Shown one piece after another: positions 1 to 64,000 of a stretch of DNA of 64,000 nucleotides. Each line of letters starts with the position of its first letter. Positions within the stretch are counted from its first letter, which is position 1. Both the position numbers and the translations under genes were made by a program. Under the pieces are notes generated by a model. That model did no database searches and was not told the DNA's origin. It saw only the letters and a list, made by a program, of their open reading frames with translations. The stretch lies in IMG/VR virus record IMGVR_UViG_3300025674_000014, one strand, 5' to 3'. Origin of the DNA: a virus. Its lineage: Duplodnaviria > Caudoviricetes.

Positions 1-2976
1 ATTATCATTAAGTTTATTATTACCATAACTTGCTTCTGTACCAATATAAATTGAATTATCAAAGATAGTACCAAAACTATATTTACCAGATTCAAAAGCA
101 TACTTATCTACTGATTTGCCATCAATATAAAATTGAAACAAACCATTAGTTGTATCAAATGTTACTGTAAAATTATGATAACCTGGTGAAAGATTTGATA
201 ATGGGTAAGTTAAAGTTGCAGTTTCAAAAGTCTGAACATCGTAAATATTAGGTAACTTTATTTTACAGGTTATATTTTCACCATTATCAAAATTATTTCT
301 TAGATAATCATAATTATTAATGTTATAATTTTTTAAGAACCCGGTCTCAATATTAGATGTTATACCGGTTAAAGTATTTGAACTATTTTCTAAACTATCA
401 TCTACTCTAGAATAAACTAATTTACCATCTGTATTATTAGAGCTAAGACTTATAATAGATAAAAGATTGTTAATTTTCTCTTTACCGTAAAATTCATCAA
501 TAATATCGATACCTTTACCTACACTATTTTCAAATCCAGTTACTGAAGATAACATTACAATTTTAGATCCACCGAATCCAATTTGATTATCTAATTTATC
601 TATAACTGCAATTTTGTTATTATCGTAAATGCAATATAATGAACCATCTTCAATAAAGACGTAATCGTTTATATCAGCATCAATCTTTATACCTATGTTT
701 GTTGTTGCTATATCATAATAGAATAAATTGTTAGAGTTAATATAGTATATTTCATTGTTGTAAATTTTAGGATTATAACCAGATAGTAAAAATACCGAAC
801 TATCTTTTACAACAATACTTTGAGGATCACCACCACTTATATCGACAATTTTATAATTTAAATTATTATTTTGTTCATATGTAAGTGTGTTACAATCAAC
901 TCTATACCAATCATTGTTAATTAATACGAATGAAAAATTACCATAACTATAAAAGCTTTTATCACTGCTTGTTTTTAAGAATGGTAAAAATCTTTTATCT
1001 AATGTAGTACCAATATAGCTATATTTTGTAACATAACCTTCACTATCAAAGACTAAAAATATACTATTAGGTTCAAATCTTTGTACGCTAGTTATATTAT
1101 TTTCAGTTGTAATTGTTCTTATAACTGACCCTTGAGTGTTAAAAAGATAAACTTTATTACCTTCAAAAGCTACTGAATGGGGTGTTATTTTTCTATAATT
1201 AAAAATCCCGAACCCTTTATTAGTATAATTACCAATTATTTGGGATCCGAAAGGTAAGTTCCAGTTTTCATTACTAATATCAACGGATAAACTAAAATTA
1301 TCAAAAGGCGAAACAGAATCTAATGGTTCTGATAATACTTTAGCAAAATAATTACTATCAAAAATTATCTCATTTTCATATACTTTTCTATCATATGTAA
1401 TTGTAAAATAATAATCAATATTGTTAACAATAAGATTTGATGATAATGAATCAACAAATAATTTACTATTTTCATTACCTACATGATGATAAGCATATAA
1501 CGCCCCTTTTTCAAAAGTTAAATTACTCGTAACATCATATAAATCGTAAACATTATTATTGTTATTTGTAATTTGAGATAAACTTTCAAAATCAGTTTGA
1601 AGTAAAACATTATAAGGATTTACACCAACTAAAGCATCTATATAACTTAACTTTGATGGGTTATAATATCTATCTAACCAAACACCTTCATCATTAATAT
1701 CATTTCCACCAGATAACCAAGAGCAAAGATAAGCATTAGTTTGTGTATCTGAAACCCCTCCAAAAGGTGAGCTATATTTGTAATTGTTAAGCTTCTTAAA
1801 AATTTTATCAGAGTAGTACGGGTTATCGCTTGAAGTAGCTCCAGATATAGCTAAACTACTATCATTAATATTAAGTTTTTCATACGGATATATATTATAT
1901 GGCATATGAAAATAAGTTAATGCATCACTTTTAAAAGTTTTAGTTAAAGTGTAACTACTATATCCTAAACCAATATTTGAATTACCTTTTTCTTGTTTTA
2001 CACCGGTAAATAAATTTTCGTAATATCTATGTTTAAAAGAAGGCTGATTTAAAAATACACCTCCTTGTGATTGGGTGTTTTCTACTGTCTTTTGATTTTT
2101 TAAGTTAAGTATGTTTAAATTTAAATTTCTATTCAAATATGGGTCTATAGAATAATACTCATTATTGAAAAGATAATTAGTATCAAAATCATATGTACTT
2201 TTTTCTTCATCAACAATAATTTTAGTATTATCTAAACTTTGTTTATATGTATAATTAGAAGTAGAAATTATATCGTTTAAAGTAGATGTGTTAACTCTTA
2301 ATTTAAACAATTCAAAATTCTTAAATGGTTGTACTCTATTATTTGAAGGAGGTAGTTTAAATGATAGAGAGTTGGTTTCTTGAGAAACATATAAGTATTG
2401 AGTTTTATCGTAAATCTTTTTACTGAAAGAAATTACGTTATTATTTCTATCATAAACATATTGAAAGGTATTGATATCATTATTACCAATAGCATCATAA
2501 CCAGTTAACATTATAATTTCAGAGTTAACATAATTGTATGATAAGTATCTTACTAAATTACCTTCTGTATGTTTAATTTTACAATTAAGATTATCTATAA
2601 AAAATATTTCAAAGAATGATTTGTTATCTGAATAGTCTGCAAAGGTTAATTGAGTTAATGGATTTTTACCTGCAGGAATTGCAGATAAATACATGCTAGT
2701 TGATTCAGATATAATATAGGATGTAAAGGTATAATTTTCTGGTACATCTAATATATCAACTGATAAGAAGTCATTGTAATTGAAATCATCAGATAGAAAG
2801 AAAGAGGAATAATTGTTTATCGTAGTATCTTTTGTACCAGATAAACAATTATCCAATGTTAAATCAAACCCATGATAGCTATTACGATTAGTGTTTTTAA
2901 AACTAACGTTGTTGTCTAACTCATAAGTTGCACTTAAACTTGCAAATGTGGAACTATTAAGTACCTTTACTTCCAT
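1..2976 (-). CDS. Large putative virion structural protein with LamG/ConA-like segment; 3' end runs off the window (>992 aa); absent from the ORF track
   Basis: Manual translation from ATG 2976 (MEVKVLNSSTFASLSATYELD...) found no in-frame stop down to position 1; the edge reads YHNFTVTFDTTNGLFQFYIDGKSV (LamG-like); TAAATA lies 6 nt upstream. Confidence 0.8.
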   Translation of the reverse strand, partial: MEVKVLNSSTFASLSATYELDNNVSFKNTNRNSYHGFDLTLDNCLSGTKDTTINNYSSFFLSDDFNYNDFLSVDILDVPENYTFTSYIISESTSMYLSAIPAGKNPLTQLTFADYSDNKSFFEIFFIDNLNCKIKHTEGNLVRYLSYNYVNSEIIMLTGYDAIGNNDINTFQYVYDRNNNVISFSKKIYDKTQYLYVSQETNSLSFKLPPSNNRVQPFKNFELFKLRVNTSTLNDIISTSNYTYKQSLDNTKIIVDEEKSTYDFDTNYLFNNEYYSIDPYLNRNLNLNILNLKNQKTVENTQSQGGVFLNQPSFKHRYYENLFTGVKQEKGNSNIGLGYSSYTLTKTFKSDALTYFHMPYNIYPYEKLNINDSSLAISGATSSDNPYYSDKIFKKLNNYKYSSPFGGVSDTQTNAYLCSWLSGGNDINDEGVWLDRYYNPSKLSYIDALVGVNPYNVLLQTDFESLSQITNNNNNVYDLYDVTSNLTFEKGALYAYHHVGNENSKLFVDSLSSNLIVNNIDYYFTITYDRKVYENEIIFDSNYFAKVLSEPLDSVSPFDNFSLSVDISNENWNLPFGSQIIGNYTNKGFGIFNYRKITPHSVAFEGNKVYLFNTQGSVIRTITTENNITSVQRFEPNSIFLVFDSEGYVTKYSYIGTTLDKRFLPFLKTSSDKSFYSYGNFSFVLINNDWYRVDCNTLTYEQNNNLNYKIVDISGGDPQSIVVKDSSVFLLSGYNPKIYNNEIYYINSNNLFYYDIATTNIGIKIDADINDYVFIEDGSLYCIYDNNKIAVIDKLDNQIGFGGSKIVMLSSVTGFENSVGKGIDIIDEFYGKEKINNLLSIISLSSNNTDGKLVYSRVDDSLENSSNTLTGITSNIETGFLKNYNINNYDYLRNNFDNGENITCKIKLPNIYDVQTFETATLTYPLSNLSPGYHNFTVTFDTTNGLFQFYIDGKSVDKYAFESGKYSFGTIFDNSIYIGTEASYGNNKLNDN

Positions 2977-3003
2977 TTAAAATATTTAATACAGAAGCAT
3001 CAT

Positions 3004-5607
3004 TTAGTTTTCTCTTCTATCTTCAGCTTTGTAATATTCAAACCTTTCATGATAGCAAGGAGTTGCTAATAGAATTGCAGGTTTAATATGTCCCTTAACT
3101 GTTTGCTGATAAATGTATGACATCCAAGTTTGTTCAAACGGTGCTGCCCATTTCTCTTCAAGGAACATCTTCTTATTACCTTCTTTTGAAACTAACTGAG
3201 GCCAGTTACAATAGAATACCTCTCCATCAATGTAAGGTAAACCGTCCATATTGTAAATATGATTGTATTTAACTAATGGAGCGTTAGGATCTAAACCGTT
3301 AGCCGGTAAATATTTCTTTTCTGGCCATACTTGCTCTCTCAGTTCTTGAGGTACATTATACCAAGACCATTGAGTACGATTATCTCCAAAGAATTCAGTA
3401 AAGCAGAATTTAAGCAAATCAAATCCATGCTTTTCCATAATCTTGTGAGTCTTATCAAACAAGTTAGGTATATATCTTCTAAAACCACTTTCACAATAAC
3501 CAACTTCTTTATCGTGAATATACATATCATCTTCAAGAAAGATATAATAATCACCGTCTGTCTTGTCAAAGTGTTCGGCTACCCACTGTCTACCTCCGCA
3601 AATACCGATATTATCTCGTTTATGCTCTGTAAAATTATAAAGATCAAAAATAGCTTCATAATCAGCATCAGTAGATCTATCAGTCGAATTATTCAATACA
3701 ACTTTTTCACATTTCTCAAACCATTTATCAGTAGTTGACCAATTTTCACAAAGTCTTAAGAATTGAGCAGGTGAATTATAAGTGATCACGTAAAGATATG
3801 TCTTAAGATCTTCAATAGGTCTAGTTTTTCTCGTCGTGATTAACTCAACGGTATCATTTTTTAGATGCTCAAAGAAACATTCAAACAGACCGTCATCTCT
3901 GATCATGGTTCTGTCTACTAAATCTTCATGTTTGTAAGTCAAAATAGTGAATACACTCTCTTCTGTACCCATTTGACCTTCATCTAATGAATTTTTTAAG
4001 TAATCGTAGTAAAGACTATTAACTTTTGGTATATAATCCTTATGACCACCAAATACACCTGCTCTTGCAACGCGGGTTGTCTTATCTACATTACAATATG
4101 TGCGTAATCTTTCATGATCAAAGCCATGAATTTCATAATTTTCGTACGGAAAACATACGAATAAAAATTTCTGCAAGTAATGATGAATTTTATTAATAAC
4201 TTTATCGTGAGTAAAGTACCCTTGATGAACTGTACTAGTAATACCACCATCAACCCATAAGAAATAATCGGTATTAAATGGATTTGAAATAGCAGCATCA
4301 TTGAGTAAAAACATCTTACTCATTACCATTGGATTATACAGTTCTAACCCAGCCTGAGTACTCTCTGCGAGCCAGGATGCTTTGTTATACCAGTCTGGGT
4401 TAGAACGAATCTCTTGTACTTTGTCGTAGAATTCAAACCAAGTTTTAAACTCCTCAGCTTCTTTAATAATAACACTAGTGTTATCCCTACTTCTACGCTC
4501 CCATACGAAATCTTCATGTGCTTTTCCGATAAAAATAATCATCGGAGCATCAGTTTTTAATAGTTCATCAAATTTATCTAGATAATGTTGGAATGGTCTA
4601 TTAAACCCTCCCTCCATTTCTCCACGTTTAAGGTCCCAAATACCAGTCACTATAGTCGTTTTAGAAGGTCCTTCGTTAGATATTGTTCTCTTTGGTTCTT
4701 CTTTGTCTTCTACTATAGTTCCATCTTGGAAATAATCACCTTCTTCAACGTTTTCAGGTACATCTATAAAGTTACCATCGGCATCGTTTCTAAAACCATT
4801 ACCTTCAACGCAAAGGCCAAGTTTTTCAACCTCAACCCAACGTCTATTTGTCTTAAATTTCTCAATCTCACTACTATGGAAAGCCATAATATCACAACCT
4901 TCCTGATTAGTAAGAATGTAACCTGCAGCAATTAACCTATCAAATAGTTTAACTAACTTATCTTCTTCATTATTGAATAACTCAAACTTAATTACTTTAG
5001 GTAAGTATTTTTCTAAAGTAAATCCTAAAAACACTTCATAATCAAAACCTTCTGTATCAACTGTACAGAAATCAATCTTTTCAATACCGTGTTTTTCTAA
5101 TAGTGAATCAGCAGTAACTACATCTACTTCAATAAGATCACCGTGTTCTTCAAGTAATGCTTTAGTTTCAGCATCTGTTTCAAAGCCATTTTTAGGTGGT
5201 ATAAAAGAACCCATACCTACAATAGCTTCATGTAAACCATCTGATTCAATCTTACTCCATGGAATGTAACACATTAGCTCTTTTCGTTCAGTATCTGAAA
5301 CAGCTACATTCTCCGTAATACAACCTTCTGGTAATTCAGTGGTTACATACTTTGTAAGTGCTTTAAATGCATCAGGTATTGGTTCAACGAACATACCTCT
5401 CCATTTATATGTTACCATATATGCAGAAATAGTATCATGAAAAGTACCATCACAAGAACCAATCGATAGATTGAACATAGGGTCGCCTTTTCGACCATAG
5501 TGATGCAAAATTATATCATAAATTCTCTCGACTTGCCAGGTGTTGAATTTTGTTGAAATTCTACCTTCATAGTCATCCCCTACTATATGATTGTGAATAT
5601 TACTCAT
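3004..5607 (-). CDS. Three-domain fusion: FkbM-like SAM methyltransferase + HtrL/YibB-like glycosyltransferase + GT-A/GT2-like domain
   Basis: N-term SIGSCDG..MFVEP..NVAVS..IDFCTVDTEGFDYEV (FkbM pattern); middle TTIVTGIWDL..YNPMVMSKMFLL..NPFNTDYFLWVDGG (HtrL/YibB pattern); C-term YVITYNSP..FLEDDM. Confidence 0.75.
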   Translation of the reverse strand: MSNIHNHIVGDDYEGRISTKFNTWQVERIYDIILHHYGRKGDPMFNLSIGSCDGTFHDTISAYMVTYKWRGMFVEPIPDAFKALTKYVTTELPEGCITENVAVSDTERKELMCYIPWSKIESDGLHEAIVGMGSFIPPKNGFETDAETKALLEEHGDLIEVDVVTADSLLEKHGIEKIDFCTVDTEGFDYEVFLGFTLEKYLPKVIKFELFNNEEDKLVKLFDRLIAAGYILTNQEGCDIMAFHSSEIEKFKTNRRWVEVEKLGLCVEGNGFRNDADGNFIDVPENVEEGDYFQDGTIVEDKEEPKRTISNEGPSKTTIVTGIWDLKRGEMEGGFNRPFQHYLDKFDELLKTDAPMIIFIGKAHEDFVWERRSRDNTSVIIKEAEEFKTWFEFYDKVQEIRSNPDWYNKASWLAESTQAGLELYNPMVMSKMFLLNDAAISNPFNTDYFLWVDGGITSTVHQGYFTHDKVINKIHHYLQKFLFVCFPYENYEIHGFDHERLRTYCNVDKTTRVARAGVFGGHKDYIPKVNSLYYDYLKNSLDEGQMGTEESVFTILTYKHEDLVDRTMIRDDGLFECFFEHLKNDTVELITTRKTRPIEDLKTYLYVITYNSPAQFLRLCENWSTTDKWFEKCEKVVLNNSTDRSTDADYEAIFDLYNFTEHKRDNIGICGGRQWVAEHFDKTDGDYYIFLEDDMYIHDKEVGYCESGFRRYIPNLFDKTHKIMEKHGFDLLKFCFTEFFGDNRTQWSWYNVPQELREQVWPEKKYLPANGLDPNAPLVKYNHIYNMDGLPYIDGEVFYCNWPQLVSKEGNKKMFLEEKWAAPFEQTWMSYIYQQTVKGHIKPAILLATPCYHERFEYYKAEDRREN

Positions 5608-6952
5608 TATAAATTCCGTTCGTTATTTCATGTTTTGAGTGAGGTAAGTGGATAGGGTGTGGACCAATTCTATCTAACCAACCTTTGCTAGCGCTGTGAG
5701 GTAACACAGCCCATGATTTAGGTTCTTTTTCACTGCAGAACTTCAAAAAGAAACTTGCAGCATCTTTGGCACATTCTTCATCAATACGCCATCTACCTAA
5801 GTCTTCTCTAAAAATTTCTTCACCATCTGCATCATGAGCTGTACAACACCAGAAATCACAATCAGCATGATCAGGTGTTGTGATATCTGCATTAGCTATC
5901 CAAATATCTACACACCAGTTCCTACCAAATGCATTCTCCCAATCTTCTTTAGATGCAAATATTTCTGGATTATCTTTATAATTAGGTGTTGGTGGCTCGT
6001 TTAACTGAGGCCAAGTATACTCCATAACACCTCTTCTATCGAATTTGATACCTGTATAACATTCAAACTCTTCTAAAGTACGTTCAGTACCGAAACCATA
6101 CTTACCAAAGTCAAATGTTTGTTCTGTTTCATCCATTCCAAATAAAGTTCTGTTTCTGAAATGACACGCATTATTAACAGATGACCAACCATAACTACTA
6201 CCTGAATCTACATCATGGTCATCCCAATGTTTATCTCTTCCCTCTCTAGTATATTCATGCCAAGCAATAAGCTTATGAGGGTGAAATAGATCATAACCAT
6301 GGGTAAATGCTCTTGCTGCAATGCTAATCTCTTCTCCATGAAAATAATAATCAGGATCGTGAGGTATCTCAGTACAAAACTGACCTAAGGTAAAACAAAA
6401 ATGAGCAGAATAAAATCTGGATCTCATTGGTTCGGTTCTAACTCTATAATTAGGCATTGTAGCTGGTATAAAGAAAATAGCACCTTCTGGAATAAATCTA
6501 TCAAATTCCATAAACCAAGGATCGTTTTCTCTACCATCGGGGTCATTATGAGGTTTATATGAAGGTAAATATGCAGTAAGTAAAGGTTTCTTATGACCTT
6601 TCTTTTGTAATTGTTTTACCATATCAATGCACAAGGTATCCCAACCTTCTGCAAACCTGTGATGTGAATCTAGCTGAAGGGTATATGTTTCGCCTTTATA
6701 TTCATTCTGAACAATATTTCTAGCCCAACATACACCTCTGGCTTCTTTCCAATCTACATCGATAATTCTAAATCGTGGGTCGTTTTCAAACTCTGGAATT
6801 TCATCAAACGTATCACCTGGCTTAAATTGTCTACAAATACCAAATCTTAAATTCTCTGGTTTATTTGCATTATTAATACAGTCGTGTAACGTTTTAGGTA
6901 ATTCTGGGTCTCTATACGAAGCAATTTGTATAAAAATAGTTTCTTCTTTCAT
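5600..6952 (-). CDS. GT60-family polypeptide N-acetylglucosaminyltransferase-like protein (Gnt1/OGNT-like)
   Basis: IFIQIASYRDPEL, LRFGI, ARGVCWAR, LQLDSHHRF (DxH), YFHGEE motifs; no N-terminal membrane anchor. Confidence 0.85.
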   Translation of the reverse strand: MKEETIFIQIASYRDPELPKTLHDCINNANKPENLRFGICRQFKPGDTFDEIPEFENDPRFRIIDVDWKEARGVCWARNIVQNEYKGETYTLQLDSHHRFAEGWDTLCIDMVKQLQKKGHKKPLLTAYLPSYKPHNDPDGRENDPWFMEFDRFIPEGAIFFIPATMPNYRVRTEPMRSRFYSAHFCFTLGQFCTEIPHDPDYYFHGEEISIAARAFTHGYDLFHPHKLIAWHEYTREGRDKHWDDHDVDSGSSYGWSSVNNACHFRNRTLFGMDETEQTFDFGKYGFGTERTLEEFECYTGIKFDRRGVMEYTWPQLNEPPTPNYKDNPEIFASKEDWENAFGRNWCVDIWIANADITTPDHADCDFWCCTAHDADGEEIFREDLGRWRIDEECAKDAASFFLKFCSEKEPKSWAVLPHSASKGWLDRIGPHPIHLPHSKHEITNGIYNE

Positions 6953-6970
6953 AGCATCCTGTTATTATGT

Positions 6971-8497
6971 TTACTTTGGATCAACAATATCTTTAGTAAT
7001 CTTATCTAACCAACCATTATTATGGGTGTAAGGTATTACTGTATATGATGCAGGTGTTTCAGGGCATGTCAATGACATAGGAAATCTAGCTGCATATGGA
7101 TCTTGTCTCTCGTCGTAAATTTCTTGAATCTTACCAATGTCGTAATCTTCTCTCTTTAGCTCCTTACCTTCTGCATCATGCACACCTACATACCAAAACT
7201 CAGTATCTTCATAAGTCTCAGGTAACTCATCCCAAGGGACAAAGAAGTCTATACACCAGTTCTTACACCATTCTGTTTGATCATGAGGTGTAATATTTTC
7301 ATAACTAGGGTTTTTATAATCTCTACAATCAGGAGAAATAGCTCTTAGTTTAAAATTAATACCAGCGTACTCTTCATATTGTTCTACTGTTCTAACTTTA
7401 CCAAACCCATATTCATCCCCGAAGTTAATTTGATTAGGATCTTCACCATCCATACCAAACAGAATACGGTTACGCTTATGACATTGATCATTTACTTCAT
7501 ACCAGTCATATTCTCTACCGCTTGATCTATTATTATCATCCCAATGGTGAGGTCTACCTTTTCTTGTATATTCATGATATGCAATAATCTTATGAGGATG
7601 GAATAAATCATACCCGTGAGTAAAAGCTCTTACAGCAATACTAATCTCTTCACCGTGGAAGTAATAATTAGGGTCGTGAGTTACTTCTTTACACATCTTA
7701 CCAGATGCAAAAGCAAAGTGAGCTGAATAAAATCTACTTGGAATAGGTTCTCTTTGTTCGTCTCTTTCCATTGACGTGGGTAAAAAGAACATTGCACCTT
7801 CTGGAATGAATCTATCGATAATCATCTTCCAAGGATCTACTTCAAAACCATTAGCAAGCGTACGTTCACCTGTACCGTCTTTAAATTCTAACCAAGGTTT
7901 ATAGCTGGTTATGTAACCGGTAAATAGTGGTTTTTCGTGACCTTTATCTTGCATGTAATAATACATGCTTTTCATTTCTGAATCCCAGTGATCTACAAAT
8001 CTATGATGTGAATCAATTGCTAAAGTAAATTCATCTTCACACCATAAGTGTTGTAATGAATGTCTAGCCCAGCATGTACCGTGACCTCTTCTAGCATCTA
8101 CTTTAATTACTTGAAATCTATCATCATTTTGCATGAATTCGAACATGTCCTTATCATATTCATCATCTGGGTGCCATTGCCAGCAGATACCAAATCGTAA
8201 ATTTTCAGGGTTATCAGCCCTTTTAATCATATCTTTAATAGTTGGAATGAGTTCAGGGTCTCTATATGCAGCAATCTGAACAAAAATACGTTGATTACCT
8301 TTTCTATTTGGATCTACACTTTCATGGTAATATGTACCTACTTTATCCCAGGATTCATTTGTTTGTTGTTTACCTGGGGTGCTAATTTGTAATGAAGGGG
8401 TATCTTGTTGTGAATGTTGTACTTCTACAACTTTTTCACTACTAGTACTTTTTACAGACTTTAATCTATTTTTCCTAACAATCTTAATACCTGGCAT
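6971..8497 (-). CDS. Second GT60-family polypeptide GlcNAc-transferase-like paralog with ~70 aa N-terminal extension
   Basis: IFVQIAAYRDPEL, GHGTCWAR, IDSHHRF, SRFYSAHF, YFHGEEISIAVRAFTHGYDLFHP; C-terminal domain similar to the neighbouring paralog. Confidence 0.85.
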   Translation of the reverse strand: MPGIKIVRKNRLKSVKSTSSEKVVEVQHSQQDTPSLQISTPGKQQTNESWDKVGTYYHESVDPNRKGNQRIFVQIAAYRDPELIPTIKDMIKRADNPENLRFGICWQWHPDDEYDKDMFEFMQNDDRFQVIKVDARRGHGTCWARHSLQHLWCEDEFTLAIDSHHRFVDHWDSEMKSMYYYMQDKGHEKPLFTGYITSYKPWLEFKDGTGERTLANGFEVDPWKMIIDRFIPEGAMFFLPTSMERDEQREPIPSRFYSAHFAFASGKMCKEVTHDPNYYFHGEEISIAVRAFTHGYDLFHPHKIIAYHEYTRKGRPHHWDDNNRSSGREYDWYEVNDQCHKRNRILFGMDGEDPNQINFGDEYGFGKVRTVEQYEEYAGINFKLRAISPDCRDYKNPSYENITPHDQTEWCKNWCIDFFVPWDELPETYEDTEFWYVGVHDAEGKELKREDYDIGKIQEIYDERQDPYAARFPMSLTCPETPASYTVIPYTHNNGWLDKITKDIVDPK

Positions 8498-8531
8498 ATT
8501 TTATTTTATGCCAGGTATCGTTGATTTCAAC

Positions 8532-11500
8532 TTAGTTAATACATTTTACTTTATAATCAAACCATTCTTGATGTAAACGAACACAGTTAATGCAAGCTGA
8601 ATTATGAATACAAGCAGCATTATTAACATTAAGAAATGCAATTCCTACAAATTGTCTTGTTGAACCCCATAAATTTAAACAAGAATCATTAAAATCTAGC
8701 TGTTTACAAACGGTTACTACTTGATTAGTAAAAGTATTTGGCATGTTTGCGCCTATACTACACCATATTATTCCGTTACCAAAGCTAAATAAATAACATA
8801 CCGGGTAATTACTACTAGTGTTATTTCCATAAGATACATTTATTTTATAATATAAACAATCAATCATACTCATACAGTAATTAGAACTACAAACTGAACA
8901 TTTTACCATACATGCCTTATTTGCCATCATAGGAATGCAATTTGTACAACACATTGTATAATAGGCATACCACCCACCATCACTTCCCGGAAGACAAATA
9001 TTATGTACATATTGACCTCCGCATGTAAAACCACATGTGGTGTTTCTACAACAATAAGCTAATGAATAATTTTCACACCCTACATTTGCCAATATGTATT
9101 TACAACCGCAACCCCAACATAAACTAGTTGAATCATAACCGGCACAAAGATATTTGTCACACATATTATCTATATGATAATTACTCCACCAATTAGATTG
9201 CCATGCATAAATACATCTACCTGAATATCCGCAATCATAAAGATTAGCTAATGCACATAAATTACATGTACTACAAGCGGTATAAATAGCAGGCATCCAA
9301 GAATCATGTTGAGTATACCCAGACGGTTTTGGAGCACACCAACACCAATATAGAGGTGTACCTGAAGCTCGACAATTGTTTACGTAATAACTATAAGTAA
9401 AACAATTACTACTATCTGCCAACATATTTGTAGTTGCAAATGTCATAGCAGGGTTATATACTTCACAAGAATAACAAAATTTTATACATTGACCGGTAGT
9501 TAAAGTAGAATAATCTACAGAACATGTTATAGTGCTATATGAAGATACGTTAGAGTTAATAGTAGGGTAGTTATATGTAGCTTTAAATGTACCAGCGCTA
9601 CAAAAATAAGGGTCACACCCATATGTAATAAACCCGCCAAATGGAAAACATATTTTCCATGTCCATCCAAAAACACAAGAAGTGCTTATACATCTAACTT
9701 TATACCCGTAACCACTGGTTGGTGTACCCCAGGGTAATATATAGGTGTTAGAAGTATTACCATAATTGTCTGTTCTACTTGTCCACCAAGGGTGCGCTTT
9801 TGCTTGATTAAAGCATCTAAATCCTTGCGTACCTGTACATTTTGTTTCGGGCATTAAATTAGTACAAGCATAACTACCGCTGGTATAATTAGCACAGGTA
9901 TAGCTAGTTATTGTTGGACAAGTCGCGCCTGAACATATTAAATCAGTTACACTTGAACATTCATTAGGCACGGGAGGTGTGCTCGTAACTGTGGGTGTTC
10001 TTGTCTGTGTAGGTGTATGTGTACTTGTTCTGGTCGGCGTTCTCGTCTTGGATTCTGTAATAGACTTCGTTCTGGTTGGTGTTCTTGTCTTCGTTCTAGT
10101 ACGTGTAGGTGTATAGGTTGGTGTTCTTGTACGCGTAGGTGTTCTTGTTCTCGTGTTAGTAGGCGTTTGTGTACGCGTACGTGTGTAGGTTGGTGTTCTT
10201 GTACGTGTACGTGTACGTGTTTGGGTTGGTGTTCTCGTACGTGTACGTGAATGTGTAATAGATTTCGTTCTGGTTGGTGTTTGTGTACGTGTAGGTGTAC
10301 ATGTTCTCGTGCGTGTATAGGTTGGTGTTCTCGTACGTGTACGTGATTGTGTAATCGACTTCGTTCTGGTTGGTGTTCTCGTACGTGTAGGTGTTTGTGT
10401 ACGTGTACGTGTTTGGGTTGGTGTTCTCGTACGTGTACGTGATTGTGTAATCGACTTCGTTCTGGTTGGTGTTCTCGTACGTGTAGGCGTACATGTACGT
10501 GTTCTTGTTCTCGTACGTGTAGGCGACTGGGTTGGTGTTCTTGTACGTGTAGGTGTTTGTGTACGTGATCTTGTACGTGTACGTGTACGTGTAGCTGATT
10601 GAGTTGGTGTTCTTGTACGTGTAGGTGTTTGTGTACGTGTTTGGGTTGGTGTGCGCGTTCTAGTAGGTGTTTGTGTACGTGTCTTAGTTCTTGTTTGCGT
10701 TCTCGTACGTGTATAGGTTGGTGTTCTTGTTCTCGTACGTGTATATGTAGGAGTTTGTGTACGTGTATTTGTTGGTGTACGCGTACGTGATGCTGTACGT
10801 GTCGGTGTTTGTGAACGAGTAGGTGTTTGTGTACGTGTACGTGTTGCTGATCTGGTCGGTGTGCGTGTACGTGTACGTGTCTGTGTAGGTGTTTGTGTAC
10901 GTGTTTGTGTTCTCGTTCTACTTGGTGTAGGTGTTTGTGTTATTGATTTAGTACGTGTAACGGTTGGTGTTCTTGTACGTGTTACAGCTGGTGTTGCTGT
11001 TCTGGTAGGTGTTCTTGTACGCGTAGCTGTCTGAGATTTTGTTCTCGTTTGCGTAGCTGTACGTGTATTTGTTGGTGTTTGCGTACGTGTCGGTGTTTGT
11101 GTACGTGTCTTAGTTCTTGTTCTCGTACTCGTAGCTGTTCTCGTATTAGTAGCTGTCTGCGTATTAGATTTTGTTCTAGTAGCTGTTGGCGTTTGTGTAC
11201 GTGTCTTAGTAGCTGTTCTAGACTTAGTACGTGTTGGTGTTTGCGATCTCGTACGTGTATTGGTTGGTGTTTGCGTACGTGTAGCTGTTTGAGTGTTAGA
11301 TTTCGTTCTCGTCTGGGTTGGTGTTCTTGTACGCGTACGTGTAGATGTTTGTGTTGCTGTACGTGTTGATGTTGGTGTTTGTGTTCTGGATCTTGTACGT
11401 GTACGTGTCGGTGTATTTGATCTCGTACGCGTACGTGTAGCAGATTGTGTAGGTGTTTGTGTACGTGTCTTAGTTGACGTATTAGTAGCTGTCTGCGTTG

Positions 11501-14500
11501 CTGTCTTAGTGTTTGTTGGTGTTGGTGTTTCAGTACGTGTTCTAGTACGTGTTCTTGTGGGAGATTGTGTTCTCGTTGGCGATTGTGAACGTGTTCTTGT
11601 AGGTGTCTGTGTTCTTGTTCTTGTAGACGTTCTTGACTGTGTAGACGTTTTCGTCTTTGTAACTGTATTAGTACGTGTGTTTGTAGGAGTTTGTGTTCTT
11701 GTCTGCGTTGCTGTCTGCGTTGCTGTCTTAGTGTTTGTAGGTGTTTGTGAACGCGTACGTGTTACCGTTTCTGTTGCTGTTCTGGTAGACGTTCTTGTTT
11801 GTGTGGCTGTTCTTGTTCTCGTTGGCGTTTCTGTGCGTGTACGAGTTGGTGTACTACTACGTGTTTTAGTATTTGTAGCGGTTTGTGTGGTTGTTCTAGT
11901 GCTTGTCTTAGTAGGTGTATGTGTTCTAGTAGGTGTTTGTGTACGTGTTCTTGTATTAGTTTCGGTTCTTGTCTGCGTATTTGTTCTTGTAGATGTAGGT
12001 GTTTGTGTATATGTAGGTGTTGATGTTCTTGTATTTGTAGCGGTCTGCGTGTAAGTTGATGTAGATGTTCTTGTGTTAGTAGCAGTTTGGGTATTTGTTT
12101 TTGTTTGTGTTGGTGTTCTCGTTGATGTTTGAGTTGATGTTTTAGTAGATGTTCTTGTTTGTGTGGCTGTACGTGTGTTAGATTTCGTTCTCGTTTGTGT
12201 GCGTGAACGTGTTTGCGTAGCAGTTTGTGTTGCCGTACTTGTAGGTGTTTGTGTTCTTGTACGTGTACTAGTAGCGGTATTTGTAGGGGTTTGTGTTCTT
12301 GTACTTGTACTGGTTTTGGTATTTGTTGGTGTTTGTGTTCGCGTACGTGTATTTGTTGGCGTTTGTGTACGTGTTTCAGTTGGTGTTTGTGTACGCGTAC
12401 GTGTATTTGTTGCTGTTTGAGTAGGGGTTTGTGTTCTTGTTTGCGTTGGTGTCGGATAACGTGAAACAGTTGCAGTAGATGTTTGTGTGTTCGTTCTCGT
12501 CTGTGTAGATGTTCTCGTCTGCGTAGACGTTCTTGTCTGCGTAGATGTTCTTGTATTGGTTGGTGTTCTTGTACGTGTACGAGTGTTAGTTGCTGTTGGC
12601 GTTTGTGTACGTGTACGTGTTTGTGTATTTGTACGTGTATTTGTCGGTGTTTGTGTTCGTGTACGTGTACTAGTATTTGTAGGTGTTTGTGTGCGTGTAC
12701 GTGTTTCTGTTGGTGTAGGCGTTTGTGTTCTCGTTCTTGTCTGAGTAGCAGTTCTTGTCTGTGTTGATGTACGTGTGTTAGTAGCGGTTTGCGTAGACGT
12801 TTGCGTAACCGTTCTCGTATTAGTAGCTGTTTGAGTAGCTGTTTGTGATGACGTTCTTGTTTGTGTTGGTGTACTTGTAGCTGTTCTAGAAGCTGTCTGG
12901 GTAGGTGTTCTAGTACGTGTAGCTGTCTGGGTTGGTGTTCTAGTTTGGGTTGGTGTGCGTGTACGTGTTACGTCAGGTGTATCTGTTTGACTTGGTGTTC
13001 TCGTAAACGTAGGTGTTCTTGTTTGTGTTCCGGTCTGCGTTGATGTTGGTGTTTGTGTACGTGTACGTGTTTGTGTATTTGTTGGTGTTTGGGTGCGTGT
13101 ACGGGTTTGTGTACGTGTACGTGTATGTGTTGGTGTTTGCGTTCTTGTCTGCGTCGGTGTTTGTGTACGTGTACGTGTGTTAGTAGATGTTTGTGTATTT
13201 GTTTTTGTTCTTGTTTGAGTAGCTGTTCTTGTCTGCGTAGATGTTCTCGTCTGTGTTGGTGTTTGTGTTCTCGTCTGAGTCGGTGTTTGTGTACGTGTAC
13301 GTGTTTGTGTGTTTGTTCTTGTCTGTGTAGGTGTTTGTGTGCGTGTTCTTGTCTGCGTACGTGTACGTGTATTAGTAGCTGTTTGTGTGTTTGTTCTTGT
13401 CTGCGTAGATGTTCTCGTCTGCGTAGATGTTCTTGTCTGTGTTGGTGTTGGATAACGAGAAACCGTGCTCGTAGCTGTTCTGGATTGGGTAGCTGTTCTA
13501 GTTTGAGTATTTGTTCTCGTCTGGGTATTTGTTCTTGTTTGTGTTGGTGTCTGAGTACTTGTTCTTGTCTGAGTAGCTGTTCTTGTCTGCGTACGTGTAC
13601 GTGTTTGTGTTCTTGTCTGAGTAGCTGTTCTCGTCTGAGTAGCTGTTCTCGTTTGAGTAGCTGTTCTAGTATTAGTTGGTGTTTGTGTACGTGTTTGTGT
13701 AGCTGTTTGTGTGTTTGTTCTCGTTTGTGTTGCTGTTCTCGTTGGTGTTTGGGTACGTGTACGTGTACGTGTACGTGTTTGAGTAGGTGTTTGTGTTCTC
13801 GTTCTAGTGTTAGTAGGAGTTTGTGTTCTTGTTCTAGTTGATGTATTAGTAGCTGTTCTTGTTTGTGTAGATGTTCTTGTATTGGTTGGTGTTTGCGTTC
13901 TTGTAGGTGTTTGTGTTTGGCTTGCTGTTCTCGTACTTGTTGGTGTTTGTGTACGTGTACGTGTATTTGTAGGTGTTTGAGTTCTTGTTCTTGTCGGTGT
14001 TTGCGTTCTTGTTCTAGTATTTGTTGGTGTTTGCGTACGTGTACGTGTACGTGTATTGGTAGCTGTTCTTGTTTGTGTAGATGTTCTTGTTTGTGTCGGT
14101 GTTTGTGTTCTTGTTTCGGTAGCAGTTTGGGTTGGTGTCCTTGTCTGCGTAGCTGTTTGAGTAGGTGTTTGTGTTCTTGTTCTCGTTGGTGTTAATCTAG
14201 GTAAGTCAAATCTATGACGTAATGCTGAGTAACTAGCTTCTATTTGATTTTCAGTTAATGCATCGTTGTATACTTTAACGATAGCAATTTCACCGTTCAT
14301 ATCTCTAACTGAACCATAACTTTTACCAACGCTTAACAATGTTTCTGATGTATTTCTGCTAGAAGGTATCGAAACGGTACCTTCAAGATCAGCATTGAAA
14401 TACATTTTCATATTAGAGCTATCAACAGTTATTGCAAATTGGAACCAACCGGTTGATGTGGTAAGAGCTGTTGGCATTGTAATGGTGTAAGAAGAGCCAC

Positions 14501-14702
14501 CAAGTATTAAATTAGCATATAACTTATTGCCTACAGGTAATCCTGAACGCTCTTTTTGCACTAATAACCAATTGCTTGAATCCCCCACATAAGTAAACAT
14601 TACTTGAGTTTCATTTGATGTAAAAGAACTATCATCAAAATAAACCCATGAAATAATTGTAAAACTATCATTTAAAACAGGTAACGTATTTAAATTAGAA
14701 AC
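8532..14702 (-). CDS. Distal, frameshifted part of the giant TxT/LamG protein: rest of a LamG domain, ~1400 aa TxT tract, Cys-rich C-terminal domain
   Basis: The frame is open upstream of the ORF-track Met 14600 ([27 protein letters not shown]) and matches the internal paralog [27 protein letters not shown] near 32.2 kb. Confidence 0.85.
9978..14192 (-). repeat. Thr-x-Thr-x coding tract (~1400 aa), increasingly Arg-rich toward the C-terminus
   Basis: Thr at about every second residue; x is mostly Q/R/P/N/A/S; plus strand is almost pure G+T. Confidence 0.95.
10225..10487. repeat. 96-bp-period tandem repeat (32 aa unit containing TKSITQS)
   Basis: Exact 71-bp copies at 10321-10391 and 10417-10487; degenerate copy from 10225. 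Confidence 0.85.
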
Positions 14703-17700
14703 CGTTCTATATAATTAACCGCATCACCTGTAGAGGTTGGCCATACATAACTCTTAGGACTTGTTTGATTTAATTCTACATCACCTACTATTACACTATC
14801 AATGCTATTTGATGTAATATCACCTATTCCAGTAGCTGGATAAAACTCTCTAGATTGTGGTGTGAAATTACTTGTGTATCTAGCAGTACCAATTGTAAGT
14901 CTAAACTCATCTATATAACCAGTTAGTTTTGATGTACCGTCAGATTTTGATCCAATTATTAATTGACCACCTGGAGCCGTACCGGATATTGAAACGGTAG
15001 CTTCTTGTGTACCGTCAATGAATAATCTTGCAGTACTACTATCTCTTACAGCAGCTAAATGATACCAAGTGTTATTTGATAATGTTGAAGTTGAATATGT
15101 ATCAGCGCTTATTATACCACCAGAGAATAAAACTTTACCATTTGCTTCAACAGTTAATAATACCCCACCAGATCCACCACCTCTTGTATCAAAAATGTAC
15201 TGTCTACTACCTATAGAACTTACATAAACCCATGTTTCAAAAGTAAAGTCAGATGAACCTAAAGCTAACCCAGAAGAATAATTTAGGTAAGCTGTTCCAT
15301 CAAAATAAGCACTACTACCACCAAATTTAAATTGATCGGTACTAATTTCTGTATTTGTATTTGATGCTGTATTAGAAGCACTACTACTATCAGTGAACGT
15401 TGTAGAACCATCGGTTCCGTTCATATGTAATAGTAACTGAACGTCTGAATAATATGTATCCGAAAGATCTCCGGTTGTGGTTGTATTATCGGCATCGTAA
15501 TATGCTATCAAATCACTTTGAATTGCAGATGTCGCTGTTTGCGTTGGTGTCTGTGTAGCTGTTCTTGTTTGTGTAGGTGTCTGTGTACTTGTTCTTGTTT
15601 GTGTTGGTGTCTGTGATCTGGTTTGTGTAGATGTTCTAGTCTGGGTAGCTGTTGCTGTTTGGCTAGCTGTTCTAGTTTGTGTTCTTGTTCTGGTGTTAGT
15701 AGCAGTTTGTGTAGACGTTCTTGTCTGTGTACTTGTTCTTGTACTTGTAGGTGTTTGTGTTGTTGTTCTAGTAGATGTATTTGTAGGTGTTTGTGTTGGT
15801 GTTTCTGTTCTAGTTCTTGTTCTTGTAGGTGTAAAGGTAGGTGTTCTGGATTGCGTAGGTGTATTTGTTTGACTAGATGTTCTTGTTTGTGTTCTTGTTC
15901 TTGTACTGGTTACTGTTTGGGTGTTTGTTCTTGTTTCAGTTGGTGTTCTTGTATTGGTAGGCGACTGGGTTGGTGTTTGTGTTGATGTTGGTGTATTAGT
16001 AGGTGTTGAAGTATTTGTTCTTGTATTAGATGGTGTTCTTGTTTGTGTAGGTTGTGGTGATCTTGTTCTAGTAACTGTTTGGGTGTTTGTTCTAGTTACA
16101 GTTGATGTTTGTGTAGGGGTTTGTGTTCTAGTTCTAGTATTAGTAGGTGTAGGTGATAACTGTGGTAAGTTAAAACGTTTAAATGTGGTTTCGTAATTTA
16201 ACTGAACCTGGTATAACGTCAATGCTGTGTCATAAACTTTTAATGATGCATATTTACCATCCATAAACCCGCTCAAACCATTATAGCTTGCCATTCTAGG
16301 TCTTGGATTTCCGTTATTCAAGTTACTAACATCTCCTTGGAAGTCAATTAATGTTGAATGATCTTGATAACCATCAACATAAATTCTCATATCATTAAAC
16401 TTACCAGGGTAGAATGTTGTTGTAGGTCTTCTAAAGTTACCGGTGTAACGAGCAATACCTTTAGTTATTCTAACATCCTGTAAATAACCGTTCATGTATT
16501 GAGATCTATTTTGACTACCAATATAAAGATCTCTTGTACTGTTATATACTGAGCTTGTACCTACATCTGTATTACTAGTTGATATACCATCAACGTAAAC
16601 TCTTAATGAAGTACCATTTCTAACTAATGCAACATGGTGCCATGCATTATCGTTAACAGCAATTGTGCTTGTATTTGTATATGTCCAACCTGTACCAGTA
16701 GTACTAATTGCACCAACTGCATAACCACCATTACTATCAGATAACGCTCCTAAGTAGAATGCTGAATTAGAAGATGCTCCAAATGACGATTGACTTGCTA
16801 TAATCTGATAATTACCAGTAGAAGGCCCACCTGGTGATTTCATCCAAGCTTCAATAGTGAAATCTCCATCACCAAAATGCCAATCATCGCTATCACTATA
16901 TAATAAATAGTCACCGCTACCGTCGAAGTAACCACTACTTCCACCCCACTTATAATCGTTAGTAAGAATTTCAGTATTACCTGCAACATCTGATGGTGTT
17001 CTTGCAGCGCTACTACTATCGGTAAATGTAGTAGATTCATTCGCACCGTTCATATGCAATAACAACTTAACATTCGGGTAATATGAATCTGTAGGTACAT
17101 TAACATCACCACTTAAGGTTGTGTAAATATGATGCCATTTACCATCTGTTATATTAGTTGTACCTGTTGCACTTAAAGCACCTGCTGTTGCTTCAGGTAA
17201 TGTATAAACTTGCAATGTACCAGATAATGGATCAACATTCATCTGGAAATTATCAATTGTATCTCCGGTAGGTCCATCAAATTTGAAAATGTTCTGACTA
17301 ATACCATTACTCAATGATTTAGAATTAGATTGAACCCACATACCTACACTGAATGAACTTAATGAATTATATCCGCTTAATTCAGCATAATCACCATGCC
17401 CGGACATCGCAACATAATAAGATGATAAACTATCCGCAACATTGTAATTAATTGATGGTGAATATACATAACTTGGGAACATATCTTGAGGAGTATCAAA
17501 ATCTGCTGTATATCTTGCAACATCTCTTGTTACTCTCAACCCGTTCATCCATCCATCTAAACTTGCACCTTGACCAGTTTCACATGCAACGTATATATAA
17601 TTACCGTTAGTAACACTGTCACCCCAAGTAGTTTCAGCTATCTTAGTGCCATTAACAAATAATCTCATTACTCCAGATTCTCTAGAAACTGCTAAATGAT

Positions 17701-20700
17701 ACCACTTATCAATTTCCATTCCGTGAGTACCGTTAATTCTTTGAGTATCGGTATAATGTACAATTAATTTTGTCTGACCTATTAAGAAACCAAAACCATT
17801 TCCAGATCCAGGATCGCCACTAGTGATAATCATTTGATGATTTTGCCAATTAGTTGGCCAAGAATCACTTGTAGGCATACTTCTTAATTTAACCCAGGAC
17901 TCAATAGTAAAGTCGTTGGTATAAAATCTCATATCATAACCAGCATATGCTGGTTTCATAATACCATCAACGTTACCGGAGCGATTAAATTCACCACTAC
18001 TACTACCAAATTTGTATTCAGATGTAGTAATAAATGCATCTCCTAAAGTAATAAATTCAGCATTAGCGCTACTACTATCAACAAATGTTGTTTGACCGCT
18101 TAATCCTTGGAAGTTCAATACAATGGCATTATAATCTGAATATTCGTCTCTATTTGCTATAGTAAGATCATTATTATTTGAGCTAATGTCCTGCCATAGA
18201 TAAGGTGATTGACCTGTTGATGTATTCGTTGGTGTGGGAGTTACTAAAGGAGCTAATGTTTTATTAAACTTAGATAATAAGTAGTTATTCATTCTAGCTA
18301 CTTCATAATCTGTTAATGCGGTACCATGAACTGCTACTGCGCCAACTTTACCATAAAATCTATTACCTTCACCTTGATCGGAGAATATATTAAAATTATG
18401 TCCAGGGTAAAATCTATAACCGTATGGATCGGTTATATCTATGTTAAATGCTTGAACACCGTTGATAAAACCAGACATTTTATCTTTTGTTCTTCTGTAA
18501 GTAATAACATCAAATCTACCTTCACTTACAGGTAACTTAGAGAATCCCCAACTACCACTTAATGGATATACATTATCACCATGTCCGATACCAATGTTAT
18601 AATATCTATGATATGCATCATAACTACCGTTACCCATGTTCATAGATATACCCATATCAGGGTAATTGGTATCAAACAAGTACATTTCCCTAGTTTCTTC
18701 ATTAGGCTGCATTGCTAATGTAATGGTCCAATCAGATGCAGTAAGAGGTTGGAATGTATTGTTATACCCGTAACCATTTTGCCATTCTAAATGTCTTGGA
18801 TTAATATAATTATCATCAACTAATCTATAACCGGCCATTATAGTTTCGTAATGATTATCAGATAAATCATACCAACGATTACCACCACTTGCAGGATAAC
18901 TAAATGTATTTGTTGAATCTAAGAATAAGCATAAGTTTCTTGTTGAAACACATGCACCTTGAGTTACTGTAGGTGTGTTTGTAGGCGTTACAGGTGGTGT
19001 ACATACTGATAATGTATATCTACTTGATAATGCTGCGTAATCAGCGCAAACTTGTTCGTGAGATAAACCACATGTTTGATACCATCTAAATGTTGCAATA
19101 CTACCCTTCCAACGATAATCGTTCCTTTCTTGACGATAACCACCTAACATAGGCAATAAATTACAAGAAGATAATGAAAGTATATTAGAAGTATTTTCTG
19201 CTGATAATCCAGGCACACCATTTAAATAAGCATAACTTACATTATTCTTTCTTACAAATGCTACATGACTCCATTCACATAATGTTAAAGCACTTAATGG
19301 GTAAGTCCAAACATCACCACCTGTTGAATATAAACCATTAGTGTAAAATCTAGCTCTACACTGATCATCAACTAACCACCAAAGTTGGTAATCATGGCCA
19401 TAAGTACCTATTCTTTTCGTATTACCTAAAATTGTAGAATTAACCCTAGTAGGGCAAATCCAAGCTGTTGCTGAAAAGTCGCCGGATAAAGTTTCAAAAG
19501 CATTAGGGTTGTTAAAATAAACTGCTCCAGAACAACTGCAACGTTCATCCCAACATAAGGTACCACCACCATCATATTCGCAATTGCTATACCAAGGGTA
19601 GTTGCTTATTGGGTAACATGTACCGTATGGGCAACAAAATTTATGACAACATTTCTGTGAATAAAGTGTCAAGTCATTACAAAATAACGTACCATCGTTA
19701 CCATGATTAGTTAAGTCAACAATATTACTTTCGGTACACCCGTAAGCTGATCTTGTATAATTAGGATATGATTGTTGATTATAAAAATCGTAACTAATTG
19801 TTAAACAATCCGGTGCTGCTACATATTGTGTAGCAGTAGGTGTAGGGGTAACACCAATAGTTGGTGAACTACTTCTTGTTGGAGTATAACTTCTAGTTCT
19901 AGTTACGGTAGATGTTTGTGTTGGTGTTTGTGTATTAGTAGGAGCAGGTGTAGCTTGATACCTAGCAGACAAACCTTTGAAGTCAGAAATTACTTCATCT
20001 CTTGTCATACCAAACCCACAATAAACTCTATATTGAGCTAAATTACAAAAAGCTCCAAGTGTGTATGGACGACCGTAATCATAGATATTGTAACAATTAT
20101 TTACAGGGCAGCAAAATAGATCACCTGCATTTGAATAAATTGCAATTTCATTAGCTCTTCTAGAAACATTAACATAATGGAATGAACTTAATGTAAGCTG
20201 TTGTGTACATAAAGTAGGTAATCCCTGACCACTAACTATATATCTACAATCGCTACCTCTCCAATATATATCAAACGGGTTGTTATTCCATGAATACCTA
20301 TCTACTACGCTTTGATCACCGCTTGTTGAAACGGGTCTTGCCCAGAATGCTACGGTAAAATCTTCGCAGAAGAATGTTAAATCTGTATTTTCAGGTAAAC
20401 ACATACCACTTCTGAATGAAAGTGTACCCTGATATGGGTCTGCACAATAACAAGAATTGTATACAGTAAGTCTACCATGATTATTTCTTGGTGATAAATC
20501 TTCAACATAAACATATTGACCATTCTCACCATCTCTTTCAGGTAATGTGCAATATGGGTAAGATTGTCCTTGATAAAAATCTAAGTGTAATACTAATTTA
20601 TCACTCTTTAAAAAGCAACCTGCAGGCGTAGTGGTAGGTGATAACCCTATAGTATTTGTTCTTGTTGGTGTGTTAGATGATGTTGGTGTAGGGGTTACTA

Positions 20701-23700
20701 ATGGAATTGGTGTGTAATCATACTTACATGCATCATGATTGTAATCTTGAGCTATTTCAACATCAGATAATACTCTATTATATAATTTAGCTGAATAAAA
20801 TTCACTAGCTGCACAACCATTACAAAACATTGTTAACCAACCGTTAGTACATCTTGGTGTCATGTAGTACAATTTTCTTTGATAACCGTCTTTACAGCAA
20901 CCATTAACGTATATTCTAAAACACCCGCATGTGTTATCATAAGATGCTGCTACTGTGGTAATATTAGTAGACGATAATAAAGGCTGGCAACCCCAAGTAT
21001 AACCAATATCACTTCCACATCTATCATATATATAAAAATCTAATGTACAATCGGTACGTCTGTAAAGATTGAATACATTTTCTAAACACATTAAACTACC
21101 TTCAGTTATACAATAAGGCTTAAATGTGGTGATAATTGTAAACCCAGGTGAATTATCAACCCTATAAATTGCGGTATCAGCATCACACCAACTAGAGCAA
21201 CACTTGTTTACGTTGCACATATAAATACCACCACCACAACACATTGAAATACTACGTCTTTTATCGCAGTATGTACTGAAAGAGTTATACAAATCATTGT
21301 TAAAACAGCCAATACATCCGTTTACTAAGTTATAAACATCACGGTTACATTCAGTGCTACCTGCAGATAACTCAGGAAAACTATTTGGATTGCTAACATC
21401 TATATGCATTATCAATCCGCATTTATTTACACCTGTTTGGGTTCTTGTTGGTGTGTATGTCGGTGTATTACTGCTAGTACGAGTTTGTGTCTTAGTTACT
21501 GTAACATTACAAGTTGCGGTAGCTGAATGTGTATTAGTGTATGTAGCAGTTCTAGCTGGTGTGTTAGTTTGAGTTACTGTTGGTGTATTTGTTTGTGTGC
21601 AAGTAGGTGTGGTTGTAAACGTTGCTGTTTTGGTGTTTGTTAATGTTTTAGTTGGTGTGGTGGAACGTGTTTTAGTTGGTGTATTTGTAGGTGTTTGTGT
21701 AGGTGTTTGTGTTCTTGTTCTTGTATTGGTTCTTGTTTGTGAAGGTGTTCTTGTTTGTGATTTAGTTCTTGTTCTTGTTTGTGTTACTGAATATGTAGGG
21801 GTTGTGGTAGGTGTTTGTGTAGGTGTTTGGGTTAATGTTGAAGTATTTGTTAATGTAGGTGTAGGTGATGAACCTTGAGTTGGTGAAACTGAAACTGTTT
21901 TAGTTGGTGTTGTTATTGGGTAATTTCCAGGGTATGGATAATAACCTAAGGTACATGTCCAATATGGAGGTTCTTCACCCCAACCGAAAATAGTCATGCA
22001 TTTTTCTGTCGTGGTATACAACCTTGTTTCTGCCATATAAGTTGTATTGTTACTGGCGTTTCTATTATTGAAACAAGCACATTTTATACCTCTAGGACCA
22101 CTACCAACATTTCTTTCACCTAAATAACATCCATTCATCCAGAATCTATAATAAGCTGATCCTGAAGAGTCTAAACATTGCGAAACCATATAATGGTTCC
22201 AATCACATACACTAAAGTTACAGAAACAACTATCTACATCAAAACCAACTGCATATACGTTACAACAATGAACGTAAAAACAATTGTTGCTATTCATGTA
22301 AATTTCACTGTTACCGCATCTATTACTACATAATAATGAAAACCCGCATTGAGTAGTAGCTTTCCAATAACCTTGTAATGTCCACCCCCAATCGCACCCA
22401 TCTAACATTATACCACAATTAATAAGTGATCCAGATGTAGGGTGAACTGTTGTGGTCATACAAATGTAAGTACAATTGCAATCAAATTTAACCGACCCGG
22501 TACCATATCTATACTCATCTGTCGTAAATTTACCGCATGTTATACCAACATTACCGTAATTACAAGCACCGTAATCACATATAAACCCATCACCATTATT
22601 ACCATCCATTCTGAATGTATAAATGTTGTTATTGTAATAAGGGTCGCCTATAGCATTTTCAGTGTTTGTAACGGTAGGTGTTCTTGTTCTTGTACTTGTA
22701 TTAGTTGGTGTACAAGTTCTTGTTTTAGTACATGTAGATGTTTTAGTTCTAGTACATGTATACGTAGGCGTTTTACTAGTTGTTGGTGAAGGCGATCTAG
22801 TAGGTGACGATGTTTGGGTTGGTGTTGGGGTTGTATAATGACCTTCAGGACCACTTATAGTGTAACTTAAAATAACAACACCGGATGAACCAGGTAACCC
22901 GTTAGGAAATTTATCTCCTCCATAGTTATAACTATAAACACCTGCACCACCATTACCGGTGTTAGGTATTGGGTCACTATTACAACCATTACCACCTGTT
23001 CTTGCAGCATAATTACCAGCAGGAGCACCACCAGTTGCGTAAGTAGCAGATAACCCGGTAATATCACTTGTACAACCATAGCCGTTTTCATCTAAAGCAC
23101 CACCACCATAAGTTGGCGGGCACCATGAATATGGTCTATATCCACCGCAATTACCTTGACCAGGGCAACAACCGCCTCTATTTGACCAGTTAGTACCGCC
23201 GCCACCGGAACCACCGGAGCAGGAAACACCATAACAACAATCAGCTCCCCTACCACCACCAAATGCTGTTAAATGTAAAAATATACTATCTTCACCGTTA
23301 CAGAAATATCTACCTTGACCAACCTGAACGGTATGTGTACCAATTGATGAAGGAGCTAAGTACATAGAACCTTCTAAATAACCACCGGCACCGCCACCAG
23401 CTGCTTGAGTACCATTGTTACGTACAACGCCACCAGAACCACCTGCACCTACTACCAGATAACATAATAAACAATTATCACCGTGATATTTGATACACAT
23501 TGTATCGGTTTCATTGAAAACGTGTATACATTTATTACCCCATTGGTAACTACAAGTACCACCTGAAATAGCTATACTATTATAAGTTGGTGTTGGAGTT
23601 GAACAAACACTTGACGTTTGAGTAACGGTTCGTGTTTGGGTAGCAGTCATTGTATTTGTTGGTGTAGCAGTTTGTGTAGCTGTAATTGTATTACATCTTG

Positions 23701-26700
23701 TTTTAGTTTTGGTAGGTGTTACAGCTCTTTCAGGTAAGTCGTACATATACCTGTATTTTTCGGTATCGTAATTTTCTTTAACTTGAGCTTGGTTTAATGC
23801 ACAATTATAGTATTTGTATGAACCTAAACCACCGCACATACGACAATTACCATCAGGAGCAGTACCAATAGTAAAGTAATTATCAGCTGAATTACTCCAA
23901 TAACAGGTCATACAAGTACCTTCGGAGTTAATCATATCAACTAATTCACCATTAACAAACAAACATGTATGATCTTTACTATAAACACCTACAACATGAG
24001 CCCATTGCCTATTATGACCTTGCCCATTGAACAAATCGTTAGTTCTGGTTGCACCTGCACAAGCGCAATAATATCCACCGTTACTTCTTCTAGTACCGAA
24101 AACAATACCTCTACCGTCGTAACTTCTAGGATAACCGTTCCATTCTGATACAAATAACCAAAAACCATAATCAGCAGCACCATTACGACCGTAAGCTGCA
24201 ATTGTTCTAGCGTAATACCTATTATCGATACATACCCAAGCTTCAACCGAACCCTCATCAGGGTTAATAGTGTCAGCCCAATAATTAGGGGTGCTATATA
24301 ATCTATTATCACCATTCCAATAAGTGTATTGCATACCGGTACCGGTTGATGTTAACGTCGGGTAATTTGTATAGCAAACATATATATCAGTATCACCTTG
24401 TAAATTATAGAAAAAGCAACCACCTGATGCAGGGTAACTCAACGTATTATTAGGCTCAAAATATAAACATAAATTTGATGAATACCCAACTGATGTTGGT
24501 GTGTAGTTAATAGTATTTGTTTTTGTAGGTGTGGGTGTATGCACGTAATTAGTACAAACATCACTTGCATCTTGATTAGCAACTAAGTTACTTGTAACTA
24601 TTCCACTTGTTTGTGTTTGTGTTCTTGTTGGTGTGCTACTATAAACTGGTGTGGGTGTTGGTGTGTTTGTACTAGTTTGGGTAGCTGTTCTTGTATTTGT
24701 TCTAGTACGTGTACCTGTAGGTGTTTGAGTTATTGTCTCAGTTATTGATTTTGTTATTGTCGGTGACTGAGTTATTGATTGGGTTTGTGTTGGTGTAAAT
24801 GTATAGGTAGGTGTTTGTGTATTTGTAGGGGTAGATGTTTGAGTTTGAGATCTTGTTTGTGTAGGTGTTTTTGTTTGTGTTTTTGTTATTGTTCTAGTTG
24901 TGGTATTAGTTTTAGTAACTGTACCTGTTTGAGTTGGTGTTTGGGTTTGGGTAGGTGTTTGAGATCTAGTAGGTGTAGGTGTAGTATTAGGATTATCAGG
25001 GAATGGGTACTTAATAACTACAATACCATTACCACCGCGTGATCTAGGACCACCACCACCACCGGTACCATCAACACCTGCAGAGTTACTACCGCATCTA
25101 CGACCACCGGAGCCACCACCGCCGCAGCCACCAACACCACGGCAGCCACCACCACCACCACCGACCCAACATAGGGTACCAAACATTTCGAAACATACAC
25201 CGACACCACCATCACCGCAACAACCAGTAGTGCCGTCACAAGATAACTGACCTGGTCCACCGGCACCACCACCGCCACCACCACTAGATGAAGCACAAAC
25301 TGCTCCACCATCATGACCTTGACCTGGTATACCAGCACCACCACAACCGCGATAACCACCGTTATCAACACTTGTACCACCTGCTCCGGAACCACCGGAT
25401 TGACCGTTAAAACGACCACCGTTCCATGGAAGACCGGAATAACCACCTTGACCACCACCGCAAGCACTAATGGTACCGAACATTGAGTTATAACCTCTAG
25501 TATAACCTTGATTCCAACTTGGGTTACCAAATGATGCAGCACCTACACTTACTTTAAAATTACCTGTTGTAGCTTGGAAAGCGCTCAATACAACACCACC
25601 GGCACCACCACCGCCAAGACCGTAGTTATACTCACCACCAGCACCACCACCACCACCGGCAACGACCATGGCTTCAATAGTGTTATAAACTTCACTACTA
25701 GCGGTATTGTTTACATAAAAATCATAATCATATACACATCTATAATCTGTACAAAATATATGGTAACGAAAACCTTCACATTGAATTTCACAACCACCAA
25801 ACGCTCTTATATAATAAGAACCAGGTGAAGGTGTTACCGTTTGGGTAGCTGTTTGAGTTCCTGTTCTGGTTTGTGTTGGTGTCTGAGTAGCTGTTCTTGT
25901 TTGTGTAGGGGTATGGGTACCTGTTATAGTTTGTGTTGGTGTCTGGGTAGCTGTTCTAGTTTGGGTTGGGGTTCTTGATCTAGTTGGTGTTTGTGTTCTC
26001 GTTCTAGTTTGGGTGCGTGTTCTAGTTTGGGTGGCTGTTCTAGTTTGAGTAGCTGTTCTAGTTTGTGTAGATGTACGTGTTTGGGTTGGTGTTTGTGTTC
26101 TAGTTTGGGTAGGTGTTTGCGTTGGTGTTAATTGTGGTAAATTAAAACGTTGGAATGTTGCTTCATAATCATCTTGTACATCATCAGCAGACATTTCCCT
26201 GTTATACATTTTAAACTGAGATATATCTCCGTTTAATCTACCTTTAGTATAACTATAACCACCAATTCTAGGTCTAATGTTACCGTTATTTAAATCAGTA
26301 GGCGTTATATAATTATTATAAGATACTTCTGGATAACCATCTACATATAATGTAGATACCGTACCCGTACCAGGATAAAACTGATTATTTGGTGGTGTAA
26401 AACTACTTGTATAACGAGCAACTCCTTTAGTTACTCTAACATCTTGCATGTAACCATTTAAAGGTTCAGTTGAATATCCTGCAATATCACCAATTTCAGA
26501 ATATGTCTGGGTATAGTTTCTTGTATCTGTTGCAGTATCAACTAAAGTACCGTTAACAAACATTCTTAAACTACCGCTTTCTCTTGTAAAAGCATAATGG
26601 TACCATTGACCTGAAGTTACACCATTCCATTCTACTATTCTTGCTCCTTGTGCATACCAACCAGTATCGCCATTAGCTCCTGTCCAAGTATTAAACCCAT

Positions 26701-29700
26701 TAGATGCTCTAGTTGTAGAAACGTGTGTTATCCAATTGTATATAGAGTTGAAATAAATCCAATATTCAAGAGTAAAATCATCAGTACCAAAAGCCAAAGC
26801 TGATGATTGCCAAGATAGAAAATCTTCTGACCCTTGAAAATAACCACTAGTACCTTGAAATTTATACTCGTCATCTGTAATCATTGCATTACCATTTGTG
26901 GTAATATTGTTATCAGAAGCTGATAAACTTGAATCGGTAAAGGTTTGTGATCCACTTAATCCATTCATATGTAAGAGTAAACTTACATTTTCATAATACG
27001 GATCTACAGGTATATCATTATAACCTAAAGTTGCATAAACTTGATGCCAATTACCATCAGTCAAATCTGTATAACCGTCAGCACTTAATGTATCGGCACC
27101 GGATAACAGAGTATTGTATGCTTGTAATGTACCGGTGTCAACATTAATACCTAACTGAAAGTTATCGGCATTATCTCCCGAAGGACCGTCTAACATAAAC
27201 AATTTAGGACTTACCCCTCCGTCAATAGCAGAACTATCTGTTTTAATCCACATACCAACAGTAAATGCACTAAGGGTAGTTCCAACATTAAGATTATTAT
27301 TATCTAGAACTATATCATTTACTGTGTAATATGATGATAATGTATCAGCTATATTATAAGATGGTTCAGATAAATTGTAATTAGCAAACGTAGCATTTGG
27401 TGGTGTAAAATCATCAGTGTAACGAGCTATACCTTTTGTAATTCTTAAATCTTGGATATAACCGTCCATTGAATCGGAATTTTGAAAGAAGTTAGATGTA
27501 CCAATTATACTGCTTGAAACACCATTAAACAATGTACCAGAATAAGTTGCAGAGTTAAGTTCTGTACCATCTCTAAATACCTTAAAGGTATTACCGCTTC
27601 TAGTAGCGGCAACATGATACCAAGTATTAGTACTCCAACCTGAAGTATTACCTTGACTTGCATTAACTAAGAACGACCCAGAATCAACAGATAAAAATCT
27701 TAAACCTTCTTCCCAGTGAAGGGCAAAAACCGTTACGTTACTGCTGTTATCTTGTTCACTATAATCTGTTAATATATAATGACTCTCATCACTTGGTAAA
27801 CTGTCAAATCTAACCCAAGCTTCAATTGTAAAATCATCACTACCAAAATTTGCAGCTGTGTTAGGTACAGTTAAATAACTTGAACCGGAGCCGTTAAAAT
27901 AACCACTACTACCGCCCCATTTATACTGATCCGTACTTGTTACTGCACTACCGTATGTTGTAACGGTATTAACTGAGCTACTACTATCTGTAAACGTTGT
28001 ACCATCATTGTTACCATTCATATGTAATAACAATGAAACGTTAGGATAATATGTATCTCCTGATGCAAATTTAAAGTCATTTACATTAGTTGTGAGATCA
28101 TACCAGGTATTAGAATCTGCAGGATAAAATCCAGTAGAAGGTGTTCTTGTTGTTGTAGCTGTTTGTGTGACTTGAGGTGAACCAACACAATATCTATTTT
28201 TATTGGAATTATATAAATTGTTTATATCTTGTTGAGATAATGTGTCATTAAAGACTTTAGCTTGACCAATTTTACCGGTAAATAAATTACATGATGAATT
28301 CCAAGGATCTCTACCAATTGCAAAACAACCATGCGATGCATAATCAAGGAACGGTGTAATGGAATTGCTATTAACCATATCACCGTTATAATACAATTTT
28401 GTACCATCAGTTGGTGAATATGTAAATGATAACTGATTCCATTCACCTGTAGATAAACAACCTGAGTTATAAACACAGCTGTCATTAACACCGCCTGTAC
28501 CATATTGAACTTGGGCATATAAACAACTACCGCTGTTTGTACCTAATGCAGCTTGTCTGTTACCAGAATTAGCTGCATCAGTTATCACGTCAGCATCGGA
28601 TAAACTATCAAAATTAACCCAAGCTACATAAGTTAAGTTACAACCGCTTGAAAAATCTTTTAATATGGAATCACCAACCATACCATCACCACTACTGAAA
28701 CAGAAGTATTTGATACCACAACTGGTTGTATATGTTGGCCCGCAAATTGATAAATTATAACTATTAGCTAAATCATACCAAGTTGTACCACTTGTATAAC
28801 TAGAGGTATTATCAGCATCCCAATATGCTACTAAATTAGTAGAATATGGTGGTGTATTAGTAACGGTAGGTGTATTTGTTTGTGTTGGAGTTGGTGTTGA
28901 TACAAATGCGCTTCTAATACTTGATGCATCTTGATTAGCAATTAATCCGCATGTTTGACCATGGGTTGATGTATTTGTTGGGGTTTGGGTTGATGTTCTT
29001 GTATAAGTTGGTGTAGCTGTTCTAGTAGCACTTGGTGTGTAAGTTGGTGTTCTTGTTCTAGTAGCGGTATTGGTAGCTGTTCTAGTACTTGTTCTTGTTT
29101 GGGTACTTGTTCTTGTTGATGTTTGCGTAGGAGTTTGTGTTCTTGTTCTAGTAGCGGTATTGGTAGCTGTTCGTGTAGCTGTTTCAGTGGATGTTCTTGT
29201 TCTAGTATTAGTTGGTGTTCTAGATTGTGTAGGGGTAGGTGTTGATGTAGCGGTTTGGGTTGGTGTTCTTGACTGGGTAGGTGTTCTTGTTCTTGTACTA
29301 CCAGGTGTTCCTGATCTTGTGCTTGTACTAGTAACTGTTCGTGTACTAGTTACGGTGTTTGTAGCCGTTTGTGTTGGTGTTTGAGTTGGTGTTTGTGTTC
29401 TTGTCCTTGTCCTTGTAGGGGTGTTAGTTTGTGTATTTGTTCTGGTTTGAGTTGATGTTCTTGTTGATGTTGCTGTCTGTGTACTTGTTCTTGTAGCTGT
29501 TTGTGTAGATGTTTTGGTGTTAGTAGGTGTTTGTGTAGATGTTCTAGTTTGAGAAGCTGTTCTAGTTTGGGTAGATGTTCTAGTAGAGGTAGGTGTTTGA
29601 GTACAAGTAGCTGTTTGAGTAGATGTTCTTGTATTAGTAGCTGTTTGAGTAGATGTTCTGGTTTGTGTATTGGTTCTTGTATTAGTAGCTGTAGCAGTTG

Positions 29701-32700
29701 GTGTTTGAGTTGGAGATTTAGAACGTGTGACGGTTGCAGTAGCTGTCTGAGTAGCTGTTCTTGATTGAGTTCTAGTTCTGGTAGCCGTTTCAGTAACTGT
29801 AGGTGTCCTAGTTTGTGTTTGCGTAGCTGTTGGTGATGCCCCTTGAGTGGCTGTTCTAGTAGATGTTTGAGTTGGTGTTTGAGAACGGGTACGTGTATTT
29901 GTTCTTGTTTGTGTTGATGTCTGTGTAGATGTTCTTGTATTTGTAGGTGTTTGTGTTCCGGTAGTGGTTGTCGTATTAGTAGCTGTTCTTGTCTGGGTTG
30001 GTGTATAAGTTGGTGTATTAGTTCTTGTCTGAGTTACTGTTGGGGTTTGTGTAGATGTTTGTGTGGATGTTGGTGTAGATGTTACCGTCTGTGATGGTGT
30101 CTGGGTTGGTGTAAATGTTCTTGTCTTTGTATTAGTAGGCGTTTGTGTTGATGTTGGTGTGCTTGTTACTGTATTGGTAGCAGTTTGGGTAGGTGTTTGT
30201 GATCTTGTTTGTGTTGGTGTAGCTGTTTGTGAATGTGTTCTAGTTTGTGTTGGTGTATTTGTTGATGTTGCTGTTTGAGTTGGTGTTTCAGTTCTGGTAG
30301 CTGTTCTTGTCTGGGTAGGTGTTTGTGTTGGTGACTGAGTAGCTGTTAAAGTAGCTGTTGGTGTGTTTGTCTGAGAAGACGTTACTGTTTGGGTAGGCGT
30401 TGGTGTTTGTGAACTTGTTTGTGTTGGTGTTCTTGTTGCAGTTACATCAGGTGTATCTGTCTGGCTAGGGGTTCTTGTAAATGTAGCTGTTCTAGTGTAA
30501 GTAGGTGTTTGTGTTCTAGTATTTGTTCTTGTTTGGGTAGGGGTTTGTGTAGGTGATTGAGTAGCTGTTTGTGTTACTGTACCTGTTGGTGTTTGGGTTG
30601 ACGTTCTAGTTTGGCTAGCTGTTCTAGTGGTTGTTCTAGTAGCGGATTGGGTAGGTGTTCTTGTTCTTGTTGCTGTATTAGTTGGTGTGTAAGTTGGTGT
30701 TGATGTAGATGTTTGACTTCTTGACTTAGTAGGTGTTTTGGTTTGTGTAGCTGTTGGTGTTTGGGTTTGTGTACCTGTTCTTGTACTTGTTGGTGTTTGG
30801 GTTTGAGTAGATGTTTTAGTATTAGTAACGGTAGCTGTTCTTGTCTGTGTTGGTGTACCTGTTCTTGTAGATGTTTGTGTAGCTGTTCTTGTACCGGTAA
30901 TGGTAGCTGTAACCGTTGGTGTTTGTGTTTGAGTAGATGTTCTTGTTGCTGTTGGTTCAGCTGTTTGTGTTTGTGTTGTTGTTCTTGTCTGAGTTTGTGA
31001 TCTAGTTTGTGTTGATGTTCTTGTACTTGTAGCTGTTGCCGTAACAGTTGATGTACTGGTTGGTGTTCTGGTTTGTGTATTTGTTCTAGTTTGTGTAGGT
31101 GTTTGTGTTCTTGTAACAGATGCTGTTGGTGTTTGTGTTTCTGTTCTTGTCTGTGTTGAAGTTCTTGTTACAGTAGATGTAGCTGTTTGTGTTGCTGTCT
31201 GAGTTGCAGTTGCTTCTGCTGTAGGTGTATTAGTAGCTGTTCTTGTATATGTCGGTGTTGCTGTTTGAGTTGGTGTTTGAGTTGCAGTAGCTGTACTAGT
31301 TTTAGTTCTTGTATTAGTAGCTGTTTGTGTAGCTGATCTAGTCTGGGTAGCTGTTCTTGTTTGAGTGGGTGTTGCAGAGTTTGTTGCTGTAACTGTTGGT
31401 GTAGCTGTATTAGTAGCTGTCTTTGTCTTACTAGCTGTTCTTGTTTGGCTAGCTGTTCTGGTTTGTGTATTAGTTCTTGTTGATGTAGCTGTTTGCGTGT
31501 ATGTTGGTGTATTAGTTCTTGTTCTTGTTCTGGTTGATGTAACTGTAGGTGTAATTGTTCTTGTTTGTGTAGGTGTTTGAGTTGCGGTAGATGTTACAGT
31601 TGATGTTTGAGTAGGTGTTTGTGTAACTGTTGATGTTGCTGTTGGTGTTTGAGTTGCTGTTCTGGTTTGGGTAGGTGTTTGTGTACCTGTTTGTGTATTT
31701 GTTCTAGTCTGTGTAGATGTTCTAGTAACTGAAGGTGTTGGTGTTAATTCAGGTAAGTTAAATCTTTGTCTTAAACTATTATAACTTGATTCAATTTCAT
31801 TCTCAGTTAATGCTGAATCGTATAGTTTTACGATAGCAATATCTCCAAACATGTCAGCTTCTAAAGTTTCACTGGTATTAAAGTTTCTACCAACCGCAAA
31901 AGCAGGCTGTGTGGTACTTCTTGAAGATGGTACGGTTAAAGTACTACCTAACTGGTCAGCATTAAAATATAATTTTAATTCATTATTTGATAATGTTAAT
32001 GCAACTTGAAACCATCCAGTTGATGATGATAAAGCTGGTAAACTACCATCAATACCTATAGTATAACTTGTACCACCTGATCTTAATTGACCAAATAACC
32101 TATTAGGTGCTGCTGAATAACCACTTCTGACTTTGTTAATTTTTATTAAATTACTATCATCAACATATAAGTACATTATCTGATGATATCTATTAGTAGA
32201 AAATGAATCATCATCATATCTAACCCAAGCTAAAACCGTAATATTATCATTAAGAACGGGTAATGTACTTAAATTAGAAACACTTTGTAAATAGTTTACA
32301 CCACCAAAAGCTTGCCAAGTAGGCCAATTATAATATTTCGGTTGAGTTGCTTGATATAAATCAACGTCGCCAACTATTACACTATCAATGCTATTTGATG
32401 TAATATCATCTACACCAGTAGCTGGATAAAATTCTAAAGATTGCGGTGTAAATGCAGCGTCATTTATAAACGGATATTTAGTGTTGTTATAATCAGCTTC
32501 AATTTCACTAGCAGTTAAAGCTTTATCTAGATAAAATCTTGCAACTGATAAATCTCCGTTCATATATGAACTATTACCTGACATAATAGTCCAATTAGCT
32601 CCTGATGTAATATCTCCACCAGGTCTATTACTAGCAGATGTAGCTTCTAATACACCATCTACATAAATTCTTAACTTAGTAGAATCCGCAACATAAGCTA

Positions 32701-35700
32701 TATGATGCCAAGTGTCATCATTATAAGTATCAGAAGTTCTAGCTAATCTTTCTGTACCTGATGAATTTCTTTCCCAGAAATCTAGCTTACCACCATTAGT
32801 AGCATCTCCAAGCCCCCTCATACCTACCATAAAGTATGAAGAAGTACCGTTATAGTCGGTAGCTAAAGGTTTTGTATAACTATGTGCACTTTGAGTAGAA
32901 TCTAATTTTACCCAGAAAACAAATGAATATTGTTTATTATCTAAGGTAAAACTTCTACCTGTTGCTATATTATCATTACTACCATCAAATGATAAGTAAG
33001 CTGGTGAATCTGGACTATAAGTTGCTCCATTAATAGTAGCATTATACGCTCCAGATGTTAAATCATATAAAGTTGAAGTTAATGCACGCCTACTACCAGC
33101 ATTAATATTATAATTAAATTCTAAATCTGAAGTTAATGAAGTTTCAGTACCCGTTTCGTATCTTCCAACTCCTTTAGTAACTCTAAATTCATCAATATAA
33201 CCTTGTAATTGATAATTATCACCAATTTTAGATCCTGCAATGTTTAACGTTGTACTTGATCCATTATCAATAGAACCAGTATAACTGCTGTTATTAGCCT
33301 CCATTACACCATCAACAAACAAATAAAATACACTATCTTTTCTTTGAAGTATTACATTATACCAAGTATTTGTACTTACTGAAGTGGTTGAAGCTAATAC
33401 AGGTGCCCCATCATTCTTTAAATTATAAGCCCAAAATGTAAATAAATTTTGCCTATTCGGGTGGTCAGCGTAAAGTACCCATTTATCACTACCCCAATTT
33501 CCGTCAACATAATTTTTAGTTATAGTAGTACCGCTACTACCGTGAGCGGTAATATAAACCCAAGTTTCAATAGTAAAATCACCTGAACCGAATGCTGTAC
33601 TAGAACTTGTACTATAACTTAACCAATCATTATTACCGTCAAAGTAAGCACTACTACCACCAAACTTAAATTGATCGGTACTAATTTGAGCATTACCGTT
33701 AACAGAAGCTGTTCTATTAGCACTACTACTATCAGTAAATGTGGTAGAACCGTCAGCTCCATTCATATGTAACAGTAACGAAGTGTCGCTATAATAGGTA
33801 TCCGAAAGATCTCCGGTAGTGGTTTGATTAGCAGCATCGTAATATGCTATCAAATTACTGGTTATTGGCCCGGTAGCTGTTTGTGTTGGTGTATGAGTAG
33901 CTGTTCTGGTTTGGGTAGGGGTATTTGTTGCTGTTCTTGTATTAGTTGGTGTATTGGTTTGGCTAGCTGTTCTTGTTTGTGTATTTGTTCTTGTAGCCGT
34001 AGCAGATACTGTTGATGTAGGTGTAGACGTTTTTGTAGCTGTTTGTGTTGGTGTTACTGCTCTAGTAGCTGTTTGGGTAGCTGTTCTAGTATGGGTAGCT
34101 GTTCTTGTATAAGTTGGGGTTGATGTTTGTGATCTTGTTCTTGTTTGAGTACTAGTTACCGTTGAAGTAGCAGTCTGTGTTGATGTTTGAGTTGGTGTTG
34201 ACGTTTGGGTATTTGTTTTTGTCTGTGTAGCTGTTCTTGTAGCTGTATTTGTAGCAGTCTGAGTAGCTGTTCTGGTTTGTGTAGGTGTTTGTGTTCTGGT
34301 TTGGCTAGCTGTACGTGTTTGTGTTCTAGTTCTGGTAGATGTAGCTGTTTGTGTTGCTGTAGGTGTAGATGTTTGTGTTCTTGTATTAGTAGCCGTTCTT
34401 GTCTGTGTTGGTGTAGATGTTTGGGTTGGTGTTCTGGTTCTTGTAACATCTGGTGTATCTGTCTGACTAGGTGTTCTAGTAAAAGTCGATGTTCTTGTAT
34501 TGGTAGGTGTAGGTGTTGATGTACTAGTAGGGGTTTGGGTAGGTGTTTCAGTTCTAGTTACTGTTGATGTATTTGTTCTAGTTTGGGTTGGTGTTTGGGT
34601 AGCTGTTGGGGTTGCTGTTTGACTTGCTGTACGGGTCTGTGTTCTTGTTCTTGTATTAGTAGCAGTCTGGGTTGGGGTTTGAGTAGATGTTTGAGTTGCT
34701 GTAGCTGTTTGGCTTGCTGTTCTTGTAGCTGTTTGACTTGCTGTTCTTGTAGGTGTTTGGGTTTGGGTTGCTGTTGCAGATTGGGTAGCTGTTCTTGTTT
34801 TTGTAGGTGTTTGTGTTCTGGTTTCAGTAGCTGTTTGAGTAGATGTTCTGGTTTGCGTTCTTGTTGGTGTTTGGGTTGAAGTTCTTGTTGCGGTAACTGT
34901 AGCTGTTTGACTTGCTGTTCTGGTCTGTGTTCTTGTTCTAGTAGATGTTGATGTTTGTGTTGCTGTTGGTGTTGCTGTCTGACTAGCTGTTCTTGTCTGT
35001 GTATGAGTCTGGGTAGCTGTTCTTGTTACCGTCTCCGTTGCTGTTCTAGTTTGGGTAGGGGTTTGGGTTGCTGTCTGAGTTGCTGATTGGGTAGCAGTCT
35101 GACTAGCTGTACGTGTTTGTGTTCTTGTTCTTGTTGATGTAGAAGTTCTGGTCTGGGTAGGTGTTCTGGTTTGGGTTGCTGTAGGTGTTTGAGTTGATGT
35201 TTGAGTAGGTGTTTGTGATCTTGTTCTTGTAACTGTTTCAGTTGCTGTTCTTGTCTGGGTAGGTGTTTGTGTTCTAGTATTAGTAGCAGTCTGTGTTGGT
35301 GTCTGTGTAACTGTACTTGTTACTGTTGGTGTTTGAGTAGCTGTTTGAGTTGCTGTATTAGTAGCTGTTTGGGTAGGGGTTTGTGTTTGGCTAGCTGTTC
35401 TTGTTTGAGTAGGGGTTTGAGTTTGGCTAGCTGTTCTAGTTACTGTAGCTGTTTGAGTACCGGTTTGTGTATAAGTTTGTGTATTTGTTCTAGTCTGGGT
35501 AGATGTTCTAGTAGCCGTATTAGTTGCTGTTTGTGTGGGTGTTTGAGTTTGGCTAGCTGTTCTGGTTTGTGTAGGTGTTTGTGTTTGTGTTGCTGTTCTA
35601 GTATTGGTTGGTGTTTGCGTTCTTGTTCTAGTAGATGTTTGTGTAGCTGTTTGGGTGGGTGTTTGTGTCTGAGTTGAAGTTCTGGTTTGGGTTGGTGTAG

Positions 35701-38700
35701 ATGTTTGTGTAGATGTTTGTGTATTTGTTCTAGTTTGGGTAGGTGTGCTTGTTGATGTTTGGGTAGACGTTCTTGTTTGGGTAGGGGTATTAGTAGCAGT
35801 CTGAGTTGCTGTTTGTGTCGGGGTTTGTGTTGGTGTCTGAGATGCTGTTCTAGTTACAGTAGCTGTTGATGTTTGAGTTGATGTTCTTGTCTGAGTAGGT
35901 GTTTGTGTTTGTGTAGATGTTTGGGTTGGGGTTCTTGTTCTCGTTACATCAGGTGTATCTGTTTGACTTGGCGTTCTTGTAAAAGTTGATGTTCTTGTCT
36001 GTGTAGGTGTTTGTGTAGAAGATTGGGTAGCTGTTTGTGTCGGGGTTTGTGTAGGTGTTTGAGTACTTGTTGCAGTAGCTGTTTGTGTATTTGTTCTGGT
36101 TTGGGTAGGTGTTTGTGTTCTAGTATTAGTAGCAGTCTGTGTTGGTGTTTGTGTCTGTGTAGGTGTTTGTGATCTGGTCTGTGTAGATGTTTGCGTATTT
36201 GTTCTTGTTTGGGTTGGTGTTGGGTATCTAGAAACGGTAGATGTTTGAGTATTTGTTCTAGTTTGGGTTGCTGTTTGAGATGCTGTTCTAGATGCAGTAC
36301 GGGTAGCTGTTTGTGTATTTGTTCTTGTCTGGGTAGGAGTTTGTGTTCTCGTTTCAGTAGCAGTTTGAGTAGCAGATCTAGTTTGTGTTGGTGTTTGAGT
36401 CGGTGTGGATGTTCGTGTTTGAGTAGCTGTTCTAGTTTGGGTAGGTGTTTGTGATCTAGTTTGTGTTGCTGTTTGAGTTGAAGTTCTTGTCTGAGTAGGT
36501 GTTTGTGATCTAGTTTGGGTAGCAGTTTGTGTTGCAGATCTAGTTTGGGTTGGTGTCTGGGTAGGTGTTTCTGTTCTTGTCTGTGTTGCTGTTCTAGTAG
36601 ATGTTCTTGTTTGTGTAGAAGATCTTGTCTGTGTTGGTGTGTTAGTTGAAGTTTGGGTTGCTGTATTAGTAGCTGTTTGAGTTGGTGTTTGAGATCTTGT
36701 CGGTGTTTGGGTTTGTGTAGATGTTCTAGTATTAGTAGCAGTTTGGGTAGTTGTTTGAGTAGCTGTTGGTGTAGGTGTTTGTGTTCTCGTTCTAGTAGAT
36801 GTATTGGTAGCTGTTTGTGTAGATGTTCTTGTCTGTGTTGGTGTGCTTGTAGATGTTTGTGTAGCTGTAGGTGATGGGGTTTGAGTAGCTGTTCTAGTTA
36901 CAGTAGATGTTGGCGTTCTTGTACTTGTAACTGTTTGGCTAGCTGTTCTTGTTTGGGTAGGTGTTCTGGTAGATGTAATTGTAGCTGTTTGAGTAGCTGT
37001 TCTTGTCTGTGTTGGTGTCTGGGTTTGGGTAGCTGTTCTTGTTGCTGTATTAGTAGCTGTTTGAGTAGGTGTTTGGGTTTGAGTAGCTGTTCTAGTTTGT
37101 GTAGCTGTTCTAGAACTTGTTCTCGTTCTAGTTTGGGTTGGTGTTGATGTTTGGGTATTTGTTCTTGTCTGGGTAGGTGTTTGAGTTCTAGTAGATGTAG
37201 ATGTTTGTGTATTTGTTCTTGTTTGAGTAGCTGTTCTTGTCTGTGTAGGTGTTTGTGTGCTTGTATTGGTAGCTGTTTGTGTTGCTGTTCTAGATTGTGT
37301 TCTAGTCTGGGTTTGAGTAGCTGTTCTTGTAGCTGTAGCAGATCTAGTCTGGGTCGGTGTTCTTGTTGAAGTGTTTGTAGCTGTCTGAGATTTTGTTCTT
37401 GTAACCGTTTGTGTAGGTGTTTGTGTTGATGTTCTAGTTACAGTTGATGTAGCTGTTTGAGTAGCTGTTCTAGACTGGGTAGGTGTCGGTGTTTGTGTTG
37501 ATGATTGGGTTGGTGTTCTAGTTCTAGTAACATCAGGGGTGTCTGTTTGACTTGGCGTTCTTGTAAAAGTAGGTGTTCTGGTTTGAGTAGGTGTTTGTGT
37601 TCTAGTATTGGTAACGGTTTGGGTAGCCGTCTGTGTAGGTGTTTGAGTTTGGCTAGCAGTTCTTGTTGATGTAACTGATTGTGTAGGTGTTTGTGTTCTT
37701 GTCTGTGTAGCTGTTCTTGTCTGACTAGCTGTTCTTGTAACTGTAGCTGTCTGAGTTGGTGTATTAGTAGCTGTTTGTGTAGCTGTTCTACTAGCTGTTC
37801 TAGTAACTGTAGGGGTTTGAGTTGATGTTTTAGTTTGTGTTGGTGTTTGAGTTCTAGTAACGGAAACTGTATTAGTAGCTGTTTTTGTAACTGTAGCTGT
37901 CTGAGTTGGGGTATTGGTAGCTGTCTGAGTTGGTGTAGATGTTCTTGTCTGAGTAGCTGTTCTTGTAACTGTAGGTGTTTGTGTACTTGTTCTTGTTAAT
38001 GTGCTAGTAGCTGTTCTAGTGGCCGTAACCGTTGGAGATGCTGTTCTGCTTACGGTTGATGTTACTGTAGCTGTACGTGTAACTGTGACTGTAGGTGTTT
38101 GTGTTGCCGTTCTTGTAATTGTTCTAGTAGGTGTTCTTGTTGGTGTTGGATCAATCTTGTTAATAACTTCTAATGGTAAGAAATTAGTAGAAGGTGATGA
38201 AAGGGCTTGTTGTTTAAAAAATGAAATATAAGACGATTGCTGCACGAATTCGGTAAAACCTTGTAAGAAAGAAGGTAATCCAGGAACGTAAGTCTCAAAT
38301 ACAGGGCTTAATTGATTTGTAGGTCTTAATCTGAATACTCTTTCTGTAGCTGATGTTCTGTTAAAAACAGTAAATGCTTCATCAGTCATACCAGCACCTG
38401 TTGCTAAATTCATATTAACAGCTGATGTATATAAGAACCAAGATAAACCTGATCTCATATATTGAGCTGATAATGCATTAGCGCCTAACGGTGGTATGAA
38501 ACCACTTACAGAGAGTGGTAACACACTAAGTGAATCAACATACACCGCATATGTACTACCAGGCACAAATTGAGTGAAACCTTGCAAGAAGTCAGGTAAC
38601 CCAGGTGTGTAAGTAATACGAGATGGTGAATTAGGATTGTCAGAAGCAAATATTCTATCTACGTAATCGCCAGATGATAGTATCGTGCTACTAACATTTA

Positions 38701-38755
38701 GCCTATTTTCTTCGATAAACTGTAATATTTGCCCGGAAAACGTGATTAAGCCCAT
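14690..38755 (-). CDS. Giant putative virion fibre/adhesin (8021 aa as assembled; 10,074 aa if joined to 8532-14702): TxT tracts, many LamG/ConA domains, two glycine-rich domains
   Basis: Repeated [22 protein letters not shown] and WYDL/WHH..LYVDG..GDI LamG modules; [15 protein letters not shown] glycine-rich modules; no signal peptide; TAAATA 9 nt upstream. Confidence 0.85.
15530..16157 (-). repeat. TxT coding tract (~210 aa)
   Basis: Alternating Thr pattern in the translation. Confidence 0.9.
28963..31745 (-). repeat. TxT coding tract (~930 aa)
   Basis: Alternating Thr pattern in the translation. Confidence 0.9.
33872..38148 (-). repeat. TxT coding tract (~1420 aa), Gln/Ala-rich
   Basis: Alternating Thr pattern; three [13 protein letters not shown] motifs about 1.5 kb apart. 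Confidence 0.9.
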
Positions 38756-38764
38756 ACGTAAATA

Positions 38765-38770
38765 TATTTA
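38765..38770 (-). promoter_or_regulatory. T4-late-like TAAATA upstream of the giant gene
   Basis: 9 nt before ATG 38755; the same motif precedes about 15 genes in the window. Confidence 0.7.
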
Positions 38771-38801
38771 ATCACCTACGTATAAGGGAAATAAAAGAAT
38801 C

Positions 38802-39083
38802 TTAAGAAAAATTAATTTTTTCTGACTTAAGTTTAAACTTAAACTCTTTCTTGTATTTATTAGAAAAGTATGTAATTTCTTTACCTAGATATTCAACATA
38901 GTTTACATTTATAACAGCTAGAGGCTCGTCTTTATAATAGACATATGTAGTGGATAAACACAACTCTCCTTCAAGAGGTATTGCCGGTAAGATAACATAA
39001 TCATCTTTACCTGCTTGAAATGAAACTGCATTATCTTGAGCATGTGGCTCACCACCTGTTCCTATTAATTTAAATGTATCCAT
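38802..39083 (-). CDS. 93 aa stand-alone paralog of the C-terminal domain of the upstream 880 aa TxT protein
   Basis: LIGTGGEPHAQDNAVSFQAGKDD aligns with LTGTGSAPHPAANGVTFQSAAND; both contain INFS/VNFS at the C-terminal end; TAATG stop/start overlap. Confidence 0.8.
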   Translation of the reverse strand: MDTFKLIGTGGEPHAQDNAVSFQAGKDDYVILPAIPLEGELCLSTTYVYYKDEPLAVINVNYVEYLGKEITYFSNKYKKEFKFKLKSEKINFS

Positions 39084-41725
39084 TATGTAGAAAAGTTAAC
39101 GTTACCATCAACAAAGTTACCTAAGAAAGGTCCATCTCCGTTAGCATACTCAACTCTGAATTGGTCTCCTGTATATCCATTGTAAGAGTAACTCACAACT
39201 GATCTAATACTACCATCAACGTAGATATACATAGTAGCAAAAGCTGGGCCACCGGATAAATCAGTATCAAACTCAAATATGTCATTTGCAGCAGATTGGA
39301 ATGTAACACCGTTAGCTGCAGGGTGAGGTGCTGATCCGGTACCTGTTAAACTGTTATTAAAGGTAAGAGGAGGTGTTGATGTTTGAGTTGGTGTGTAAGT
39401 AGGTGTTCTAGATTGGGTAGGTGTTTGGGTAGATGTTCTTGTATTAGTCGGTGTAGCTGTAGGGGTTTGTGTCCTTGTTCTTGTTTGTGTAGGTGTTTGA
39501 GATCTAGTAGAGGTTTGTGTCGGACTTTGAGTAGCGGTTTGCGATCTAGTTTGGGTAGGTGTTCCTGTCTGTGAAGATGTTCTTGTTTGGGTTGGTGTTT
39601 GAGATTTTGTTCTTGTATTAGTAGGTGTTTGTGTTCTAGATTGTGTTGGTGTTTGTGTCGGTGATTGAGTAGGTGTATTTGTATTTGTTTGTGTTGGTGT
39701 TTGTGTTAAAGTTTGTGTTGGTGTACGAGTTTGTGTTGATGTTCTAGTAGTAGTTGGTGTTCTTGTTCTAGTTGCACCTGGTGTATCAGTTTGACTTGGT
39801 GTTCTTGTGAAAGTTGCTGTTCTTGTGTTAGTTGGTGTGGTAGTTGATGTATTAGTAGGTGTTTGAGTTGCGGTAGAAGATTGAGTAGCTGTACGGGTAA
39901 CAGTTGGTGACGATGTTCTAGTAGATGTTTGTGTGTTTGTTCTAGAAGAAGTTACTGTAGGTGTAGCTGTTGAAGTCTTTGATTTTGTTCTAGTTACAGT
40001 GGGTGTTACAGTATTAGTAGCTGTTTTAGTTTGTGTGGGGGTTTGAGATCTAGTAGGTGTTTGTGTTCTTGTAGATGTTCGTGTTGGTGTTTGAGTTGAT
40101 GTTTGAGTAGGGGTTTCTGTTCTTGTTTGAGTAGCTGTTCTAGTATTAGTTGGTGTATTGGTAGCTGTACGAGTAGGAGAAGCTGTAGCTTCTGGTGTTA
40201 AAGTTGATGTAGATGTTACCGTTCTAGTATTAGTAGCGGTTTGAGAAGCTGTTCTAGTGGCTGTTTTTGTATTAGTAGGTGTATTTGTCGGTGTTCTACT
40301 ATTAGTGGGTGTTCTAGTTCTCGTAACGTCAGGTGTATCGGTTTGCGAAGGCGTTCTAGTGAAAGTAGCTGTTCTTGTATTAGTTGGTGTGGATGAATTT
40401 GTAGCTGTTCTAGTAGTAGTTTGTGTTGGAGATTGAGTTGCAGTTTGTGTAGCGGTTCGAGAAGATGTTCTCGTGTTAGTTGGGGTTACTCCAGGTGTAC
40501 CTGTTCTGGTGGATGTTTGTGTAGGGGTTTGTGTAGAAGTCTGAGTTCTTGACCTTGTTTGTGTAGGAGATTGGGTAGGTGTTTGAGTTCTTGTAGTTGT
40601 AGCAGAACGAGTAGGTGTAACTGTATTAGTTGGTGTAGATGTTCTTGTAGAAGTCCTTGTAGCAGAAGCTGTTTGAGTTGGTGTAATAGTTGACGTTCTA
40701 GTTTGGGTAACACCGGGTGTTGCTGATCTAGTTGACGTTCTCGTTTGTGTTGGTGTGATTGTTGATGTAGCGGTATTAGTAGCGGTTGTTGTAGCTGAAC
40801 TAGTTGCTGTTTTAGTATTTGTTATAGTGGCTGTTACGGTTGGTGTAGATGTTGACGTTCTAGTAGCCGTAGCAGTTTGAGTTGGTGTTTGTGTGGGTGT
40901 AGTTTGAGGTGTACCAGTTGAAGTAACTGTCTGCGTAGGTGTTTGAGAAGATGTCTTAGTGTTAGTAGCAGTAGATGTTTTTGTTCTGGTAGTTGTTTGT
41001 GTCGGGGTTTGAGTAGCAGTAGCTGCTGGTGTAGCTTGAGGTGTATTTGATGATGTTGCAGTAGGGGTAACTGTTGCAGTTCTTGTAGGTGTTTGAGTAG
41101 CGGTTTGTGTTCTAGATCTTGTAGCTGTTTGAGTAGCTGTTTGTGTTCTCGTTCTAGTAGATGTTTGCGTGGGGGATACTTGAGGAGATGCAGTAGGTGT
41201 AGCAGTAGATGTAGAAGTTGTTGTTCTAGTTGGTGTTGCAGTATTACTTGCTGTTCTAGTTGGTGTTTGTGTTGAAGTTACTGCAGGGGACGCTGTTGGT
41301 GTGGCAGTAGATGTAGAAGTTGATGTTCTAGTTGGTGTTTGAGTTGTAGATTGAGTACTTGTTCTAGTTACCGTCTGGGTAGATGTACGGGTATTAGTTG
41401 GTGTTGGTGTTGGTGCAGATCCTTGAGTAGGTGAAACTGAAACAGTCTTTGTAGGGGTTTGTGTTCTTGTTCTAGTATAAGTCGGGGTAGCTGTTCTTGT
41501 AGCTGTTGGTGTTACTACTGGATTTGGTTCATTATCAACCGAAACCATACCAACATGCATACCTAACGGTTGCAAGCCAGATCTTCTAGAAGATCTGTTA
41601 GCTTGCGGTCGGGGATCCAATATACAGGAGGGAATAGCTCGCCTACTATTTAAAGGATTATTAGGACAAATATTGGCTATATTATTTTGGTTACCACTTC
41701 CAAATTGATTTGATCTACTCGCCAC
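39083..41725 (-). CDS. TxT stalk protein (880 aa, GTG start) with a ~95 aa beta-rich tip domain
   Basis: Short N-term, TxT tract about 39372-41520, globular C-term; TAAATA 5 nt upstream. Confidence 0.85.
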   Translation of the reverse strand: MASRSNQFGSGNQNNIANICPNNPLNSRRAIPSCILDPRPQANRSSRRSGLQPLGMHVGMVSVDNEPNPVVTPTATRTATPTYTRTRTQTPTKTVSVSPTQGSAPTPTPTNTRTSTQTVTRTSTQSTTQTPTRTSTSTSTATPTASPAVTSTQTPTRTASNTATPTRTTTSTSTATPTASPQVSPTQTSTRTRTQTATQTATRSRTQTATQTPTRTATVTPTATSSNTPQATPAATATQTPTQTTTRTKTSTATNTKTSSQTPTQTVTSTGTPQTTPTQTPTQTATATRTSTSTPTVTATITNTKTATSSATTTATNTATSTITPTQTRTSTRSATPGVTQTRTSTITPTQTASATRTSTRTSTPTNTVTPTRSATTTRTQTPTQSPTQTRSRTQTSTQTPTQTSTRTGTPGVTPTNTRTSSRTATQTATQSPTQTTTRTATNSSTPTNTRTATFTRTPSQTDTPDVTRTRTPTNSRTPTNTPTNTKTATRTASQTATNTRTVTSTSTLTPEATASPTRTATNTPTNTRTATQTRTETPTQTSTQTPTRTSTRTQTPTRSQTPTQTKTATNTVTPTVTRTKSKTSTATPTVTSSRTNTQTSTRTSSPTVTRTATQSSTATQTPTNTSTTTPTNTRTATFTRTPSQTDTPGATRTRTPTTTRTSTQTRTPTQTLTQTPTQTNTNTPTQSPTQTPTQSRTQTPTNTRTKSQTPTQTRTSSQTGTPTQTRSQTATQSPTQTSTRSQTPTQTRTRTQTPTATPTNTRTSTQTPTQSRTPTYTPTQTSTPPLTFNNSLTGTGSAPHPAANGVTFQSAANDIFEFDTDLSGGPAFATMYIYVDGSIRSVVSYSYNGYTGDQFRVEYANGDGPFLGNFVDGNVNFST

Positions 41726-41749
41726 AATTATATTTATTAAATTATTGGC

Positions 41750-42664
41750 TTATAGTTTGAGAGAAGTAATGATTTTATCAACATTAAAGATCTCTCTTTC
41801 ATCAGTATAAGGACATTCATGAGCGTGAGCAGCTAAATCATAATCAAAATAATAACTGTTCATCAAATGAGATTTGCCTTTAGGATCATTAGCCTTAATA
41901 TTGTGATGAAGTTTATAACCGAACATCTCAGGGTGAGTACCAATCCAAAGTACGGTAGAAGGTAAACCAAAAGCTGCTGCAGCATGCTGCATGCATGAGT
42001 CAATTAGAAGTCTTTTATCCGCTGCTTTTAGAATAGAAAACAATTCAATATTACTCATTTGTGCATTTACTACTTCACAACCTTGAACATGAGGAGAGTT
42101 AGGTCTGCAAACCTGGTAAACGTGATAACCTTTATTGAGAGCAGCATTAGCTACCTCCGAAGCAACACTATAAGGCATATCGCGAGTCCAAGCATATATA
42201 TGTTGCTGTTGGTCTTCACCGAACGGACCACCGTTGGTTTGCAGAACTAAAATTGGTCTTTGATCTTGATTAAGCCATCTTTGATGAGCCTGTTGACCAT
42301 ACATGTTAAGAGGAATGTTAGGTCTATGTTTAAGTTCATTAAACTCTAACCCACACATTGTAAACCACGTCTGCATAAGAGGTGTCTTCTGCATAATGTG
42401 AGTAGATTCATAATAAGGCTCTCTTCTAAGAACAATAGTATCTTTATTGTTAATAAATGTTTCGTAAAAATAAGGTGTACCGTGAGGGTAAACTCGTTCA
42501 ATATCTGGGTTATGAAAGAAAATCTCTGGCCAGGAAGCAGTTACAATTATTTTTCTATCAGGATATTTTTCCTTAAGAGGTTTTATAATAGCAGTAGAAG
42601 CAACGTTCTTACCTAAACCACCTTCTACATGTAATACAACATATTTTTCTTTTGACTCGCTCAT
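41750..42664 (-). CDS. GT9-like (heptosyltransferase-fold, GT-B) glycosyltransferase
   Basis: EGGLGKNVAST..YPDRKIIV and LLIDSCMQHAAAAFGLPSTVLWIGTHP motifs. Confidence 0.75.
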   Translation of the reverse strand: MSESKEKYVVLHVEGGLGKNVASTAIIKPLKEKYPDRKIIVTASWPEIFFHNPDIERVYPHGTPYFYETFINNKDTIVLRREPYYESTHIMQKTPLMQTWFTMCGLEFNELKHRPNIPLNMYGQQAHQRWLNQDQRPILVLQTNGGPFGEDQQQHIYAWTRDMPYSVASEVANAALNKGYHVYQVCRPNSPHVQGCEVVNAQMSNIELFSILKAADKRLLIDSCMQHAAAAFGLPSTVLWIGTHPEMFGYKLHHNIKANDPKGKSHLMNSYYFDYDLAAHAHECPYTDEREIFNVDKIITSLKL

Positions 42665-42693
42665 TAATTTAATTTAGCGAGTATCTATATAAA

Positions 42694-45135
42694 TCAAGTT
42701 ATATCACTCCAAACATTTACTCTTTGAATAGTACCATCAGCACCTAATTGATTATCTATAACGTCTTGAACTTCATCAAGAAATTCTGTCTGAGTGTAAT
42801 TAGGACCATTAGGATAACCGCCGCCGCCATATAATAATGAAGCAAGTAAAATATCATTATTATAAAGTAAGAATATAGGACTACCACTATCACCAGACGA
42901 TACACCGTTAGGAAAAAATAACGTTCTTGCAGGTAATAAAGAACTAGCTGTACTTAAATTTTGATATTTATTTATATAAAATTGATAAGCCCCGGGGCAA
43001 GTAGTTCTACACGCCCAAGGATAAATTTTTTCATTTAAAGCTATAGCATATGCATTATCTAAACAAACAGTTCCAGGAGCCGGGGTAAAGGATCTACCAC
43101 CACCTACAATTACTGGAAACGAACAAGCTGGTACGATTTCCGAACCATTTAAATTTTTGAATTCAGCAAATTTATATATTTTTATATCTGGATCGGTAAT
43201 AGGGTTTGATAATTTACCTACAGCAACATCAGTATAATAATTACCTAATACTGAACTTTGGTTAAAATAACAACCTTGTAATCCACTACTGTTACAAGCC
43301 CAGCATGCTACTTGAGCAGATACTCTATCCCCATTAGGTTTAATAAAATTAATACAATAACCAGTAGTTAATCCCTGATATTGAGAATCAGATTGTATAT
43401 TATTATGAGGTGTATTATGAGCAGCTACTATAAAGTGTCTATCAGTAATCATTACATAATTACTAAATTCTGTATGTAATGCGCAAGAACCACTATCATA
43501 AAAATACGGATTACCACAACATGTTACATTAGAAAACCCTTGACCAGTTAAACATGAATAGCACGCTGCGTACCTAACACCTGATACATCAACTATATTT
43601 CTACAACTATACCACCAAGCACTGGTATTTACATTACCGCCGCTGCAATTAATATAATTGTAAGTAAATGAATTTGCAGCAGTTATTGAAGTAATACTGT
43701 TAACACCTAATCTACAAAATTCATAATTAGTGCAATTTAAAAAGTTTCTAAAACATTGACAATAATAACACGCTGTTGGTGTTCTTGTTTGAGTCGGTGT
43801 TTGTGTTCTTGTTCTAGTATAAGTTGGTGTCCTGGTTTGAGTACGTGTTCTTGTAGGGGTTGGTGTACATGTTGATGTTGCTCCGCTTGTGCAAGTTTGA
43901 GTATTTGTTCTAGTTTGTGTAGGTGTTTGTGTTGATGTTCTAGTATATGTAGGTGTATTGGTTGGTGTTCTGGTATTTGTACAAGTTGGGGTAGGGGTAC
44001 CGTATTTAGATACCGTTGATGTTTGCGTGGCTGTTCTTGTAGCTGTTCTTGTTTGAGTAGGTGTTCTAGTTGGTGTACCTGTTTGAGAAGCTGTTCTTGT
44101 ATTGGTGGGTGTTGGTGTAGGTGTATCTGCAGAAGTACATGTGATTGTTGGTGATACCGATCTCGTTCTTGTTTGAGTTGGTGATAAAGTAATTGATTTG
44201 GTTATAGTAGGGGTTTGTGTAGGGGAACTACCGCAAGTAACAGAAGGTGTTAATGTTCTTGTTCTAGTATTAGTTGCAGTACGGGTTCTAGTTGGTGAAC
44301 TTGTTCTACTATTAGTAGGTGTTTGGGTTGAGGTAGGGGTGGGGGTAGCGTAACTTGAAACCGTGCGTGTCGGGGTCAATGTACGAGATTGAGTTAAAGT
44401 TCGTGTTGGTGTTGATATATTTGTACCCGAACACGTTTGGGTTGGTGTATTAGATCTTGTTTTAGTATTTGTGGCGGTTTGTGAGCTTGTTTTAGTTTGG
44501 GTTGATGTTTTGGTATTAGTTAAAGTCGATGTTGATGTTCTAGTGCAAGTTACATTTGGTGTATCCGTTCTTGTAGCTGTTTGAGTAGGGGTTTGTGTTC
44601 TTGTTTGAGTTGGTGTTCTTGATCTTGTATATGTTGTTGTTGGTGTTCTACTATTAGTTGGTGTTGATGTAGGTGTAGATGTTGAAGTTCTGGTATCTGT
44701 AGGTGTATAAGTATGTGTTCTCGTACAAGTAGGTGTTTGAGTAGGTGTTCTAGAACAGGTTACATTAGGATTAGTTACTAAAGGATCAGTAGCGGTAGGG
44801 GTAGATGTTTTTGTTCTCGATTTAGTATTTGTAGGTGTAGCTGTAACAGCTAAACAACTCGAACCAAAAGCTGTTGGTGTTCTTGTTCTAGTACCTGTAA
44901 AAGTAGCAGTATTTGATCTAGTTACTGTTTGAGATGGAGTGGTGGTTGGGCATGATGTAACTGTTTGTGTTGGTGTGTTAGATCTTGTAGGGGTTAAAGT
45001 CGCGGTTTGCGTAGGTGTCCTAGTTTGAGTTACATACGGGTCGGCCCCTTGACGCATTTTACCCCAGTTGCTCGCTTGAGCTGGACCTGGGTTTGCGCTT
45101 CTAATTAAATCTCTTACTGTTGGTAAAGTAGCCAC
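42694..45135 (-). CDS. TxT stalk protein (813 aa, GTG start) with Cys-rich segment and C-terminal trypsin-like serine protease domain
   Basis: Catalytic-triad motifs in order: HFIVAAH, TDVAVGKL, SGDSGSPIF. Confidence 0.8.
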   Translation of the reverse strand: MATLPTVRDLIRSANPGPAQASNWGKMRQGADPYVTQTRTPTQTATLTPTRSNTPTQTVTSCPTTTPSQTVTRSNTATFTGTRTRTPTAFGSSCLAVTATPTNTKSRTKTSTPTATDPLVTNPNVTCSRTPTQTPTCTRTHTYTPTDTRTSTSTPTSTPTNSRTPTTTYTRSRTPTQTRTQTPTQTATRTDTPNVTCTRTSTSTLTNTKTSTQTKTSSQTATNTKTRSNTPTQTCSGTNISTPTRTLTQSRTLTPTRTVSSYATPTPTSTQTPTNSRTSSPTRTRTATNTRTRTLTPSVTCGSSPTQTPTITKSITLSPTQTRTRSVSPTITCTSADTPTPTPTNTRTASQTGTPTRTPTQTRTATRTATQTSTVSKYGTPTPTCTNTRTPTNTPTYTRTSTQTPTQTRTNTQTCTSGATSTCTPTPTRTRTQTRTPTYTRTRTQTPTQTRTPTACYYCQCFRNFLNCTNYEFCRLGVNSITSITAANSFTYNYINCSGGNVNTSAWWYSCRNIVDVSGVRYAACYSCLTGQGFSNVTCCGNPYFYDSGSCALHTEFSNYVMITDRHFIVAAHNTPHNNIQSDSQYQGLTTGYCINFIKPNGDRVSAQVACWACNSSGLQGCYFNQSSVLGNYYTDVAVGKLSNPITDPDIKIYKFAEFKNLNGSEIVPACSFPVIVGGGRSFTPAPGTVCLDNAYAIALNEKIYPWACRTTCPGAYQFYINKYQNLSTASSLLPARTLFFPNGVSSGDSGSPIFLLYNNDILLASLLYGGGGYPNGPNYTQTEFLDEVQDVIDNQLGADGTIQRVNVWSDIT

Positions 45136-45174
45136 AATCTAATATATTTAATCTACTATAATATATTTAAAGAT

Positions 45175-48100
45175 TTAAAGTGTACCGTACCCCACCCCAA
45201 CATATAAATCATTATTTCTGTTAACGCAATATGAAAAATTAGAATAAACTTCAACGCGTTGAGCACTACCTACGTAAGGAGTTATACATAACCATAAAGC
45301 ATTACTACCATAAGGGGACTGACCATATGCATAACAAGCAGCTGCTTGCATTATATTACAATAAGTAACATCATAATTCCAATAACCACCGGCAGCCAAA
45401 GAACAACTAACTAAGGAACAATAACAATAATTATAATTGCAATCATTGGCTCTAGCATAAAGAGTAACGGTTAATGTGGACCCGCTTATATTAGTAATTG
45501 TACCACATGCCCTTGCAGCCTTAACAGCAAAATAGTTACTCATCCACCCGGTAGGGTTAGCATCTTGTGCATAATCACAACACCACATTCTATTTTGCAG
45601 TGGTTTATTATACATCACCACACCTCCAGAACAACCGAAACACTCACGTGTACAATGTGTTACAGATGGAAATGCATTGTAAGTAGCATTATTACTTTCC
45701 ATAATTACTAAACTATCATAACAACCATCTGCATCGCTACAACTTTGCGAATATACATGTTGAGGTAATACACCAGTATATACCCAAGTATAACCACTAG
45801 CAATAGGTGAACCTATATCAGGACAGTCACAACGTTCACATGTACCATTAGAAGTATTAAAAAATGCACATGGTCTATTAGGACTTAACCACCCGTCTGT
45901 GCATCCTGTGTATAAAGACGGTACTTTAAACTCCGTTTCAACAATGTAAGGTGAAGTAGGGTTTGCTCCCCAATCTTTTAAACAACCTAAACTTGCATTA
46001 ATATAACAATTGCAATACCCTGCAATACACGAGGTCGCTACACATTGAGTACAACTACTAGCAGGTGCACAACTAATACCATAGTTAGTATGTAAACAAT
46101 AAGCAGGAGCACATACAGTATAACATACATAACCGTCTGCTTGAGTATTACACATAGATATATATCTCACACATTGAAAACATGTACCGTAACTCATTTT
46201 CTGTTTATAGGTATTTCTATAACATTTGCCTGAATTAGTAGCATTAGCCATTAAACGTGAAGGGGGTGTAATTGTAAGAAGAGAAACTATAGAACCGGGT
46301 ATATAACACCCCTCAAAACAAGTACCAGGTTTAGGCTTAGTACATGCAGTGAAAGGAAATCTAAAGGATGTACCCGGACACATAACCGCGGCACTTTCAA
46401 AATCTTGCAAACAAAATCTATAACATACAAAATATGAACCGCTATAAGAAGCACAATAATTAGTACTAGGAAAAGTATTACACAATAAATCAAAATTAGC
46501 ACAAGGCCCGTAAGTACATTCATAACAAGTATTAATATTATAACATTGTACCGGAGGTGTAGCAGTTTGAGTTGGTGTATATGTTCTTGTTTGTGAAGGG
46601 GTGTAAGTTCTTGTTTGAGTACACGTTCTTGTTTGGGTGGGTGTATAAGATCTGGTATTGGTTGGTGTTTGTGTACGTGTACGTGTACTTGTTCTAGTAG
46701 GTGTACATGTTCTTGTTTGAGTTGGTGTATATGTTCTTGTTCTAGTTGGTGTTTCTGTTCGGGTTCGGGTTCGGGTAGGGGTGCATGTTCTTGTTCTTGT
46801 TTGAGTGGGGGTTCTAGATCTAGTTCTAGTTGGTGTTTCTGTTCTTGTCCTGGTTCGAGTAGGAGATTGAGTTCTTGTATAAGTAGGTGTTCTTGTTCTT
46901 GTTCTAGTTGGTGTTCTAGACCTAGTACTGGTAGACGTTCTAGTTTGTGTAGGGGTTCTTGATCTAGTTTTTGTTGGTGAAACTGATCTTGTATGAGTAG
47001 ATGTTCTTGTTTGAGTGGGTGTTTGGGTTCTAGTTTTAGTTTGAGTTCTTGATCTTGTATTAGTTGGGGTTCTTGTTCGTGTAGGGGTTTGCGATCTAGT
47101 AGGTGTTTGAGTTCTTGTTCTTGTTTGTGTGGGTGTTTGAGTTCTTGTTTTTGTAGGGGTTTGTGAACGAGTTCTGGTTGGAGATTGAGTTCTGGTTGGT
47201 GTTTGTGTGCGGGTACGCGTTTGCGATCTTGTAGGTGTTTGAGTTCTTGTTCTTGTTTTGGTGGGTGTGTAGGTTCTAGATTTAGTTCTTGTTTGAGTGG
47301 GAGTTTGGGTACGTGTACGGGTTTGTGTTCTAGATCTTGTACTTGTAGGTGTTCTAGTTTGTGTAGATGTTCTTGTATTAGTAGGTGTTCTTTCTCTTGT
47401 AGGGGTTTGAGATCTTGTTCTAGTTTGTGTAGACGTTCTTGTTCTAGTAGGTGATTGAGACCGGGTAGGTGTTTGTGTTCTTGTTCTAGTTCGTGTTGGT
47501 GATTGAGTTCGTGTTGGTGATTGAGAACGTGTTGGTGATTGAGAACGTGTTGGTGTTTGTGTTCTTGTTCTTGTACTAGTGGGTGTTCTAGTTTGTGTAG
47601 ATGTTCTTGTATTAGTCGGTGTTGTTGTTCTAGTTCTTGTTTTCGTGCTTGTTGGTGTTTGTGTGCGGGTGCGAGTTTGTGACGGTGTTTGTGTTCTTGT
47701 ATTAGATGATGTCTGAGTTATTGTTTGAGTTGACGTTCTAGTTTGAGTAACACCTGGTGTATCTGTTTGAGAAGGGGTGCGTGTAAATGTAGGTGTTTGA
47801 GTTCTGGTTCTTGTTTGAGTTGGAGTTTGAGTTGATGTTCTAGTAGAGGTGTTAGTTGGGGTTTGTGTTGCTGTTTTGGTAACAGTAGATGATTGGGTTG
47901 ATGTTCTTGTTTTTGTATTGGTTGGTGTTTGAGTACGTGTTCTAGATTGAGTGGGTGTACGAGTTTGTGTAGGTGTATGAGTTTGTGTAGCTGTTTTAGT
48001 AACAGTGGATGATTGGGTTGATGTTCTTGTACTAGTAGGTGTAGGTGTTTGTGTACTTGTTCTGGTTTGAGTTGCTGTTCTTGTTTGTGTGGGTGTTCTT

Positions 48101-49437
48101 GTTTGTGTGGGTGTTCTAGTAGATGTATCAGTAGGGGTATACGTTGGTGTTTGGGTACGTGTTCTTGTTTGTGTAGATGTTCTTGTTTGTGTAGATGTTC
48201 TAGTTTGTGTAGATGTTCTTGTTGATGTTTGAGATGATGTTCTGGTTTGGGTGGGTGTTCTAGTACTAGTATTAGTTGATGTTCTAGTTGGGGTAGGATA
48301 GGCAGATACAGTACTAGTGGGGGTTCTAGTTTGGGTTGACGTTCTAGTTGGTGTTTCGGTGGGTGTACTAGTTGGTGTTTGAGTTGCTGTTCTTGTATTG
48401 GTAGCGGTTCTTGTATTGGTAGCGGTTCTAGTGCTTGTAGGTGTTTGGGTTTGAGTATTAGTTCGTGTTTGTGTAGATGTTCTTGTGTTTGTTTGGGTAC
48501 TAGTTCTCGATTGAGTACTAGTTTGGGTTGACGTTCTTGTTTGTGTAGAACTTCTAGTTGAAGTATAGGTAGGGGTGTATGTTGGTGTGTTAGTTGTTGT
48601 TTGAGTTACTGTTGGTGTTGGAGTTGAAGATGATGTTCTTGTACTTGTTTGGGTAACCGTTGATGTAGCTGTTCTAGTATATGTTGGTGTACAAGTTCTA
48701 GTACGCGAAGGGGTTTGAGTAGGTGTTCTACTAGATGTTGCGGTTCTAGTGGGGGTTTGAGTAGCAGTCTGTGTATTAGTTCTAGTTTGAGTAGATGTTT
48801 GAGTAGAAGTTCTAGTTACTGTCTGAGAAGGTGTTTGTGTATTTGTCGCTGTTTGTGAAGGTGTTCTTGTACTAGTTCTTGTTCTTGTTTGTGTTGGGGT
48901 TGGGGTTGATGAACTAGTTGGGGTACGAGTTCTAGTTGCATCAGGGGTGTCTGTTTGAGTTGCTGTTCTTGTAACTGTTTGAGTACTTGTTCTTGTTACA
49001 GTGCTAGTAGACGTTTGAGTTGGTGTTCTTGTATTTGTAGGTGTTTGGGTTTGTGTGGGGGTAGGAGTACCATATACAGGTGAAGGTGAAACTGAACTAG
49101 TACGTGTTTGTGTTCTAGTAAATGTATTGGTTTTTGTAGGAGTTGAATAAGGTGAAACTGTAGATGTAGGCGATAAAGTAATCGATTTAGTAGAAGTAGG
49201 AGAGTAAGTTACTGTCGACGAAGGTGTTATATCTTTAGTACGGGTATTCGTTCTTGTTTGTGTAGCTGTTTTTGTTTGAGTTGGTGTATTAGATCTGGTT
49301 TGTGTAGAAGATCTAGTAGGGGTAGGGGTTTGAGTTCTACTTCTAGTAACCGTGGGTGTAGGTGTTCTTGTGGCGTTTGGAGTTTCGCCGTATTTGAATA
49401 GACCTTGATTTAGCTTGACAATTTTAGGATTGGCCAC
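45175..49437 (-). CDS. TxT stalk protein (1420 aa, GTG start) with ~460 aa Cys-rich C-terminal domain of unrecognised fold
   Basis: TxT tract about 46555-49376; Cys-dense C-term; TAAATA upstream. Confidence 0.85.
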   Translation of the reverse strand: MANPKIVKLNQGLFKYGETPNATRTPTPTVTRSRTQTPTPTRSSTQTRSNTPTQTKTATQTRTNTRTKDITPSSTVTYSPTSTKSITLSPTSTVSPYSTPTKTNTFTRTQTRTSSVSPSPVYGTPTPTQTQTPTNTRTPTQTSTSTVTRTSTQTVTRTATQTDTPDATRTRTPTSSSTPTPTQTRTRTSTRTPSQTATNTQTPSQTVTRTSTQTSTQTRTNTQTATQTPTRTATSSRTPTQTPSRTRTCTPTYTRTATSTVTQTSTRTSSSTPTPTVTQTTTNTPTYTPTYTSTRSSTQTRTSTQTSTQSRTSTQTNTRTSTQTRTNTQTQTPTSTRTATNTRTATNTRTATQTPTSTPTETPTRTSTQTRTPTSTVSAYPTPTRTSTNTSTRTPTQTRTSSQTSTRTSTQTRTSTQTRTSTQTRTRTQTPTYTPTDTSTRTPTQTRTPTQTRTATQTRTSTQTPTPTSTRTSTQSSTVTKTATQTHTPTQTRTPTQSRTRTQTPTNTKTRTSTQSSTVTKTATQTPTNTSTRTSTQTPTQTRTRTQTPTFTRTPSQTDTPGVTQTRTSTQTITQTSSNTRTQTPSQTRTRTQTPTSTKTRTRTTTPTNTRTSTQTRTPTSTRTRTQTPTRSQSPTRSQSPTRTQSPTRTRTRTQTPTRSQSPTRTRTSTQTRTRSQTPTRERTPTNTRTSTQTRTPTSTRSRTQTRTRTQTPTQTRTKSRTYTPTKTRTRTQTPTRSQTRTRTQTPTRTQSPTRTRSQTPTKTRTQTPTQTRTRTQTPTRSQTPTRTRTPTNTRSRTQTKTRTQTPTQTRTSTHTRSVSPTKTRSRTPTQTRTSTSTRSRTPTRTRTRTPTYTRTQSPTRTRTRTETPTRTRSRTPTQTRTRTCTPTRTRTRTETPTRTRTYTPTQTRTCTPTRTSTRTRTQTPTNTRSYTPTQTRTCTQTRTYTPSQTRTYTPTQTATPPVQCYNINTCYECTYGPCANFDLLCNTFPSTNYCASYSGSYFVCYRFCLQDFESAAVMCPGTSFRFPFTACTKPKPGTCFEGCYIPGSIVSLLTITPPSRLMANATNSGKCYRNTYKQKMSYGTCFQCVRYISMCNTQADGYVCYTVCAPAYCLHTNYGISCAPASSCTQCVATSCIAGYCNCYINASLGCLKDWGANPTSPYIVETEFKVPSLYTGCTDGWLSPNRPCAFFNTSNGTCERCDCPDIGSPIASGYTWVYTGVLPQHVYSQSCSDADGCYDSLVIMESNNATYNAFPSVTHCTRECFGCSGGVVMYNKPLQNRMWCCDYAQDANPTGWMSNYFAVKAARACGTITNISGSTLTVTLYARANDCNYNYCYCSLVSCSLAAGGYWNYDVTYCNIMQAAACYAYGQSPYGSNALWLCITPYVGSAQRVEVYSNFSYCVNRNNDLYVGVGYGTL

Positions 49438-49445
49438 ATATTTAT

Positions 49446-49796
49446 TTATTTCAATAATTTACTAATAAATGTTTTAACTTCAGGATCCGTTTGATTATGA
49501 GTAATACTTGTAAGCGAAGTGAAGTCTGTTACTATATTCATCTTTTTATTTTTATTACCAAAAACTAATTCATATACAATCTCGTCATCAACTTCAGAAT
49601 CATAATCAGTAATATCTAAAATCTCTCTTACTTTCTTAACTGAATTGCCTAATCTAAGTAGTTTTTTAGCTTCCTTACAAATATAACTTTTTTGTAAATT
49701 TTCTTCACTACCAGCTTTCTCTACTTTTTTATCGTAATATGTATCCGTAATTGTAAGAGAACGACCGGTCACTATGCACACAATTTTCTTTGCCAT
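49446..49796 (-). CDS. Hypothetical protein, paralog of 62093-62566
   Basis: Start revised to MAKKIVC (TTGACT-16-TATAAT promoter 7 nt upstream); shared IVC..S...T.TY...K....G.S.E.L.K.Y.C.E pattern. Confidence 0.7.
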   Translation of the reverse strand: MAKKIVCIVTGRSLTITDTYYDKKVEKAGSEENLQKSYICKEAKKLLRLGNSVKKVREILDITDYDSEVDDEIVYELVFGNKNKKMNIVTDFTSLTSITHNQTDPEVKTFISKLLK

Positions 49797-49803
49797 CAAT
49801 AAA

Positions 49804-49831
49804 ATTATAATCGTTGTTCTCCTCAAGTCAA
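49804..49831 (-). promoter_or_regulatory. sigma70-type promoter, back-to-back with the late promoter
   Basis: TTGACT-16 nt-TATAAT, 7 nt before ATG 49796. Confidence 0.65.
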
Positions 49832-49832
49832 C

Positions 49833-49840
49833 TATAAATA
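49833..49840 (+). promoter_or_regulatory. T4-late-like promoter, exact TATAAATA
   Basis: 6 nt before ATG 49847. Confidence 0.8.
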
Positions 49841-49846
49841 TTTCAA

Positions 49847-50476
49847 ATGTCTGATCAAGTAACCAAAATTTTAATTAGAAAAGGTCTTAACTCAGAAAAG
49901 AACGATATTATATTAGATCAAGCTGAATTAGGATACACTACAGATTATAAGCGAGTTTTTGTTGGAGATGGAGAAACTAACGGTGGATTTGTTATTGGTA
50001 ACAAATATCAAGGTGTTATAAACTTAACCGATGATTTATCTACATTAGTAAGTGCCGAATCTGGTGATTATGTTTATGATACCAATGAAAGTACGTTTGC
50101 TGTGTTAACCGGTGGTAGCCCAACTCTTAAAGATAACTACGTAACTACAGCTAATGCATTTAAAGGTACCGTTACAAGCATAACAGCCGGTGGTGGTATC
50201 ATATTCAATCAAGCAGATACTGAAATTACTACAACAGGTACTATAAAAATTAATATCGATGAAGGAAGTAGAACAGTTTTATCTACTTCTGAAAATGGAT
50301 TATTATTTGACTACAATGTATTTTACCCAGTTTCATCTGTTCTTTGGACAAATAATGCTACACCTCCAACAGATCCAGGTGGTATATTAGAAGGTACAGG
50401 ACAAACTTGGCTTAATTCAGGCGAAGTTACGACAAGTACCGGAGGCACCGTTTATGCGTGGATTCGAACCGGGTAA
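49847..50476 (+). CDS. Virion/tail-fibre protein with Mtd_N-like N-terminal domain
   Basis: TKILIRKG..AELGYTTDYKRVFVGDG..GG motif; exact TATAAATA 6 nt upstream. Confidence 0.65.
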   Translation: MSDQVTKILIRKGLNSEKNDIILDQAELGYTTDYKRVFVGDGETNGGFVIGNKYQGVINLTDDLSTLVSAESGDYVYDTNESTFAVLTGGSPTLKDNYVTTANAFKGTVTSITAGGGIIFNQADTEITTTGTIKINIDEGSRTVLSTSENGLLFDYNVFYPVSSVLWTNNATPPTDPGGILEGTGQTWLNSGEVTTSTGGTVYAWIRTG

Positions 50477-50490
50477 CCATAAATATCGAT

Positions 50491-50859
50491 ATGGCCAAAT
50501 TTGACGATAAAATAAACAGTTTGTTAAATGAGTTTACAACTGGCATGGCAGGTATGATGAATATGTCATCTGACAAACTTGCTCCTGCCAAAGGTTGGAG
50601 ATATGCTCATGACGAAGAAGAAGAAACCGGTAAATATGATGACGGTGATGGTAAGAAAGAACGCTGCGATTTCGTACCTTGTGGTAAAAAAGGTAAGAAA
50701 AAAGGTGATGAAGATGAAGAGCATCATGAAGTAGCTAATAGAAAGCGTCTTAAGAAAGATAAAGGTATGGGCGCTGGTACTAAAAAGCAAGCTGAAAAAG
50801 AAATCAAAAATCGTGACGTTTCTGCTAAGATGAAGAGACGTATGAAAGATGACGAATAA
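50491..50859 (+). CDS. Highly charged hypothetical protein, possible internal head protein
   Basis: Start revised to MAKFDDK, 5 nt after TAAATA; K/E/D-rich. Confidence 0.65.
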   Translation: MAKFDDKINSLLNEFTTGMAGMMNMSSDKLAPAKGWRYAHDEEEETGKYDDGDGKKERCDFVPCGKKGKKKGDEDEEHHEVANRKRLKKDKGMGAGTKKQAEKEIKNRDVSAKMKRRMKDDE

Positions 50860-50864
50860 GGATA

Positions 50865-51143
50865 ATGCTATCCTTTAAGCAATACTATCTATCCGAAAGT
50901 TCAGGTTACACATCAAGACCTATAGGAGGACCTAACATTTTAAACATTGGAAAACCGCTTGGAAGAAACCCAGGCGGTTTTCTTGGTGATGGTTCTACAA
51001 ATAGAGAAGCTATGCCAGATACTTTGCTTATAAAGAAAAAGAAAAAAGGTAAAAAGAAAAAGAGCATCAAACCAAAAAAGCTTGATGCTCAATCTACTAT
51101 TGATCAGCCTATGCAAAATAGGCCAATGCTCAACTGGACTTAA
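50865..51143 (+). CDS. Small basic hypothetical protein
   Basis: ORF track; N-term MLSFKQYYLSE resembles T4-type internal-protein leaders. Confidence 0.6.
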   Translation: MLSFKQYYLSESSGYTSRPIGGPNILNIGKPLGRNPGGFLGDGSTNREAMPDTLLIKKKKKGKKKKSIKPKKLDAQSTIDQPMQNRPMLNWT

Positions 51144-52027
51144 GGTAGCTTAATCTTCTGACCAATCGAAATTTTATTAGGATTTTTAATTTGCGGGTTA
51201 GCTTGTAATAATTGTTGTAATGTAATTTTATTATCTTTAGCTATTTGACTTAAATTATCTCCTTGTTTAACTATTATAATTTTTTCATCTGCGTTTCTTG
51301 TACCAGGCTCACCTACTGGCTCATAACTTTGAGCGGAAACGTTACTACCTTTACCCCAGTTATCTAAGAAATGTTTTTTAAATAAATTATTTCTTCTCGT
51401 TAAGTCTTGATATACATTTGAATCTTTAGGTTTATATTTTCTTTTATATTCTTTAAAAGCAGTAACTTTATCATTATTAACAACGGCGTTTGTAAAATCC
51501 TTAAACACACTTAATGCTTTTGGACCTAAATTAAAAATATAATCTATAAGCATTTGCTTTCTTTGACTATCTAATCTATCGTAAGTGCCTTTAGTATATC
51601 TATTATCTACTGCATTTTTAGCATACCCTGCAGCTTCATTTAAATCATTTTTGAGTAACTGAATAGCTTGATTTTGTGATATGCCTCTTGAAAAATTTTC
51701 TCCACCTTTTAACTTATGACCATATGCAATAGTATCGGTACCTCCTTCTGGACTAGGATGAGGATACCATTTACCGTTTTTAAATCCGGTCTTACCAGCA
51801 TTCTCTACATTCATAATGTATTGTACAAATGCAGGGTCTTCTGCAGCATTAGCATATCTGTTTATGTTTAATTCTTGAGGTGCTCTTGAAGCAGCTTGAA
51901 CATCTTTATTAGGCCCAGCTAATGATGCTAACCCTAATGCACCAGCAGCTAATACATCCTTTAAACCTTCATTCATAGGTTCATTATGGAGGTATCTCTC
52001 AAAAATTAAATGATTATCTTTATCCAC
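51140..52027 (-). CDS. Phage lysozyme (GH24/T4L-like) with C-terminal LysM domain
   Basis: VEN..YPHPSPEGGTDTIAYGHKL..LIDYIFNLG lysozyme motifs; VKQGDNLSQIAK..LLQANPQIKNPNKISIGQKIKLP LysM. Confidence 0.88.
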   Translation of the reverse strand: MDKDNHLIFERYLHNEPMNEGLKDVLAAGALGLASLAGPNKDVQAASRAPQELNINRYANAAEDPAFVQYIMNVENAGKTGFKNGKWYPHPSPEGGTDTIAYGHKLKGGENFSRGISQNQAIQLLKNDLNEAAGYAKNAVDNRYTKGTYDRLDSQRKQMLIDYIFNLGPKALSVFKDFTNAVVNNDKVTAFKEYKRKYKPKDSNVYQDLTRRNNLFKKHFLDNWGKGSNVSAQSYEPVGEPGTRNADEKIIIVKQGDNLSQIAKDNKITLQQLLQANPQIKNPNKISIGQKIKLP

Positions 52028-52067
52028 TTTATTATTTAATTAGTAGAATTAACATTAGGCCATTTTT

Positions 52068-52874
52068 TTAAATGTTAATTGCATATTCTATATCTTTAGG
52101 TGTAATCATAAATCCGGGATTTTCACCAGTTAATATAAAAAATAAATCTTTTATATTAGGATTAACTGATAATTTTAAAAGATCTATATTAGATAATGTA
52201 CCGTCCTCGATTAAACTTTCTAATGAACTTCTTATTCCAATAGGAACCGAAACTCTAAAATCAGCAGCTCTTCTACATAACATACTACCGTAATCATTTA
52301 TATCTTCAATACCTCCTTGAAATTGTTTTTGAAATTCAAATTCATCTTGAAAAGAACCACTTAGATAAGGGTATACAGTATTAATAAAATCATATTCCGA
52401 TTTACCACCACCTAAAATATTATCATTACCTTTACTTTTTTCACAACCTATTTTTGCTAAAATAAAAGGTATAGTTGAACCGGAAATAATTTGATTCCAT
52501 TCATTAAGTCTTTCATTAAAGTTTTTAATAATATTTTCTTCATATTCGGACGTTGATAATTTATCTTTACATAATTTTAATAGATTTAAATCTTCTTCAG
52601 TAGGTACTCTTACATCTGCAGGAGTATTGTCTAAAAAATCGGTTATTGTTTCAAGAACTGTTCTATCATCTATAAAATCATATTCTGCAAATAAACCATA
52701 TCTTAATTTAAAATTCATATAAGATAACACTTTATGTTTAAGGTTATCTACTTCAGTGGTATCTAATGGACATAACAGAGGTGGTGTATATTCAATATTT
52801 GGTGCGGGGGTTGGTACATCAAGACATGTAGTACATTTATTAGTAGGTCTAGAAGGTCTATCGATATTCGCCAT
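52068..52874 (-). CDS. Hypothetical late protein
   Basis: 268 aa ORF; TAAATA 9 nt upstream. Confidence 0.7.
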   Translation of the reverse strand: MANIDRPSRPTNKCTTCLDVPTPAPNIEYTPPLLCPLDTTEVDNLKHKVLSYMNFKLRYGLFAEYDFIDDRTVLETITDFLDNTPADVRVPTEEDLNLLKLCKDKLSTSEYEENIIKNFNERLNEWNQIISGSTIPFILAKIGCEKSKGNDNILGGGKSEYDFINTVYPYLSGSFQDEFEFQKQFQGGIEDINDYGSMLCRRAADFRVSVPIGIRSSLESLIEDGTLSNIDLLKLSVNPNIKDLFFILTGENPGFMITPKDIEYAINI

Positions 52875-53037
52875 ATGTTATATTATTTAAAGGTTGACTG
52901 TTAAATGCATTATATAAAGCAACTAGTTCTGTATCAGAAATATTATAGTCGATATATTCAGGAACAACTTCCCATTCTGATTCAGTTGTAGCACATCCTA
53001 CAAAAATAATAGGTAATATATAAAATAATTTTTTCAT
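52858..53037 (-). CDS. Small lipoprotein (59 aa), absent from the ORF track
   Basis: MKKLFYILPIIFVGCATTESEW...YR*; lipobox FVGC; ATGA overlap with the upstream stop. Confidence 0.7.
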   Translation of the reverse strand: MKKLFYILPIIFVGCATTESEWEVVPEYIDYNISDTELVALYNAFNSQPLNNITYGEYR

Positions 53038-53492
53038 ATTAGTATAAAAAATATAGAGTTAAGTTCATTTTGAGTTAAGTGTACAATTTGTCCATTTTGA
53101 GGTTCGATATATTTTATATATACTAAGCCTTGCTCATCTTTAGTTATAAAAATATTGATAGCGTGTCCACCACCCTTATCTCTATTGTACCATATTACCC
53201 CAAAAGCTACAGACTGTTTTTTAGATAAATCTGATTCTTTCTGCATAGCTTTTGAATGTAATATTTGAAGATAAACTCTAAATGCTTCTGCATAGTTATC
53301 ACAATCAAAAGTATGACGCCACCCAAATATACCTCTCTTAAAAAGCCATTTTTTAAAATTTTTATAACCTTCACCTAAAATAAAATCTTCACTATACATA
53401 CAATAGTTAGCATCAGGAGCATTTATTGGACAGGTTTCATTTGAACCCGTTCTTACATATTTTTTTATCTCGTGATTAGTTATTGTTTGCAT
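53034..53492 (-). CDS. Papain/transglutaminase-like cysteine peptidase (MOA agglutinin C-domain-like)
   Basis: FDCDNYAEAF, GGHAINIF and YIEPQN motifs. Confidence 0.6.
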   Translation of the reverse strand: MQTITNHEIKKYVRTGSNETCPINAPDANYCMYSEDFILGEGYKNFKKWLFKRGIFGWRHTFDCDNYAEAFRVYLQILHSKAMQKESDLSKKQSVAFGVIWYNRDKGGGHAINIFITKDEQGLVYIKYIEPQNGQIVHLTQNELNSIFFILI

Positions 53493-53507
53493 AGAAGTAT
53501 TTAGTCA

Positions 53508-53532
53508 TAAAAAAAGCCCTCTTACGAGGGCT
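53508..53532 (-). terminator. Intrinsic terminator
   Basis: Stem AGCCCTC/GAGGGCT, 4-nt loop, T-run on the minus strand. Confidence 0.85.
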
Positions 53533-53553
53533 GTGCTTGATTGAGGGTAATAA

Positions 53554-54066
53554 TTAAAGATTCCAATCGATTTCACCTTCAAGTGGGTTAGATGTATCTA
53601 ATACATCTCCACCAACTGGGTCAGCACCAGAGTAGATACCAGCAACTATAGCACCTATAATTTCTTTAGCTTTAGGTTCGTTTTCGATTTTATCTTTTAC
53701 ATTAGCAGCATAAAAATTATTATAACCATCTAATGCAAGGTCTAGTGTTGTAGCAATTACAGTATTGTAAGGAGCAACTACCTGCTTATCAATTTGTTCT
53801 GTAACATACTTTTTAAACACTTCTGGTTCAATCTGACCTGTATCAGCAGCAGTTTGAATTACCGATGCCGCATCATTGAAGTAACCAATAATCTTTTCCT
53901 TTTTATCTGCTTCAACTGTACCAAGATATGTTTTAACTGAAAAGGTCGTGCCATTTTCAACTACAGATAAAAGTAATTTATATTTGGCATCACTGTTACC
54001 TGTTTCTTCACACCCAGTACAAAATAAAGCACCAATAGCAAAAATTGTAGCTAATATTTTATTCAT
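53554..54066 (-). CDS. Lipoprotein of unknown function
   Basis: Start revised to MNKILATIFAIGALFCTGC (signal peptide + lipobox). Confidence 0.75.
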   Translation of the reverse strand: MNKILATIFAIGALFCTGCEETGNSDAKYKLLLSVVENGTTFSVKTYLGTVEADKKEKIIGYFNDAASVIQTAADTGQIEPEVFKKYVTEQIDKQVVAPYNTVIATTLDLALDGYNNFYAANVKDKIENEPKAKEIIGAIVAGIYSGADPVGGDVLDTSNPLEGEIDWNL

Positions 54067-54493
54067 CGTTACTTGCCTTTCTTTTAAGTTTACGCTCTGC
54101 TTTTTCACTCCAACCAGGTGTTAGGGGGTTCTTAGGAGCTCTTATTTCATTTCTACCTTGTCTTTCACCTCCACCGGGGTTACGATTACCCCAAGCACCT
54201 CTACCACCACCTGATCTAAAACGTTCAGCTGCCTTAGCGCCATTTTCTACTACTGCTTTAGCATCTTCTTTACTATAACCAAGATTAACTAATCTTTTTA
54301 TCATAGCTTGAATAGCTTTTTCTCTAATCTTTTTAATTTCAGCGTCCTCTACCATAATCTTTCCAATTTCTCGTTGAGATTCAGAAAGCTGAGGTCTTTG
54401 AGGACGTTGACGTAAAGTATCGGATGTTACTTGTCCGAACACCCCTGCAGTCATAAATGCTGCAGCCATAATTGTAATTACTGTTTGTTTCAT
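54059..54493 (-). CDS. Secreted/periplasmic hypothetical protein
   Basis: Sec-type signal MKQTVITIMAAAFMTAGVFG; helical body; Gly/Arg-rich tail. Confidence 0.7.
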   Translation of the reverse strand: MKQTVITIMAAAFMTAGVFGQVTSDTLRQRPQRPQLSESQREIGKIMVEDAEIKKIREKAIQAMIKRLVNLGYSKEDAKAVVENGAKAAERFRSGGGRGAWGNRNPGGGERQGRNEIRAPKNPLTPGWSEKAERKLKRKASNDE

Positions 54494-54497
54494 ATAA

Positions 54498-54773
54498 TCA
54501 ATTCATTGAGCGAAATACATCCGCTAATTTGTGTATTAAATTTTTAATTTGAGAATCTTCTAAACTTTTAGCAGTGCGTAGTTCTTCAATACACTGCTTA
54601 AGTTTATTTTTCTCTCTTGAATAAGGTTTTTCTTCTTCATACTCACTTGCAGCAGTACTTCTATACTCACTTGGGGTCAGTCCTTTATCATACTGACCGC
54701 TGTTACCAGTCTGTGCATCTTGAGTTTGCATAGAATCAAATCCTTCGAATTTTAGCAAGTCATCAAACTTCAT
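54498..54773 (-). CDS. Hypothetical late protein
   Basis: Start revised to MKFDDLLK, 5 nt after TAAATA. Confidence 0.65.
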   Translation of the reverse strand: MKFDDLLKFEGFDSMQTQDAQTGNSGQYDKGLTPSEYRSTAASEYEEEKPYSREKNKLKQCIEELRTAKSLEDSQIKNLIHKLADVFRSMN

Positions 54774-54817
54774 ATTTCTATTTAATTCTCTATCGTCCAA
54801 ATAAGGATTAAAACACA

Positions 54818-55645
54818 TTACCAAATATCTCCATGCACTATATCGCGAAACATTCGAGCGTTATAGAGAATTAACTCTCTCTCATCGTCCGTAACTTCAT
54901 GCTTAATCATAGTGAATAGTTTTTGTGATGGTTTCTCCGTTAGTCCTAGGTTACCATTGAAACGAATACCTTTGATACCCGATACAACTGGATTAGATGT
55001 ATCAAGAGACCTAATACCTCTAATGTTATTTTCACGATACCATCTAAACTCTCTAGCTAGAGCACAACCGAGTAGATGATGAGGTTTGTAATAATTCCAT
55101 GCACCTTCTTCGATAAGACGACGAATACAATCATGACGACCATTTACACAACGTTCAAGTCTGTTCTTACCATAACCTGTTACATCATACATACTGAGAT
55201 CGAAACTAAATGCAATGTAATCAGCCTTATCAGACATAAACTTATAACAGTCTAAAATTTCTGTCCATGTCTTACCTTGTACGACACCAATAGCAGCACC
55301 AGGTAGACCTGAATAATTCTTAAAGAAGTCTTCCCATTTCTCTAAAGTACCTTCATAACCTTCAAGTACATCAGGAACGACATAGTAATTAGGTTGAATC
55401 TTCTCAGCCCATACAGCAAACTTCTCAGCATCAAATGCTTCTCTTAGTTCAAAGATAGAATTATCAAGCAAGATTTCACCCTCAGGTTGCTTTGCTCTAA
55501 ACTTACCTGTAAACCAATCACGATATTCCTCTACTTCATCACAAAGATGCACTAAGCAGTATTGGTAATCGTTAAACATCATAGAGTCTTCCAATATTGA
55601 TACTGGAGTCTCATGCGAAATCATAATCTTATCAAGTCGTCTCAT
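54818..55645 (-). CDS. TIM-barrel protein, possibly tRNA-guanine transglycosylase/DpdA-like
   Basis: ILLDNSIFEL, VVPDVL, IGVVQG, HHLLG and SLDTS motifs in TGT-like order; CDS certain, function tentative. Confidence 0.5.
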   Translation of the reverse strand: MRRLDKIMISHETPVSILEDSMMFNDYQYCLVHLCDEVEEYRDWFTGKFRAKQPEGEILLDNSIFELREAFDAEKFAVWAEKIQPNYYVVPDVLEGYEGTLEKWEDFFKNYSGLPGAAIGVVQGKTWTEILDCYKFMSDKADYIAFSFDLSMYDVTGYGKNRLERCVNGRHDCIRRLIEEGAWNYYKPHHLLGCALAREFRWYRENNIRGIRSLDTSNPVVSGIKGIRFNGNLGLTEKPSQKLFTMIKHEVTDDERELILYNARMFRDIVHGDIW

Positions 55646-55668
55646 TGTCTATATTATATCTTTATCCT

Positions 55669-55974
55669 TTATTGTTCAATTGCTCCCTGTTTTAAAAATC
55701 GATTGTATATAATCTTACCTAATTCAGCTGAAAACTTTCTCACCTTATATTCAGGTTCATCAAAAAAGAAAGCATGACACATCTCTTCAATAAGAACATT
55801 TAGTTTACGTCGTTTACCTAGACGATCTTCAACCCAAATTTCAGGTTGTTCCGAATGAGGGTCTTCACAAAACCCGGATGCTCTGTAAGTTTTACTAATA
55901 TGACCAAAGAAAAGAGGCATTTCTATATTGTCATATCGGTGTACAATGTAGTCTGGTTCAGAAGTCGTAGCCAT
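55669..55974 (-). CDS. Small zincin-like protein with variant EExxH motif
   Basis: GFC..P....IWVE..L...LNVLIEEMCHAFF. Confidence 0.5.
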   Translation of the reverse strand: MATTSEPDYIVHRYDNIEMPLFFGHISKTYRASGFCEDPHSEQPEIWVEDRLGKRRKLNVLIEEMCHAFFFDEPEYKVRKFSAELGKIIYNRFLKQGAIEQ

Positions 55975-56548
55975 AATCGTTAGCAAGGTTAGAAAGTTCC
56001 TTATATAATAATTTAGTCTTATACATTTTCTCTAATTTTTCTTTATTACTACCTTGATTGACTGATATATGGTTAGGTTGAAATAGGTTTAAATTGTTTT
56101 CGCTCATGGTTTTAACGTTACCAATATTAAATTTTAACTTAAAGTTAGTAAGGTTATCATCAGTAACCTGGTAATTTAAATTAATTCTAGTCCATTCCGC
56201 AAGATACTCAATGTTATTATAAAAGTTTTCATATCTTAGTTCCTTTGTACAGTTAGGGAATTTGGTAAGTAGTTGTTTTGCCCAATGAAATTCTTGTTTC
56301 AATCTATCGTAGCATGAGGAGATGTTATCCAAAGTATAGTCTTTATTAAGGAACTCTAATAATGATGCAATACTAGCTACGGGATGTCTAAATAGAATAG
56401 GTGCAAAGTCAGTACCTTCAATAAAATCCATAGGAGATATCTCATATTTCTTTACCGAATAACCAGAAGTGCACTCGTTGAAGAAATTATAAACTAAAGT
56501 ACTACCTGTTCTCATAGGAGAACATACTAAAATGTAAGAAGCTATCAT
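55958..56548 (-). CDS. Sulfotransferase-like protein
   Basis: SPMRTGSTLVYN (5'-PAPS loop), FRHPVASIAS and LRYE motifs. Confidence 0.7.
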   Translation of the reverse strand: MIASYILVCSPMRTGSTLVYNFFNECTSGYSVKKYEISPMDFIEGTDFAPILFRHPVASIASLLEFLNKDYTLDNISSCYDRLKQEFHWAKQLLTKFPNCTKELRYENFYNNIEYLAEWTRINLNYQVTDDNLTNFKLKFNIGNVKTMSENNLNLFQPNHISVNQGSNKEKLEKMYKTKLLYKELSNLANDYGYDF

Positions 56549-57309
56549 GCGTTGTAAAGAATTGTTTTATCTTCTTTACCAATTATATCAGTCAAACTAT
56601 TAAATTTCCAGTCTTTTAATGCGTAAATTGTTTCTGATTTACCTAAAACAGCTGCCCAATAAGAAAAAGTACTATTAGTTATAAGTAAATTCTTAAAACT
56701 CATGAGGGTATAGAAGTCATTTATAGGTTTACCTCCACTATTATTATAGATTATAGGTGAATATTTTTCAAATTTATCTAATATAGGTTGATCGTAAACA
56801 TCTGTAACTATAAACAAACGATTGAAAAATATATTATCTATAAAATTCACTATTGCACCGGGATCTATTACCCAATCATTACATTTATAATCATTACCTA
56901 ATCGTAATGATATACACAAATCATCTTCATCACTGTCTATAAATTTAGATTCATCAACTTTAAAGTATTTTTTTACATCTTTACCGTTAAAGTATTTGTT
57001 ATCTTGAAAGTATCCTTCTACCCTTAAGTTCTTTTTATAAAAATCAGAATGTTTAAAACCATATTCATCTAATTTAAGTAGGTTATCTATATTATCTTCT
57101 CTTAACGCACAAAAAGAATTAATATTCAGTTTATGAAATTTATCTAATTTAAAGAATTCATCATAAAATCCTGAAAAGTGCGTTTCACCTTCGCTGAAAT
57201 TTATATCTGTTCTATAAGAAATGTTATATGTTTCAGCTATTACTCTTGCAAGAGCATACTGAAACATATTATTTCCAAATCTGCCTAGCTGTTGCCAGGT
57301 AACTATCAT
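56545..57309 (-). CDS. GT11 alpha-1,2-fucosyltransferase-like protein
   Basis: GRFGNNMFQYA, GYFQ, SLRLGNDY and DF..L......ITNSTFSYWAA motifs. Confidence 0.85.
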   Translation of the reverse strand: MIVTWQQLGRFGNNMFQYALARVIAETYNISYRTDINFSEGETHFSGFYDEFFKLDKFHKLNINSFCALREDNIDNLLKLDEYGFKHSDFYKKNLRVEGYFQDNKYFNGKDVKKYFKVDESKFIDSDEDDLCISLRLGNDYKCNDWVIDPGAIVNFIDNIFFNRLFIVTDVYDQPILDKFEKYSPIIYNNSGGKPINDFYTLMSFKNLLITNSTFSYWAAVLGKSETIYALKDWKFNSLTDIIGKEDKTILYNA

Positions 57310-57479
57310 CGTTTTCGGCGTCTCTTCCTACCGCCGAATAGGTTTGTATTAAGTCTACACAAACAATATTGTTTAAAATCACAAGGTTCACAATCACCGT
57401 AATGTGAAATGTCAGGTCTATGACAAGTATTATTACGTGATATATCCTCTACATGGGCTTTTAATTCATTCTCTGTCAT
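57306..57479 (-). CDS. 57 aa Cys-containing basic protein, absent from the ORF track
   Basis: MTENELKAHVEDISRNNTCHRPDISHYGDCEPCDFKQYCLCRL...RKRRRKR*; ATGA overlap with the GT11 start. Confidence 0.65.
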   Translation of the reverse strand: MTENELKAHVEDISRNNTCHRPDISHYGDCEPCDFKQYCLCRLNTNLFGGRKRRRKR

Positions 57480-57480
57480 C

Positions 57481-57633
57481 TTATCTAGGCTTTATAGGTT
57501 GTGGAATGACTTGCGTTTTATTTTTAATGTTAAGATCTTTACAAGTATCGCAAAGAAACTTTATCTTATCCTCTTGAATAAGATACATCTCCGTTTCTTC
57601 AAACGATCTTTTACATTTTTCACACTCTGTCAT
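57481..57633 (-). CDS. 50 aa zinc-ribbon-like protein, absent from the ORF track
   Basis: MTECEKCKRSF...FLCDTCKD...KPR* (CxxC..CxxC); TATAAT 6 nt upstream. Confidence 0.65.
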   Translation of the reverse strand: MTECEKCKRSFEETEMYLIQEDKIKFLCDTCKDLNIKNKTQVIPQPIKPR

Positions 57634-57679
57634 GATTTTATTATATAATCGATCTAATAATTAACAATTAAATACTTAT

Positions 57680-58000
57680 ATGAAAAAGTATCTGATATAT
57701 GTACATTGTTCATCCAAAGTAATGCGTCAGATTATTGAATCTTACTTACCTCATTATTTTACCATAGTTGATGATTCAGATGATAGCGAACTAATGATAG
57801 CTAGATTAGATGAAGATCTTTCACGAAATGATGCTATTAGTTATAAAAATAAAACTCTCTTTTTATGTACCGATGGTATGAATGAGTGTATAATTGATTA
57901 CGCTTCTAATAGAGAAAAAGGTACCACTTTTAAACTAGAGATACCTTTTTATAGACAAGAGTTAGTAGAAAAATTAGATGAAATGGGATTTACTGCATAG
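57680..58000 (+). CDS. Hypothetical protein
   Basis: ORF track; TAAATA 5 nt upstream. Confidence 0.65.
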   Translation: MKKYLIYVHCSSKVMRQIIESYLPHYFTIVDDSDDSELMIARLDEDLSRNDAISYKNKTLFLCTDGMNECIIDYASNREKGTTFKLEIPFYRQELVEKLDEMGFTA

Positions 58001-58319
58001 TAGGTACATCATTAAAATTACTGTAATATTCAACTGTTATTTTGAAGTCGGTGTTAGGTAATGATGTTTGCATTGTATAGTTAAAATATATTGTATCATT
58101 GGCCGCATCTAAAATTTTAGGATTACATTCTTCTTGTTTTTCATGAAAATCTGCATCTGGGTTATCAACTATAATTTCAAAATGCGGATCTAATGATGTA
58201 TCAACAGAGTTGTGTAACACACCTTTTGGAACCATCATATCGGTAATTGTATCTCTAGTATCTATAACTATAATACCTTCATCATTACTTGTTAGAATTA
58301 TTTCTACTGTATTGTGCAT
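57990..58319 (-). CDS. Hypothetical protein
   Basis: ORF track; TAAATA 9 nt upstream. Confidence 0.6.
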   Translation of the reverse strand: MHNTVEIILTSNDEGIIVIDTRDTITDMMVPKGVLHNSVDTSLDPHFEIIVDNPDADFHEKQEECNPKILDAANDTIYFNYTMQTSLPNTDFKITVEYYSNFNDVPTMQ

Positions 58320-58364
58320 AATTTTATGTATTTAATATAAGCTTTTTATTAATAAATATATTAA

Positions 58365-58655
58365 ATGATATTACATTTAAAAGTTACATCTACTTCTTTT
58401 GATGAAAGAACTCCTTTTTATCAAATTGTAACTCAAACTTTTTTTAGTGAAAGTAATAATTTAGAATACAAAGGTCGTTTTAAAGAAAAATTTAATTTTA
58501 ATGATAACAATCAGAGAGTGTCAGTTGTGAGAAGTTTATTAGATTTCTATGTAAAAGAAAACGATAACTTTGTTTTACTTGATAATGTTAGTGATTTAAA
58601 TGTAGTTGATCATCATAAAGGTAGCGGTTGCTGCCATTTAACTATAGATTTATGA
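58365..58655 (+). CDS. Hypothetical protein
   Basis: ORF track; TAAATA 6 nt upstream. Confidence 0.6.
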   Translation: MILHLKVTSTSFDERTPFYQIVTQTFFSESNNLEYKGRFKEKFNFNDNNQRVSVVRSLLDFYVKENDNFVLLDNVSDLNVVDHHKGSGCCHLTIDL

Positions 58656-58763
58656 ATCTCCAAGATAATCAAACATGTGTTCACCCTGTTCGGTAGGTAT
58701 GGACACATACTAATAAAAGTCAAGCTTTGTTTAATTTCACTCTGTTTTGAGTAAATAGCTTAG

Positions 58764-59432
58764 ATGGATAACATTGTGTTCTATAAAAATGGCGTAGTTT
58801 TTAGAGCTATACCTAAAAACGCATCTACTTACTTTAAGTCTAAAGTGCTAGATATGAATGCTGCTTATCTCGTAAGTGATCTATACGATGTTTACAATGA
58901 ACATACTGTTAAAGCATTTGTAGTTGTAGTAAGGGATCCATTAACTCGATTTTATTCTGCTATTGCTGAGGATACAAAAACTGAAACTATAATAGAAAAG
59001 TATGAGTTATCTAACCGCTCTTATGAGGAAAAGGTTGCAACCTATATTGAGTTACTTTATAAAAACTTTTACTCAAAGGAACTAACCGCAAAGGAGAGTT
59101 TTAATGAGTGGTCATGGGATAAATTTGGTTATTGTCATATGAGACCTCAGGTGCATTGGTTGTATGATTCAAAAGGTAATAGTATAAAACATTTAGTTAC
59201 TGATTACTTTAATGTTGAAGATATGTTCCTACAAAAAGACTATAGTAAAATTAATAAGTTCCTTACCGCACATAATTTAAATCTATTTGATTCTGATAGG
59301 TATAATTGCAATCTATTTAAGAGTTGTGAACTAGTGGATAGTATCGTGGGTAGTTACGGAATAACCACAGATGAGTTAGTAAATAAGGTGTACAAAGACG
59401 ATTATAATATGTTAAATATTATAGATGACTGA
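58764..59432 (+). CDS. Sulfotransferase family 2 (carbohydrate sulfotransferase-like) protein
   Basis: IPKNASTYFK, VVVRDPLTRFYSA and HMRPQVHWL motifs. Confidence 0.8.
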   Translation: MDNIVFYKNGVVFRAIPKNASTYFKSKVLDMNAAYLVSDLYDVYNEHTVKAFVVVVRDPLTRFYSAIAEDTKTETIIEKYELSNRSYEEKVATYIELLYKNFYSKELTAKESFNEWSWDKFGYCHMRPQVHWLYDSKGNSIKHLVTDYFNVEDMFLQKDYSKINKFLTAHNLNLFDSDRYNCNLFKSCELVDSIVGSYGITTDELVNKVYKDDYNMLNIIDD

Positions 59433-59811
59433 CAAGACTAATATAAAGGTAGACGATAATACTAAACTCGATATTAATATTAAATGGTTTTTACAAATCA
59501 TTACATTTACCCTATCTTTAGCATGGGGGTATTTTGAGTTAAAACACGAAATAGATGAATTAAAAATGAATAATGTTAAGAACGATGAGTATATTCGTCT
59601 TAATTCAGAGTTTCGAATCAAATGGCCTCTTGGACAATTAGGTTCTTTACCGGCAGATGCAGAACAAAATTTACGTTTAAATTATATAGATAAAGATCTT
59701 ATTAAGATAAACGAAATCATAGAAGAGTTACAATATAAATCTATAAAAAGAGATGCTTTAGATAGTGCGGGTAACTTAAATATTATTGATGGCCGCAACA
59801 TCAACAATTGA
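59425..59811 (+). CDS. Single-TM coiled-coil membrane protein (possibly lysis-related)
   Basis: Hydrophobic WFLQIITFTLSLAWGYF followed by a heptad-like region; TAAATA 6 nt upstream. Confidence 0.6.
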   Translation: MTDKTNIKVDDNTKLDINIKWFLQIITFTLSLAWGYFELKHEIDELKMNNVKNDEYIRLNSEFRIKWPLGQLGSLPADAEQNLRLNYIDKDLIKINEIIEELQYKSIKRDALDSAGNLNIIDGRNINN

Positions 59812-59890
59812 TTTTACCCGTTTAAAAGGAACACTAATAGTAATAATAAGAGAAGTATGATAATATCTCTTATACTTTTCATATTACTAT

Positions 59891-60682
59891 TTATGTTCCG
59901 TATTTCTTTCTTATAGTTTTAATGTTTTCATAAACCTCAGTTAGAGGTAATTCAGGAACACCTACTGGTGGACAACCATGCTTGCTTACAAAGTGTTTAG
60001 CACCGGTTACAATGTTATCTTGCCAATCAGCTCTTGGTCTAATAGTAGAGTTATCTTCACTACAAGCTTGTTCATCTATATAGTCATATGAGTTAGCTAG
60101 ATCAGGCCAATACCAATACCCGGGTATGTAACCAGCTTTAGCGATCATATAGGAATGATCAACATGTTCCCATGCATTATTATATTGTTCATCAAAGATA
60201 CCCACTTCATCTAATACATCTTTATGATAATAACAAAAGGAACCCACACAATGAAGATTGAATGCTATCTGTAGTTCCTTACTATACGGAACCTTAAACC
60301 TACAAATATGAATGTTTTGGTGTTTATTAGCTGGACCATGGTAACCGAACATTAAATGCTTTATGCCTGATACTTGGGAGGCTTCTATATACTTGTTAAA
60401 CACTTCTTTATCTTTAATAAGCATATCATCTTCTATAATAAAGATATGTTCAAAACCTTTCTCCATTAACTTACGGAACAAGATGTTCTTAGATTTACCT
60501 ACGCCTAAGTTCTCTACATTATAATGATAGTAATCTACTTTACTATGTTCCATATCATCCCACCCTAATATATCACCGTCATTGACTACCGCAGTGTATA
60601 TATCATCAGGTAAGGATTTAAGTAAATTATCTAAAAACTGTTCCCTATTACACGTTACAATTCCTATGCCTATATTGTTCAT
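59891..60682 (-). CDS. GT2-family glycosyltransferase
   Basis: Start revised to MNNIGIGIVTCNRE (the ORF-track start lies inside a tRNA); VVNDG, NLGVGKSKN, IEDDM, EHVD motifs. Confidence 0.8.
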   Translation of the reverse strand: MNNIGIGIVTCNREQFLDNLLKSLPDDIYTAVVNDGDILGWDDMEHSKVDYYHYNVENLGVGKSKNILFRKLMEKGFEHIFIIEDDMLIKDKEVFNKYIEASQVSGIKHLMFGYHGPANKHQNIHICRFKVPYSKELQIAFNLHCVGSFCYYHKDVLDEVGIFDEQYNNAWEHVDHSYMIAKAGYIPGYWYWPDLANSYDYIDEQACSEDNSTIRPRADWQDNIVTGAKHFVSKHGCPPVGVPELPLTEVYENIKTIRKKYGT

Positions 60683-60691
60683 AAAATAAAA

Positions 60692-60767
60692 TGGTAGGGT
60701 GACAGGGACTTGAACCCTGGACAAATGACTTAAAAGGCCACTGCTCTACCAACTGAGCTACCACCCC
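60692..60767 (-). tRNA. tRNA-Lys(UUU)
   Basis: GGGGTGG acceptor, D-arm GCTC/GAGC, anticodon loop CT-TTT-AA, TTCAAGT T-loop, encoded CCA; 76 nt. Confidence 0.95.
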
Positions 60768-60772
60768 TTGAT

Positions 60773-60847
60773 TGGCTCTAGAGGCTGGACTCGAACCAGC
60801 AACCAATCGGTTAACAGCCGATTGCTCTACCATTGAGCTACTCTAGA
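60773..60847 (-). tRNA. tRNA-Asn(GUU)
   Basis: TCTAGAG/CTCTAGA acceptor, anticodon loop CT-GTT-AA, TTCGAGT T-loop, encoded CCA; 75 nt. Confidence 0.95.
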
Positions 60848-60930
60848 ATAACCACCCTCCTAAGATAACATAATATATAGTAAGCCGGTAAATACAATCT
60901 ACATTACTATAGAAATATAGATCAGACATA

Positions 60931-61173
60931 TTAAAAGGATAAAGGATAATTACCTTCTACGCATATAATATATCTATAGTTACCTAAATTAGGTATGTTA
61001 GGTAAGGTAAATGTTTTACCTGCAGGGTCTTTGTAATCATCTTTATCACTTAACACCGAATACAATGCAGTATTATGTTCTATTTCTAACTCAGAACCAT
61101 CACACCATTTAAAGTGTTTAGGTAATCTTTTGCCAGACCATAATATAATTTCTCCTAAGTATCTTTCGTTCAT
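60931..61173 (-). CDS. Stand-alone phage tail-collar domain protein
   Basis: YLGEIILWSG..LP..F..CDGS.L....NTALYSVL....GKTFTLPN. Confidence 0.8.
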   Translation of the reverse strand: MNERYLGEIILWSGKRLPKHFKWCDGSELEIEHNTALYSVLSDKDDYKDPAGKTFTLPNIPNLGNYRYIICVEGNYPLSF

Positions 61174-61227
61174 ATCAATATATATGCGCGGAGCGCAAAA
61201 GCGTTTCCCCTTAGCTTACCGCGATGT

Positions 61228-61767
61228 TTATTCGTATATCGATACTGGTTCTGATTTACATATACTGCACCCAAACATACAATCACATGATTGGATTGGT
61301 TCTGATGATGATACCTTAGGTTTATTATTTTCATTCATTAAAAATTTCAATAAACCTTCAGTATCGAAATTCATAGACTTACATGCTTCTTTTATATCCA
61401 TACCGTCTAATATCATAGATCTCATATCATAGAACTCTCTAATCATTCTCTTTCGTTCACTATCATTGGCCGGTTGGTAAGTCTCAGATATTCCTGAGAA
61501 GTTGTCTTTAAAGTATTTGGTATTCCTAGGATACTTACTTAAGAAGTATTGCTCTACCTCACCCATTCTCTTATGGTTAACATTATTCTGATTAGCATAG
61601 ATACTTCCAATTACCTCAATATCATAATCTTTGTATTGCTCTGGCTCATGCTGAAAGCGTTTCATGACATCATAGTCATTAGTTGCTCCGTATTTTAGAA
61701 ACTTATAACCGTCTCTCTTATCTGTAAATTCTACAAGATATGCTTTTGTGAATGTCTTATTGTTCAT
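61228..61767 (-). CDS. Hypothetical protein, possibly GIY-YIG-like nuclease
   Basis: AYLVEF...FLKYGAT..DVMKRF and EQYFL pattern; function tentative. Confidence 0.5.
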   Translation of the reverse strand: MNNKTFTKAYLVEFTDKRDGYKFLKYGATNDYDVMKRFQHEPEQYKDYDIEVIGSIYANQNNVNHKRMGEVEQYFLSKYPRNTKYFKDNFSGISETYQPANDSERKRMIREFYDMRSMILDGMDIKEACKSMNFDTEGLLKFLMNENNKPKVSSSEPIQSCDCMFGCSICKSEPVSIYE

Positions 61768-61859
61768 GTTCGTTTATTATATCTTCTATCTAATTTTCGT
61801 TCAATTAAAAACTGTTACCACGATAAAACTTTTGTTCCGTTCACCGTGGGTATCGATCG

Positions 61860-62090
61860 CAAATTCCCCAATAACCCCCCAGCGATCGCGCAAAAAAGAA
61901 TTTCCCCGAGAATCTAAGAACCCAATATATAGGCTGTTTTCCCGCGAAAAAAATTTTTTTTGAGCATGCCGCTCTCCCATAACCCTTTTGCATTCACTAT
62001 AATGCAAATTCCGTTACCCTCTGCAGAGCATTACCCTCTCAGAGAGCGGGCCCCTCTCTCTCTGACGGCCCGCTCTCGATCAGTACTTAC
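61860..62090. other. Structured non-coding region with A7T7 palindrome and GC-rich inverted repeat
   Basis: A7T7 at 61947-61960; TTGCATT/AATGCAA hairpin near 61988-62007; perfect 11-bp IR GAGAGCGGGCC 62042-62052 / 62067-62077. Confidence 0.6.
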
Positions 62091-62092
62091 TC

Positions 62093-62566
62093 TCAGAATG
62101 GGTTGGCTCGCAATTCAGCTTCAGCCTCTTCTTCTGCACCCCATACTTGTTTATGAATACGCTCTAGGTTATCTTTACCAATCAACTCTTCCTTCCTCTT
62201 AAGATAGGCTTCAGTCTCATCACTCAGCTTGACCTCCTGCACTACTACAGACTCTGTAACAGCATTAATGTCAGGCTTAGCCTCTGCCGTAACCTTCCTC
62301 TTATTAGTCTTACCACGACTGTTCATAGCTACAATATCAAGCCAAGGCTTCTCTGTAGTCAATCGATTGAACGCCTCTACATCTTTGACCAACTCCATCA
62401 CATCCTTACCCTTATTGACTTGGGTAATCACTTCACGACATACGTAGAACTTCTTAAGATCTTCTACACTCACACCCAACCTATTAGCTTTATTCTGCAA
62501 GTAGGTATAGGTGGTTGGTCGGCTCTTCAATGACACTTGACACACAATAGTAGTTCCATTACTCAT
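62093..62566 (-). CDS. Hypothetical early protein, paralog of 49446-49796
   Basis: IVCQVSLKS..TTYTY..K....GVSVEDLKKFYVCRE. Confidence 0.75.
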   Translation of the reverse strand: MSNGTTIVCQVSLKSRPTTYTYLQNKANRLGVSVEDLKKFYVCREVITQVNKGKDVMELVKDVEAFNRLTTEKPWLDIVAMNSRGKTNKRKVTAEAKPDINAVTESVVVQEVKLSDETEAYLKRKEELIGKDNLERIHKQVWGAEEEAEAELRANPF

Positions 62567-62624
62567 AATCTTAATCTAATCTTTCTAATCTAATTTGTTA
62601 TCTGTTTATCTAACTTACTCTCTT

Positions 62625-62653
62625 ATTATATGATCGTTCCGTATCTCAATCAA
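62625..62653 (-). promoter_or_regulatory. sigma70-type early promoter, cassette copy 1
   Basis: TTGATT-17 nt-TATAAT; spacer contains ATACGGAAC. Confidence 0.85.
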
Positions 62654-62886
62654 CCATTATCTTGCTCATAGGTCCATCGCCATACCTCTTTGGAACTTCG
62701 GTCAGGGCCACCCACGACAGATTTATAGATCACTAGTACACTATAGTCGTCGGTGTACTTAGGTTGTGATGCAATTTCACGTGCTTCATTTAATGAAGTA
62801 TACACCCCGATAAATTCATGACCAAACTCACCGGCTTTAAGGACATAGGGTTCGTTATCCATTCCAAATAGTGTGTATATATCCAT
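62650..62886 (-). CDS. Small hypothetical early protein
   Basis: 78 aa; ends DNG*, stop inside the -35 box of the next promoter. Confidence 0.7.
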   Translation of the reverse strand: MDIYTLFGMDNEPYVLKAGEFGHEFIGVYTSLNEAREIASQPKYTDDYSVLVIYKSVVGGPDRSSKEVWRWTYEQDNG

Positions 62887-62909
62887 ATTGTTATCTAACT
62901 TACTCTCTT

Positions 62910-62938
62910 ATTATATGCTCGTTCCGTATCTCAATCAA
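62910..62938 (-). promoter_or_regulatory. sigma70-type early promoter, cassette copy 2
   Basis: TTGATT-17 nt-TATAAT; part of a ~58-bp near-exact repeat of copy 1. Confidence 0.85.
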
Positions 62939-63078
62939 CCATTATCTTTGACTGCTTCATACAACCAATCATCTGGGTTGAGAGGGTCGCCGCCTTCTTT
63001 GACAAAGCTCCTCACCTTGCCTGCTTTCATCAACTCATCCAATGCATCCATCACTTCTTGTTCTGTTATCTCATTCAT
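62935..63078 (-). CDS. Small hypothetical early protein (47 aa)
   Basis: Start revised to MNEITEQ after an AGGA RBS; ends DNG*. Confidence 0.65.
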   Translation of the reverse strand: MNEITEQEVMDALDELMKAGKVRSFVKEGGDPLNPDDWLYEAVKDNG

Positions 63079-63094
63079 ATTTGTTCCTATTAAT

Positions 63095-63316
63095 TTAGAG
63101 TTTTTCAATACCTTCAATCACCATGGTCTCTTGAGGACCCATCATCGCATCATCATCGAAGTTCGCCAGCTCATTGCATTCGAGCATATCGATCACATCA
63201 TCAGTGCTCATGTATTTGAGGCACATGCTTAGCATGCCCAGCGTTGATACAAACCCGTTCTCAACTAGTTCTATTGCTCGATCGCGAGGATCATTTGTTG
63301 TGTTGGTCTCAATCAT
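63095..63316 (-). CDS. Small acidic hypothetical early protein (73 aa)
   Basis: Start revised to MIETNTT after an AGGAG RBS, downstream of promoter copy 3. Confidence 0.7.
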   Translation of the reverse strand: MIETNTTNDPRDRAIELVENGFVSTLGMLSMCLKYMSTDDVIDMLECNELANFDDDAMMGPQETMVIEGIEKL

Positions 63317-63329
63317 ATTTGCTCCTATC

Positions 63330-63358
63330 ATTATATGCTCGTTCCGTATCTCGATCCA
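63330..63358 (-). promoter_or_regulatory. sigma70-type early promoter, cassette copy 3
   Basis: TGGATC-17 nt-TATAAT with the same spacer. Confidence 0.75.
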
Positions 63359-63435
63359 CTGATAAATATGCTTGAAGCTCAATGAGTTAGCGATCAGCAT
63401 CATCATCATTGTCGCAAGCATCATCATCTGCATCT

Positions 63436-63464
63436 ATTATATGCTCGTTCCGTATATCGATCAA
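63436..63464 (-). promoter_or_regulatory. sigma70-type early promoter, cassette copy 4
   Basis: TTGATC-17 nt-TATAAT with near-identical spacer. Confidence 0.8.
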
Positions 63465-63522
63465 CAGATATCTCAGAGATGAACAAGCTTTTTCGCAGCA
63501 GAAATCAACAACTTTTTATTAT

Positions 63523-63551
63523 TTGATGCTTATACGGAACTAACATATAAT
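63523..63551 (+). promoter_or_regulatory. Divergent sigma70-type promoter, cassette copy 5
   Basis: TTGATG-17 nt-TATAAT; spacer keeps ATACGGAAC; ATG 6 nt downstream. Confidence 0.8.
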
Positions 63552-63557
63552 ATTAGT

Positions 63558-63749
63558 ATGGCAGATAATATTAAGTTGACTAAAGCAGAAGAAGCTAATA
63601 TTCAAAAGTTGTTAAAGTCGTATGAAGACTATTATGGTGAATCTGCTAAATTAGTACATAAGTTAAAGTCATATGATAAGTCTGAAGTAGTCTATAAGAC
63701 AGAAAGTGAAGAGTACGAAGAATATTGTGATGAAAATGATTTGCTGTAA
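63558..63749 (+). CDS. Small acidic hypothetical protein, probably leaderless
   Basis: 63 aa ORF between a promoter and a terminator. Confidence 0.7.
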   Translation: MADNIKLTKAEEANIQKLLKSYEDYYGESAKLVHKLKSYDKSEVVYKTESEEYEEYCDENDLL

Positions 63750-63766
63750 TTAACTTTTTAATTATT

Positions 63767-63803
63767 AAAAAAGATGGCACCTTTTGAGTGCCATCTTTTT
63801 TTT
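63767..63803. terminator. Bidirectional intrinsic terminator
   Basis: Stem AGATGGCAC/GTGCCATCT flanked by an A-run and a T-run, between convergent genes. Confidence 0.9.
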
Positions 63804-63811
63804 GTCTATAA

Positions 63812-63997
63812 CTATTTCTTAACCTTTCGCCATCTATTACTATAATCGTGTAACCATTTTTTAGATGCGGCTATATCACTTTTGATTTCTGCTATTATTT
63901 CGTTCTTGTTTTCTATAGTTGATCGTCTATAATCACTAATAGCATAACGCTTGCTCTTGATATTGTACAGATGCCATTCTTGCTCTGCAGTCTTCAT
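63812..63997 (-). CDS. Small basic hypothetical protein
   Basis: 61 aa ORF ending at the terminator. Confidence 0.6.
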   Translation of the reverse strand: MKTAEQEWHLYNIKSKRYAISDYRRSTIENKNEIIAEIKSDIAASKKWLHDYSNRWRKVKK

Positions 63998-64000
63998 TCT

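Follow-up and report, generated by a model that had tools for sequence, protein, structure and literature searches.

Analysis of a 64,000-nucleotide stretch of DNA (hereafter the window), which belongs to an uncultured jumbo phage from fresh water that is related to the XacN1/RaK2-like group, revealed a locus that probably constitutes a cytoplasmic protein O-glycosylation module for the phage's own giant modular proteins, a reading to which we assign a probability of roughly 0.6. At its core are two genes for GT60-type glycosyltransferases, which lie on the same strand as five open reading frames (ORFs) containing arrays with threonine at every second residue (Thr-x arrays); the first of them, GT60a, is located 34 nucleotides 3' of the nearest array ORF. 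Since bacteria and further phages show this pairing too, the fibres of this phage are probably coated with sugars by the phage itself. All the features that an earlier note on this DNA had described were recovered where it placed them, and every feature discussed below lies on the minus strand. No near-identical DNA was found among phage isolates.

GT60a (positions 6971-8497, 508 amino acids) and GT60b (5600-6952, 450 amino acids) are paralogues with 47% identity, the former carrying a 60-residue polar N-terminal extension. In a Pfam profile search, both matched PF11397 (CAZy GT60) with scores of 221 and 235 bits (E-values of 3.7e-65 and 1.9e-69, respectively), well above the curated gathering score of 21 bits, in line with the assignment for which the earlier note had suggested this very search. 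The DSH and YYFHGEEIS motifs are found in both enzymes and their residues are invariant in an alignment of 36-38 sequences; in GT60b these include D95-S96-H97 and H226, the latter a likely metal ligand. Hydropathy analysis detected no membrane segment in either protein. Pfam, alignment and hydropathy thus confirm the arrangement described beforehand, namely two GT60-type genes that follow an array gene on the same strand after a 34-nucleotide gap, with DSH and FHGEE motifs and no anchor.

The predicted structure of GT60b displays a GT-A fold (pLDDT 91.6). Its best structural match is Dictyostelium Gnt1 (Q8T1C6; E 4.4e-23, 24% identity), while ranks 1-41 in the PDB are all occupied by polypeptide GalNAc-transferases (ppGalNAc-T2, T4, T12 and others) with E-values of about 1e-10 and identities of 12-16%, consistent with the previously claimed kinship to the GT27 ppGalNAc-Ts; a sequence search of solved structures with GT60b returned no match. 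The C-terminal domain (residues 340-435 approximately, modelled with a pLDDT of 90) gave FN3-like matches with Z-scores of at most 7.9. A ricin-like lectin was considered for this element and ruled out, the domain being a generic FN3/Ig-like β-sandwich. Overall, both enzymes are bona fide PF11397/GT60 members that are soluble and most similar in fold to Gnt1 and the polypeptide GalNAc-transferases. In the GT60 tree they form separate, well supported clades, each common to three related loci (L007-L009). When GT60b was modelled in complex with Mn and an array segment of 50 residues, the prediction, run without controls, scored 0.00, which weighs neither way. A literature search for the biochemistry of any prokaryotic or phage GT60, or for GT60/PF11397 in phages and prokaryotes, retrieved nothing relevant.

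The next gene (3004-5607), which overlaps the stop codon of GT60b by 8 nucleotides, encodes an enzyme composed of three modules. Residues 49-225 correspond to an FkbM-type methyltransferase (PF05050, E 5.7e-17; TIGR01444) and residues 316-565 to a WlaTC/HtrL-type glycosyltransferase (PF09612, E 2.4e-11; TIGR02192), while the last segment (residues 585-867 approximately) is GT2/GT25-like, with Atlas features that match viral GT2/HtrL/GT25 clusters. Nearly every phage locus with GT60 also has the HtrL module plus the C-terminal part, as do 36 of the 80 bacterial loci. Beyond this gene, a 992-residue ORF (1-2976) runs off the window; it always comes after the enzyme genes in the closest relatives, is syntenic in L005-L009 with 50-99% identity, and belongs to no Pfam family. 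Metatranscriptome contigs with 95-99% identity span the enzyme genes in four runs, where DNA carry-over is possible. The T4-type late promoter TATAAATA showed no enrichment, with 4 matches where 10 would be expected by chance.

Additional glycosyltransferase candidates are present in the window. A 304-residue protein encoded among the array genes (41750-42664) belongs to a viral family weakly resembling GT9 heptosyltransferases (PF01075, E 0.12; TIGR02201, E 0.0065; Atlas viral clusters partly with PF01075) and is perhaps GT9-like. A GT11-like enzyme of the α-1,2-fucosyltransferase family (56545-57309; PF01531, E 1.9e-7; phrog_2644, E 6e-12) could act as a capping enzyme, a tie to the system suggested solely by its proximity. 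A further glycosyltransferase (59891-60724) is related to phage GT2-like families (phrog_2456, E 3.5e-25; phrog_1579, E 2.9e-21).

The Thr-x arrays of the five ORFs comprise 6,623 residues, 2,999 of them Thr, and 2,779 T-x-T triplets, far beyond chance. They are strongly biased in composition (T 45%, R 11.6%, Q 10.6%, P 8.7%, S 8.5% and less than 1% D plus E), with a pI of about 12; so basic a character sets them apart from classical mucin domains and counts against the O-glycosylation reading. The underlying DNA repeats are degenerate (60-85% match) and have periods that are multiples of 6, indicating that the dipeptide register is maintained in the encoded protein. None of the array ORFs has a signal-peptide-like N-terminus, nor does any 19-residue window reach the hydropathy of a membrane helix (maximum 1.37). 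The arrays and the missing signal peptides had been recognized from the outset; the count is revised to five ORFs from four plus one.

The array ORF closest to the enzymes (8532-14600, 2022 residues) begins with the C-terminal half of a LamG domain (Laminin_G_3 positions 49-150 only), followed by a 1,411-residue Thr-x array and a 480-residue Cys-rich domain. Upstream of it, an 8021-residue ORF (14690-38755) contains nine Thr-x arrays (3,139 residues) together with at least 17 ConA-like/LamG stretches, two Gly_rich_2 domains and Cys-rich modules, as revealed by a Pfam run on its non-repeat segments. The two ORFs are linked within a single LamG domain by a frame change (14690-14717). Three-frame translation places a single-base change at about 14700, either as one base fewer than in the internal paralogous LamG or as a -1 slip; it may stem from a programmed shift, a genuine break in the gene or an error in sequencing. 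Judging from the split domain, the 2022-residue ORF, initially described as the giant TxT gene that precedes GT60, very probably represents the C-terminal portion of the gene that contains the 8021-residue ORF. The 34-nucleotide gap that follows harbours a perfect 13-bp RNA hairpin (8486-8519) whose 3' arm holds the AUG of GT60a. With a folding energy of -22.2 kcal/mol (z -5.9; none of 200 shuffles equally stable), this element may throttle the translation of the enzymes relative to the fibre gene.

The three remaining array ORFs are smaller. The first (39083-41725, 880 residues) is 83% Thr-x array and ends in a small, folded C-terminus, while the third (45175-49437, 1420 residues) combines a 946-residue array with a Cys-rich C-terminal domain. 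Between them, an 813-residue ORF (42694-45135) consists of Thr-x arrays, a Cys-rich region and a C-terminal part which, by its AAH, DVAV and GDSGSP motifs, looks like a trypsin-type protease; it matched no Pfam family even at an E-value of 5. Their LamG, Gly-rich and Cys-rich modules suggest that the array proteins are virion fibres. Neither the N-terminus of the giant protein nor the 992-residue ORF has a homologue among phage isolates, so that a virion role stands without support from homology.

The genomic association between GT60 and Thr-x genes had been set beforehand as a refutation test, and the two are statistically linked in IMG/VR phages and, independently, in bacteria. GT60 was detected in 9 of 24 IMG/VR records picked solely by their large Thr-x arrays (most of them estimated to be less than 40% complete), in 3 of 24 further records with smaller arrays and in none of 8 records devoid of Thr-x ORFs; among 50,697 phage isolates it is found in 4. 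In many relatives at about 50% identity, GT60 has a Thr-x ORF directly upstream, and GT60 phages without an adjoining array gene carry arrays elsewhere (122 pattern hits in XacN1, versus 0 for a control pattern, and 2,062 in G049). Bacterial genomes, drawn from several phyla, contained 22 [TS]-x array ORFs, of which 14 were no more than 530 bp away from the GT60 homologue, compared to 2.1 expected (p about 7.5e-10). At least 7,985 homologues were scored in metagenomes. On the GT60 tree, the array-adjacent arrangement is only weakly clustered. Because most phage hits come from one broad lineage, shared descent may explain part of the phage association. The linkage is also not obligatory: in L008, a close relative, the region upstream of the GT60 pair holds a gene for a YadA-like fibre together with other enzymes and no array gene, RAS14 has GT60 and nearly no arrays, and two near-complete phage genomes (G006 and G022) have modest arrays and no GT60.

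The arrangements in L008 and RAS14 would fit a different explanation, in which the GT60/HtrL module glycosylates other phage proteins (capsid, sheath or folded fibre modules) and the arrays are unmodified flexible or extended linkers, found nearby only because the genes for fibres and for glycosylation are alike late genes. PT-type linkers are indeed common in phage proteins without GT60, and in mycobacteriophages, whose virions are O-glycosylated by phage-encoded glycosyltransferases, the modified proteins are those of the capsid and tail tube, with the glycans on short C-terminal tails (Freeman 2023, cited in PMC12619734). However, this explanation accounts neither for bacterial array ORFs lying beside GT60 about seven times more often than expected nor for the enrichment of GT60 in array-selected records, and we regard it as rather unlikely.

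More improbable still is a non-protein acceptor, be it the bases of the phage DNA, lipid-linked precursors or envelope glycans of the host, or a small molecule. In favour of such an acceptor, the E. coli gene from which the HtrL/YibB family takes its name is located in the LPS core locus and has no established function. Many phage glycosyltransferases, moreover, act on DNA or on the host O-antigen (reviewed in PMC12619734). Against such an acceptor, the characterised GT60 members and their nearest structural neighbours (GT27) act on polypeptides in every case (PMC8724618, PMC6939170), GT60a and GT60b lack a membrane segment, and the neighbour statistics in bacteria would be left unexplained. 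In addition, several restriction enzymes produce digestion patterns on XacN1 DNA (supplement of PMC5852040), an observation that speaks against bulky glycosylation of the DNA in that phage.

XacN1 is informative in other respects as well. At least two glycoproteins of its virions were stained by the Schiff method (PMC5852040 Suppl. Fig. S4), in keeping with the proposed module, and the GT60 homologue ORF334 was suggested as a cause; the glycoproteins were never identified and no tie to Thr-x arrays or GT60 chemistry was drawn (PMC5852040). We find that this phage encodes the GT60 enzyme (ORF334, 47% identical), an HtrL-type partner (ORF330) and three array proteins (ORF174, ORF180 and ORF384). 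The giant tail-fibre-like ORF325, which lies near the GT60 gene, was examined as an array protein and rejected because it is not Thr-x rich, the arrays being in other genes. In view of XacN1 and of the mycobacteriophages, the initial remark that no characterised bacteriophage system like this one was known went too far.

Action in the manner of Gnt1 on Skp1, that is, attachment of GlcNAc to hydroxyproline in TPT motifs after a host or unrecognised prolyl hydroxylase, is very improbable: although the top structural match is that same hydroxyproline GlcNAc-transferase and Pro occupies 17% of the x positions in the T-x-T triplets, Thr is five times commoner than Pro and is the array feature conserved across phages and bacteria, and no prolyl-hydroxylase-type oxygenase was detected among the scanned window ORFs or, in a search with the P4H-type family PF13640 only, in five large related genomes (XacN1, the complete G001, G049, G051 and G052), while control genomes matched. 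These negative searches favour Thr/Ser over hydroxyproline as the acceptor and speak against the hydroxyproline-only alternative that the earlier note had named.

Under the preferred reading, in which the locus modifies the phage's own array proteins, the substrates would be lectin-like, Gly-rich, Cys-rich and protease-like modules mounted on spacers with Thr at every second residue. Late in infection, the soluble GT60a and GT60b, perhaps with some division of labour between the paralogues, would take a host UDP-HexNAc, most likely UDP-GlcNAc, and place an α-HexNAc on the hydroxyls of array Thr and Ser residues. The three-module enzyme would then extend the glycan through its HtrL-type and GT2-like glycosyltransferases and methylate it through its FkbM domain, with the GT9-like, GT11-like and GT2-like enzymes as possible further contributors. 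The outcome would be stiff, extended and protease-resistant bottle-brush spacers, hundreds of nanometres in length, that hold the binding modules off the particle. Masking and bait, two other roles put forward in the earlier note, are conjectural.

More tentatively, and with somewhat greater doubt than confidence, GT60 and the WlaTC/HtrL-GT2 extender may represent a widespread prokaryotic and phage pathway that hyper-O-glycosylates [Thr/Ser]-x dipeptide arrays in the cytoplasm, both on jumbo-phage fibres and on Tat-exported bacterial surface proteins, as a prokaryotic counterpart, and possibly the evolutionary source, of mucin-type initiation by eukaryotic GT60/GT27. If so, a protein with some 10,000 residues would be decorated on up to about 3,000 Thr and form filaments on the micrometre scale, coated with glycans. 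Glycosylation of the arrays would be the first function of GT60 in a prokaryote or virus, the family being known so far only from protist mucin-type and Skp1 glycosylation. It would explain what purpose the huge Thr-x arrays serve in the surface proteins of bacteria and in phages, and phage virion glycosylation, described in a few mycobacteriophages, would then extend to an aquatic lineage of jumbo phages that is very abundant. There would also be consequences for the adsorption of the phage, for the stability of its particles and for how grazers or immune systems recognize them, and the soluble enzymes could serve to O-glycosylate designed peptides densely in E. coli. XacN1 allows a direct test of the proposal, since this phage, cultured on a tractable plant-associated bacterium, has all the components and a public virion proteome data set.

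Among known systems, the protist GT60 enzymes (Dictyostelium pp-αGlcNAcT/modB, Trypanosoma cruzi OGNT and the Skp1 enzyme Gnt1) share PF11397, a DxH-type motif and the GT-A fold with the phage proteins. In the Gnt1 pathway, a two-domain extender enzyme acts after Gnt1; similarly, the phage GT60 enzymes are soluble and cytoplasmic, and their genes are followed by that of an enzyme with two glycosyltransferase domains. In contrast to Gnt1, the phage enzyme (24% identity) possesses an extra FN3/Ig-like C-terminal domain and has no prolyl hydroxylase partner. Protist GT60 enzymes initiate O-glycans on dense Thr/Ser arrays (PMC8724618); unlike the mucin-type members, those of the phage have no Golgi anchor, and here the carrier is viral and the host bacterial. 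Animal GT27 enzymes likewise combine a GT-A catalytic domain with a C-terminal accessory domain, occur as several paralogues per genome and act on Thr/Ser/Pro-rich acceptors, as predicted here, but their accessory domain is a ricin-type β-trefoil lectin instead of a β-sandwich, they reside in the Golgi lumen instead of the cytoplasm, and the arrays of classical mucins are neither strictly alternating nor strongly basic as those of the phage are. Compared with secretory mucin-type O-glycosylation, the locus thus has the dense Thr/Ser/Pro array and lacks the type II anchored lumenal initiator. As the enzymes are cytoplasmic, the label "mucin-type" originally given to the system is best understood as a chemical analogy that does not extend to the pathway.

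In the proposed scheme, glycosyltransferases encoded by a phage act, within the host cell, on structural proteins of that phage, a parallel to the mycobacteriophages and XacN1. In Gram-positive bacteria, the serine-rich-repeat adhesins (Fap1, GspB and PsrP) are fibrillar surface proteins, thousands of residues long, whose Ser-x arrays are O-GlcNAcylated in the cytoplasm by adjacent glycosyltransferases: GtfA/GtfB initiate, several further glycosyltransferases extend, and the product is exported by the accessory Sec system. Their initiator is a GT-B (GT4) pair acting on Ser, whereas the phage would use GT60 and Thr and rely on phage assembly and lysis. No sequence homology to the adhesin system was detected in the window, nor any GT4-type (Glycos_transf_1) family among its ORFs scanned with Pfam; the resemblance to GtfA/GtfB, drawn by analogy, is functional only. 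In both systems, nevertheless, every other residue of the very long arrays is a hydroxy amino acid, and folded binding regions lie in between, and the glycosylation of the adhesins indicates that the mechanism proposed here for the phage exists in bacteria.

All large genes between positions 1 and 49,437 lie on the minus strand. In transcription order, the series opens with ORFs of 1420 residues (45175-49437; ending in a Cys-rich domain) and 813 residues (42694-45135) and continues with ORFs of 880 (39083-41725), 8021 (14690-38755) and 2022 residues (8532-14600). All five carry Thr-x arrays, that is, stretches with Thr, less often Ser, at every second residue, and a small gene for a 304-residue, weakly GT9-like protein (41750-42664) lies among them. 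GT60a (6971-8497) begins 34 nt downstream of the 2022-residue ORF and is followed by its paralogue GT60b (5600-6952), whose stop overlaps the gene for a three-module enzyme (3004-5607); a conserved 992-residue ORF closes the series. The other 15 kb of the window encode a lysozyme with LysM, an Mtd_N-like protein, a GT11-like enzyme and another phage-type glycosyltransferase. Two IMG/VR contigs are 99% identical, and the enzyme region was found in aquatic and freshwater metagenomes from at least 12 studies; metatranscriptome contigs at 95-99% identity also span the enzyme genes, which is not proof of transcription. The 34-nt gap holds a perfect 13-bp hairpin (8486-8519, minus strand; -22.2 kcal/mol, z -5.9) whose 3' arm includes the GT60a start codon. 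This element may act as a translational throttle, keeping enzyme synthesis low compared with expression of the structural gene, or may be an RNA processing site.

Profile searches place both paralogues in PF11397 (E = 3.7e-65 for GT60a and 1.9e-69 for GT60b), and an alignment of 36-38 homologues shows no variation in the D95-S96-H97 motif, H226 or the FHGEE block. The AlphaFold model of GT60b (pLDDT 91.6) has Dictyostelium Gnt1 as its top match among reviewed proteins (E = 4e-23, 24% identity), followed only by polypeptide GalNAc-transferases, and the first 41 matches in the PDB are all ppGalNAc-Ts. Characterized GT60 members comprise the protist polypeptide alpha-GlcNAc-transferases responsible for initiating mucin-type glycans, as well as the Skp1 enzyme Gnt1 (PMC8724618, PMC6939170). 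These protist enzymes are the closest homologues of the phage proteins, and literature searches returned no enzymology on a prokaryotic GT60. The final ~110 residues of GT60b (aa ~340-435) form a separate FN3/Ig-like beta-sandwich, ruling out a ricin-type lectin at this position; the domain is present in GT60a, GT60b and nearly all homologues aligned, with six invariant residues in a 33-sequence alignment (F367, R382, D384, P411, P418 and W425, GT60b numbering). In the three-module enzyme, an FkbM methyltransferase is joined to a glycosyltransferase of the WlaTC/HtrL type and to a module resembling GT2/GT25.

The arrays total 6,623 residues over the five ORFs, with Thr (less often Ser) at alternate positions. 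They contain 2,999 Thr (T 45%, R 11.6%, Q 10.6%, P 8.7%, S 8.5%, D+E <1%; pI ~12), and the x of T-x-T is R (23%), Q (21%), P (17%) or else A, S or N. Their repeats are degenerate in DNA with periods that are multiples of six, and the dipeptide register is therefore the conserved feature. Two short motifs inside the arrays (8532-49437) break this register: one, containing TPSQTDTP (around an 11-residue stretch followed by [DG][VA]T), occurs eight times in four genes, and the other, containing VSRYPTPT (around a 13-residue stretch), occurs three times exactly and five times loosely in different genes. Both might be docking, cleavage or register-reset sites. Between its arrays the 8021-residue ORF carries at least 17 ConA-like/LamG stretches and two Gly_rich_2 domains, and a Cys-rich domain terminates three of the Thr-x ORFs. 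The C-terminus of the 813-residue protein presents AAH, DVAV and GDSGSP, ordered as in the catalytic triad of trypsin-type proteases, a resemblance for which no Pfam match was obtained even at E = 5, leaving it without HMM support. By hydropathy, none of the Thr-x ORFs has a signal peptide or membrane segment.

The stop of the 8021-residue ORF falls within a LamG domain (14690-14717, minus strand), and the -1 frame past it runs uninterrupted into the 2022-residue ORF, matching an internal paralogue residue for residue. The two ORFs therefore very probably represent, as judged from the reading frames, a single gene of ~10,070 codons broken by a single-base frame change. This change may stem from a sequencing error in a homopolymer, from a genuine break or from a programmed -1 shift; an intact joined gene would encode one of the largest phage proteins.

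Relatives of GT60b are encoded at 40 IMG/VR loci, almost all with the HtrL-type partner, and in many cases GT60 is immediately preceded by a Thr-x ORF of the same strand. A reciprocal scan, made without regard to GT60, looked for uninterrupted runs of 14 ACN-NNN units and yielded 80 loci. GT60 was present in 9 of 24 records with large heterogeneous arrays (most of these records are estimated to be <40% complete), in 3 of 24 with small or simple repeats, all three with TPT-type arrays, and in 0 of 8 without a Thr-x ORF; in several of the GT60-bearing records the upstream neighbour of GT60 is an array ORF. Of 50,697 phage isolates, only 4 have a gene for GT60. Phages seemingly lacking arrays near GT60 have them at other sites: XacN1 gives 122 array-pattern matches, in ORF174, ORF180 and ORF384, versus 0 with a reversed control, and one 288-kb record gives 2,062. 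The linkage is not obligatory, the exceptions being a close relative (L008), phage RAS14 and two near-complete genomes with modest arrays and no GT60 (G006 and G022). In L008 (3-8400), which is 76% identical, other genes replace the array gene upstream of the same GT60 pair; judged by eye from translations, these encode a YadA-like fibre that has NTTG repeats and a chaperone end of the S74 type, two further glycosyltransferase-like proteins, one methyltransferase-like and one sulfotransferase-like. Since most phage matches belong to one broad lineage and array adjacency is labile on the GT60 tree, the phage pairing, taken alone, could reflect shared descent.

Bacterial genomes provide an independent test. 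Across 80 loci from Bacteroidota, Gemmatimonadota, Verrucomicrobiota, Planctomycetota, Acidobacteriota and other phyla, the flanks of GT60 homologues contain 22 [TS]-x array ORFs, of which 14 lie within 530 bp of the homologue against 2.1 expected (reached in 0 of 200,000 simulations; binomial p ~7.5e-10). An HtrL-plus-GT2-like gene abuts GT60 at 36 of the 80. Several array neighbours (L185, L258 and L201) start with twin-arginine-like signals, such as SRREAVK and SRRGFV, which would be consistent with export by Tat after cytoplasmic glycosylation. Phage DNA may be present among the MAG contigs; megabase contigs and isolate genomes show the same GT60-array arrangement. One contig, from a MAG labelled Gemmatimonadota (L179), encodes protein 83-90% identical to GT60b and the three-module enzyme, and so is probably phage sequence that was assigned to a bacterial MAG during binning.

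XacN1 encodes GT60 (ORF334, 47% identical), the partner enzyme (ORF330) and three array proteins. Its virions contain at least two Schiff-stained proteins, in bands that were not identified, and its authors proposed ORF328 and ORF334 as the cause (PMC5852040). XacN1 DNA gave restriction patterns with several enzymes (PMC5852040), which argues against DNA as the target in this phage. A P4H-type oxygenase (PF13640) is absent from XacN1 and four large related records, in a search that matched control genomes, and none was found in the window, which favours Thr/Ser over hydroxyproline as the acceptor. Directly after the XacN1 GT60 gene lies ORF333 (L001:16412-18709), annotated as a carbamoyltransferase, which hints that the glycan may be carbamoylated. 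In RAS14, an ORF of equal size that lacks an annotation (L002:16512-18812) occupies the corresponding place.

The analysis shows the family and fold of the enzymes, the anatomy of the arrays and the gene linkage; for donor, acceptor, virion location and role, we infer the following scheme. Late in infection, the soluble GT60 pair would transfer alpha-HexNAc from a host UDP-sugar to array Thr in the cytoplasm. The three-module enzyme, perhaps with the GT9-, GT11- and GT2-like enzymes, would then extend, fucosylate or methylate the glycan. Once glycosylated, the spacers would be extended and would resist proteases, keeping the modules between and beyond them (lectin-like, Cys-rich or protease-like) at a long distance from the particle.

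Glycosylation of phage virions and the chemistry of GT60 have each been described before, and the pairing therefore forms no new category. It merits testing for its scale, for its abundance (at least 7,985 homologues in metagenomes) and because a cultured model exists. The proposed scheme is weakened by the unusually basic character of the arrays and by the exceptions to the linkage. Gram-positive Ser-x repeat adhesins, with their GtfA/GtfB enzymes, provide the nearest working analogy.

Follow-up and report, generated by a model that had tools for sequence, protein, structure and literature searches.

In this phage genome, a gene of 30 kb is split in the record by the loss of a single base. 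We found that the natural gene is very probably one uninterrupted, conventionally translated open reading frame (ORF) of about 10,000 codons, with neither frameshifting nor a separate gene starting at Met 14600, and that the record lacks one T. We refer to the whole 64,000-nucleotide stretch that was analysed as the window. The absent coding-strand T would lie between positions 14705 and 14704, and the natural ORF would comprise 10,074 codons with the linker lengths of the record and 10,042 codons in another assembly. The gene and the break are located as follows:

8532..38755, minus strand: whole giant gene, one ORF of 10,074 codons plus stop once the missing base is counted
14704..14705, minus strand: one-base deletion private to the record; GAA CG GTT in the window, GAA TCG GTT (E S V) elsewhere

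We examined the layout of the reading frames in the window. The minus-strand ORF at 14690..38755 encodes 8021 aa and terminates in ...NYIERFLI*. The -1 frame has a stop just four codons ahead of the break and from there on stays open for 2,056 codons, down to a stop at 8532-8534 (minus strand). The two frames overlap by about nine codons (AAT TAT ATA GAA CGG TTT CTA ATT TAA), with the downstream part in the -1 frame; delimited by its ATG, the downstream ORF (8532..14600, minus strand) encodes 2022 aa. Because the 2,056-codon open frame begins exactly at the stop of the 8,021-codon frame, in DNA of 36% G+C, the arrangement is not due to chance. The span 8532..38755 comprises 30,224 nt, which leaves a remainder of 2; with one base added it holds 10,075 codons, stop included, the joined length that the original prediction had calculated. 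That prediction expected the added base to yield NYIE[T/S]VSNL; the natural sequences have Ser (TCG), giving NYIESVSNL, and the same Ser occurs in the intact paralog predicted near 32.2 kb, where the motif is found at residue 2154 (32296-32246). The base had been thought to be lost from a short A-run, whereas it is a coding-strand T (plus-strand A) in the context GAA-T-CG.

The missing base was sought in other assemblies and sequencing runs. Where the window reads GAACGGTT at the break, other data sets read GAA TCG GTT; GAATCGGTT is the reading in contigs of ENA ERZ27275011, ERZ27275004 and ERZ27275014 and in JGI Ga0099849_1000103. The T is present in all four of these contigs (L027, L028, L029 and L030, L029 being the one from JGI), the three ENA assemblies being only partly independent in that they may share one study. 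In Logan contigs, which drop rare variants and in which minor alleles are invisible, all sequences crossing the site carry an extra A after plus-strand position 14704. These come from three runs of three studies: X1, marked only as a possible source sample of the window (20/20, depth 20), X5, from a lagoon in 2023 (5.5/5.5), and X16, from seawater in 2025 (16.9/16.9, two contigs). Coverage in another run (X15) excludes the break. The deletion is thus found in none of the seven other data sets (four assemblies and three runs). X16 also has a TCG>TCT change at the site, which is synonymous only in the restored frame.

The comparison with related contigs, which had been suggested as a check, supports an intact gene of about 10,000 aa, all other assemblies checked carrying the base. 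The JGI contig is 99.89% identical to the window over 12,907 nt and differs by 13 substitutions and one gap, which is the break site, and 14.3 kb, 11.0 kb and 7.2 kb of other contigs align to the window with zero gaps. Across the roughly 45 kb compared with other assemblies, we detected no further indel outside the linker repeats. In ENA contig k141_316624 (50,358 bp) the gene lies inside the contig and is called as a single 10,042-aa product. The difference from 10,074 is 32 codons, or one in-frame Thr-linker indel, and a 96-nt in-frame length difference from the ENA contigs is located within 10296-10845 (overlapping HSPs, L027 and L030), in repeats of a kind whose lengths are uncertain in short-read assemblies. 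The middle 18 kb is judged intact from the 10,042-aa gene call together with this exact length bookkeeping. The same start codon of the giant gene is called in the ENA contigs.

The deletion is probably a consensus or sequencing error of the record. There is a smaller chance, which we regard as unlikely without dismissing it, that it is a rare and probably defective allele of a phage sub-population, whose 8,021-aa product would lack the last LamG sandwich, the 1,400-residue spacer and the Cys-rich tip. Apart from this site, the window has no indel outside the linker repeats in the stretches compared, a high accuracy that argues against a generally error-prone record. Sequencing indels usually arise in homopolymers, which GAATCGG is not, and minor variants cannot show in contigs. 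A real truncating allele is nevertheless hard to reconcile with its absence from all seven other data sets, including the possible-source run at depth 20. In addition, the run index listed no run for a deletion-specific 60-mer in a weak search of two sampled words, and the downstream 6.2 kb is undecayed, with domains 100% identical to intact copies.

The original prediction offered recoding as a third option beside an assembly error and a truncating allele. Programmed -1 frameshifting or transcriptional slippage would yield 8,021-aa and 10,07x-aa products in a set ratio, and the overlap of about nine codons with a downstream -1 frame is the geometry needed. However, we checked the overlap directly and no frame-0 heptamer fits X XXY YYZ, in line with the earlier statement that a canonical XXXYYYZ slippery heptamer is missing, nor does the overlap contain an A/T run of at least six (TTT is the longest). 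Every copy, whether near-identical or slightly diverged, is in a single frame, and the two-frame arrangement occurs in 0 of 7 data sets. Since no relative has this arrangement and no slippery heptamer is present, recoding is not supported, and with plain single frames in all copies there is nothing to recode in nature. We therefore consider recoding highly improbable. Tail assembly chaperones of phages are produced by a programmed -1 frameshift of the lambda gpG/gpGT type. The giant gene resembles this type in having overlapping late-gene frames with the downstream part at -1, but it lacks the slippery heptamer and its other copies lack two frames; it is not a member.

The module at the break was analysed by profile matching, paralog alignment and structure modelling:

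14705..15514, minus strand: LamG module and conserved lead-in (FTPQS.EFYPATG...NYIE) up to the break (profile match; paralog alignment)
14181..14702, minus strand: beta-sandwich severed from the lead-in by the deletion (Laminin_G_3, 1e-17), with ATG 14600 in its second strand

The original prediction had the 8021-aa ORF stopping in the middle of a LamG domain. The ORF is confirmed, and the break falls at the N-terminal edge, with about 5-14 residues still to come before the first strand of the module that is modelled with confidence. In the junction model the sandwich has ten strands (pLDDT 76-95), which start at residue 67, and Met 14600 is residue 88. The module adopts a two-sheet jelly-roll fold, with a Foldseek probability of 1.00 to pentraxins, CBM40 and other ConA-like folds (TM 0.5-0.6). 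The restored read-through aligns gaplessly across the break to the closest paralog (aa 2104-2345, 47% identity), and a match to phrog_8510 ("virion structural protein") spans the break (E 1e-9).

This placement bears on whether the two ORFs are true adjacent genes, encoding an 8,021-aa protein and a 2,022-aa protein from Met 14600, for which an ATG does exist at 14600. In the model, that ATG sits inside the second beta-strand of the LamG sandwich, and it has no Shine-Dalgarno-like sequence ahead of it. Upstream of Met 14600, variants occur at 14661, 14685 and 14703; read in the downstream frame they fall on third positions and are silent, and read in the upstream frame they change the amino acid. 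Given also that gene calling on the intact contigs gives one product, two separate genes are very hard to credit, and we describe the product below as a single protein.

The product consists of a unique N-terminus of 207 aa, ten (Thr-X)n blocks, 19 LamG/ConA-like modules, two Gly_rich_2 domains, several Cys-containing modules and an orphan Cys-rich C-terminus. Its main parts, all on the minus strand, are:

38135..38755, minus strand: N-terminal unique domain, 207 aa, with an internal duplication of ...PGLP.FLQGFT.F... (from sequence)
33875..38134, minus strand: (Thr-X)n spacer 1, 1,420 residues, with Thr in one register (659 vs 1)
31727..33856, minus strand: LamG triple module, aa 1634-2343 (Laminin_G_3 1.8e-48, 3 stretches), the last unit at aa 2104-2345
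28967..31726, minus strand: (Thr-X)n spacer 2, 920 residues (composition and register)
26123..28966, minus strand: LamG array, aa 3264-4211 (Laminin_G_3 2.9e-60, 5 stretches)
24971..25840, minus strand: Gly_rich_2 domain 1, aa 4306-4595, 31% Gly (PF21722, 36.8 bits; phrog_2295, 8e-29)
22808..23605, minus strand: Gly_rich_2 domain 2, aa 5051-5316 (PF21722, 62.6 bits)
19928..22669, minus strand: Cys-containing modules, aa 5363-6276, partly divergent LamG (one Laminin_G_3 stretch)
16151..19861, minus strand: LamG array, aa 6299-7535 (Laminin_G_3 1.4e-61, 5 stretches)
9981..14180, minus strand: (Thr-X)n spacer, 1,400 residues (composition and register), which holds the 96-nt length difference
8535..9980, minus strand: C-terminal Cys-rich orphan domain, 482 aa, 11% Cys (sequence composition)

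The (Thr-X)n blocks are strictly alternating and total 4,398 residues, and the protein contains 2,629 Thr in all. Laminin_G_3 (PF13385) matches occur in seven segments at 31.6-207.5 bits, all above the Pfam gathering cut-off of 27.6 bits (24.3 bits for PF21722), and the 19 LamG units comprise 18 in the 8,021-aa part and the one at the junction. No Pfam family was found for aa 5360-5630 and no PHROG match for the Cys-containing modules. We presume that the N-terminal domain is the attachment end. It has no Pfam or PHROG match and no homolog in a homology search among proteins of 4.4-14 kaa, and a single-sequence AlphaFold model of it (pLDDT 33) is unusable. The C-terminal domain is presumed to be the distal tip. 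It also has no Pfam or PHROG match, an exhaustive HMMER search of 1.84 billion representatives retrieved only its own fragment, a peptide-pattern search of IMG/VR returned nothing, and there was no usable match in the ESM Atlas features.

Immediately downstream of the giant gene is a block of putative glycosylation genes:

6971..8497, minus strand: PF11397 (GT60-type polypeptide GlcNAc-transferase-like) gene, 3.7e-65, DSH motif, 34 nt past the stop of the giant gene
5600..6952, minus strand: second PF11397 gene, 1.9e-69, DSH motif
3004..5607, minus strand: FkbM-methyltransferase/HtrL_YibB fusion gene (profile match)

The two PF11397 matches score 221 and 235 bits against a cut-off of 21, and the DSH (DxH) assignment in both reflects motif occurrence alone. 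We take PF11397 to represent GT60 polypeptide alpha-GlcNAc-transferases, including enzymes of Dictyostelium and Trypanosoma cruzi. As in the eukaryotic GT60 mucin-type O-GlcNAc systems, a Thr-rich tandem-repeat substrate occurs together with PF11397 enzymes; here, in contrast, the system is phage-encoded and would operate in the bacterial cytoplasm, with activity, sugar and linkage all putative. In L027, the genes downstream of the glycosylation block have no PHROG match.

We searched for the same gene arrangement elsewhere. On the IMG/VR contig IMGVR_UViG_3300009183_000106 (L081), the gene for a 1,526-aa (Thr-X)n protein precedes two GT60-type genes, in the same order. The Thr spacer is likewise strictly alternating, small Cys-rich domains are present, and the transferases are closely related to those of the window (phmmer E 1e-111 and 1e-144), although the Thr-protein is about one-seventh the size of the giant protein and has no LamG array. 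Its C-terminal domain is phrog_15511, whereas in the window phrog_15511 corresponds to three separate upstream proteins and not to the giant protein. GT60 homologs near a Thr-X tract also occur in L061, and overall 3 of 80 Thr-X loci have a GT60 homolog within the DNA fetched around each. Among cultured phages, a homolog of the enzyme was found in only four (XacN1, Xoo-sp13, CM1 and RAS14). In XacN1, no Thr-X substrate was seen adjoining the GT60 homolog; ORF325 of this phage (3,313 aa), which lies near that homolog, was considered as an analog and rejected, since it lacks a Thr-X tract and resembles neither the LamG nor the Gly-rich domains.

We compared the LamG part with known and metagenomic relatives. 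Cyanophages (Kyanoviridae, T4-like) encode LamG "virion structural proteins" that share the Laminin_G_3/ConA-like modules (S-RIM32 gp045, YP_009301713.1; Syn1; S-RIM44), with a tblastn match to 82-83% of the junction module pair at 25-28% identity. These proteins are likewise large, co-oriented and late-type, but at about 1,100-1,400 aa they are seven- to nine-fold smaller than the giant protein, and no adjoining GT60 genes are known for them. In IMG/VR, the junction-side query retrieved LamG relatives only (identity ≤43%), and (Thr-X)n tracts were present in 0 of the 26 LamG relatives examined. Metagenome-derived giants P0006 (6,834 aa), P0007 (7,260 aa), P0009 (7,247 aa), P0008 and P0010 have the same pair of LamG and Gly_rich_2 (PF21722). 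They match the LamG array with E values of 1e-97 to 1e-119, contain 13-20 LamG units each and are encoded on contigs of 48-424 kb that may be large phages. They differ in lacking Thr-rich spacers, with 0-1% of residues in Thr-rich windows compared with 38-68% here. The giant protein exceeds every LamG relative listed in a search of 5.8 billion proteins, the largest of which has 7,436 aa. A query of metagenome contigs with the middle domains found nothing, and neither did an exact pattern accepting both alleles of the break in that collection, which lacks even the JGI contig carrying the T. INPHARED gave no match by megablast of 13900-15900 or 39000-52000, nor by tblastn of the 1,420-aa neighbour.

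These features suggest to us, at roughly even chances, that the protein is a very long flexible fibre with O-glycosylated Thr tracts, forming mucin-like stalks that present lectin-like modules. The two GT60-type transferases, perhaps with the methyltransferase/HtrL fusion, would O-glycosylate the Thr tracts in the infected cell, and the glycosylated tracts may then form stiff, mucin-like stalks. The many lectin-like modules could provide low-affinity multivalent binding to host-surface or environmental glycans. By a back-of-envelope estimate that assumes an extension of 0.25-0.35 nm per residue, the spacers alone would measure about 1.1-1.5 micrometres.

Presence in the virion is deduced from distant homology and from the neighbouring genes. 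LamG-module matches are annotated as "virion structural protein", "baseplate wedge subunit" or "tail protein" (25-33% identity), and PHROG matches to virion families (phrog_8510 and phrog_6011) involve the LamG modules only. The co-oriented neighbours are large phrog_15511 proteins, a protein with an Mtd_N domain and a lysozyme. Both lines of evidence speak against a non-structural product, such as a matrix or adhesin that is secreted or released by lysis, or a decoy made during infection, as does the lack of an evident signal peptide in the first residues (by eye only). Such a product is improbable in our view, though appreciably less so than recoding: virion incorporation is itself an inference, the N-terminal domain matches no known attachment domain, and the size is beyond anything known on a T4-like particle.

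An annotator would take the record for two proteins or for a case of recoding; the correct product is one protein of about 10,000 residues. This is unusually large for a bacterial virus. Our literature search retrieved nothing on which phage proteins are the largest, nor any account of mucin-like fibres in phages, and we therefore do not claim "largest" as a fact. Since short-read assemblies break inside (Thr-X)n tracts, such genes are probably under-counted. This aquatic phage, which occurs in samples of estuarine, lagoon and sea water dating from 2017 to 2025, devotes 30 kb to a single protein. With (Thr-X)n tracts directly upstream of two GT60-type genes, it offers a concrete, testable case of phage-encoded mucin-type glycosylation, and it bears on the possible use of long, glycosylated lectin fibres by phages when they first meet hosts or particles. 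We tentatively propose, as a possibility short of an even chance, that the protein ranks among the largest proteins of bacterial viruses and is the backbone of a phage "glycocalyx", whose micrometre-long, mucin-like stalks would carry a GT60-glycosylated Thr at every second position and display about 19 lectin modules. If true, bacterial viruses would have their own counterpart to the mucin-type O-glycosylation of eukaryotes and to the glycosylated fibrils of giant viruses.

In the window, the ATG-started reading frame of the giant gene (14690..38755, minus strand) encodes 8,021 amino acids. The frame shifted back by one base contains a stop just four codons ahead of the break at 14704/14705 and then stays open over 2,056 codons, until the stop at 8532-8534. 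The interval 8532..38755 comprises 30,224 nt, and recomputing with one additional base returned the 10,075 codons, including the stop, of the original prediction. The intact paralogous motif that it placed near 32.2 kb was located at residue 2154 (window 32296-32246). The observed arrangement is real and cannot be due to chance.

We aligned Logan contigs from four public runs to window positions 14150-15560: X1 (a 2017 aquatic metagenome that is flagged as possibly the source of the window DNA), X5 (a lagoon sample from 2023), X15, and X16 (a seawater sample from 2025). The break is covered in three of the four runs, all but X15. Every site-crossing contig of X1, X5 and X16 carries an extra A behind plus-strand position 14704, at depths of 20 of 20, 5.5 of 5.5 and 16.9 of 16.9 (two contigs), respectively. 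With the restored base, the coding strand reads GAA TCG GTT (Glu-Ser-Val). A diverged X16 strain also has 14703 C>A, a TCG to TCT change that is synonymous in the restored frame only. A comparison with related contigs had been proposed earlier; searching for exact copies of the 508-aa transferase encoded downstream led to seven other contigs, and GAATCGGTT is found at the break in all four fetched contigs that reach the site (ENA ERZ27275011, ERZ27275004 and ERZ27275014, and JGI 3300007539 Ga0099849_1000103). The base is not missing in nature.

The JGI contig is 99.89% identical to window 18496..5591 over 12,907 nt, with 13 mismatches and one gap, which is the missing base. Other contigs, spanning 51725-37465, 47375-36338 and 8533-1321, show zero gaps. 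Because the only gap is at the break, we consider the record of the window accurate apart from a single indel that it alone carries. The deletion is probably an error of this record: X1 has the T at depth 20, the deletion is absent from all data sets examined, and the downstream 6.2 kb is undecayed, with domain parts 100% identical to intact copies. A real but rare allele is a less probable explanation, to which we give a minor share, given that the record is otherwise indel-free, that GAATCGG is an atypical context for sequencing errors, and that minor variants are hidden in contigs. A 60-mer specific to the deletion (all of its 31-mers span it) matched no run listed in the run index, a weak test that sampled two words.

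The frameshift is thus either an artefact or an allele found in this record alone, and not a recoding signal. Recoding that joins the two frames is very improbable, since all other copies have a plain single frame and there is nothing to recode. As originally predicted, the nine frame-0 overlap codons contain no X XXY YYZ heptamer; the longest homopolymer is TTT. A separate gene starting at Met 14600 was also rejected, as no Shine-Dalgarno-like sequence precedes the ATG. In the stretch from the break to Met 14600, strain variants at 14661, 14685 and 14703 are silent third-position changes when read in the downstream frame, and in the upstream frame each of them alters the amino acid.

The junction module in its natural form was modeled with AlphaFold on an alignment of 35 LamG units (sandwich pLDDT 76-95). 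The predicted fold is a generic ConA-like/pentraxin jelly roll, in which ATG 14600 would be residue 88, within sandwich strand 2. The break would be residue 53, lying 5-14 residues ahead of strand 1, in a lead-in that is conserved but modeled with low confidence. The original prediction had put the break midway through a LamG domain; the module is indeed affected, but the modeled position is ahead of the sandwich, and by this model the deletion splits the lead-in from it. The natural read-through, translated from an ENA contig (L027) and the JGI contig (L029), matches Laminin_G_3 and aligns without gaps across the break to residues 2104-2345 (47% identity). A match to phrog_8510 ("virion structural protein") covers module residues 10-218, spanning the break.

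In ENA contig k141_316624 (50,358 bp), the gene is wholly internal, and gene calling gives one product of 10,042 residues, 32 codons fewer than the 10,074 of the window. Overlapping alignments assign an in-frame difference of 96 nt to the C-terminal Thr spacer, within 10296-10845, so the remaining ~20 kb upstream equals the window in length, with the frame open. The predicted intact protein of about 10,074 aa is therefore borne out by an independent contig, with the difference explained by one linker indel. This spacer is 96 nt (32 codons) shorter in ENA contigs L027 and L030 than in the window and the JGI contig, which reflects either a real VNTR-like polymorphism or assembly repeat collapse. 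Gene calls on five further ENA contigs (L034-L038) start at the same codon, 38755.

The hidden protein is real, is found intact in nature, and stands out for its extreme size and design. It has 10,074 residues when X is placed at the break; composition segmentation, Pfam and an iterated profile delimited the following parts:

N-terminal domain, 207 aa, unique
(Thr-X)n blocks, ten, of 22 to 1,420 residues each (4,398 residues in all)
LamG/ConA-like units, 19
Gly_rich_2 domains, two (PF21722, also phrog_2295)
Cys-containing modules, without family
8535-9980, minus strand, C-terminal domain, 482 aa, 11% Cys

The sole match to the C-terminal domain among 1.84 billion cluster representatives was its own fragment; it is an orphan domain, presumably at the distal tip. 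Thr keeps a single register at 659:1 over 1,420 residues (33875-38134) and 657:1 over 1,400 (9981-14180), far stricter than in ordinary Ser/Thr-rich linkers. The other spacer positions are mainly Q, R, A, S and P. Such placement of Thr on one side would be compatible with an extended or beta-like structure.

T4-like cyanophages commonly have LamG modules of this sort in their "virion structural proteins"; 419 phage records matched, mostly Synechococcus and Prochlorococcus phages. We class the giant protein as a variant of LamG-bearing phage structural proteins. The cyanophage proteins have about 1,100-1,400 aa compared to 10,074. Metagenomic giant proteins with LamG and Gly_rich_2 reach 4.5-7.3 kaa and lack Thr spacers. 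Viral contigs with (Thr-X)n tracts are no rarity: scanning for fourteen ACNNNN units found at least 120 stretches, and the tract was in an open frame at 78 of the 80 loci read, among the matches listed.

Two PF11397 (GT60-type GlcNAc-transferase) genes, with 221 and 235 bits and a DSH motif in both, start 34 nt past the giant gene stop and are followed by an FkbM-methyltransferase/HtrL fusion. Sugar-handling genes are otherwise abundant in the window. The other neighbors are:

39083-41725, minus strand, phrog_15511 protein, 880 aa, upstream and co-oriented
42694-45135, minus strand, phrog_15511 protein, 813 aa, upstream and co-oriented
45175-49437, minus strand, phrog_15511 protein, 1,420 aa, upstream and co-oriented
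49847-50476, plus strand, Mtd_N (major tropism determinant N-terminal) domain protein, 209 aa, between the fibre block and the lysozyme gene
51140-52027, minus strand, phage lysozyme with LysM domain
56545-57309, minus strand, GT11-like (fucosyltransferase family) protein
59891-60724, minus strand, further glycosyltransferase

The three phrog_15511 proteins (function unassigned in PHROG) belong to no Pfam family, and tblastn against deposited phages gave no match. From gene content, we put forward the concrete, putative hypothesis that the Thr spacers would be O-glycosylated by the PF11397 enzymes. In IMGVR_UViG_3300009183_000106 (1511-8862), one of the (Thr-X)n loci of the scan, a 1,526-aa (Thr-X)n protein precedes a pair of close homologs of the window transferases, in the same order; the protein has small Cys-rich domains and a C-terminal phrog_15511 domain, the family of the three upstream proteins. 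Only four of 50,697 cultured or deposited phage records, all jumbo phages (Xanthomonas, Stenotrophomonas), contain homologs of the transferase, and in XacN1 no Thr-X protein lies next to the homolog. In the literature, we found no description of such fibres and no ranking of phage protein sizes.

Near-identical DNA occurs in runs (X1-X20) from 15 studies (2017-2025), labelled as aquatic, freshwater, lagoon, marsh, marine and seawater metagenomes, which indicates a phage lineage that is widely distributed and persists over a range of salinities. The five ENA contigs that carry the upstream gene (L034-L038) all terminate within the first Thr spacer (compared to window 36338-37465), which shows short-read assemblers failing on the giant gene. 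In short-read metagenomes, giant genes of such design will mostly show up as fragments.
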